From: Folioceros fuciformis
Lineage: Eukaryota
Direction of reading: 5' to 3'
Length of the DNA stretch: 38,280 bases
NCBI GenBank assembly: GCA_049999805.1
Contig: JBNGIO010006370.1
Span: 204,657 to 242,936, forward strand
The position numbers and the translations under genes are program-made. Shown here in pieces: positions 1-38,280 of the stretch. Numbering within the stretch: position 1 is the stretch's first letter; the number at the start of each line of letters is the position of its first letter. The notes under the pieces were generated by a model. It was not told the DNA's origin. It saw only the letters and a list, made by a program, of their open reading frames with translations, and searched no databases.

Positions 1-171
1 CTGTACCGGCACAATCGAGGGAGTTGGGAGGCTGTACCGGCACAATCGAGGGAGTTGGGAGGCTGTACCGGCACAATCGAGGGAGTTGGGAGGCTGTACC
101 GGCACAATCGAGGGAGTTGGGAGGCTGTACCGGCACAATCGAGGGAGTTGGGAGGCTGTACCGGCACAATC
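1..171. repeat. 31-bp minisatellite, 5.5 identical copies (runs off the window edge)
   Basis: Unit CTGTACCGGCACAATCGAGGGAGTTGGGAGG starts at 1, 32, 63, 94, 125, 156 (partial). Confidence 0.97.
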
Positions 172-342
172 ATAGGAGCTGAGGCTTGGTCTCATTACCA
201 ACGCACTGCACGTTTGCTACATACATGACCTTGCGCACGTCGTCCTCAATCCCGATGAACTTCTTGCTATTCAGGTCCTTGCAGAAAGCTGTGGAGTTGT
301 CCTCTCACTGATTCCCAAACAAGGAGACAGCTGTGCATCCTC
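172..342 (-). pseudogene. Degenerate fragment resembling a BRAP2 domain (BRIZ/BRAP-type RING ubiquitin ligase N-terminus)
   Basis: Manual minus-strand translation EDNSTAFCKDLNSKKFIGIEDDVRKVMYVANVQ resembles the BRAP2 pattern F-x4-N-x3-F-x2-(I/L)E(D/E)DVC-x3-(Y/F)V; bounded by stops/frameshift. Confidence 0.4.
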
Positions 343-566
343 CCCCGGATCGGTTCCAGGCCGACAGCCTCCCGTCCAGGTGCCCGCCCAGTCGGCTGCA
401 CACATCGCTGCCTTCCGGCCAGCCTGCCTTGCCAACCCACCTGCTTTGCCAGCTCGCCTGGATCCACCGCTTACCTTGCCAGCTCACACCGCCTGCTAGA
501 GATCCGCCCCGGCCTGCCTCAGATTTGTCGCCGCCTGCCTTCTACCAGTCCGGCCAGCCACCACTG

Positions 567-1151
567 GAGGTGAATGCCGTAGAATGACAGGTTCGCGGTT
601 TTCGTTGACGCGTAGTTGTTGATGTCCAGCCCGACGTGGTTGGAGTCGTTGACGGGATCGATACCCGGGTTGTAATAGGTGTCGAACTCAATGGCCAGGA
701 CTTGAAGGCTGGGATCGCCGCCAACGTATGAGGTGTCGTAGATACCGAGAGAAGCACCCTCGTAGCTAGGTGGGATGTCAGGGATGGGAGCGATGATGAA
801 GGTCATTCCATCAGCCATGTAGTACGGGGGGACCGCTTTCATCCTGAAGGTGAAGGAGGTGTTGAAGGAAGCTTCCGCACCTGAACCCACATCATAGAAC
901 TGCACCGGGGAAGGAAACACCGCTCTGGACACCAGACCGAGCCCTGCACCACTCTTCGGGTCGCTATTGTTGACAGTGAGCTGCAGAACTCCTCCGGCTC
1001 CCACACTGCAGTTACCGCTCAGCCGGATGCCCGATAGTGAGAAGTCGTGGAAGGAGAATCCCACATTTTGCGCACGGCAGCAGCTCAGTTTCACGCCCAG
1101 CAGAGGAAGTAGCAGGAGGGAACAGATGCGGAGCAGGCACAACCGATTCAT
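567..1151 (-). pseudogene. L-type lectin receptor kinase, 5' fragment (signal peptide + N-terminal part of legume-lectin domain)
   Basis: ORF 519..1151 is a close paralog of the N-terminus of 29791..31911 (ASFNTSFTF, DGMTF, AIEFDT, SNHVGLDIN). Homology stops after NLSFYGIHL at ~567, where unrelated GC-rich DNA begins. Confidence 0.9.
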
Positions 1152-1512
1152 CGATCTATCTCCCAGGAGGAGCTTAATTATCTTTCTCCTGGTCCTTCGG
1201 GAACATCCGATTCACATATCGATCTCCCGCGAGGCGAGCGTCTCCCTCGGACGTCCTTGAGGAACATTCTGGGTTGGAAGATTTGTGGGATGGAGGAGTC
1301 AAATACGAAGGACGGTTATCCAGAGACGCAGCGGCCATGGATGTACCGTTCGCAAGGGCTCGTTTCCAGGCGGTAGGTGAAAACAGAAGGTTTGGATGCA
1401 CATCGGGAAGTGGGCGCCGCGCCTCGCATGTCAGGACAGTCCGTTCGAACGCAAGTCATGCAGCAGGTCGTGGCTAGTCATCAAAATCCCTCATCCCGAG
1501 CACGCTTGACTT
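1152..1512 (-). promoter_or_regulatory. Upstream/5'UTR region of the LecRK 5' fragment, paralogous to 31912-32257
   Basis: Shared blocks GGGAACATCCGAT, GTCCTTGAGGAAC, CGAAGGACG(G/A)TTATCCAGAGACGCAGC, ATCGGGAAGTGG, CGCTTGACTT at matching positions upstream of both ATGs. Confidence 0.6.
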
Positions 1513-1893
1513 TGACGCAATTCAGGAGTTCTCCACGTACACACGCTGCACGTTTTAGTACCTTAACCATCTAGGGGACGTCGATGGAGAAAAATCGAAG
1601 GCCGCCGGTCGCACGCACTTGTTCTAATTGTTCATGGTCCGGTATGGGTTCGTCACGAGAAAAGACAGTCACGACTACGAAACCTAGAGCTTAGTGGGTT
1701 AACTTGGACAAGACAAAGAAGCACTCCACCATGTATCCCATGCCTTGTGTTTGTCGTCAAGTCGAAAACAAAAAAAACCTGCCCGCGGCTGGAGCTGGCC
1801 TATGTTGATAATAGTGATTGGCTTGAGAATCATTGAAGGAGAAACACATGAGACGGAGGAAAGCGGGCTATGAGGTAGTAAAGAGGGCTTGAT

Positions 1894-1919
1894 GGGTTTA
1901 GGGTTCAGGGTTTAGGGTT
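1894..1919 (+). repeat. Short plant telomere-like (TTTAGGG) tract / telo-box
   Basis: GGGTTTAGGGTTCAGGGTTTAGGGTT, about 3.5 units. Confidence 0.65.
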
Positions 1920-2323
1920 GAACATATCCTATGCACTAATGCTAATGTCACTAGGAGCCCGATGAAGGGCGGGGAGTCTGGCAATGGAGCAATTAAGCTT
2001 GATGATGTACATACCGCAGCAATGCGTATTGCTGTCGAACATATACACCAGTGCCCAGATGTGAGAGCAGGCAGAAACGATGCATGGGGCTTCAACGCTG
2101 CCAGCTGAGACCTCGTGGACAGATCGAAACGGGGCCGTGCATAGTTTTGTGGCTGCGGACGACAAGCATGTACAAAGCAGTCTAGATCTACCAACGCTCG
2201 AGAAGACCCTATCCAAAATGAAGACAGAATATGCAGGCCGGGGACGCCCGTAGTGCTATTGAAAGTTGGAAATGGTCCCAAAGTGGGCGCCTGAACCCAA
2301 CGGGCTGGCTCCTTGGACCTTGG

Positions 2324-2979
2324 GTGTTTACTTGTTAGTTGCAGCTTGATATTTGATGGATTTCTCGGGTAACGGCGAGCAAGTCAGAGCAGCTCGGAAG
2401 CTGTCAGCAAAGAATTCCAAATGATGTTCTGGTCTTACACCCAGCAAAACATGAGAGACTCAAGACAAATATTTGAACGATGCTTGAATCTTCATGTTTC
2501 GATTGCAACTCAGGAGAAGCAGTGATGCCCACCACGAAGGTCCAGTGAATGTCAGTCAGATTCGAACCCTTGAGATCAGTTGCAGAGTTGAATACACCAA
2601 TCCGCTGAGAGGTTCAAAGGTTGGGACGCGGAGTTTCTGGCCACTCTTCTCATTGCTCTGCTCCTGGGCTATGCATGGAGATCCAGCGAAAAGCGTGCAG
2701 CCCTGGCACTCCTTGTCATGATAGTGCACACAATACTATTGTCCATGCCACAAAGGGTTCTCTTGTCTTCTGCGTCCCACTCCTTGCCATGATAGTTCAC
2801 ACAATACTATTGTACATCCCACAAAGGCTCCTTCTTGTCCTCTTCCTCCAACCCTTATGTGTCTGCTGAATCGCCTTCTTGGCAGGATCCTTTGGGAACA
2901 GCGCAAAAGCATGTGCAGGATTAAAGGAACCGGCGCCCGTAGAGGGAACGCTCAGCCTTCCAACCAGGGCATCCATCTC
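2324..2979 (-). repeat. 3' flank of LecRK copy 2, segmental duplicate of ~28895-29790
   Basis: Colinear matches, e.g. CAAGTCAGAGC, TTACACCCA(G/A)CAAAACATGA, CAGTGATGCCCACCACGA, CTTTGGGAACAGCGCAAAAGCATG, CCAACCAGGGCATC. Confidence 0.85.
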
Positions 2980-3833
2980 TCAGAATGATACTACCGTTGC
3001 CCGGGGAATGTCCTGAATCTGAAAGCCGAACACGGCACCTGGTCTACACCTGGGCAGCGGAGGTGGTTCAACTTCACCCTGGACAACTCGAAACCTCTCT
3101 GCCCAGGAAAGCACCCTCTCACTAGAGTAGAGGTGCCAGTCCAGGCTCAGGTTTGGCATGTACTCATACACAAGCAGGAGCTCGTCCCGATCATGGCACC
3201 AGCCACGGAGGTGCACCAGGTTCTTGTGCCGAAGCTGCCCCAAGCTCCTCACCGCCGCTCGAAACTCCTTTTCTCCCTGTGTGGAATCCTGCGAGATTCT
3301 TTTGATGGCCAGCTGGACATCCAAGTCCCCGATCCGCACCACGCCGCGGTACACACTCCCGAATCCACCTTTCCCGAGAACCAGTGACGGGCTGAAACCT
3401 TGAGTCGCATTCTTCAGCTCTTGGTAGGAGAAGGTTCGTATCCCGTAGCTCACATCCACATCGTCCGTGGAATTAGATGGGCGTGAGGGCTCGGAGCTCC
3501 TTCCTGTGGATGAAATGGGTGTTTTGTACACCATCATGAGAGCAGGAAGCTGCTCCATGCCAGTGTTCTCCGACGCCCCACCAGATGGACAACAAAAGAA
3601 CCAGCTGAGGCCACAGCCAAGAGCAACTGCCAGAAGCGTTGCCCCAATTGCGACCCCCGCAACCAAGCCGGTGTTGCTTCCTTGGCTGCTCTTGTTGCGT
3701 GCCTGGGGCTCAGTGGGAGCTTGAGGTTNNNNNNNNNNGTGGGAGCTTGAGGTTGGCTGCTCTTGTTGCGTGCCTGGGGCTCAGTTGGAGCTTGAGGCTG
3801 GGAGCTTGAGGCAAAAGAGTGGGAGCTCAGGCA
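2980..3833 (-). pseudogene. L-type lectin receptor kinase, truncated copy (stalk + TM + kinase N-lobe + C-tail; no lectin domain; 166-aa in-frame kinase deletion)
   Basis: ORF 2980..3666 aligns to the intact paralog, but RFRVVQ joins directly to GEVEPPPLP. Equivalent segments are 687 vs 1185 nt (498-nt deletion). Stalk homology (QAPTEPQA) continues to ~3833. N gap at 3729-3738. Confidence 0.9.
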
Positions 3834-3835
3834 AA

Positions 3836-4880
3836 GTTTCCACTGCTCCTGCGTTTGGGGGTATGTTAGTCTTCTCCTATACCAATGTTTGTATGCTCCC
3901 CTTCTTGCACCATGGTCGTAGTGTCTCCCTTGCTTCCGATATGAAATCAACTCCATGCATTAGAATAACTCTAAAAATATTATTCGACGTGCATTCACTA
4001 AATCCTTGAATCCTTTCATCCAACTCTGCTACATTCATCTGCTTGTCATACTCATGCCGCTGTAATCCTCGAGGCAAGTCTACAAATAGCAGCGTATAGT
4101 GGCGTTTGACAACAAAGGCCTTCATTTCTAGAATATTCTTGTAAATAACTTGATATTTCACCTTTTCGTTACTCGCCAGAACTCAAAAGTCTAATAAGCT
4201 TGCGTTGATATCAGTGGCCGCCAGCTTTTGCTTCTCTTCTTCCATTCTTTTCCAGTTTTTTGCCGAATATACAAAATCCTGGAATGGCTTCGACAATGAC
4301 TCCAAGTCTGTTATATCTCCAGGTTTCTGCAACCAGAATAGTACTCGTTAGTGTGCCTACCAATAAGGCTACTTAAACCTTAGCAGGCAGGAATGCGCCG
4401 GTCTACCAGCGCACTGGGGTCCCAGCCGGTAGAAGTGCGCCGGTCTACTAGCACACTAGAGCCCTAGCCGGCTGCTCCAGTGCACCGGTCTACCGGCGCA
4501 GTGGAGCCCGAGCCGGTGGGAGTGCGCCAGTCTACCGGCGCACTGGAGCCCAAGCCAGCGGGAGTGCGCCGGTCTACCGGCGCCCTGGGGTTAGACTCAG
4601 CTCCAGTGTGCCGATTTACCAACACATGAGGCCCGAACAGGCTGGAGTGCGCCGGTCTACCGGCGCACTCTAGCATCATATTACTCGGTTTAGCCTCCAT
4701 CTTCTGTACCCAGTCCGGATCGTGAGGATCTCCACCTTCATCAGTCATACCTAGCAACCTGCAAAGGTTAAACTTCCACTTCACTGGCGGCTTCTCATCC
4801 ACTGAATGAGTCCGAAAGAAAATATCTAGCTCGTCATGAATGTATCATACCTGCTCAATGAACCCCATCCTCATCCTTTC
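3836..4880 (-). pseudogene. Disrupted transposon-associated gene with N4/N6 DNA methyltransferase-like motifs (two exons, probable intron ~4328-4690)
   Basis: After a TTGCAG acceptor at 4328 one frame reads KPGDITD...LLDF*VLASNEKVKYQVIYKNILEM...HYTLLFVDLPRGLQRHEYDK...FRVILMHG...SIQTLV*EKTNIPP. The stops are single transitions from CGA/TGG. DLPxG..(W/Y)D and WxKxN resemble beta-class amino-MTase motifs. Upstream exon ~4690-4880. Confidence 0.45.
4393..4670. repeat. Array of 7 ~42-bp units, each with the palindrome GTGCGCCGGT-CT-ACCGGCGCAC
   Basis: Copies at ~4393, 4435, 4480, 4522, 4564, 4606, 4645; perfect 12-bp arms at 4645-4670. Confidence 0.92.
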
Positions 4881-5060
4881 GGATGCTGAGCCTGGGCTTT
4901 GGGTTGTTACTGAAGTATGATCGTATAGATCATCGGATGCTGAGCTTGGCCTTTGGGTTGTTACTGAAGTATGATCGTATAGATCATCGGATGCTGAGCC
5001 TGGGCTTTGGGTTGTTACTGAAGTATGATCGTATAGATCATCGGATGCTGAGCCTGGGCT
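4879..5060. repeat. 54-bp tandem repeat, 3.3 copies, abutting a PBS
   Basis: Unit GGATGCTGAGCCTGGGCTTTGGGTTGTTACTGAAGTATGATCGTATAGATCATC at 4881, 4935, 4989, 5043 (partial). Confidence 0.95.
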
Positions 5061-5122
5061 CTGATACCATGTGAACTCTCGTAGCATAGACTACATGCAT
5101 CTATGCAGGCATGACCAGAAGT

Positions 5123-5399
5123 GTGCTTTACATTACTATGAGAATAAGAGAAAGTTAGAAAAGTATGTAGATCAGGGGTCCTTTTATAGGAGCCCGGGTA
5201 CCCCTTCATAGGGGTGCTTTACATTACTATGAGAATAAGAGAAAGTTAGAAAAGTATGCAGATCAGGGGTCCTTTTATAGGAGCCCGGGTACCCCTTTAT
5301 AGGGGTGCTTTACATTACTATGAGAATAAGAGAAAGTTAGAAAAGTATGTAGATCAGGGGTCCTTTTATAGGAGCCCGGGTACCCCTTCATAGGGGTGC
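5123..5399. repeat. 91-bp tandem triplication inside the LTR
   Basis: Units start at 5123, 5214, 5305; each ends in the hairpin-like ACCCCTT(C/T)ATAGGGGT. Confidence 0.95.
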
Positions 5400-5480
5400 G
5401 ACTATTCGCTTAACGAGCTAGGGTTAGCCTAACTCTCCTGACTATTGGCTAGGGTTATGTGACTCTTACTAATCTTAACA

Positions 5481-8400
5481 AGCCCTTAAAAACCTTCAAC
5501 TCTGCAAGATGCGAGATGGTGACTCAGTAGAAAAGCACATTGCTACCTTCGGACATCTTGTTTCTAAGTTGGAGGGAACAACTCAGGAAGCCATCAAGGA
5601 AGATATGTTAGCACTCTATTTGATGCTTTCATTACCTGCCTCCTGGTCGAATTTTGACTTCGTACAACACCTCACAGGCACAAGCTCAAAAACTGGCGTC
5701 TGCTGCCAGGATTAAGCTGCCTCCCATGACCTTTTCTGAGTTAGTGGGAGCACTTCTTCAAGAAGAGGCCACAAGAGGTGGGCCTAAGGATGGGAAACAG
5801 CAAGCACTCTACACCTCAAACAAGGGCAGAGGAAACAAACCATACCCTCGAGGCAAAAATACTACACCTGTTGTAGGAAGCTCACAAGGAGTTCCCTCAC
5901 AAAAGAAACCCAAAAAGACCGGGAAATGCAACTGGTGCAAAATTCCCGGCCATTGGGAAAATGAGTGTCGTAAGAAGCAGGCTAGCATACCTCGCAAGGA
6001 GGGCAATGCGAATGCTGAAACACACGTCGTAGTAAAGAAGCAATCCTCTCCTTCTGCCCTGACAGTAAGGGTAAGGGAGTTTGCTCAACCTCTAGTCCTT
6101 CCCACATGTTTATCTGCTATAGCAGAGTCTAAACCAATTCAAGAATGGTACTTAGACACAGGCGCAACAGCGCACATCTGCTTTGATAGAAGGGCCTTCG
6201 CAAACTACAGACAAGTAAAGGATCAGTTTGTCTATTTAGGTGATGATAGGGCATTGGTATCTCCAGGAAAGGGCACAATGTTCCTTCCTATCCCCTCGGG
6301 GCTAAAACTGTCCTTTACCAATGTTTATTATGTGCCTGGAATGACCAGGAACCTCATTTCTGTCAGGCAACTAAACATAGACAACAATAGTCACATTCTG
6401 TTTACCCCCACAGAGTGCCAGATCCTAGATGCTTTTGATCATCGCAAGGTCTTAGCATATGGATCCTCTGACCACGATCTCTTTTGCCTTCACTTGCACA
6501 GTATTCTTGTGCAGTCTCATTTGACGTCACAAGGTGACCTATCACCTTCACATCAAATAGACAAAGCCATATTATGGCACAATAGGTTAGGTCATCCTCA
6601 TGGAGCTAAGCTACAAAAACTGGCTACCAGTGATCTATATTATGATGGAAAGATTGGCACTCTTCCCACCTTACCCCTGTGTGAAGCTTGTGTGTTGTCT
6701 AAGTGTCACTAAGCAGCCTTCAAAAACAGGACTCCACATAGAGCTTCTGATGTTCTTGAGTTAGTCCACACTGATATATGTGGGCCATTATCACAGCCTT
6801 CAATAGGTGGTGGCAAGTACTTCTTAACCTTCACTGATGACAAGACAAGGTTTGTCATGGCTTATATCTTGAAGGCCAAAAGTGAAGCCTTCTCTCAATG
6901 CAAAACTTACTTAAAATTTGTTGAGAGATGGACAGGACAATAGCTCAAGACTCTCCGCTCGGATAACGGAGGAGAATTCACATCTAACGAATTTCAAACC
7001 TATTGTGCAGAGGAGGGTACTGGGCGACAGCTCACCGTTGTGTACATGCCACAGCAAAATGGCGTTGCAGAACGCCTGAATTTGACTTTACAGGAGATGG
7101 TTTCCTCCTTGCTCCATCAAGCTACCTTACCATTTCCCTATTGGGCTAAGGCCCTAATGACAGCTGTTTATCTAAGAAATAGATTCGTAGGTCAAACACC
7201 ATATGAGGCTTTTTTGGCAGGAAACCGTCTATCTTTCATCTTCGAACCTTTGGCTGTGTTGCTTATGCCTTCATTCCAAAGGAGAACCGAAAGAAGCTAC
7301 CTGCAAAAGGCAAAAAACTCCTCATGATAGGTTACACTGAGGGCATAAAAGCTTATAAACTTTATGATGTCCCTCAAAACAAGGTGATCTATGCACGAAG
7401 TGTTACCTTTGCCGAAGGACGTGTTTGGACATCAGTGGGAGCACCTCCCACCTCCCATGATAATGCTGAACTTGATCTGTCTGTTCTCCCCAACGTCACT
7501 TTCTTTGCTGACTCAACACCTGAGGAGATTGCTCCTGTAGGGGGGGATGAGCATAATCAAGACGAGCATGACAATCAAGTTGAGCATGACAATCAAGTTG
7601 ACATAGCAAAGGACGATGCCTTTGCTGATCTTGATGAACAGCAGCAGCAATCTCCCATTGCTGTTGAGCTACAACCTGAACCAGACATACCCGATCTTAG
7701 TGACGATGAAGTCGCAGATGATGCAGCTGTTGTCCGGGATAGTGATGATGATGCTGATGTAGTTGAACTACCTGTACGTCGATACCCTGCAAGAGAAAGT
7801 CGTGCACCTGATTATTATCAGTCACATAATTTCATGACAAGTTCAGCACGTGCTCATGCTATTAGTCTGGACTCGATAGAGCCTCGTACTTATGAAGAAG
7901 CCATGAGTAGGCCAGATGCTGCAGAGTGGAAAAAGGCCGTTCAGTCTGAGTATGATAGCCTGATCAAGAATGGCACTTGGGAACTCGCAAAGTTACATCC
8001 TGGACGCAAAATGGTGTCCTGCAAATGGATATTTAAGCTCAAGGTTAAAGCAGATGGTACCTTTGACAGGTACAAAGCTAGACTCATTGCTTGAGGCTTT
8101 TCCCAAGTACCAGGTCTGGATTATCTGGAAACTTATGCTCCTGTCGTGAAGCTAGCCACGTTTTGTGTTCTCTGCGCAGTAGCAGCACACCATGACTATG
8201 AGTTGGAAATGTTTGACGTTGAAACAGCTTTCTTACATGGCAAGCTGGATACTAAAAATAAAATAAAATAAAAAAATTATATGCAGCAACCGATGGGCTA
8301 CATAGTAAAGGGAAAAGGGGACATGTCCTTTGCCTAATCAAAACCCTATATGGCTTAAAACAATCTGCTCTTGAATGCAATGTAGTTTTAGATGAGGAGC

Positions 8401-9486
8401 TGCAAGCTCTAGGCTTCATCAAATATGTTTTAGACAGTAGCCTGTATGTTTACAGGGCTGGAGACACTGTATGTTACCTAGCTGTGTACGTGAATGACTT
8501 GATACTCGCATGTAACAGTCCCTCCTTTATCGCAAAAATTAATGGCCTCCTATCCAAGAAGTTTGAGATGTCAAACTTAGGAGCTTTACAAAGCTGCCTT
8601 GGCATACATATTTAAAGAGATCGAAAGAAGAGTTTTAATTGTCACTCAACCAAGATACCTTCTTGATAGCGTAGACCAGCTTGGACTCAAGGACGCGAAG
8701 CCTGCAGTCACACCATTACCAAGTGGACTTAAGCTGAGTAAATCCATGAGCCCACAACCACAATCTGAAAAGGACAAAATGCTTCCTATCCCTTACCGCA
8801 AGGCAGTAGGAAAGCTTATATATGCAGCAAACGCTACTCGTCCTGAAGTGGCAAATTCCACAAGTGTGCTTTCACAATACTTGGAAAACCCTGCACAGGA
8901 GCACTGGACTTGTGTTAAAAGAGTATTTCGATACTTAAAGGGAATAGCGCAGTATGGAATTGTTTACAAATACAAACCTGATGCTGCTCTTGAATTAGAC
9001 GTATATACCGATTCAGAATATGCTGGTGATATAGACAGTAGAAGATCAGTCTCTGGATACATCGTCATGTTTGCTAGAGGACCAATCTGTTGGTCTAGCA
9101 AGAAGCAACCAATTGTTGCCCTCTCAAGCACAGAAGCAGAATATCGTGTCCTCACATCCGCTTCTAAAGACGTTGCTTGGTGCAAACTACTCTTCAGTGA
9201 ACTTGGACTACCTCTACCTACCTACACAGTGATTAAAATAGATAGTCAGGGATCTATAAACCTGGCAAAAAACCTTGTTCATCACTCAAGGACAAAACAC
9301 GTTAAGGTAGAATATCACTTTATCAGAGATTTGATCAAGAGTGGACAGGTTGTACTCGAGTATGTGCCAACAACATAAAACCCAGCAGACATTATGACAA
9401 AAGCCCTAGGTAGGGAGCTGCACGAGAGGCACATGAAATGTCTTAGAATGGGGAAGCCAAGTGACTTCCTCAGTCTTGCAGTTTAA
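5481..9486 (+). pseudogene. copia gag-pol polyprotein with multiple stops/frameshifts
   Basis: ORF pieces 5509..5715, 5654..6712, 7040..7327, 7324..8094, 8599..9378 in GAG-PR-INT-RT-RH order; (AAAAT)n insertion at ~8254-8277. Confidence 0.92.
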
Positions 9487-9495
9487 AGTCCCAAA

Positions 9496-10528
9496 CTACC
9501 AGTCATATCCCCAGTATACGCTGCCTTCATCCACATTATGAACAAGCACACTTGCATGACTGCCAAAAGAATCAGGCTCAGAGGAATCAGAATCATGTTC
9601 AGAGGGAGTGGTAAAGCTCTCATCCGATCTTGGAGAGTTTCTCTTCCTACGCTCCATGTAGGAGATTCTCTCCTCAGTCTCTAGGCTATGCTCTTCCTCC
9701 AGCCGCAATTCAGATCTTGCAGGGCAAGTGGGAGCTTGTTGGAGAATTGTAAGAAGAAGGCAATGGGGATACTGACATAAAAGTAGACAGGGCACACTTA
9801 CTGTAAAAGCTGACAATATGATGCTGATACTCACGATAGTGCTCTATCCTTACTCGTACCATCTTCAGGTTTGTGTAAGAGCACTTATACCACAGAGGGG
9901 TACAAGGAATAGCAAAAGAACTAAGGCTCACAATCTTGGTTTCTTCATCAGAGTGTGTCGGAACTGGAAATCTCATCAACACAGCAGGCCTATGGTCAGA
10001 ATCAGCATACGCGAACTCACCAGCTTTGAAGCAGAGCTTGTCACTATGATCGCTCCAAAGAGGCTTCTCTTTAGGGGTAGCCGTCTTACGGGGAGCTGTC
10101 TTACACGCAGCGCCAACCTTTGTCTTACAGTATGAAGCATCTGACGAGCGCCGCTGATCAAGATAAGCCTTGGTGGTGCCGCGTAGTCTTCCTCGCGAAC
10201 GCCTCCCGCTGCTGTCACCTTGAGGAGCAGGAGCAGGCATCTTTGTTGATCCTTGCTGCTGAGAGGAGGCAGCTGTTCTAGTCAACTTGCTCACAAACCG
10301 CCCTAGCTTGTCGTGATGGCAAACGCGGCGCTTTGCAGGAGGGGAGTCACTGGCTGAGGACAACATCTTGAGATCAGAGATCCTACGCCCCAATAGCTTA
10401 CAAATAAAGGACTTGAAGCGAGGAGGGATGCTATAAGGGTCAGACACACCTATTACCCAAGTTTGTACAGATACGCTCCGTCGCGTTCCTTTAAAGGCAA
10501 AGGTGTCGGCGCAACCCAGTACATGCAC
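9496..10528 (-). CDS. Antisense ORF(s) (272 aa + overlapping 112 aa) in the copia 3' region, unknown function, AT-hook-like motif
   Basis: ORFs 9710..10528 and 9496..9834 fill the space between the RNase H stop and the PPT; motifs PPAKRR and RRSRGRLRG. Confidence 0.4.
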
Positions 10529-10635
10529 ACTGCGAAGCTTTCAGCTCAGCTCTCAGTCTTACACTCGACCCATGTTAGAGAAGGCGAAGAGGAGACGTCC
10601 GAATCATCATAATCCAACAAGTGGGAGTGAAGGAG

Positions 10636-10848
10636 TATTGATGTTGGCATAATGAGATTAGCGTTATATTATATCCAGTTTCATATAGTGTGTATAGACT
10701 TAACATATCTTATTTCTTCGCTAGGGTTACGACTGTTAGTAATAGTCACACCCATTCATAAATAGTTAAGTTCAAGTTTCAGTGTTAATGTGACTCTCTC
10801 TTATATACATATACACAATATTATTTTTATAATAAATCTACATCTACA
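10636..10848 (+). repeat. Probable 3' LTR of the plus-strand copia
   Basis: Follows purine tract AAGTGGGAGTGAAGGAG; TATTGA (degenerate TGTTGA)...CTACA; partner LTR absent. Confidence 0.65.
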
Positions 10849-11340
10849 TGTAATTTCTTATTTATCCTACGCCAACCTCTCAAACCTCTCAGTATCAGTT
10901 TCCATTGCTCGAGTGGGCTCTGGCTCCACATGCTGCACTGCACCGCCCTTCCTTCTCATTTGCCTCGCTGCCTGCCCCCTTGCTGCAGAGCCTACTGGTT
11001 TTCTTCGCTTTTTCTGCGGAGATGTTGTTGTGGAGACATACAAACGTTGTTTTCAACGGTGTCAGTAGTCAGAGCTTTCCCAAAGGATTATATCTACCAA
11101 AAACACCCCCAAAGCGGTCAGCTCTGCATACAAGTAACAGCGTGGGAATTCAACTCTCCCACTTGAGTTATCCTTTCTTCCTCTAGCGGTCCGGGCATTG
11201 GGAGAAGCCTCTTCGCCAGCGGGTGGTGGAGGTCGATGTCCATCTCTTTCAGTGTAGTGACGAGACAACTCTCGCGCAAATCATTTCCCGACTTGCCTTT
11301 GCTTTCGTAATCGGGGAAGTGCCTGAACATCCTTGTCCAC
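10849..11340 (-). pseudogene. Possible 5' part of the transposon's second (divergent) gene
   Basis: Coding-like segments MFRHFPDYESK...EEERITQ and SPQKKRRKPVG...ETDTERFERLA (NLS-like), cut by the LTR at 10848; no recognisable domain. Confidence 0.3.
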
Positions 11341-11545
11341 AAGCAATAGTTTGTTGCTCCGATGACCAGCTGCCATTGCTGTGCAACCAAAAATATGGAG
11401 AGTTGAAAAGCACGTAGTCTTTTCTGGAGAAGGAAGATGTTGTAGACGAAGTGCCCATGCAGCGGATTTATGCAAGACAGAATTCGAAAAGTCACTGTGC
11501 AACTCAAAAAAGAATATCCAAAGTAGCCGACCGCCAATGCATTTA

Positions 11546-11705
11546 TAGCATGATCAAGGTCATATCAGGCGGCGATTCTCGCTGAACAGCTAGTTCTATT
11601 TTGGCTCAAACGTTCAAATTGAATTAGCGTGATCAAGGTCGTATCAAGTGGCGATTCTCGCGGAATAGCTAGTTCTATTTTTGCTCTAACGTTCACATTG
11701 CATTA
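11546..11705. repeat. 79-bp tandem duplication between the divergent transposon genes
   Basis: TAGC(A/G)TGATCAAGGTC...GGCGATTCTCGC...AGCTAGTTCTATTTT at 11546 and 11625. Confidence 0.9.
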
Positions 11706-11810
11706 AACACCTGCGCTTTGGGACTTGGTTGCGAGGCTTTGTTACAACGCTGCAAATTTGAAGCAAGTCTAGCCGAAGTTCATACTCAACATACTTTCTT
11801 TTCTGCTTCC

Positions 11811-14068
11811 ATGGCCAACAAACCTTTATCATCATGTCGCGGTGATGAGAAGGTCTGTGATGATATCAGCGATGAAGGTTTGGAAGAACGAACGTTGCGT
11901 TGCGTTTATGGTTTCAAATGAATTTGATTTGCTTATTTATTACTAATGCGTGGATGATTCTTATCTCCAGGAGACCATCCTTGCAGACATCAATCTGATG
12001 AGTTGAGGTTGTCGCCAATCCGACTAAGTCTTCTGAACGAAGTTCATAGTTGTCCAAGCCCGTCACCTCACGACAACCATTTGTAGGCGCAGTGATGAAA
12101 ACGACACCTCTAAGGGGAAACGCTGATGTCTATAGGTTCTCCGGAGGGAGTGGCACATATGGTTGGGGCCTAGAATGCGAATGAAGAGGGGCCTTGCTGT
12201 CAGGAGTGTTAAGGCTCAAGACAAACACCAAGCCAGCGGTCGAGCTTTAATCGCTAGCCGGCGTCGGAATCCATGATTGAAACTCCCTTAGATCATCGAT
12301 GAGGTCGGCGAAAGAGATCTTCAACAATACTAGAGGCTAAGTGTTCAGAGCTTCGCACTTCTCTTGATTATAGGAAGATATGTTGTGCGAGACAATGTCT
12401 GAGATTGCTTGGTAAACCAGGATTTAGAGAGTTGTGATACTGTTTTCTGAAGATGAGCAGGATAGAACAAGAAACCTTTTTGCAGGCACATTTTGACATC
12501 GATAAGATTGAGAACGCACATGCAATCGCGTAACCATTCTTAATCGGGTCGGGAAAAATAAGGTGTTGTCGAGATGCTTTCAAAAGAGTGTATTGTATTG
12601 GTTCAAATAGATATGAGGGAGTGAAAGATCGAGCTTGTGGGAACATTTTTTGGTCTGGAGCTATCCGCTCAGAGCCACCGACTCTAGGCTATGCCGCGTG
12701 CGTATGGATGGATCAATTGTTTCTCCNNNNNNNNNNNNNNNNNNNNNNNNNNNNNNNNNNNNNNNNNNNNNNNNNNNNNNNNNNNNNNNNNNNNNNNNNN
12801 NNNNNNNNNNNNNNNNNNNNNNNNNNGCTTAGAGCCACGGACTGTAGGCTACGCCGCTGCTGCGTGCGTATGGATGGATCAATTGTTTCTCCTTATTATG
12901 GAGTGTATGCCAAATGTTGAAGTGTATCATTTGCTAGACTCGTACATAAAGAAGGAAATTTTCATGGACTACAAGTGGCAAATGAGCAGAGCAGAACAAT
13001 ACAACATTTTGTACTCCTACTTTTGTCAGCTATGGGCCTCGCACTTCCCAAAAGTGCACATTCCAAAAACCAACAGATTTTCCTTGTGTTCTATGTGCGA
13101 TTATCTGAAGAGAAACATTCGCTCTGAATCAAATAAACAAAAACAAGGTACAAATTAGTTTTTTTGGTTTATGATACTTAACTAAATAATGTTTGTTGAA
13201 CATGTTCGTATTCCGATGCTCTATACCTTGACATAGGGAGTGCACCGGTATACTGGCGCACTCCAGCCGAGTCAGGACAAGAGCGCCGGTCAACCGGCAC
13301 ACTTTTTCAGGTGCATGAGAAGTGTGTTGGTAGACTGACGCACTTCTCATGATTCAGATGGATTGCGCCTGTATATCGACGCGCGACTCAGGAGTCTGCT
13401 AGAGTGCACCGATATATTGGCTCACTCTTGCAGTCAAATGTGAGTGTATGCTGATATAAATTGGTGGGCGGTCTGTGGGTGGTATTCGTCCATGACAGAA
13501 GGTTTCGAAAGCGACTTAAAAGTACATCGACAAAGACTAAAGGCGTAGCGAGAGAAGAGTATCAAGCATTGTGTAAAATGCTATGGTGATCTGGCTAAAT
13601 ACCTTGGGTTGTCCATAGATGGTATGGATCAGCAAAAAACTCAAATTCCTCATTTTGTGCGACTTCCAAAGGACTTGGGGGTTTTTACTAGTGGGCCACA
13701 CTCACAACCAGGTGGACCAGGTGTTCTCTCGGTTTTCAATGGCTCTGGGAAGGAAAGAGGCTCTCAATTTACCTGCACTCATTGCTGTTATGCAGAATGC
13801 TCATACACCAACGCCAGCAGTGCATGAAGTGAAGGATGTGCCAGACTTCCGGTGATTTGTGTGGCCTACACCTTACAAGAAAGCTGGTTATTAGAATATA
13901 TCAACTGTTCACCCGTTGCACAATATTTCATTCCAACACTAGTTCAAGATCACAAGGGAGAGATGAGGAGAATGGGGCTTTAAAACAGTGATGCGAGGGA
14001 AGTAGTATTGTACAGATGAATATTGGTCACTAGATGAGGGTATCGAGTTTCTCAAGCATATTCCGGAC
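11811..14068 (+). pseudogene. Sola-like/DUF7869 transposase, 5' part (intron 13148-13498; internal deletion near 13678)
   Basis: CCARQC...CCRDAFKRVYCIG; ECMPN..YHL..K..F.QLW..HFPKVHIPK..RF..CSMC. After the GT-AG intron the frame continues to LSIDGMDQQKTQIPHF, then FLLVGHTHNQVDQVFSRFS. Start position uncertain; 100-N gap at 12727-12826. Confidence 0.8.
13239..13428. repeat. Degenerate ~41-bp-spaced array of the same GTGCGCCGGT..ACCGGCGCAC palindrome inside the transposase intron
   Basis: AGTGCACCGGTATACTGGCGCACT (~13239), AGCGCCGGTCAACCGGCACAC (~13282) and three more degenerate copies to ~13428. Confidence 0.75.
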
Positions 14069-14285
14069 TGAGAACAATGTGATTAGGGAGCATAGCAATT
14101 CTCAGAGCAATTCTCTTATGTATTTGCAGTTGAATAATAAAAAGTATCTTTCTACATCAAGGCATCTGCCTTAAATAGTAGTTATCTTGTCTACCCGACT
14201 TGCCCTATATATTCACACCGTTTTGTCTGAGTTTACCCTATATATTCGTCTAAGTATAATTAGGAACGCTATATATGCTCTAACA
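14069..14285 (-). repeat. 3' LTR of the minus-strand copia
   Basis: Direct repeat of 26129-26345. Confidence 0.96.
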
Positions 14286-14958
14286 CCCCGTCTTAAACCA
14301 CACGCTAACGGCCTTAGGTTTAGGGCAATCGCCGCCGTACTCGAAATGACCTGGGTGTAGGGAAGGCATTGATTCATTCTTCGAGTGCGGGGCTGAGAGT
14401 GCTCAGCAGCGGGCGGAAGTGCTTGTGCGCCATCTTCGTGGATCCGACTTGCAGGCAGTTGTAGGCGAGGTTGTGGGTGGTGACTTGCGGCTATATGGCG
14501 CCTATGGTGTGCGGCTGGTACTGTAGGGTGGCGCCAAGGCAGCGTAGTCACTACTTAGCAAGAGTTGTCTTGTGGGCATCTGCCTTTCGGAGCTAGTGGG
14601 TCGCGATCGTGAAGGTCGATGTGAGGCGCGCAGTGTTGTAGTGCCTGTGTGGGTGTGCTCAGGCTATGATGTAGTTCCTTCCCTCGCAAACTTGTGGACT
14701 GCGGCCTGAGAGGCCTTGCTGATGTATACTTGAGCCGACTGTATCGGCGCTACAGCTTCATCCTTCTAGTAGGTGGATGGTTGTGCTGGTGTTTTGCTTG
14801 TCCCCTAGCTTCTTATGGCCTGATGGTGTTTTTCTTACGCAGCTAGTGGGAGCCAGGGTTGCGTTGCCTTGGCCGGTGAGAGGGTGGCGAGTGTGTTCAG
14901 TGCAAGAGCCGACCAGTGGGGGGCGTCTCAAGCTTCCCCCTCTCAGCAGCCCTATCCT

Positions 14959-15926
14959 GTTAGGGTTCAAGATAGGCGGAGAAGTCGCCTAGGCCTAGCC
15001 CTCTCATGTGCAGGTAGTGGGCGTGCTTTGGCAGGCCTTTGGTGAATATGTCCGCCGTGTTTGCCTCTATGCTAGTGTAGCTGACCTTGATGATACCTCT
15101 GGACACCACATCTCATATGTAGTGGTGTTGTATCTCTATATGTTTTGTTCTGGCGTGGAAAGTTGGCCTCGCTACTAGCTCTAGGGCTGAGGTGTTGTCG
15201 CACAGGATGGGAGTCGGGTCGATCTATGAGTGGCCAAGGTCAGAGAGAAACGCTCTCTCCCATTCTGCCTCTTTAGCTGCTTCCGTTAGTGACTTGTATT
15301 CAGCTTCAGTGGCGCTGAGAGCAATGGTGACATGTTTCTTGCTGCTCTAGGTGACTGCTGCAAATGCAAGCAAGAAGCAGTAGGATGAGATGCTACGTCT
15401 GGAGTCGGAGTCGGACGCCCATTCCGCGTCTGAATAGCCAGATCAATTGAGCTGCTGCTTTCCGCTCCTCTGGTACATTAAGCCATAGTGTGCTGTGTCC
15501 TTAAGGTAGCGGAAAATCCATTTCACTGTTGTCCAGTGCGCTCTCCTAGGGCAGTCCAGGAACTGTGATACAATACTAACTGAGTACTGTATATCAGGCC
15601 TAGTTCAAATGGGGACGAAGATTAGGCTGCCGACAGCATGCCTATAAGGTACGCCTTCCATGTCTTTCAACTCATTAGGTGTCCGTGGACTCTGTTGGCG
15701 GGTCAGCTTGGTGCCCACCGCATATGGAGTGGTGGCAGGTCTGGCCTGGCCTGATCAAGATGAAACTTCAGTAGGATCTCGTTGATGTACTTGCTTTGAT
15801 GGATATACATGATCCCAGCATCTCGTGCGGTAGCAGTTGGATGCCCAGTCAATATTTCAGTTCTCCGATGTCCTTCATGTCGAACCTCTTGTGTAGCTTT
15901 GTCTTCACTTCTGCTAACAAATTGTC
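14959..15926 (-). pseudogene. copia RT C-terminus and RNase H
   Basis: LLAEVKTKLHKRFDMKDIGELKY, PYRHAVGSL, IALSATEAEY, FHARTKHIEI, NTADIFTKGL in broken frames. Confidence 0.88.
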
Positions 15927-15933
15927 AAACATT

Positions 15934-17657
15934 GTCTACCCCAAACGGGCGGATTCCGCCATTTCGGGATTCGAGAGATTTTGACGCTCAAAATTCGTGT
16001 CAGATATCCGCATTTTCATGCATTTTTGTCAAGAGATGCATAAATGTGGCCTAAAAGAGTGTTGCGTACGTCCGTAAACATCAATTTTTTCGAAAGTATA
16101 AGCAAATTTGCGGGTATCCTTGCATTCAAATACATGACAAAACTCCGTAATATGGCGGGTATCACGTAATTCAGGTGTTATCTGATTCCATGTAAGGTCC
16201 TGCATGTTTGAGCTATACCTCATATCAGTTGACCTTATTCTTGAAATTATCACCCGTCAATATCTGTCTGCATTTTCCAGAAAGGGTTACGGGATAAACC
16301 GCGAGTCAACCGGCCTAAAACAAGTGGAAGTGTGCCGTTAGACCAGCGCACACTTTGGTAAAGTGCGCCGGTTGACCGGCGCACAATACCAAAGTCACAT
16401 AAATGGCAAGTGGAAAGCGAAACTTGCATGCCGCTACATACAAAAGTTATCATAGCAGTTTGTACTTAATACTTTTATCTAAACGTCTAACAAGTTTTTG
16501 TTATTTTCAAGCGGCAATGTATCCTGGTCGCGATTGAGGACGTATAGGTTTCTGCAAATCAGAGTCCTCGTTCGGGAGGAAAGCTGTTTTTGGCGGGCCG
16601 GAGAAGCGGTTGTTGCCGATCAGCAGCATGGTGCAACTAGGGAGGCGCCTGCTTCCCGCGGGATGCTGCCGTTCAAGAGATGGTTGGACAGGTCGATGAA
16701 GTCCAGTCTGGGGCTACCCCAGAGCTCCTTGGGGAAGCTGCCGCTTATGTTGTTGCTGACGATGTGGAGGCCATGGAGGGAGCTGCAATTGGTGTAGGAG
16801 GCTGGGGTGGGCCCGGAGAAGGCGTTGGACTGGATGGCGAAGGTGCTTAGCTGGCCGCCATTGCATGCGGCCCAGGGCACGGGCCCGGAGAAGTTGTTGG
16901 ACGTTATCTCGAAGTCCTTTGACGGGCTGCTGGCGCCGAAGGTCGGCGGGAAGGGCCCGCTCATTAGGTTGTTGAAGATGGTCAACTTGGTGAGCTTCGT
17001 CAAGCTGGCCATGGCTTCCGGCACGCTGCCTGTGAGCAAATTGTTCCTGAAGGAGAACAACATCAGGTTCTTCCACTCTCCCAAGTCCTACGGGAATTCC
17101 CCACTCAACTGGTTCCCAGCCCCAGAAAAATCCTCCATGTTCACCAGCTTCTCCATCCCGAGCGGATTCTAGGTCACATATTGACGGAATCCATCCTTCT
17201 TGGGCTCCGGTGTGCCAGTAGACCAAATATACAAAATCCGGTATATTATATACACCGGTATATTGTACAACCAAATATACAAAATCCCGGCCCCTGTGAC
17301 CGGCGCACCGGTATATCATATACAGTTCCGAGGCCAACCAGGATAACCCAGTTTTTGTGAGACTTAACTTGAACTCGTCCGTTACTAGAACATGAAGTAT
17401 TTTGAATAGCTTATGCGCCAGTCAACCAATGCACCATATATTTCAATTGTTAAATATCAAGTTTCGCGTAGAAGACTCACCATGTTTACTGCATTTATTT
17501 TGGTTTTATTGACATTTGGTGAATAAATAATATACGCATACATGTCGGTGGCCTTATTGTTTGTGAAAAGAGATCAAAGGTAGATATGGGGCGCGGATCA
17601 AGACAAATTTAAAAAGTGCAAAACGGGCTCTGTGGAATCCGCCCGTCTGGGTTAGAC
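15934..17657. mobile_element. Non-autonomous 1724-bp Sola-like derivative with 24-bp TIRs carrying a captured gene fragment (Pack-type)
   Basis: TIRs GTCTACCCCAAACGGGCGGATTCC (15934-15957) and GGAATCCGCCCGTCTGGGTTAGAC (17634-17657), 22/24. Left arm 15958-16595 is the reverse complement of 27050-27654. No exact TSD. Confidence 0.82.
16596..17168 (-). pseudogene. LRR receptor-like kinase ectodomain fragment (~8 plant-type LRRs; LRR-XI-like)
   Basis: GMEKLVNMEDFSGAGNQLSGEFP*DLGEWKNL...NNLLTGSVP...NNFSGPVP...SYTNCSSL...NNISGSFP..LWGSPRLDFIDLS; after a frameshift LIGNNRFSGP. Stop at 17088-17090. Confidence 0.9.
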
Positions 17658-17659
17658 CT

Positions 17660-18752
17660 TGTTGTGGTCGTTTGTGGCAAGCATCAAGTGCTGTGCATAC
17701 GTGTGGAGTGATTTCTTGCACCCAAGAACCACCCAAGGGGCCACACATTCCCCTATTGTCATTGCAGTCCTATGGTTCGCTCCCAAGAGAGTGAACTAGT
17801 GCCAAGGAACACTACCTATCACACTTCTACCTATCAGCCGGTCTATAGGTCTGTCCATACACTCACAACAAAAAGGCTAGAAGCCTAGCCTACCCCCTAA
17901 GTCAGCTCGCCCAACTCACACTCCTGTTCTTCAGTCCTTCAGCTCTTCTTGGTTCCCACTTCAGCCACTTTCTCCTTCACCTCAGCTCTTCAAGCTTCCC
18001 ACTTCAGTCCCTTCCTCTTCACTTCAGTCCTCCACCCTCCACTTCAACACACACTCCTGCACTTCAGCAGCTCACTCTTCACTTCTATGCATTTCACCCC
18101 AACTCTTCCTTTCTTTTCTTCAGCTTCCCCCTCCTGGAAATTAGGACACAATGGCTTCACTTCTTGCAGCCTCCAAGCATAATGTGGATCTAGGACTGGA
18201 TAGCCCTCCAGCTCACAGTCCTATTCCTTCACTTCAGCCAACCTGCGAATCATGTAGCCCTTGCGGATCCGGCCACAAGGATCTTGACAGCCCCGGGATC
18301 CCCACGTTCCCCTAGTGGCAAGGGGAATCAGGACTTTGGGTCGACCTCAACCGGCTCAGCGCCCTAAGCCAGGAGTTCTACCCACAAAGTCCGGGGACAT
18401 CACGCCATAGACCGCCCTCTCTCAATGGCGGCCTCTCCTCTTGTACCCCAACCCTCATCTCTCTCTCTAACTTAAACCATCCTACATCCGGTTCTGACCT
18501 AAACCTAACCTAGGTCTGACCTAAACCTAATCTAAGCCTGACCTAGACTTGATCCAGGCCTGACCTAGACCTGATCCAGGCCTGACCTAGACCTGATCTA
18601 GGCCTGACCTAGACCTAATTCTGATCGCAGCCTAACCAAAGCCTAACTCTAACCTACTCTTGCTTCTAATTGCCCATTGCCCCTTGACACCGTTAGCTGC
18701 CCACAATTATCAACCCCTCACATCTAGCAAAAATCAGGGGTGCCTCTCAACA
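17660..18752 (-). mobile_element. Probable ~1.1-kb LTR (3' LTR of a minus-strand element) with adjacent PPT
   Basis: TGTTG...CAACA termini; TCCCTCTCCCCTCCC at 18753-18767 is a polypurine tract on the minus strand; no second copy in the window. Confidence 0.55.
18495..18620. repeat. 22-bp (2x11) degenerate tandem repeat
   Basis: CCTGACCTAGACCTGATCCAGG-type units, about 5-6 copies. Confidence 0.85.
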
Positions 18753-18767
18753 TCCCTCTCCCCTCCC

Positions 18768-21700
18768 GAGTTAGATCATCTCCCCTCTTTTGATTACCCT
18801 GCCTTCTTCCCCAGAGTCTCCCGCCTTTAGGTCCTTCCCTCCTGGCCACGGCTGGCCAAGACTCCTGGCCCTAGGCTAGGCCTTCGGCCTACAAGCAACC
18901 AGGGTTGCTACTCATGGATGGAAAGCCGAGTGTCACTTATGTCCTTAGCGGACCACCCTCCAAGCTGCTGGACTGATGCCCTTGAGCGGATAGCCCAGGG
19001 CGTCGCGTCCTGGCATGGCACACACCATCCATCATCGCCGCAAGTAGCATCCGGCCCTCCGCCTGCGGTAGCGAGTCAGTTCCAACCATCTAACCGCGGA
19101 TGGCAAGCCGTATGCAAATTACGGCCACTGGCTGCCATGGTACAGGGGGTGTACTACCCTTGCCTTCGATGCTTGGGTGGGGCAGCCCACGCCCTAAAAT
19201 TGCCTGGCAGTAGTCTACAACCAGTGTTCCAGTGTCAGGCTGTCATCCTTGGAGTGTCCCTCGGGACACTCCCCTGTCTTTCCCCTGGGCAGCCGCCTAT
19301 CGGCTATTAGGCCTACTGGCTATCCAACCAGCCATTTGGCCAGTCTTCGGCTGCTAGATCCGGTCGAGACCATTCTGTCCAACTCGAAGGAACGACCATA
19401 CAGAATCGTCGATGGGGTCAGTTGATCTGCACTGCACCTAGTTTGACCGGGATTTGGGATAAGCCGCTATCCTTGGTTTGCAGTGCACTGAGTGCAAGTC
19501 CGTCCGCGCCTGGTGCTCTCGGATCCAACCGCTTATCCTCAGCCATCGCCTGGATTCGGCCATCACGCCGTGACTCCCCTAGCCCTGCTTCCAGCCAAAC
19601 TGCAACTATCCCAGCTGCTCAGTCTCCAGCTGATCGGGACTGGATCCAGTCAGCTCGCCTAGTTGTCGAGTCGCCTGCCGTTTTCCTGATTCAGCTAGCT
19701 AGCCAGCCGACCAGACTCGACTGGCCAGCCTGCCTTAGCCTGGATCTGGCCAGGCGACCAGCCTGTAGGCCGCCTACTGCTCGCTTGCAATTGGAACGGG
19801 CTGGGTTGCTGGCCAGACTCCTCACCGCCAACTCCTCACCGCTATCTCCAACCAGCAACCCCCTTGTTCGGCCAGCCGTCACGGCTCATCTCGGTTGCTC
19901 ACGGCCGAGCATTCGCCTAGCTAAGACAGCTAGCCAGGAAGATAGCCCAACCCCCCTCAGATCCACTTTGTCCCGCTTGCCCAACCAGCTAGCCAGAGAC
20001 CCCTAGCTGCCAGGTCGCCGCCGGCTGGATACTCCTGCAGCCTGTCTTGGCTGCTGTCCATGGCTGCCTATCCTGCCAACCGGGCCGTTCTATGCACGCC
20101 AGCCAGGGTCCATCCTCCAGAGTCCCTGGCCCAGGGTCCCTGGCCCAGCAGTCCTCCGGCGGGGGATGCTTGCCAAGCCTTAAGGGTCTCCCCCACAATC
20201 CCGATTTCGGGCTCGCCTCCTTGTTGCCGGTCGTCGGCCGGACCGTCTGCCGAGACCTGGCTAGGCGACCATTCCCCCCCCGAGTCCGGTCTGCTCGGCT
20301 TGCCTACCTTCATCCTAATCTACTCCTGTGGTTTGGCCTGGCTTCTAAATCATCTGACCCCAGCCGGCCACCATCCCGGCCCCTCTTGGCTGTTTCTGGG
20401 CCGGGCGATCGGCTACCTAAGGCAGCCAACCAGGCCACTATGCTCAGCCGAGACCAGCCACGCCGCCTAGCATCTCGCTGTGAACCTACCCTGACCAGTT
20501 CCTACCAGCCAGATGGCATGCTTGCTCCTCTAGTTGTCGGGCCGCCCCAGCCAGTGGATCCGCACCCTGATCGGCCCCTGACAGCCTGGCTGCTGCTCAG
20601 CAGCTGGTCACTGCTAAGCCAGCCCCCCTGCTACTCGCCTTGCCAATCCAACTCGGCGCTCGCCATGCTCGGAGTGTCCTGCCGGTCAGGGTCTGGCCAA
20701 GCCTAGCTCAACCCTCCAAGCCTGCCGATCAATCTTGCCCGCCATCCGGTCACACGCCATCCACGGCCGCTGCTGCCCGTGGCCTAGCCAGCCTGCTGGC
20801 TGGCTAGATCCAGCTTGGAAGCCAGCCGGATTTAGTAAGCCCCCCTACCAACCGGTTCGTGTGCCTGGACTCGCCCGCTGGCCAGCCCGGCCTGGAACTA
20901 GCCAGGCAGCCTGCCCGCTTGCCCGACTCTCGTGGCCGTCGCCTACTTGCCCAGGCCAATTTGCTAGAGGCCGCTAGCTGGCCCCAGACCCAGCCAGGCA
21001 GGTTCGCCTGCCAGTCGCTTGCCCACCAGCCTGCCGCCAAGCTACACGGCTGCTACCTGGACGTCTGGCCGGAACCGCCTGCTTCTGGCCTGCCCGCTGG
21101 GTGGTTGGCGATCCAGCCAGCGCCTGTCTGACCCCATCGCGACCAGTCGCCATGACCAGACCCTTGCCCAGCCGATCAACTAGTTGCTTGGTTGGATCTG
21201 CCCTGGCTAGACCCCATACCACCCTGTCCCCGCTGCCGCTACGAGGCCGCCTTGCTACAGCGGCTGGTGGCCTGCAACCAGGCCAAGCTGCTTGCTTGCA
21301 GCCTGACCGAGTTGCCGTCTACGTGGTAGACCCCGTCGGGACCTTAGCCGGGCCCCGGCCTGCCAGAGCCGCGGCTTGCCGTGGCCAACTGGCCAGTGCC
21401 ACTAGCCGACCCCCGGCCTCCATATCCATCCCGGGAGCCAGCCACCAACCTTGGCCTCCCAGATTCCCTGCCGTCCAACCGGGCCGTCCAGGTTGTCTGG
21501 CTGGATTCCCTGCAGCCCATCCGCCAGCCAACCCTCCTACCAGCCTACTGCCAGTCGCTTGCCCAGAGGCCGCAAGCCAGCTCCTGCCTTCTAAATCCGG
21601 CCAGATCCAAGCCACCGCCCTGGATCCCGCCAGTCTGCTAATCTGGCCACTTGTGCTCTGGTGATCCCTATCCACCCGATGCACCAAGGCAGCGTCCCGA

Positions 21701-21986
21701 CACGTCCATCTCCGTCCCCAGCTTCCACTAGCAACAGCCGAAGGACCCCCAGCTCGCTTTCCACGACGTCCCAGGTTTCCTATTCCTCCGTTACCTTACC
21801 CCGAGGAACCAGAGCCCGTGTCCTATCTACCACACAACCTACCTACCCTATCGACTCACCATCAATCTAGCCATTATTCTAACCTAACCTTCCAACCTTT
21901 CCTCTACAACACTCACTCACAAATCCAAAAAAAAAGGAAAACCTATCATTTCCCAGGGGTCTGTTCAGCATGTGGAGTCCACAATA
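18768..21986. other. GC-rich, C-skewed non-coding segment of presumed retroelement origin
   Basis: Dense CCAGCC/GCCTG/GGATCC motifs, only low-complexity ORFs; ends where copia RT (QMDV) resumes. Confidence 0.45.
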
Positions 21987-24986
21987 CGTCCATTTGCTGG
22001 AGGTCCAGGTTGAATTCTGTAGCATAGGCAAGGATAAGGCGGATGGACTGGTTGCGAACTACGGCTAAGAACGTTTCTTGGTAGTCCAGCCCCTCCACCT
22101 AAGTGAACCCCCGAGCCACTAATCGTGCTTTGAATCTAGCAACTTCTCCCTTGGCATTTAGCTTAAGTTTGAATGTCCACTTGCAGGATATAGCCTTCCT
22201 ACCAGGTGGGAGGTCGACGAGGGTCCATGTATTATTCTTGACCAGAGATTTGTATTCGTCCTCAAGTGCTGATCGCCACTGCTCACACTCAGGGCTACTG
22301 AATGTCTGAGTGAGTGTGGTGGGTTCTGCAGGTAGGAGAGGGCCTGAGTTGAGCCCAGGAAAAGCATGTGTCTTGAAGTCAGTGGAGGCATAAGGTGGCT
22401 CCCTCCATTCAGATGGGGGAGGTCTATGGCGCGTGGAACAGCGCGGGGGGTCAGACCCAGGCGCAGACTCGGCAACCTGAGTTGGAGGCTCAAGGGGGTC
22501 AGCTGGCTCAGCTGCATCGTCAGCCATCCCCAGGTCAGCTGTCCCCAATTCCCCCTCTGCATCCAATATAGGTTGATGCGGGACTGCGGCGGGGGCTAAG
22601 GCAGTAGGATCAGCAGGGATGGCATCAGGTGGTGCTATAACAGGAGGGGGTGCTACCTATGCAGGTTCATCATCATCAGTGGGGAAAACGGAGGGTTGGT
22701 TGGCTGGCTGGATGGGATCCACTGAAGGGGGTTCCCCTAGAGCGGGGGAGCAGGGCTCTATGAAGGTGACACTCTTTGCGAGCACAATGCAGTTGGCGTT
22801 AGGGTTGTATAACTTACATGCCTTAGAGTGCTTGTTGTAGCCGACCAGAATGAGTGCCTTTGAGCGGTTGTCCAACTTGTGTCTTTTCTCTGCAGGGATG
22901 TGGGCATAAGCACCGGATCCGAAGACTCGGAGGTGCAAGAGACTGGGCTTCTTGTTCCAGAATACCTCAAAGGGAGTCTTGGTCGGAACAGTACTAGTGA
23001 TGACGCGATTGAGGATGTAGGTCGCCGCCACTATAGCCTCGGCCCAATAGCCCTTGCCGATAACAACATACTTCTTGTCATTGAGAGCAGAGTCTGATTC
23101 TTGCGTTCTGACACACCGTTCTGTTGCGATGTGTAGGGCACTGTAAGCTGGTGCAAGATTCCTGAGGTCTGCAGGAGATCATTAAAGGATGAATTGACGA
23201 ACTCGGTGCCATTGTCAGTTCTGAGGGTCTTCAAGAGCTATCCTGATTGCCTCTGGGCTATGGTGAGCTAGTCCTTGAAGCAGGTATAGGTGTCACTTTT
23301 CAGCTGCATGGGGTAGGTCCATGTGTAGCGGCTGTAGTCATCAGTGACTGTTAGGAAGTAACGAGCACCTCCAAGGGAGGGCTCATGAACTTTGCCTGAG
23401 ATGTTGGCATGGACTAACTCAAGGACTCGGGTGGCCCTCTGTGCAGGTGAATCAGGAAATGGTGACTCCTTCTGCTTAGCAAGGATGCAAGATTTGCACA
23501 CAGGTAACTCCTTGGAGCATTTAGGAAGAGGTTCTCGGTGGCACTTTAGGGCTGACATGTTAATCAATTTTGACCTATTAACATGCCCTAGACGAGCATG
23601 CCATAGCAGGGCCTGCTATGCCTAACTTAGGTTAGGACCTGTAGTTGAGTGGACGGCCTCTGTGTGCAGGTTTGGACTGAAACAGGTGATGTTAAGCCTA
23701 TACAAGTTGCTCTCAGGCAGTCCCTCAAAGGCACATGTGTGGGACATAGATGACGTCTGTCAGGGTTAGTTCAGTGCCATCATGAAGACAGAAGACACAG
23801 GTACCCTTGCCCTCAATACGCAGACTTGTCTTGCTCTGCTCATCTGCAAGAAATACCTAACCACCTTTTTGTGTTAGGTCAAGGTACTAAAAAGTTCCCT
23901 CTTCTTGCAGATATGGGTCGTTGCCCCAAAGTCGAGGTACTAGCAGCTGTCGTCACTGAGGGTGCTGGACAGGCAGACTGTTAGTATCGTCACGGGGGCC
24001 TTCGAGTCTCTCGATTTGTTCTGCCTCACAGCCACGTTTGCGGCCGACTTTTGCTGTCGTGAGGGCTCGCGAGCCCTTCCTTTTCGGCACTCTCTGGCCC
24101 AGTGGCCAGGGAGGCCACACCAGTTACAGTTGCCGGATCTCTTAACGGGGCTTGTAGGTTCCCCCCTCTGTCCCTACATTTCTGTACTTCTGGGTTGGGT
24201 TCTTCCCTTGCGGAAGTTTGTGGCTAATGCCTTCTCCCTTATTCCTGAAAGTAGATGAGAAGGCGCGACTTTGCTCCTCCTAGAATAGCGCTCCGATCTC
24301 CTCCAAGGTGATGGTCACTATCTGACCTGAGGCAGCTGCGGCAGCGCGTATCGGGCCATTTTGGTTCGTAACAAAGGTCTGGTAGGAGGCAGGAAGGCTG
24401 CTCAGTAGTTGGGCGGTAGCATCCACCTCTGACATCTTCTGTCCTGTCATCGCAATGAGCTGGGCACGTAGGTGCCGAAACTTGCTGACATGTGAGGACA
24501 CCTTTTCTCCTTCTTTCATTTTGAGGGAGAAGAATTCCTGCCTGACTGCACATAGCGTCATCATGTTCTGGATCTTGTATGTCTTTTCTAACTGGTCCCA
24601 TATGCCATGTGCAGATGTGAGGTACTCTACCTCTAGGACCGAGTCTGCGTCCAACCCTCGATAATCACGGCAACAGCAATAGCATTATGTTGTTCCCACT
24701 TGGCGATTTCATCGGCTGTAGGGCTAGCGTTGGGGTCAGGTTTGAGGTAGGTCCCGTCAACAACGGTCCAGACTCCCTTGGCCAGCAAGGTGGCCCTCAT
24801 CTTGACTCTCCACAAAGTGTAGCCAGACCCCTTGAACTTGTGATAGTCCTTCTCTTTAAGTTTTGAGGTGAAGGTAGGTGTGCTTGACGATGCTGCCATG
24901 GCTGGTTGTTGGGCTGGGGTGTTTAGGGTTAGGTGTTGGAGACCGCTAATAAGGGAGTTGAGTTGTGCAGGGGTGACCATGTACAC
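21987..24986 (-). pseudogene. copia gag-pol (GAG, PR, INT, RT N-terminus), degenerate
   Basis: gag (LWRVKMRATL, FFSLKMKEGEKV), knuckle CNWCGLPGHWAREC, YLDFGATTHIC, WHARLGHV, LRTDNGTEF, QQNGVSER, CKWTFKLK, FKARLVARGF, QMDV. Confidence 0.92.
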
Positions 24987-26128
24987 CTAAGCCGACCAGA
25001 GGAGCTATGGCTATAGTGGCACATGGAGGTAGGTGTGCACGTGACTCCTGCTATTGTGCTCTCATTCCCTTAGCAGCTGATGTTGGGACGTACGTGGCGG
25101 AGCCTAGCTAGGCACAGAGTTCGGATGCCATTGGGTTGATGGCTTCTAGGTCCTGCGCCTAGTTGAAGGCTTCGCCACTGACGCCTGCAGCATGGGTGCA
25201 CCTAAGGTGATGGGGAGCTAGCCCAGCCTGTTAGGCCCGGATGGGGAAATAATATTTATTGCTATTATTTCCGAAGGGGCTGGCCAAGGGGTAAGCCCTA
25301 GGATTTGAGTCTAGGTGGGCCGTTACTAACCATCATGTCCCAACGACGTGAAGAGGTTCACCAGGTGGCCAAATGGGGAGGCGTCGAGATCGATCTTGGT
25401 AAGGGGCGTGAGCAGCGTTGCACCGGTTCGTGCCTGGGGCGCTGAGCCTGCTCGTTCGCCAGAGTCTATGCTCCTTGGCAGCGGAAGTGTCTAGGGCCCA
25501 AGGCCGTCTGGTCCCGAATTGGTAAGTGAGTCCCCTGAATTCCGCCTCTGATGATCAAGGTTCTTGGGGTAATCTGCAACCCGGCAGATGCTCTCACAGA
25601 TTTTGTCAGTAGTGGGAGATTCGGGGATCTTAAATTCAGGGTCGGGGTGTTGGGCGTGGATTTTGGAGGAGGTCTGATACAACAGCAAACTGGACAGCAA
25701 TCCCTCCACGCGGCTGAGGATACTCTGCGACCTGACGAGAATTTTCCTCAGCCCCTTGTGTAGGTTGATGTCTATGTTGCACTAGTGCTTGCCAGGTGTT
25801 CCAGGTGCTAGCGAGGGCCCCCGAGTGTTAAACGGGTAGCGCGCTAGCGTGGATTGTTCGTAGGAACAGTGGGAGCCGGAGGCACGGCCGCGTTGCAGGG
25901 GGAGTTGCGGGCACTAGGGTGGAGAAACCTATCGCCAAGGGCGCCGGGCTCTTCCTCTTCTAGGGATGCGTGCACTTTCTAATGAGAGGTGAGCCGAGTG
26001 ATCAAGTGGGCAGCCTACGGTGACGAGTCCCTTTGCAGGCGCGCACTCAAATCTGCCCCTACTGAGAGCGCCCTGCCTCGGCATGATTCTAGGATTCCTC
26101 CGGGGGTTTGAGCATGGCTCTGATACCA

Positions 26129-26345
26129 TGAGAACAATGTGATTAGGGAGCATAGCAATTCTCAGAGCAATTCTCTTATGTATTTGCAGTTGAATAATAA
26201 AAAGTATCTTTCTACATCAAGGCATTTGACTTAAATAGTAGCTATCCTGTCTACCTGACTTGCCCTATATAGTCACACTGTTTCGTCTGAGTTTACCCTA
26301 TATATTCGTCTAAGTATAATTAGGAACGCTATATATGCTCTAACA
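26129..26345 (-). repeat. 5' LTR of the minus-strand copia
   Basis: Direct repeat of 14069-14285, adjacent to the PBS. Confidence 0.96.
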
Positions 26346-26350
26346 CGGAC

Positions 26351-27157
26351 ATAGATATCAAAGCTGCTCCATTTACACATTTACAATCCAGGAGCAAAAA
26401 ACAAAGGACAGTTCTGGACAATGTCGTTGAATATTATCTAGCACAAATCAGATCAAAACTAGAGCTGAGATTAGGACAATACTTAAGAGCAGGCGAGAAC
26501 TTGTGGTGGGATGGGTTTTGGGCAAAGCAAGAGGCTATCGTGCATTCAATCAACTCCGGTTTAGACAAAGACCTTGATTCTCCTTGACGGTGGTATAATC
26601 AAGAGGCAGCAGAATTATTGAACGCACTCATAACTGTTCCAGACGAAATCGTTGTTCACAATCCACGGATCCGTGAGATTCCCACAAGAAACATGTATGT
26701 GGGTGCATACCGTAGGGATGCAGACCTCAGTGACGACCGCGAAAGTTTGAATAGAGACATAACATAAATAGAAAAAGGGCATATGATTGTTGTCCCTTGC
26801 AAGTCTGACGAAGTCTTAGTGGCTGATATTACATGCGAAAAATCATATGTGAAAGTGCACTCGTGGGTCACCAAGTGTTCAGATGCTTTTGAGGGTCGTT
26901 ACCAAGAAGAGATGATTTTACCACATGAAGATCCGCCAAGAGGGTTACGAGAAGGTCACAGATGTAGGCCAAGCAGAAGACTTTGGAAGCATATAGATAC
27001 ATTATTCATTGAAGACACTTTCATTCTAGCATATGGATTTGATTTGACACGCCAAAAACAGCTTCCCTCCCGCACGAGGACCCTGATTCGCAAAAACCTA
27101 TACGTCCTAATCATGACCAGGATACACTGCCGCCTGAAAATAACGAAATTTTGTTAA
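26351..27157 (+). pseudogene. Sola-like transposase, 3' part
   Basis: Removing the copia and one TSD gives ...EFLKHIPD|IDIKAAPF...WWDGFW... in frame through ORF 26783..27157 (FDLTRQKQLP), with two in-frame stops. Confidence 0.75.
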
Positions 27158-27935
27158 ACGTTTAGATAAAAGTATTAAGTACAAACTGGTATGATAACTT
27201 TTGTATGTAGCGGCAAGCAAGTTTCGCTTTCCACTTGCCATATATGTGACTTTGGTAGTGTGCGCCGGTCTATCGGCGCACGTCAACTTGTTTTAGGCTG
27301 GTTGACCAACGGTCTATCCTGCAACCCTTTCTGGAAAATGCAAACAGACATCAACGGGTGATAATTTTCAAGAATAGGGTCAACTGATATGAGGTATAGC
27401 TCAAACACGCAGGACCTTACATGGAATCGGATAACACCTGAATTACATGATACCCGCCATATTACGGGGTTTTGTCATGTATTTGAATGCAAGGACACCC
27501 GCAAATTTGCTTATACTTTCAAAAAAATTGATGTTTACGTTCGTACGCAATACTCTTTAAGGCTACATTTATGCATCCCTAGACAAAAACGCATGAAAAT
27601 GTGGATATCTGACACGAATTTTGAGCATCAAATTTTCGCGAAGCCCGAAATGGCTTTAGAGAACAAGAACATCACGATGATGTGTTTGCACCTAGCAGAT
27701 TGGTAAACATGTATGCCGAGTATGCCGAGTGTGATAGCTTGTTACTATGTATGTGTGTTTGGAGAGAAAAATCTTAAACAAAAGAGAATTTTTATTATTA
27801 AAAGCACTAATACAATTCTACTTAAAATATTCTTTCTAAGATGTCTATTAACATATGTTATACCCCTTGGTCTTAGTCATCCTAATTGAAAACAAATCGT
27901 AAGCGAGTGTTGATTATATATATATTCTATAATTA

Positions 27936-28155
27936 CATGCTCATAGCGTGTTAGATGGGTTGAGTCACAAGGATGATGTGATGTGGAATGCCATGATAGC
28001 AGGACATTGCCAGCACGACATGTGCCAAGGGGCTCTACACCTATAAGATACTATGCAAGAAAATGGTAGTGCCGCTACTAATTCCATGACATTTGTGTGC
28101 CTCTTCTAGACATGTGCAGGTTTGCCTTTACAAAGGCAGTTGCATGCACAAACTG
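27936..28155 (+). pseudogene. PLS-class pentatricopeptide repeat gene fragment
   Basis: Manual translation HAHSVLDGLSHKDDVMWNAMIAGHCQHDMCQGALHL*DTMQENG...NSMTFVCLF*TCAGL...RQLHAQ matches the PLS PPR consensus (WNAMIAG, TFV, QLHA). Confidence 0.8.
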
Positions 28156-28320
28156 ATTTTTGAACAACTAATGCAAGCTTATGTGCTTCTAGGTGCAAGT
28201 TTGAGATGGAAAATTTTGATACCATAAGCAAGCATTGTAATAGCATCACTCCCACAAAGGATCACAACACATGACGTGTTGTGGGCAATTCCACAATTGG
28301 ATGACTCATTAGCTCTTGTA

Positions 28321-28478
28321 AGTACACTAGCTGCACGGCCTAATTGTGCAGTCACCTTTAAGTACACTAGTAGCACCACCTAATTGTGCAGTCAACTTTA
28401 AGTACACGAGTTGCACCGCCTAATTGTGCAGTCAGCTTTTAGTACAATAGTTGCACCACCTAATTGTCCAATCAACTT
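28321..28478. repeat. 40-bp minisatellite, 4 copies
   Basis: AGTACACTAG.TGCACC.CCTAATTGTGCAGTCA.CTTTA at 28321, 28361, 28401, 28441. Confidence 0.93.
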
Positions 28479-28570
28479 GGCATGCTCTATTGGGTGGTTG
28501 TCAAAAGTAGAGCAACTTGGAGTTGGGACAATATGCTTTGACTAGGCACCTGCACCCAATGAGCTAGCTC

Positions 28571-28925
28571 TTTACTCCTTAAGTGTTTATTATGTTACTT
28601 GTGGGTTGATATTATGTCCTTGCCATTTACTCCTTCAGTGTTCATTATGTTACTTGTGGGTTGATATTATGTCCTCGCTATTTACTCCTTCAGTGTTATT
28701 ATGTTACTTCTGGGTTGATATTATGGCCTGGCTCTTTTCTCCTTAAGTGTTTACTGTGTTATTTAAGAGTTGATAGCNNNNNNNNNNCCTTAAGTGTTTA
28801 CTGTGTTATTTAAGAGTTGATAGCTCTTTACTCCGTAAGTGTTTATTATGTTAGTTGTGGGTTGATATTATGGCCTGACTCTTTACTCCTTAAGTGTTTA
28901 CTGCTTTACTTACAAGTTGATATTT
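28571..28925. repeat. ~55-bp (and shorter variant) minisatellite spanning an N gap
   Basis: TTTACTCCTTAAGTGTTTATTATGTTACTTGTGGGTTGATATTATG units at 28571, 28626, 28681...; gap 28778-28787. Confidence 0.9.
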
Positions 28926-29790
28926 GATTAGCGTGCTGGATGTCATGGGTCACGACAGCAAGTCAGAGCTGCTTTAAAAAAAAAGAATGAAAGCTGTTCA
29001 CAAAGAATGCCAAAGGGAGTTCTCAGCCTTACACCCAACAAAACATGAAAGACCGTCTACTACTGGTCGGGGACCAACGAGTGCGTTTCCACCTAATAGT
29101 AGGGCATGTCACGTGGGTCCTTAGTCCAGTATTGCATAGTGTATTACTCAGCATACATATGTATGTTAAGCAACCAAGCAAGGTGAGTTGCAAACTAAGA
29201 ATTGTGCGGGATCTGGGAAACGAGACAAGACCCACAAAGCTTTTGCACGCTCAAAGTGGTGCATTTGGACACAACAGTGTGTGTCACGTGCTTCTCCCAC
29301 ATGGACCGACCAGGAGGCTGCTGCCATGTTCAGCAGCAAAGATCGACAAACAAGATCGCAATGCTGCAGATGCAGTGATGCCCACCACGAGAGTCCAGTG
29401 AATGTCAGCCAGATTCGATTTCTCAAGACCAGTTGAAGGGTTGAATGACCCAATCCGCTGAGAGCTTCAAAGGCAGGGACTCGGAGTCTGTGGCTCCTAT
29501 TCTCAGTGATCTGCTCCTGGGCTGTACAGTACCTGTAGACCCAGAGAAAACCGTGCAACCCTGACACTCCTTGTCATGATAGTTCACACAAAACACATGT
29601 ACTGTTGTACCTGCCACGAAGGTTTCTGTTTGTCTTCTTCGTCCACCCTGGTATCTGTCCAAATACCTAAGGTCTGCTAACTCGCCTTCTTGGCAGGCTC
29701 CTTTGGGAACAGCGCAAAAGCATGTACAGGATTGAAGCGACTGGCGCACGCAGGGGGAACCCTCAGATTTCCAACCAGGGCATCTATCTC

Positions 29791-31911
29791 TCAGAATAGT
29801 ACTATCGGTTCCTGGGGAATGTCCTGAATCTGAAAGCCGAACACGGCAGCTGGTCTACACCTGGGCAGCGGAGGTGGTTCAACTTCTCCCATCAAGATCT
29901 GCTGCACACGCCTGGTAGACGGCCTCACGCTGGGATCTGGGTAGATGCACAGCAAGCCCACATGTAGCACACGGATTAGCTCGCTGGCGTCGAACTTGCC
30001 GTCCATAGCTGGATCTGCTACATCCAGCAGGGTGCCAGCTTCTTGCATCTGCCACACCCAATCTACGAGCGTAGTTTCCTGGTCGCGGATTTGCGGTCTC
30101 CTGCCACACGCTACCTCCAGCAACAGAACCCCAAAGCTGAAAACGTCCGATTTGGTGGTGGCTCTCCCAGCTACGATAAGCTCCGGCGCCATGTAGCCCT
30201 TGGTCCCAGCGAATCCTGTCAGGGTGAGGCCCGTCGTTAAGGTTTCCTCCACCAGGTGGGCCAAGCCGAAGTCTCCCAACCGACCTTGCATGTTGGCGTC
30301 GAGCATCACGTTGCTGGGCTTGATGTCTCTGTGGAGGATGCACTTCGTCCACTCCGTGTGGATGTAAACCAAAGCCGCTGCTACATCCTGGACAATACGA
30401 AACCTTTCTGCCCAGGACAGCACCTTCTCACTAGAGTAGAGGTGCCGATCCAGGCTCAGGTTTGACATGTATTCATACACAAGCAGGAGCTCGTCCCGCT
30501 CATGGCACCAGCCACAGAGATGTACCAGGTTCTTGTGCCGAAGCCGCCCCAAGCTTTTCAGCTCTGCCCTGAACTCCTTTTCGCCCTGCCTGGAATCCTG
30601 CGAGATTCTTTTGATGGCCAGCTGGACATCCAAGTCTCCTATCCGCATCATGCCCCGGTACACACTCCCGAATCCACCTTTCCCGAGAACCAGTGAAGGG
30701 CTGAAACCTTGAGTCGCCTTCTTCAGCTCCTGGTAAGAGAAGGTCCGTGTCACGTAGCTCACATTCACATCGTCCACGGACTTAGAAACCCGGGAGGGCT
30801 CGGAACTCTTTCCTGTGGATGAAGTGGGTGCTTTGTCCATCATCATGAGAGCACGAAGGTGCTCCATGCCAGTGTTCTCCGAAGCCCTACCAGATGTGCA
30901 ACAAAAGAACCAGCAGAGGCCACAGCCGAGAGCAACTACCAGAAACGTTGCCCCAATTGCGACCCCCGCAACCAAGCCGACGTTGCTGCCTTGGCTGCTC
31001 TTGTTGGCTGCCTGGGGCTCAGTGGGAGCCTGAGGCAGAGGAGAGGGAGCTTGTGGCAGGCCACTGGTGGAGAAGCTCCAGTCGTAAACGTAGTTGTCCT
31101 GGATATAGAAGCCTGTGCTGGCCGTGAAGCCGACATAGGAATGTTGTTTCACGATGCTGGAGACGTTCAAAGGGCTGTAAGAAAGCACGAGAGAGGAATC
31201 TGCTTTCTGGGTTCCAGTCCTGGCCATGTGTACCACCAGCTCTTGCCTGTCCGCAGAGTAGTCGATCCAAGCCACCAAAGCGGGAGCATTGGGCTCATCA
31301 TTGTTGAGCTGAATGCCGTAGACTGACAGGTTCTGCGTCGCGGCAGATTCAATGTCGTTGATGTCCAGCCCGACGTGGTTGGAGTCGTTCACGGGATCGA
31401 TACCCGGAGTGTAACTGGTGTCGAACTCCACGGCCACCACTTGAATACTGGGATCCCCGCCACCGTAAACGGAGTCGTAGCAACCGAGACCACCACCGTT
31501 GCTACCCCGTGGGAGTTCGGGGCCGGGCGCGATTATGAAGGTCATCCCATCCCCCATGAAGTTCCCCGGCACCGACCTCATCCTGAAGGTGAAGGACGTG
31601 TTAAAGGAAGCTTCCGCGCCAGAGCCCACATCGTAGAACTGCACTGGAGAAGGAAACACCGCTCTGGAACCCAGATCCCTCGCTGCATTCATCTCCGGGT
31701 TGCTGTTATTCACAGTGAGCTGCAGAACTCCCCCGTCTCCCACACTGCAGTTGCCGCTCAGCAGTACGGCCCCTCCTGAGAAGGTGTCGAAGGAGAACTC
31801 CACATTCTGCGCACGGCAGCAGCGCAGTGTCACGCCCAGCAGAGGAGGCAGCAGCAGGAGGGCACAGACGTGGAGCAGGCACAACTTCGCGTTTTTGAAT
31901 GTCCGATTCAT
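29791..31911 (-). CDS. LECRK: L-type (legume) lectin-domain receptor-like Ser/Thr kinase, 706 aa, intronless, intact
   Basis: Signal peptide, legume-lectin motifs (SFNTSFTF, GDGMTF, VAVEFDT, SNHVGLDIN, AWIDY, YVGFTASTG, WSF), Pro-rich stalk, TM, kinase GKGGFG, AIK, HRDIKPSN, DFG, GTKGYMAPE, SDVFSFG. The symbol is family-level only. Confidence 0.97.
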   Translation of the reverse strand: MNRTFKNAKLCLLHVCALLLLPPLLGVTLRCCRAQNVEFSFDTFSGGAVLLSGNCSVGDGGVLQLTVNNSNPEMNAARDLGSRAVFPSPVQFYDVGSGAEASFNTSFTFRMRSVPGNFMGDGMTFIIAPGPELPRGSNGGGLGCYDSVYGGGDPSIQVVAVEFDTSYTPGIDPVNDSNHVGLDINDIESAATQNLSVYGIQLNNDEPNAPALVAWIDYSADRQELVVHMARTGTQKADSSLVLSYSPLNVSSIVKQHSYVGFTASTGFYIQDNYVYDWSFSTSGLPQAPSPLPQAPTEPQAANKSSQGSNVGLVAGVAIGATFLVVALGCGLCWFFCCTSGRASENTGMEHLRALMMMDKAPTSSTGKSSEPSRVSKSVDDVNVSYVTRTFSYQELKKATQGFSPSLVLGKGGFGSVYRGMMRIGDLDVQLAIKRISQDSRQGEKEFRAELKSLGRLRHKNLVHLCGWCHERDELLLVYEYMSNLSLDRHLYSSEKVLSWAERFRIVQDVAAALVYIHTEWTKCILHRDIKPSNVMLDANMQGRLGDFGLAHLVEETLTTGLTLTGFAGTKGYMAPELIVAGRATTKSDVFSFGVLLLEVACGRRPQIRDQETTLVDWVWQMQEAGTLLDVADPAMDGKFDASELIRVLHVGLLCIYPDPSVRPSTRRVQQILMGEVEPPPLPRCRPAAVFGFQIQDIPQEPIVLF

Positions 31912-32252
31912 CGATTCCCCAGCAGGCGATTTTTCCTCTCCAAGTCCTCCGGGAACATCCGATGCATCGATCTACCACGAGGCGCTCATCTCGCTCGAAG
32001 TCCTTGAGGAACGTTTGGGGGTGAGGACGTCTGGGAAAGAAGTGTCAAATGCGAAGGACGATTATCCAGAGACGCAGCTGCCGTGAACGTACCATTCAAA
32101 AGCAAGTGGTAGGCCAAAACTGTGGATCCGTATCGGGAAGTGGACTCCTTGATCGCCCTCTCAAGCTAAGACTGTCCTTTCGAAAGCAGCTCGAAAGCAG
32201 CTCAGAGCAGGGGCTCGTGCCTAGTTATCAAAGTCGTTCGTTGGGAGCGCTT

Positions 32253-32530
32253 GACTTGGGAAACGTGAGATTGGGAATAGCCTTCCTAAAGAAAAGTGGC
32301 AAAGACTTGGGAAACGTGAGATTGGGAATAGCCTTCCTAAAGAAAAGTGGCAAAGACTTGGGAAACTTCATATGGGTCTTCCTAAAGAGAAGTGGAAAGA
32401 CTTGGGAAACTTGAGATGGGCTTTCTAAAGAGAAGTGGCAAGGCTTGGAAAACTTGAGATGGGCCTTTCTAAAGAGAAGTGGCAAGGCTTGGGAAACTTG
32501 AGATGGGCCTTGCTAAAAAGAAGTGGCAAG
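32253..32530. repeat. 51-bp to ~44-bp minisatellite upstream of the intact LecRK
   Basis: GACTTGGGAAAC.TGAGAT..G..CCTT.CTAAAGA.AAGTGGCAA, about 6 copies. Confidence 0.92.
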
Positions 32531-32554
32531 TAGCAAGAAAGGCAGAAAGGAGCA

Positions 32555-32752
32555 AGTAAAGATATGTTACATCCTAAAATTTTAAATAGTAAAGATATGT
32601 TACATCCCAAAAATTTAAATAGTAAAGATATATTACATCCCAAAAATTTAAATAGTAAAGATATATTACATCCCAAAATTTTAAATAGTAAAGATATGTT
32701 ATATCCCAAAATTTTAAATAGTAAAGATATGTTACATCCCAAAATTTTAAAT
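32555..32752. repeat. 33-bp AT-rich minisatellite, 6 copies
   Basis: AGTAAAGATATGTTACATCCCAAAATTTTAAAT. Confidence 0.96.
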
Positions 32753-33258
32753 ATTTTATTTTTGATAAATACTTAAGTTCTCTAATTGTTACACCTCCCT
32801 AAATGTTCCCAACACATAACATTTAGGGAGGGTGGATTGTAGGTTTGCATTGCAATGTCACACTCTCATGAGATTCCACATCTAATGATGATCCTTAGTT
32901 TGAGGTTTATAATGGCCACATTGACTTGGCTATCAAACCTTGTTCAACCTTGAAAAGTCATGGTCCCATGAGTCTCAAGAGCAAGGGGGATGAAAATATA
33001 TCATCTTGTAATAAAGAATGCTTAATACACTAAAGAATACTTATGTCATCTTGTAGTAGAGAATACTTACGCACTTCGGCACTTGCACAATCCTCCTTTG
33101 CCCATCGAGGGGTGTTGATAACAACATGCTCACAAATTAAATCTCTAGTGTACTATGTAACAACTACATTAGCAACACAAACCTTTTTCTCCTAATGAGA
33201 GAAAAAGATCAGTTCTAAGCTAAACCCATTGCGTAAAGTATATGACACTGCCTACATA

Positions 33259-35644
33259 CAGTCAGACCCCTCTAATTGGGAACAATTGGGAGTAGCAAAA
33301 ATCCTCCCATTTAGAGGGTTCCTGTTTAGGTTTTTTCATCTTTTTTAAAATAAAAATATTTAAAAAAATAAAAAAAATCTTTTTAATCAAAATTTGAAAG
33401 TGCTTAAAAGTTTCCAAAACATCCAAAATGCTCCCTCATACTACATAGCTACCAACTTAATTCTAGTTTGCCAGGTTAATAATCATCAATCCTTGATTGA
33501 AGACGAGTTGCTTTCATCCAATGACTAGCAATATGTTTTACTGAGAATGCAATTTCAAAGCATCAAGAGTGTTATGTGGCATCTCTTCCAAAAACATCTT
33601 TGCTATCCTTATAGCATCATCTAGAGCATCCTTTGTCGTACGCAGTCTTGGCACTATGGTCTCCACTGACGCCGTATCATTCTCCTCACCCTCCTCATTG
33701 ACAGGCGGAGGGATTAATGCTTGCCATATTTCGTCCTCTATAGGAATATACGTAGTCTCCAATCCTTCATCCTCCTCAAAGTTCAGATACTCTTCAGGTG
33801 TCATCGTTGGATATCCAACATTAGCAATTCCTGTCATATCCTCATATGTTAATAATTCTAAGCTTCGCACAGACTGTTGTAGCTCTTCTACCTGCATTTC
33901 CAATGAATTAGAGTGATTTTGAGGATCCGACAATGGATCCTCTGGATTATATGGTGCGCTATTTAGATCCAAAGACTCATGGAACCAAGCATCTTGTGCA
34001 CGCAATTCCGCATCCAAAGTGCTATGCCTCCAATAATTGTGTATGGTATGAGGACTCACAATTGAAGTCCAAGCTTTTACCAGCATAACCACTGCTTGAT
34101 ATACATCGATAGTTGTAGCCGCATTGTCTATGATCTGGTTGCATTGGTACGAAATCATTAACTTGCGATACTGAGCCTTGAAAGAACAGATGATCTCCTG
34201 GTCCAAAGGTTGATATACGCTTGTCACATTGGGTGGAAAGAAAACCACCTTTGTAACTTGCAATTGAGCTGCATTACCAAACCGGTGCCCAGGATAATTA
34301 TCCACTCTAGTCCGCCCTGATGCAACCATCCTCTGGTCAAAATCTAGCAAAAACTTCTCAAACAGCTCTATTGTCATCCATGCCTTTTGGTTTGCAGACT
34401 AGATCATAGTCAAATTCTCCGGATTTTGAACATTCCTGACAGAAAAAGCACGAGGCCTAAGATATCTGTTAATCACAAAAGGTGGCAACTTGCAAGATCC
34501 ATCAACATTTGTTGTCAGTCCAATTGTCAACCGATCCTTAAACTGCTTCTGTCTTGCAATACACATTGTTGCAGGTATCCTATTCGGCGGTGCTCTGAAG
34601 AAAAGACCAGTCTCATCCATATTAAAAACATTTGCAGCTCCATAATCAAGAACTTGAAGTTGCAGGTCTTTAATAGCTGCCTTCACTGCTTCTGTATTGT
34701 CAACCCTCCCCGTCTCTACATGTCCGACAACTGATTTAAAATTATACCTTTTCTTCCAGTGAGCAACCCAACCTTTATGATATGTCATTTTTGGTCTCTC
34801 ATCTTTAGGAATCTTCTCGTGGAATTTGGAAGCCATCTCACGAAGCAAGTCATCTGAAATTGTGGCACCTTGAGCTTGGATTGCAAGAGCCCAAACGTGT
34901 ACTGCGTGGTCAACCTGTGGGCATACGACTGGTCTATCCCTCATTCTTGCCATATTAGTTGTTGGACCAATGGCAGGGTCCAACCATTTGTCTTTGTTTT
35001 TCACAATCCTAGACAATCCACTTTTAGAAGCTGTTGTTGAAAACTTCTTTGTTGTCCATCTAGTCAACTCCTTAAGTGTGCAAGACTGTTCGACATAATA
35101 TTCGCAAACCTCTTTCTTTTGTTACTTTGCTAGGGTAGCATGCTTGCACGGCAGCTTGGGCGGCATTGTTCCTACACGTCAAAGAGAATGGGTAAGGGAC
35201 ACATACAAAATATCTCACAGCAAGACAACAACTTACAACACCATAACACAACTTGTACAATGAAACAACTTATGTACTAGAAACAATGCTTCTGCTCACA
35301 AAGCATAGTATACAGAACTACTACATATATATAGGCTCAATCTCGATGACAATCTCGATGACTGTCTATGTTTTATGTTATAATCGCGATAGCCTTTAAC
35401 TTGACATCATCTCAATAACTCATGATTTAATCTCGATAAGATAATTTTCTCAATTTTTTTTAAAAAATATATATTTTTCCTTTTACAGAGGTGTACTTAC
35501 ATTGAATGTTGGGAAGACATGTTCCCATTTACAAATTAGAGGGGTTTCCCATTTAGCATGTAGCACATTCAAGGGAGTAAACCCGGGCGTTCCATTTAAA
35601 GGGGGTTCCCATTTATAGGGGTCCCAATTAGAGGGGTTGGACTG
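33259..35644 (-). mobile_element. pogo/Tigger-type DNA transposon (Tc1/mariner superfamily), 2386 bp, complete ends
   Basis: TIRs CAGTCAGACCCCTCTAATTGGGA / TCCCAATTAGAGGGGTTGGACTG (21/23), TA on both sides, subterminal CCCATTTA repeats. Confidence 0.95.
33477..35166 (-). pseudogene. pogo/Tigger transposase (CENP-B-type HTH + DDE_1, DD32D) with premature stops
   Basis: ATG at 35166 (MPPKLP..); GWVAHWKKRY, FNMDETGLF, KDRLT, *SANQKAWMT, VDNYPGH, FPPNVTSVYQPLDQ; stops near 35123, 34400, 33539. Confidence 0.92.
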
Positions 35645-36334
35645 TATAAGACACCTCTCTCTTCAACTAGAGAGATCAAGTCAAGTCAAATAGTCTTCGC
35701 GAAAAAAAAAGTCAAGTCAAATAGGTTTTTGTTGTTAATGTAGTTGTTATATATTCCACTAGAGATTCAATTTGCGAGCATGTTGTTATCAACGCCCCCG
35801 GATGGGTAGTGGAGGATTGTGCAAGCGCCAAGTATTCTCCACTACAAGATGGCATATTTTCATCCCCCTTGTTCTTGAGACTCAATTGGTGTTGAGAATG
35901 AACCCCCGTTAGGGTTCATGGTCATATAAACTGACAAGCTGTTAATAATAGTTAATTAGGTTATGAACAGATGTTAATATACACAAGTTTTGTATAAGAC
36001 ATATTGTGTGATTAACTAAAATCATTAGTCTAAGTCTCTATATATTCTCCTGTCATGGTATCAGAGCACTACCAAGGTTGCACGTGATCCTGGATAGTCT
36101 GCCACTAATTTGATCTAACGAGAACAGATGCATGTGGTGACGAGTTTCACAGGTCACAAAACCTAGTGATCATCAAGTTGATGGCCTCTGGGTCTTGTGC
36201 TCAGGAAATCTCTACCACCCGCATGATCACGTTAGATAGAAATTTATACAAACTGGTGGACTCAAATAAAAACCTTCCGCTGTGCTAATCTAGCTGCTGG
36301 TGAGCAGTAGAACATGCGTTCTTAAAGGACAAAG

Positions 36335-36814
36335 ATGACTCGGAGAGGCCGTTCTCGCCTGGAGCGCCCTCCTCCTGCATCTTGCACCCACCACAATTCG
36401 AGGCGTCAGCAAGAATCCACAAGATTTTCCGGAGAATATGATGAAAGTCATCTAGAGCAGGAATTGCGGGAAACTTTCAAGTCTCGTGATACAGATTTAC
36501 CAGAAATCGTTGGAGCTTACAAAGTGCTCAACGATCGGCTGGTTAGCACGGAGACAGCGTTGTTGACCGCCCTATCTCGCCAGAGTGAGATCACCACTGC
36601 CCGTCACGAAGAGGCCCTTGCTGCGATCGATCCTCTCCTGCACAAGCATACAATAGTGATTCATGATTTGCGCACAATCTCAGATTCAGTGGTAGCCCTC
36701 ACCCAGCAGGCATCATCAAATTATGGAGCGCCATCCTCTGCAGCTGCACTGTTGCAGTCGCTGATCCCTGCGCGAGAGAAGCTAAGATCCCAAGGGGCAC
36801 CTCCCGCGCTCTGA
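36335..36814 (+). CDS. Extra sense ORF (159 aa, helical-looking) in the copia 5' leader
   Basis: ATG-initiated ORF between PBS and gag; protein-like composition; no recognisable domain. Confidence 0.35.
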   Translation: MTRRGRSRLERPPPASCTHHNSRRQQESTRFSGEYDESHLEQELRETFKSRDTDLPEIVGAYKVLNDRLVSTETALLTALSRQSEITTARHEEALAAIDPLLHKHTIVIHDLRTISDSVVALTQQASSNYGAPSSAAALLQSLIPAREKLRSQGAPPAL

Positions 36815-37132
36815 AACGGCGCACTTCCTCTGCCAATAGTCTCCTGCGAGAAGGCGCTAAGGACGCAGCTCTACTCGGGTGCGCTTCATGCCTCTCAGCA
36901 GGCGGTTCCTAGCTCCGGGGGTGTCCCTGCACGGGTGACTTCCAGTATTGTCAGGTGGCATCCAACGGGAATCGGTTTTGACGTTTGGAGGCACCTGACC
37001 AGCATCTTACCTCTTCGCAGTTCCTCTTCACTCTTCCGTCTGGCTACTTCCTTAGCATCTCAACCCACTTGTTGAAAAAGATCTTGTGCGGCCTAATCAC
37101 CCGGATCTGATTTTCTTCACAAAGTAGGTTAA

Positions 37133-38280
37133 CATGGCGTTAGAGGTGGTGGCAAAGGAGGCGGAGGGGGAGGAGGAGGAGTTGGAGGAGGAGGGGGAGT
37201 TGGAGGAGTCTCTAATCCTCCTCTCCCACCTGTTCCAATCATCCCACAACCGTCTTACTCCTTTGAATTCAAAGAGCGGGACAGGTTTAATGGCACGAAG
37301 TTCGAAGGTTGGAAGGTGCGCATGACAGCTGCCCTGCAAGCGCGACACGTTTGGGGAGTTGTCATTGGCACGCTTAAACAACCTACTTCCACTGCCACAC
37401 AAGAGGAAAAGGACAAGTGGGAGAACCTGAACGCCATCGCTCGTGCCATCTTGATAAGCGGGCTAGATGAGGCTCTTCTCGCTGATGTCGCTTTTCTCAC
37501 TCAGGCTGATGAGATTTGGAACCTTCTCCTGCATACATATGAGGCTAAGAATATTCTTACCATGTGTGCTGTTCGGGGAGAACTCTTTTCTCTTCGGCTC
37601 AAGGAAGGCGACAAGGTTTCATCCTTCGTCATCCGCTTTCGACAATTGAGATCCCAGCTCACCGGGCTCCCAATTCCCCGAGTTGGATGTTGTAGCCCAG
37701 TTGCTCACCTGTCTACCTGCCAGCTATCAGACATTCGTCTCCAGCTATGGTGCTACCATTCGAGCTGCCGATGCTGCTAGAGCTGCAGGCCAACCCACTA
37801 ACATCAGCCTCACAGATGTTATAGGGGCTTTGTTACAGGAGGAGCAAAGCAGGGCTAACACCAGCTCACATGGCGGTCGTACCAAGACGGATAAAGTTCT
37901 CTTCACACAAGGAAAATCAAATACGAGAACCAAATCAACCTCCGAGGCAGGTTCTTCTAAACCCAGTTCCACAAAGCGTACTGGAGCTTGTAACTGGTGT
38001 GGCATTCAAGGCCACTGGGAACGCGAGTGTAGAAAGAAGAAAGGAGGCGAGCCACGCAAAGCTGAGAAGTCTCGACCGGCTGAAGCTCATGTGGCTACTA
38101 CAAAGGATCGACAGACTTCGTCAACCTCCACAAAACCTCCTGTAGTAATGACAGTTTGCTGTGCATTGACTGCTTCTTCTTTTCCCCACACCTGGTATCT
38201 TGACAGTGGGGCTACCTCTCACATCTGCCATAACGAGTCCTTGTTTAGTCATTACAGGCCTGCTGTAGCCACCAACAAGG
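37133..38280 (+). pseudogene. copia gag-protease with Gly/Pro-rich N-terminus and a frameshift near 37675
   Basis: GGGKGGGG..NPPLPP..RFNGTKFEGWKVRMTAAL, ELFSLRLKEGDKV; then in the shifted frame LLTCLPASYQTFV, CNWCGIQGHWEREC, WYLDSGATSHIC. Confidence 0.9.

Follow-up and report, generated by a model that had tools for sequence, protein, structure and literature searches.

A stretch of Folioceros fuciformis DNA of 38,280 nucleotides, in the following termed the window, raises the question of whether a plant transposon can carry, beside its transposase, a gene for a DNA methyltransferase-like protein of its own. An earlier note, made from the sequence alone, had proposed such a two-gene, Sola-like element. 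The reading that we favor, with a probability of about 0.6, is that of a two-gene transposon that survives here as a dead copy and whose accessory gene encodes a phage-type methyltransferase homologue acting on the palindromes. If true, a family borne by plant transposons would constitute a new route for phage- or bacterial-type DNA-modifying proteins into eukaryotic genomes. To our knowledge, the proven eukaryotic uses of bacterial beta-class enzymes concern host genes only, namely those of rotifers and Marchantia. According to the accessible text of PMC4738411, amino-methyltransferases are few in land plants. A literature search yielded no published description of the N6_N4_Mtase family on eukaryotic transposons, and the term DUF7869 had no mention in the literature searched. 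All relatives reported here stem from raw-run assemblies and are absent from annotated databases, so that the family is easily overlooked.

A truncated methyltransferase-like exon

The front half of the methyltransferase-like gene is represented by a large 3' exon on the minus strand (3862..4329), delimited by phmmer, tblastn and the family alignment. The minus-strand reading reported in the earlier note, ...HYTLLFVDLPRGLQRHEYDK...FRVILMH...QTLV*EKTN, is indeed present. It includes DLPRG at 4066..4080, which corresponds to the DPPY of catalytic motif IV in beta-class amino-methyltransferases, and V*EKTN at 3865..3882, which corresponds to the WxKxN strand, both assigned by hhalign and the family alignment. 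The exon has a splice-acceptor-like ttgcag on its 5' side, reaches to just past WxKTN and retains one long frame that is interrupted by just two in-frame stops, TGA at 4183-4185 and TAG at 3877-3879. The latter had been read as a mutated tryptophan codon, and the alignment agrees, as the column is occupied by W in all five family sequences spanning WxKTN. Searched against the window with tblastn, family members matched at 3862-4344 (E 3e-18 to 1e-10). Their homology stops at 3862 and not at the junction at 3833/3836 that had been assumed, while the loss of the SAM-binding half was read correctly: tblastn with family members detected none anywhere in the whole window. A lectin-kinase gene remnant adjoins the left border of the exon at 3862.

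An upstream exon-like frame with one stop (4650..4889, minus strand) weakly resembles residues 52-125 of the relative P0018 and thus the N-terminal part of the family genes (tblastn E 0.017 with 570 bp upstream searched, E 2.9 window-wide); its score of 45 was reached by one of 2000 shuffles (mean 26.6, sd 4.3). Compared with relatives, about 175 residues are absent between this frame and the methyltransferase exon. A palindrome array (4390..4670) is situated between the two and, judging from this position, is probably intronic.

Relatives and fold of the methyltransferase-like protein

A phmmer search with the window exon among 1.84 billion representatives resulted in nine matches at E<=1e-3, six of which are true relatives (P0002 at E 2.7e-11 and P0004 at 7.8e-10, over residues 5-157, as well as P0003, P0006, P0008 and P0009) and represent a small family without a name. 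The remaining three, P0005, P0007 and P0010, are repetitive proteins that match over short stretches only and were discarded. Among 5.8 billion clusters, no family member comes from a named or annotated source; all derive from raw-run assemblies, as expected for repeat-masked genes. All four members retaining the C-terminal half pass the cut-off of Pfam PF01555 (N6_N4_Mtase) of 26.7 bits (30.0, 50.1, 47.3 and 39.7 bits), and the four relatives lacking this half gave no Pfam match. In eight sequences of 25-55% identity, the L, D, P and G of xLxxxDxPxG and five other columns are invariant. DLPRG is carried by P0002, P0003, P0004, P0006, P0009 and P0012, and P0008 has DIPYG; DLPR is thus found in the window and in six of the seven family sequences spanning the motif, i.e., in five of six clusters at 90% identity.

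The motifs follow each other in the order DLPRG (98), WEKIN (168), YQKP (245) and GSGS (272) in P0004 and likewise in P0006 and P0009. This is the permuted order, with motif IV located N-terminal of SAM motif I (FxGxG), and the window retains the first two motifs only. The SAM-pocket motifs YQKP, DxCSGSG[ST] and AVD[VI]DP are kept in intact relatives. The earlier note had suggested looking for DPPY or DLPY together with FxGxG: in the relatives, the SAM motif is there as DxCSGSG[ST], and in place of the tetrapeptide they have DLPR or, in P0008, DIPY. As the family lacks the canonical catalytic tetrapeptide (D/S/N)PP(Y/F/W), it is a member by fold and homology, from which enzyme status does not follow. 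We know of no active beta-class enzyme with Arg at the catalytic aromatic position, and it appears somewhat doubtful that intact members retain methyl transfer.

The relatives are extended at the N-terminus by some 200-280 residues that are all-helical and match no known family. In P0012, the N-terminal 200 residues are fused directly to the methyltransferase exon. P0011, P0002 and P0018 break exactly where P0012 joins the two parts, and the window exon begins at the same position, all of which indicates that the gene is spliced in relatives. P0011 and P0002 fall into the same 90% cluster and each reside on a 16,193-bp contig, probably one and the same.

When the family profile was aligned with a bacterial N6_N4 methylase by hhalign, a probability of 97% was obtained (E 9e-11, 210 columns) and DLPRGL was paired with DPPYFL, VWIKTN with TWVKPN, YQKP with TQKP and GSGTG with GSGTT. 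The motif mapping of the earlier note, including arginine at the position of the catalytic tyrosine, is thereby borne out. Among solved structures, the profile matched M.RsrI (6e-8), then TTHA0409, a putative modification methylase (1.3e-6), and further DpnA, MboIIA, M.BceJIV, CcrM and the rotifer N4C enzyme. For P0009, an AlphaFold model of moderate confidence (pLDDT 62.5, pTM 0.67) resembles CcrM (Foldseek E 1e-12) and M.BceJIV (VIA Z 17.7, rmsd 5.6, 205 residues aligned, model residues 11-259). The top 20 VIA rows are all amino-methyltransferases of the beta class or type III Mod proteins, with MT-A70 proteins reaching only about Z 11. In the ESM Atlas, the nearest clusters all belong to PF01555 and stem for the most part from phages. 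Metagenome and viral scans turned up only enzymes of phages or bacteria, which matched the SAM half; likeness outside this half is too low for plain sequence searches.

Membership of the window fragment follows solely from its homology to the relatives (E 2.7e-11), as the fragment by itself gave no Pfam match. Among solved structures, it matched nothing but a CE-clan deubiquitinase (E 0.18), and one may therefore ask whether the DLPRG pattern is a chance look-alike without methyltransferase kinship, for instance the HWxLhhhD motif of an Ulp1/CE-clan protease. However, full-length relatives pass the N6_N4_Mtase model, and profile, fold and motif alignment are concordant. The look-alike is refuted by Pfam, hhalign and structure comparison, unless the homology between fragment and family is spurious, and we consider its likelihood negligible. 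The evidence supports assignment of the fragment to the beta-class (permuted) N6_N4 amino-methyltransferase fold, and it is almost certainly a true member of this methyltransferase-fold family.

Transposase, nested retroelements and palindromes

A DUF7869-type transposase on the plus strand, as postulated in the earlier note, is present in a decayed state. Its 5' two thirds (12300..14068), recognized by the Pfam domain and by frames, contain DUF7869 at 13619-13855 (E 5.8e-15, 55.8 bits versus a cut-off of 26), frameshifts, a 100-N gap (12728-12826) and an intron-like stretch (13150-13540). The 3' third (26347..27157, plus strand) lies beyond a minus-strand copia-type LTR retrotransposon (14069..26346, RVT_2) that splits the gene and is flanked by a perfect 5-bp duplication, CGGAC. 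The LTRs of this element are 218 bp long (14069-14286 and 26129-26346) and 96% alike, and the element has the termini TG..CA; once it is excised, the transposase frame is rejoined (KHIPD followed by IDIKAAPF). The right subterminal arm of the main copy (27058..27656, plus strand) was identified by its likeness to a 1.7-kb derivative described below, with whose left arm the C-terminal peptide of the transposase is shared. This right arm lacks the terminal 24-32 bp or so, inverted repeat included.

Of the two nested LTR elements that had been subtracted, the one just described stands as such, while blastn did not reveal an LTR pair for the other, assigned to 4879-10848. Here, plus-strand frames of a copia-type retroelement (gag/integrase/RT; Pol_BBD, gag_pre-integrs) are found at 5479..9378, and matches to other genomic copies begin at 5481 and end at about 10700-10860. 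In view of the lacking LTR pair and of where matching contigs end, the borders of this retroelement are uncertain (about 4890 or 5481 to about 10700-10860). It separates the methyltransferase-like gene from the transposase, the two being divergently arranged. Altogether, the region is a rearranged nest of at least four elements with two assembly gaps (runs of N at 3729-3738 and 12728-12826). With two in-frame stops, a truncated gene and a decayed transposase, the copy is dead, as had been stated.

A 24-bp palindrome, GCGCCGGTCTACCGGCGC, occurs in 20 strand-matches at 11 sites (up to 3 mismatches), compared to none in 100 shuffles. Six sites are located at 4395-4666, two at 13242-13300 within the intron-like stretch of the transposase, two at 16332-16382 and one in the right arm at 27262-27279. 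In the array next to the methyltransferase exon, the arms AGTGCGCCGGT/ACCGGCGCACT are arranged about a CT centre; the period is 42 bp, with 4.7 copies at 4390-4588, and no terminal repeats bound the array itself. The palindrome contains the 7-mer GTCTACC that also starts the terminal inverted repeat of the family.

This repeat is found on the non-autonomous derivative of 1736 bp (15926..17661), recognized within the LTR element by terminal repeats, flanks and arm likeness. Its 24-bp terminal inverted repeats, GTCTAMCCCARACGGGCGGATTCC, are situated at 15934-15957 and 17634-17657 with 22 of 24 positions paired, and its left arm corresponds to 27058-27654 in reverse complement. TTGT at 15922-15925 and 17662-17665 represents a 4-bp target duplication, which may alternatively be read as 5 bp with one mismatch. 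A duplication of 4 bp agrees with that of Sola elements and is seen on the derivative alone. The empty-site joint (15920 to 17661) is present on one contig each in runs X1 and X2, where 1740 bp are skipped (1736 + 4), and removal of these 1740 bp restores the copia frame. The derivative carries a 567-bp LRR-kinase fragment (16594-17160; LRR_8/LRR_1 Pfam frames at 16620-17087) that is 92% like a host-like contig of run X4, a run whose assignment to RNA is a guess (45 other letters). As in Pack-type elements, a piece of a host gene is framed by terminal repeats and a target duplication, and the transposon family demonstrably picks up host gene pieces.

Possible linkage of the two genes and alternative explanations

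Neither end of the main copy bears a terminal inverted repeat; in the window, the 24-bp repeat is confined to the 1.7-kb derivative. Together with the rearranged nest and the two gaps, this means that the window cannot place both genes in one element. The claim that the same palindrome is present in both genes and in terminal arms holds, the arms being those of a derivative with proven termini, and this sharing points to one repeat family to which both genes are tied. Both exon and transposase are multicopy: in the runs X1 and X2, which bear the same organism label, respectively 14 and 19 contigs cover the exon at 3924 and 9 and 8 at 4013, and the transposase is covered by 12 and 12 at 12952 and by 14 and 17 at 13500. 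A contig joint from 4671 to 13435 was rejected as evidence of linkage, since the two palindrome arrays are alike enough to account for it.

Because the family captures host gene pieces, a passenger without a role in transposition, i.e., a host gene or part thereof gained by transduplication like the LRR-kinase fragment of the derivative, stays a live rival, even though we judge it unlikely. It would account for the truncated pseudogene of the window, and P0012 resembles a spliced transcript, so that the family could include host genes. Against this speak the presence of the exon on 8-19 different contigs per run, the family palindromes between its exon-like parts, the lack of a member from any named or annotated source among the 5.8 billion clusters and the long frame with only two stops. 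Alternatively, the two genes could be neighbors by chance, the methyltransferase-like gene originating from another element or from the host and the palindrome arrays having been brought in independently by small derivatives of the transposase family. A span unbounded by terminal repeats, the N gaps and the nesting of at least four elements in the region, and a left border at a kinase remnant are compatible with this explanation, which we nevertheless deem rather improbable: the array at 4390-4670 is devoid of own terminal repeats and sits exactly between two parts resembling one gene family, and only a nested retroelement parts the divergent pair. It is reasonably likely that the methyltransferase-like gene regularly belongs to the transposon and is neither passenger nor neighbor.

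Possible function and comparison with known systems

In the two-gene reading that we favor, the span would be a dead, rearranged copy of a land-plant DNA transposon family whose genes are a DUF7869-type DDE transposase and, divergently alongside, an accessory gene for a circularly permuted beta-class N6_N4_Mtase homologue of bacterial/phage type, the catalytic DPPY loop of which reads DLPR. The window copy would have kept the catalytic-loop half alone, with two premature stops and an end after WxKTN, parted from the transposase by the copia-like element. As a proposed mechanism, the protein would bind SAM, recognize the element's own 24-bp palindromes and mark or occupy them, thereby aiding assembly or protection of the transposon ends. 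The family, in which the SAM pocket is conserved and the catalytic loop altered, would then also be a candidate source of a transposon-encoded protein for reading or writing marks at the ends of the element itself. En/Spm TnpA, which binds subterminal repeats, offers a comparison with the palindromes here. Very unlikely, in our estimation, are intact members that work as active transposon-encoded enzymes with a DLPR loop, writing 6mA/4mC on their own phased, CCGG/GCGC-rich palindromes and thus shielding the ends from plant 5mC silencing or licensing them for the transposase. If intact members do methylate their own palindromes, they would represent the first case of a eukaryotic cut-and-paste transposon that methylates itself.

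Bacterial and phage beta-class enzymes (M.RsrI, CcrM, M.BceJIV, MboIIA, M1.HpyAVI/DpnA, M.PvuII) have the same fold as the family and share the order of catalytic loop, WxKxN strand, short middle, xQKP, FxGxG and acidic strand end. In contrast to their DPPY/SPPY, DLPR prevails here in five of six clusters, and the family genes are eukaryotic, intron-bearing and extended by the helical N-terminal region. Bdelloid rotifer N4CMT and Marchantia MpDN4MT1a/b are likewise permuted bacterial-type amino-methyltransferases in eukaryotic genomes, and the rotifer structure 8s9m matches the P0009 model with Z 15.7. According to the accessible text of the reports, both are host genes of proven 4mC activity in which SPPY/TSPPY is intact; a chromodomain is present in the rotifer enzyme (PMC8885841; bioRxiv 10.1101/2021.02.12.428880). 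The family differs in that it has DLPR and a putative activity, adjoins a transposase and is multicopy.

Mobile elements encoding methyltransferase-fold proteins are also known from DIRS1 retrotransposons and giant-virus Mariner elements. The DIRS1 domain is described in the accessible text of PMC4738411 as inactive, and its catalytic residues are substituted, as they are in the family treated here; it is PCIF1-derived, belongs to another group and has lost substrate-binding residues as well. The giant-virus Mariner enzymes are of the restriction-modification type, C5 or Methyltransf_26, and paired with endonucleases, as far as the accessible text of PMC3627910 goes. Both differ from a plant cut-and-paste element bearing an N6_N4 enzyme of the beta class. 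Described Sola elements had been taken to encode mainly a transposase, a view that does not hold, since the accessible part of the same source reports Sola2 elements carrying Fanzor1 and producing a 4-bp target duplication (PMC3627910). The Sola label applied here is derived from the DUF7869 match and is putative; no link between DUF7869 and Sola was found in the literature searched. In contrast to Sola2-Fanzor1, the second gene here is a methyltransferase homologue and the pair is known from a window copy without terminal repeats. Two-gene cut-and-paste transposons and Sola2-Fanzor1 elements resemble the proposed two-gene family in combining a transposase with a second gene in one element, and the TTGT flanks of the derivative match the 4 bp of Sola2.

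Lectin kinase setting and nested elements

The window derives from the nuclear genome of a plant. On its minus strand, at 29791-31971, lies an intact L-type lectin receptor kinase gene (Lectin_legB plus Pkinase, 726 residues in a single frame), whose tandem family also comprises a second lectin domain at 519-1211 and a kinase-only remnant at 2980-3780 that retains the membrane and kinase part. The lectin kinase genes at 519-3780 and 29791-31971 are tandem paralogues, all on the minus strand. Remnant and intact gene cease to be alike at about 3728, where an assembly gap of 10 N precedes short repeats, and the expected place of the remnant's lectin half is occupied by a transposon nest spanning 3836-27654.

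Within this nest, transposase frames run on the plus strand from about 12300, beginning with Cys-rich N-terminal pieces and continuing with ...SIDGMDQQKTQIPHF... and ...VGHTHNQVDQVF...; they are interrupted by frameshifts and a 100-N gap. Pfam DUF7869 matches at 13619-13855 (plus strand, E 5.8e-15). A search of the transposase core for longer relatives yielded 33 candidates, none of them significant. The gene is split by a copia-type LTR element at 14069-26346 with 218-bp LTRs (96% alike, TG..CA) and a target duplication, CGGAC. This second nested LTR element, already proposed in the earlier note, is real, as LTR pair and duplication attest, and its excision rejoins the transposase frame, the C-terminal part of which terminates at 27157. 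The first 'LTR element' (about 4879-10848) had been proposed in the same way; it does contain copia coding frames, and an LTR pair was sought there and not found. Two further features were noted in this part of the nest, a 79-bp direct repeat (87%, 11546-11703) between the two divergent genes and, within the second LTR element, a segment (18800-21800) with a G+C content of 54-65% and a strongly negative GC skew, in which long open frames occur in several phases on both strands; one frame examined had no Pfam match.

The methyltransferase-like exon and its relatives

The exon occupies the minus strand between a ttgcag acceptor near 4330 and position 3862 and reads KPGDITDL...HYTLLFVDLPRGLQRHEYDK...FRVILMH...QTLV*EKTNI, its frame interrupted by two stops, TGA (4183-4185) and TAG (3877-3879). 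The suggestion that the latter replaces the tryptophan of a WxKTN motif is borne out by all five relatives covering the motif, which have W at this position. The window exon itself found no match in Pfam, whether stops were read as W or the frames were kept separate, and its best and sole match among solved structures was a CE-clan deubiquitinase/protease (E 0.18). A reading as Ulp1-type protease was dropped after full-length relatives had turned up.

These relatives stem from an exhaustive phmmer search with the exon against 1.84 billion cluster representatives, which returned nine proteins at E<=1e-3. Three of them (P0005, P0007 and P0010) are repetitive proteins matching on short stretches only and were excluded, leaving six true relatives (E 2.7e-11 to 6.4e-4); the best three cover query residues 5 to 142-157 and the other three a shorter part. 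A second search from the relatives' alignment added one member, P0013, all else being bacterial enzymes at E about 1e-4. All family members come from raw-run assemblies and none is named. In a tblastn search against the window, the relatives matched nothing outside 3862-4344 (E 3e-18 to 1e-10), and their C-terminal halves had no match at all. Scans of metagenomes (two loci) and viruses (three loci) revealed no family members; the five loci match residues 231-317, the SAM half, only, at 26-35% identity, and are ordinary phage or bacterial enzymes.

The relatives settle the assignment to an N4/N6 methyltransferase fold. All four members containing the C-terminal half exceed the curated Pfam cut-off for N6_N4_Mtase, and the family profile matches, among solved structures, M.RsrI (6e-8), followed by TTHA0409, DpnA, MboIIA, M.BceJIV, CcrM and the rotifer N4C enzyme. 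In hhalign the family profile and a bacterial N6_N4 methylase align with 97% probability over 210 columns, pairing LMVVDLPRGL with LIFADPPYFL, VWIKTN with TWVKPN, YQKP with TQKP and DMCSGSGTG with DPFMGSGTT. An AlphaFold model of the relative P0009, built from an 8-row alignment (pLDDT 62.5, pTM 0.67, core blocks 70-90), retrieved CcrM, M1.HpyAVI, MboIIA, M.BceJIV, M.RsrI, PvuII and rotifer N4CMT in Foldseek at E 1e-12 to 1e-7; VIA-align of its residues 11-259 gave Z 17.7 with 205 residues aligned at rmsd 5.6, as compared to about Z 11 only for the MT-A70 group. Neighbours in the ESM Atlas are without exception PF01555 clusters, for the most part derived from phages. Since Pfam, profile, hhalign and model matches agree, both the fold and the motif mapping advanced in the earlier note, with loop and WxKTN strand in the places of their bacterial counterparts, are correct.

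Catalytic loop and SAM side

The catalytic loop reads DLPRG in the window exon and in P0002, P0003, P0004, P0006, P0009 and P0012, of which P0002 and P0012 form a single 90% cluster; unlike these, the relative P0008 has DIPYG. DPPY is the signature of N6-adenine and SPPY/TSPPY that of N4-cytosine enzymes (PMC8885841; bioRxiv 10.1101/2021.02.12.428880). With DLPRG, or DIPYG in P0008, in place of DPPY, SPPY or TSPPY, the family therefore lacks the defining catalytic tetrapeptide, and the base-stacking step would be altered or lost. YQKP, DxCSGSG[ST] and AVD[VI]DP are kept in all four sequences that reach the SAM side, and the protein probably binds SAM. Across eight sequences of 25-55% identity, nine alignment columns do not vary, among them those with the L, D, P and G of the loop, and we take the protein to be constrained.

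Gene structure upstream of the exon

In P0012 (418 residues) an N-terminal region of about 200 residues runs straight into RVRSVGNL.... P0011 and P0002, which belong to one cluster and each derive from a 16.2-kb contig, end and begin, respectively, at this junction, and P0018, another relative, ends at the same point as P0011. The junction marks a conserved intron, and the window exon starts at the same place. For the N-terminal region we found no Pfam family above cut-off, no solved relative and no ESM Atlas match, and its AlphaFold model (pLDDT 45) is unusable; a supposed likeness to a ParB-like motif is unsupported.

Just upstream of the exon, the frame 4650-4889 resembles P0018 residues 52-125 (E 0.017 in a 570-bp space), a score reached by 1 of 2000 shuffles but equivalent to a window-wide E of only 2.9. 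If this likeness is real, a palindrome array lies inside the methyltransferase-like gene. The approximately 175 residues that separate the P0018-like part from the methyltransferase exon in the relatives are absent from the window, and further upstream exons sought beyond the first retroelement (10.7-12.4 kb) gave best E values of 0.57 and 0.49, neither significant. A short piece of the transposase's C-terminal frame, 26396-26449 (+, KKQRTVLDNVVEYYLAQI), resembles P0018 residues 107-124, which belong to the N-terminal region of the methyltransferase-like genes, again without significance (E 0.33).

Palindrome, small element and ends of the transposon

The 18-mer GCGCCGGTCTACCGGCGC, in full form a palindrome with 11-bp arms flanking CT, has 11 sites in the window where none is expected. 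Six form an array of 42-bp period at 4390-4670; an intron-like stretch of the transposase and the left arm of a small non-autonomous element contain two each, and the main copy's right arm contains one. The palindrome is thus indeed common to the regions of both genes and to the terminal arms, as had been claimed. It contains GTCTACC, with which the terminal inverted repeat also begins.

The small element, nested in the second LTR element, carries 24-bp inverted repeats, GTCTAMCCCARACGGGCGGATTCC, at 15934-15957 and 17634-17657 (22 of 24 positions paired). The left arm matches 27058-27654 in reverse complement (86-93%), and an LRR-kinase fragment fills the middle. In other copies of the host retroelement, represented by one contig each in sequencing runs X1 and X2, 15921-17660 is absent, and once these 1740 bp are deleted the copia frame is open again, reading ...LMLATNDHNLLAEVKTKLHKRFDMKDIG. 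TTGT on both flanks places the element itself at 15926-17661 (1736 bp), with a duplication of 4 bp; the length of this duplication agrees with that described for Sola2 (PMC3627910). The small element defines the ends of the transposon family and shows that the family captures pieces of host genes.

The main copy is a dead fragment. On its right side, likeness to the arm of the small element ends about 24-32 bp before the terminus; on its left side, the methyltransferase-like gene breaks off at 3862. Beside this truncation a terminus-like 10-mer (3852-3861) was considered and rejected, as it has five matches in the window against 1.8 expected, not above chance; one of the five sits in a lectin-kinase paralogue, without further likeness. 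With both ends missing from the main copy, the window cannot show the two genes within one pair of ends.

Copies in sequencing runs

Two DNA runs under one organism label contain 0.60 and 0.56 of the words sampled from 3840-4878. At 80% likeness, the methyltransferase exon is multicopy, with 8-19 contigs at the two places listed, and so is the transposase (12-17 contigs); contig counts alone were used because depth is not copy number. Among the joints listed, none removes the first retroelement. The joints 4671->13435 and 4573->17270 were set aside as evidence of linkage; both are ambiguous because the palindrome arrays resemble each other. In X4, a run only guessed to be RNA, pieces match the LRR fragment and parts of retroelements and lectin kinases, with none on the methyltransferase exon among the matches listed. 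Over 3740-17700, run X3 differs from the window mainly by C>T (672) and G>A (655), other kinds numbering 23-194; runs X1 and X2 from the same sample have no such excess, and X3 may represent a conversion-type library or data of another kind.

Comparison with known systems

What the earlier note had seen in the sequence was largely right. A two-gene transposon is the best reading of the evidence from within the window, the function of the methyltransferase-like protein being putative. Methyltransferase domains on mobile elements have been described for DIRS1, where the domain is inactive, and for viral Mariners (PMC4738411 and PMC3627910), and the latter source also reports a Sola2 carrying a second gene, Fanzor1. 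Rotifers and Marchantia have co-opted amino-methyltransferases of bacterial type as host genes (PMC8885841; bioRxiv 10.1101/2021.02.12.428880). Our literature searches turned up no beta-class N6_N4 homologue described from a cut-and-paste transposon of plants.

Other features of the window

A pogo/Tc5-like DNA transposon (33078-35829) has inverted repeats of 111 bp (86%) as its borders, 33078-33188 and 35719-35829, and carries minus-strand frames for DDE_1 (33538-34398) and HTH_Tnp_Tc5 (34399-35121). Short tandem arrays are made up of a 31-bp unit at the window start (1-212), of 40-bp and about 55-bp units near 28.3-28.9 kb (28319-28924) and of 44-bp and 33-bp units near 32.4-32.8 kb (32353-32785). 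The beginning of another copia-type element (Retrotran_gag_2, DUF4219) occupies 37133-38279 on the plus strand and continues past the window end.

Follow-up and report, generated by a model that had tools for sequence, protein, structure and literature searches.

The window analysed here, a stretch of 38,280 nucleotides from Folioceros fuciformis (contig JBNGIO010006370.1), holds transposons nested one inside the other and two receptor-kinase genes. The latter are tandem L-type lectin kinases, one broken (519-3813) and the other with an open frame of 706 residues (29794-31971). Between them lies a DUF7869 transposon (hereafter the larger element), which is interrupted by a copia LTR retrotransposon; the copia is in turn interrupted by a short element with terminal inverted repeats (TIRs) and an LRR fragment in its interior (hereafter the small element; Table 1). 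A separate pogo-like element at 32969-35884 carries the only DDE_1 matches of the window. Scanning for Rfam families and tRNA genes gave no match in the window.

Table 1. Positions in the window of the small element, of the copia that contains it and of the larger DUF7869 transposon
Feature	Positions	Strand	Evidence
Larger DUF7869 transposon, upstream transposase part	12372-14068	+	tblastn of 153 relatives; Pfam DUF7869
Host copia LTR retrotransposon	14069-26345	-	LTRs, TSD, PBS, domains
Probable left TSD copy, TTGT	15922-15925	.	RT codon register as 17662-17665
Left TIR, 32 nt (core 15934-15957)	15926-15957	+	inverted-repeat match; outer 8 nt from RT register
Left arm, inverted 3' end of the DUF7869 transposon family	15958-16595	-	551/604 identical to 27050-27654
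LRR receptor-kinase ectodomain fragment (cargo)	16596-17168	-	Pfam LRR_8, LRR_1, LRR_4; three-frame reading
Right arm, presumed 5' subterminal region of the family	17169-17633	.	half-site, short motifs
Right TIR, 28 nt (4-nt gap relative to left)	17634-17661	-	inverted-repeat match
Probable right TSD copy, TTGT	17662-17665	.	RT codon register as 15922-15925
Larger DUF7869 transposon, downstream part (C-terminal exons, then 3' subterminal region)	26351-27654	+	tblastn; homology to left arm

The larger element was recognised by its transposase. Pfam DUF7869 (PF25273) is found at 13619-13852 with 55.8 bits for a gathering cut-off of 26 (E 5.8e-15). An exhaustive HMMER search returned 186 relatives of this family at E<=0.001, and the 18 long relatives examined all contain DUF7869. 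When 153 relatives were compared with the window by tblastn, all of the 199 matches fell in 12372-14080 or 26348-27121. The matches on the two sides of the copia are collinear: in one relative the match to residue 297 ends at 14074 and the match from residue 295 resumes at 26348. The open frame of the larger element ends at 27157, and the relatives align as far as 27121.

This copy, the larger element of the earlier note, is not an intact partner of the small element. It is split by the copia, its frame changes, a run of N covers ~12727-12830, and it lacks ~90 residues between the IDGMDQ and GHTH blocks, including the conserved LQLDN (second catalytic) block. After 27654 the terminal repeat is absent and the sequence beyond is unrelated, the homology to the small element stopping exactly at the inner edge of the TIR. 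The 5' end of the larger element was found neither with 13-16-nt patterns, nor by reading of 10500-12560, nor by local alignments of the right arm. By its sequence the larger transposon is defective. A terminal deletion by aberrant excision, a process documented in a report on Pack-CACTA elements (PMC6379663), would account for a larger copy without TIR.

In the family alignment conserved acidic residues, invariant or near-invariant, fall in the blocks IDGMDQ, LQLDN and GHTH[DE]xxDQ. The AlphaFold model of a relative of 594 residues has a mean pLDDT of 73.4 and a pTM of 0.60. Searched with Foldseek, this model matched NurA, a terminase nuclease, retroviral integrases, RNase HI, PIWI, IstA, and the Mu and Hermes transposases, all of which we take to be RNase H-like. 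These matches are all weak, with one at E<=0.001 and a TM on the query of 0.18 at most. The model suggests, with such scores, that the DUF7869 protein may have an RNase H-like fold, which would be compatible with Sola but not specific to it. The other searches returned little: the transposase piece had no match in a word-index search of longer proteins; a full-length relative had only a 0.78 match in an Atlas search excluding the DUF7869 clusters; PDB sequences searched with a profile yielded no match below E 0.1; and a literature search for the peptide motifs gave no relevant match. Relatives of the transposase occur in bryophytes, animals and bacteria; of the 19 looked up three are named by organism, and all three come from the liverwort Riccia sorocarpa.

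The copia (14069-26345) is itself inserted in the larger element, with a duplication of CGGAC at 14064-14068 and 26346-26350. Its 217-bp LTRs, at 14069-14285 and 26129-26345, are identical at 209 of 217 positions (K2P 0.038), and a copia-type PBS on the minus strand (26117-26128) adjoins the right LTR. Pfam recognises gag, an integrase-linked SH3 and the start of RT on the minus strand. The RT/RNase H remnants, also on the minus strand, occupy 15000-15932 and 17658-17747 and are interrupted by the small element.

The two flanks of this interruption are consecutive parts of the RT. The upper flank (17658-17747, minus strand) has at its end the motif next after the RT active site; the lower flank (15852-15932, minus strand) resumes at the next RT block, with the RNase H region further down. 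The lower flank aligns to positions 180-201 of the RVT_2 profile, and no Pfam match was obtained for the upper flank peptide. BLASTP of the two short peptides against a second copia present in the window gave no alignment. They were therefore compared with the RT of that copia by Smith-Waterman alignment, with 2000 shuffles: the score of the lower flank was reached in 1 of 2000 shuffles, and the upper flank, weak when taken alone (107 of 2000), aligns collinearly just upstream of the lower one. Removal in silico of the small element together with one TTGT leaves the RT frame open, with the spacing found in the second copia.

The ends of the small element were set from this reading of the RT on both flanks. 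The 24-nt TIR core GTCTACCCCAAACGGGCGGATTCC at 15934-15957 shares 22 of 24 positions with the inverted copy at 17634-17657, as the earlier note had reported. With up to three mismatches the core is present twice in the window, i.e. at the two termini of the element, and never in 100 dinucleotide-preserving shuffles; pattern searches with 13-16 nt likewise found no TIR in the window beyond these two ends. Extended without gaps, the inverted repeat is identical at 26 of 30 positions. No exact TSD of 2-10 bp directly abuts the 24-nt core (checked by eye), and the earlier note had accordingly seen none. But when the ends are shifted outward from the core, by 8 nt on the left and by 4 nt on the right, the small element covers 15926-17661 (1736 bp) and TTGT stands on both sides of it, at 15922-15925 and 17662-17665, in an identical RT codon register.

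This placement depends on the RT, since the outer 8 nt of the left TIR were assigned via the RT register of the flanks. On the reference RT the overlap between the flanks is of 16 nt (five residues and one base); with the register fixed, they agree only at four consecutive bases, ACAA on the RT strand and TTGT on the plus strand. The leftover bases, 8 nt and 4 nt respectively, both start with the inverted triplet CAA and lengthen the inverted repeat, giving full TIRs of 32 nt (left) and 28 nt (right) that differ by a 4-nt gap and three mismatches. By simulation, a run of four bases in register has a chance of 0.03, and such a run combined with 3-nt inverted termini a chance of 0.0004. TTGT is thus the probable 4-bp target-site duplication of the small element. 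Because the flanks are consecutive RT codons and the 4-bp duplication lies in a register common to both, the data support the entry of the small element into the RT coding sequence of the copia as one unit, in line with the earlier description of a non-autonomous TIR element that had moved together with foreign genic cargo. The window holds one copy of it.

The left arm (15958-16595) matches 27050-27654 of the larger element in reverse complement: 551 of 604 aligned bases are identical (91%, K2P 0.094), and the 35 gap columns correspond mostly to one additional 33-nt palindrome unit in the small element. The arm begins at the base adjoining the TIR and runs into the last codons of the transposase, which agrees with the earlier description of ~640 bp as the inverted 3' end of the larger element. 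On the minus strand, 16479-16595 contains the last 38 codons and the stop; the larger copy has 35 after a 1-nt difference. As relatives align up to 27121, this frame is the true C-terminus of the transposase. These 38 codons are all that 15926-17661 retains of the transposase, and none of the tblastn matches from the 153 DUF7869 relatives falls there. The final four nucleotides common to the small element and the larger copy are GGCG, at 16592-16595; the CGCC microhomology that the earlier note saw at this junction with the LRR piece is putative, as the donor gene may or may not share these bases.

The arms were also compared through the short motifs of the family. A 22-nt palindrome, GTGCGCCGGTnnACCGGCGCAC, has 11 copies in the window with three mismatches at most, and none in shuffles. 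Six of them lie at 4393-4668, two inside the larger element at 13240-13302, two in the left arm (16330-16351 and 16363-16384) and one in the 3' end of the larger element. The right arm, said earlier to bear the family palindromes, contains none of these 11 full copies; what it does have is an exact 12-nt half-site, TGACCGGCGCAC, at 17297-17308, plus degenerate copies of the palindrome, so that the earlier statement holds for the half-site and the degenerate copies only. A 10-nt half-site is found 24 times in the window with one mismatch at most, for 1.0 expected, and an exact copy of it is in the right arm at 17299-17308. The right arm further contains AATATACAAAATCC twice (17226 and 17274); elsewhere in the window this 14-mer is present only at 4266, beside the palindrome cluster that extends up to 4668.

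Apart from such short motifs the right arm (17169-17633) has no alignable homologue in the window, including by local alignment to three regions. The half-site, the degenerate palindromes and the 14-mer tie this arm to the family, if only loosely. Near the junction between cargo and right arm, a TIR-like motif, CGAGCGGATTC, at 17159-17169 is identical to the TIR core at 10 of 11 positions, and a second one lies beside it at 17186-17203 (78%). Both may be subterminal binding sites, or microhomology used in the capture, and are a candidate lead only.

Between the arms lie 573 bp which, on the minus strand, match Pfam LRR_8 (E 1.6e-11) as well as LRR_1 and LRR_4. Reading in three frames gives ~8 plant-type LRR units with one in-frame stop and one frameshift, and the earlier identification of ~570 bp of LRR receptor-kinase ectodomain is thereby upheld. 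With a GC content of 0.592, for 0.425 in the left arm and 0.412 in the right arm, the cargo is compositionally foreign to the element. It is oriented in the sense of the transposase gene that the element has lost, out of frame with the retained tail. No further LRR DNA was found in the window.

A 155-residue open stretch of the cargo was searched against longer proteins. The search gave 1164 candidates, 198 of them at E<=0.001; of the 120 listed, those with a name are for the most part plant LRR receptor kinases, including HSL1-, CEPR1- and MIK-like proteins. The parental gene, whose identification the earlier note had proposed, was not reached in this way, the highest identity among the matches listed being 39%. 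In a local blastx of the cargo against the same 120, the best match had 38% identity over ~170 residues, and the matches fall at residues ~255-430 of kinases that are ~950-1000 residues long. The cargo is no closer to the angiosperm kinases than to a lycophyte kinase, and a word-index protein search found no relative of near length. The host lineage seems to be poorly represented in protein databases. Interrupted by a stop and a frameshift, and lacking an evident own promoter, the cargo is most likely an inert pseudogene fragment.

Taken together, we consider it likely that the small element derives from the DUF7869 transposon family, itself most likely of the Sola superfamily, as a non-autonomous element of Pack type. 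The derivative would have kept in cis what mobility requires, i.e. TIRs of 28-32 nt and, at both ends, a subterminal region of ~0.5-0.65 kb that contains 22-nt palindromes and short repeated motifs; its interior would have been replaced by the 573 bp of LRR receptor-kinase ectodomain, in the orientation of the lost transposase gene. The cargo would have been taken up earlier, at another locus. Two routes may be proposed for this uptake: synthesis of filler DNA during repair of the double-strand break that follows excision, or fusion of two adjacent, terminally deleted copies bracketing a gene, as described for Pack-CACTA. The composite then moved by cut-and-paste into the RT region of the copia as one unit, as the flanks show, presumably with a transposase supplied in trans, duplicating TTGT.

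The TIRs and the right arm could instead belong to an unrelated TIR family, in which case the 638-bp DUF7869 piece and the LRR piece would both be cargo, lying side by side. Such a composition would suit the larger DUF7869 copy, which has no TIR and whose homology stops exactly where the TIR starts, a TIR found nowhere else in the window, and a right arm that does not align to the larger element. But the end of the captured piece would have to coincide, by chance, with that of the donor element, and the right arm shares with the family an exact 12-nt half-site, degenerate palindromes and a 14-mer of another palindrome cluster. The TIR-less larger copy would in any case be explained by terminal deletion through aberrant excision, which the same report documents for TIR elements (PMC6379663), and the 4-bp TSD fits Sola. 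We therefore judge the unrelated family to be unlikely.

Very unlikely, in our view, is a plain non-autonomous element that entered the copia and received the LRR sequence later, as filler in a local break repair, so that the cargo was never mobilised. Nothing direct speaks for such an order of events, except that a single copy is visible and transposition with the cargo is thus deduced rather than observed. It would require an additional event at one place, the window contains no other LRR sequence that could have served as a nearby template, and the cargo exactly replaces the interior between the arms, as is usual in elements that are Pack-type or internally deleted. Finally, a resident LRR receptor-kinase gene whose remnant stands by chance between two independent transposon ends, a possibility raised in the earlier note and encouraged by the lack of a TSD beside the 24-nt repeat and by the receptor kinases of the window, is extremely improbable, because the block interrupts the RT of a copia that has its LTRs, TSD and PBS intact and whose RT codons resume in register across the block, with TTGT on either side, and because the kinases of the window are lectin kinases, without other LRR DNA.

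With the small element read as a Pack-type derivative, its position calls for few comments. The earlier note had linked the LRR cargo to a receptor-kinase cluster, but the flanking genes encode L-type lectin kinases and not LRR kinases. The element lies ~12 kb from each of them and inside two layers of dead transposons. Its position near these genes thus appears incidental, and the insertion of a receptor fragment among receptor genes is a coincidence as far as can be read from the DNA. A supply of material for domain shuffling, also proposed earlier, is unlikely for a piece placed in a dead copia ~12 kb from either kinase gene; siRNAs against the parent gene, the other role suggested in that note, would be hypothetical. 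The biological consequence at the locus is probably nil, as the cargo looks inert and the position incidental.

The copia provides a limit for the date of the movement. The substitution rate of grasses is 1.3e-8 per site per year. With this rate, which may not apply to the present host, and the K2P of 0.038 between the LTRs, the small element would have moved within ~1.5 million years if it entered after integration of the copia; the limit does not hold for a copia that already contained the small element when it was copied.

Other superfamilies were considered for the family. Target-site duplications are of 8 bp in hAT, 3 bp in CACTA, 9-11 bp in MULE, 3 bp in PIF/Harbinger and 2 bp in Tc1/Mariner, and Ginger has an integrase. 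No Pfam domain of hAT, CACTA, MULE, PIF/Harbinger, Tc1/Mariner or Ginger, nor an integrase, is present in any frame of the larger element; the termini of the small element are not CACTA, and no duplication of the lengths typical of those superfamilies stands beside its ends.

We favour Sola, and hold it to be reasonably probable that the DUF7869 family belongs to this superfamily, on the basis of the 4-bp TSD, the motif pattern, the distribution and the exclusion of others rather than of an alignment to Sola1-3. A review of plant transposable elements lists Sola among seven TIR superfamilies in plants; it ascribes to Sola DDD transposases, TSDs of 4 bp and TIRs that vary greatly, and notes that the superfamily is not common in flowering plants (PMC10741241). 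The small element and its relatives resemble Sola1-3 in the 4-bp duplication, in TIRs variable in length and sequence, in a D-D-D/E nuclease and in the occurrence of relatives in bryophytes, animals and bacteria. According to a 2017 source Sola then had no Pfam model (PMC5751038), as would be expected if DUF7869 is a recent model of Sola. A survey of 1007 plant genomes records active Sola for mosses and a single fern only: the four Sola rows of its Table S2 come from three mosses and one fern, and all have a TSD length of 4 (PMC12973397). Differences nevertheless appear. Sola1 MITEs are described with AWWT duplications, the 4-bp TSD being given as a hallmark of Sola (PMC3845634), whereas the small element has TTGT; and the moss and fern clusters of the same Table S2 start with GGGTG or AACACC, whereas the termini of the small element start with CAA.

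It is a tentative possibility, no better than that, that a DUF7869/Sola transposase was active in this host within ~1.5 million years and that the family makes Pack-type derivatives. If true, the small element would be the first Pack-Sola. Five plant superfamilies of TIR transposons have documented gene capture; a sixth would show it to be a general by-product of cut-and-paste repair and would mean that capture is not a trait of particular families. The small element is also a handle on Sola, which is hardly studied in plants, through its termini, subterminal palindromes, TSD and Pfam model.

Descriptions of Pack-TYPE elements cover MULE and CACTA; in rice and maize they extend to hAT, PIF and Mariner (PMC8903248). 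"Sola" is not mentioned in the main text of that paper, nor in a plant gene-capture review of 2026 (PMC13317346); judged by these two texts and by literature searches, a "Pack-Sola" has not been published. The likeness to Pack-TYPE elements lies in the non-autonomous structure with TIRs, TSD and subterminal family sequence, and in the fragment of a host gene that it encloses, which is internal, away from the TIRs, and pseudogene-like. Of five features taken to define them, the fifth being further copies or an autonomous partner that shares the termini, the small element shows four: TIRs, a probable TSD, no transposase of its own and an interior derived from a host gene. It differs in its arms, which come from a DUF7869 (probably Sola) transposon, and in being known here as one copy, from sequence alone.

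Older examples offer a second comparison. In Ds-type derivatives of Ac, in dSpm and in defective P elements both ends are kept, the interior is lost, foreign DNA is found at the junction and mobilisation occurs in trans. The small element likewise has its ends retained, its interior lost and foreign DNA at the deletion junction, and would be mobilised in trans, but its filler is long (573 bp) and genic. Compared with all these systems, its gene capture is of an ordinary kind, and what is uncommon is the transposon family that made it.

The Pack-type TIR element with its LRR receptor-kinase fragment is one of two interruptions in the RT of the copia element that hosts it, the second being an insert of ~4.2 kb at ~17750-21950. 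The LTRs of this copia are identical at 209 of 217 positions. The insert is GC-rich (0.54-0.65) and stands in place of roughly RVT_2 positions 84-150 of the host copia; among its 49 frames of at least 50 aa none gave a Pfam match. For comparison of the RT the second copia of the window was taken as reference.

Features of the window around the Pack-type element
Feature	Position	Strand	Details
Tandem array	1-212		31-bp units; start of window
L-type lectin receptor-kinase paralogues, tandem	519-3813 and 29794-31971	minus	
Palindrome cluster	4266-4668		six 22-nt palindromes, 42-bp period, and 14-mer AATATACAAAATCC
Second copia	5624-9400	plus	gag to RNase H
Larger element, single DUF7869 transposon in two parts	12372-14068 and 26351-27654		
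Host copia	14069-26345	minus	217-bp LTRs, TSD CGGAC, PBS TGGTATCAGAGC
Tandem array, 11/22-bp	18464-18639		inside the insert
Tandem arrays	32253-32785		units of 51, 44 and 33 bp; 5' of the intact lectin-kinase gene
Third copia	36056-38280		PBS at its start (36056); continues past window end

The host copia, 12.3 kb long, itself splits the larger DUF7869 transposon, whose nuclease core lacks ~90 residues and whose transposase gene contains an assembly gap (N run, 12727-12830). The 3' end of this transposon has no terminal repeat, and its 5' end was looked for and not found.

Two additional copia elements are present in the window. A PBS-like 12-mer (5058-5069, minus strand) lies next to 54- and 91-bp tandem arrays (4879-5399). 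The DNA transposon at 32969-35884 is of Pogo/Tc5 type and its inverted ends are long; its DDE_1 and HTH_Tnp_Tc5 domains are on the minus strand, split between two frames, and no clean TA duplication was seen at its ends.

The two lectin receptor kinases share 74-89% DNA identity. The left one is broken and spread over several frames; the right one is a single open frame of 706 residues, counted from the first ATG.

No TIR was found near the palindrome cluster. Outside the cluster, its 14-mer occurs in the window only in the right arm of the Pack-type element, between cargo and right TIR. The cluster may be a further fragment of the transposon family to which the Pack-type element belongs.
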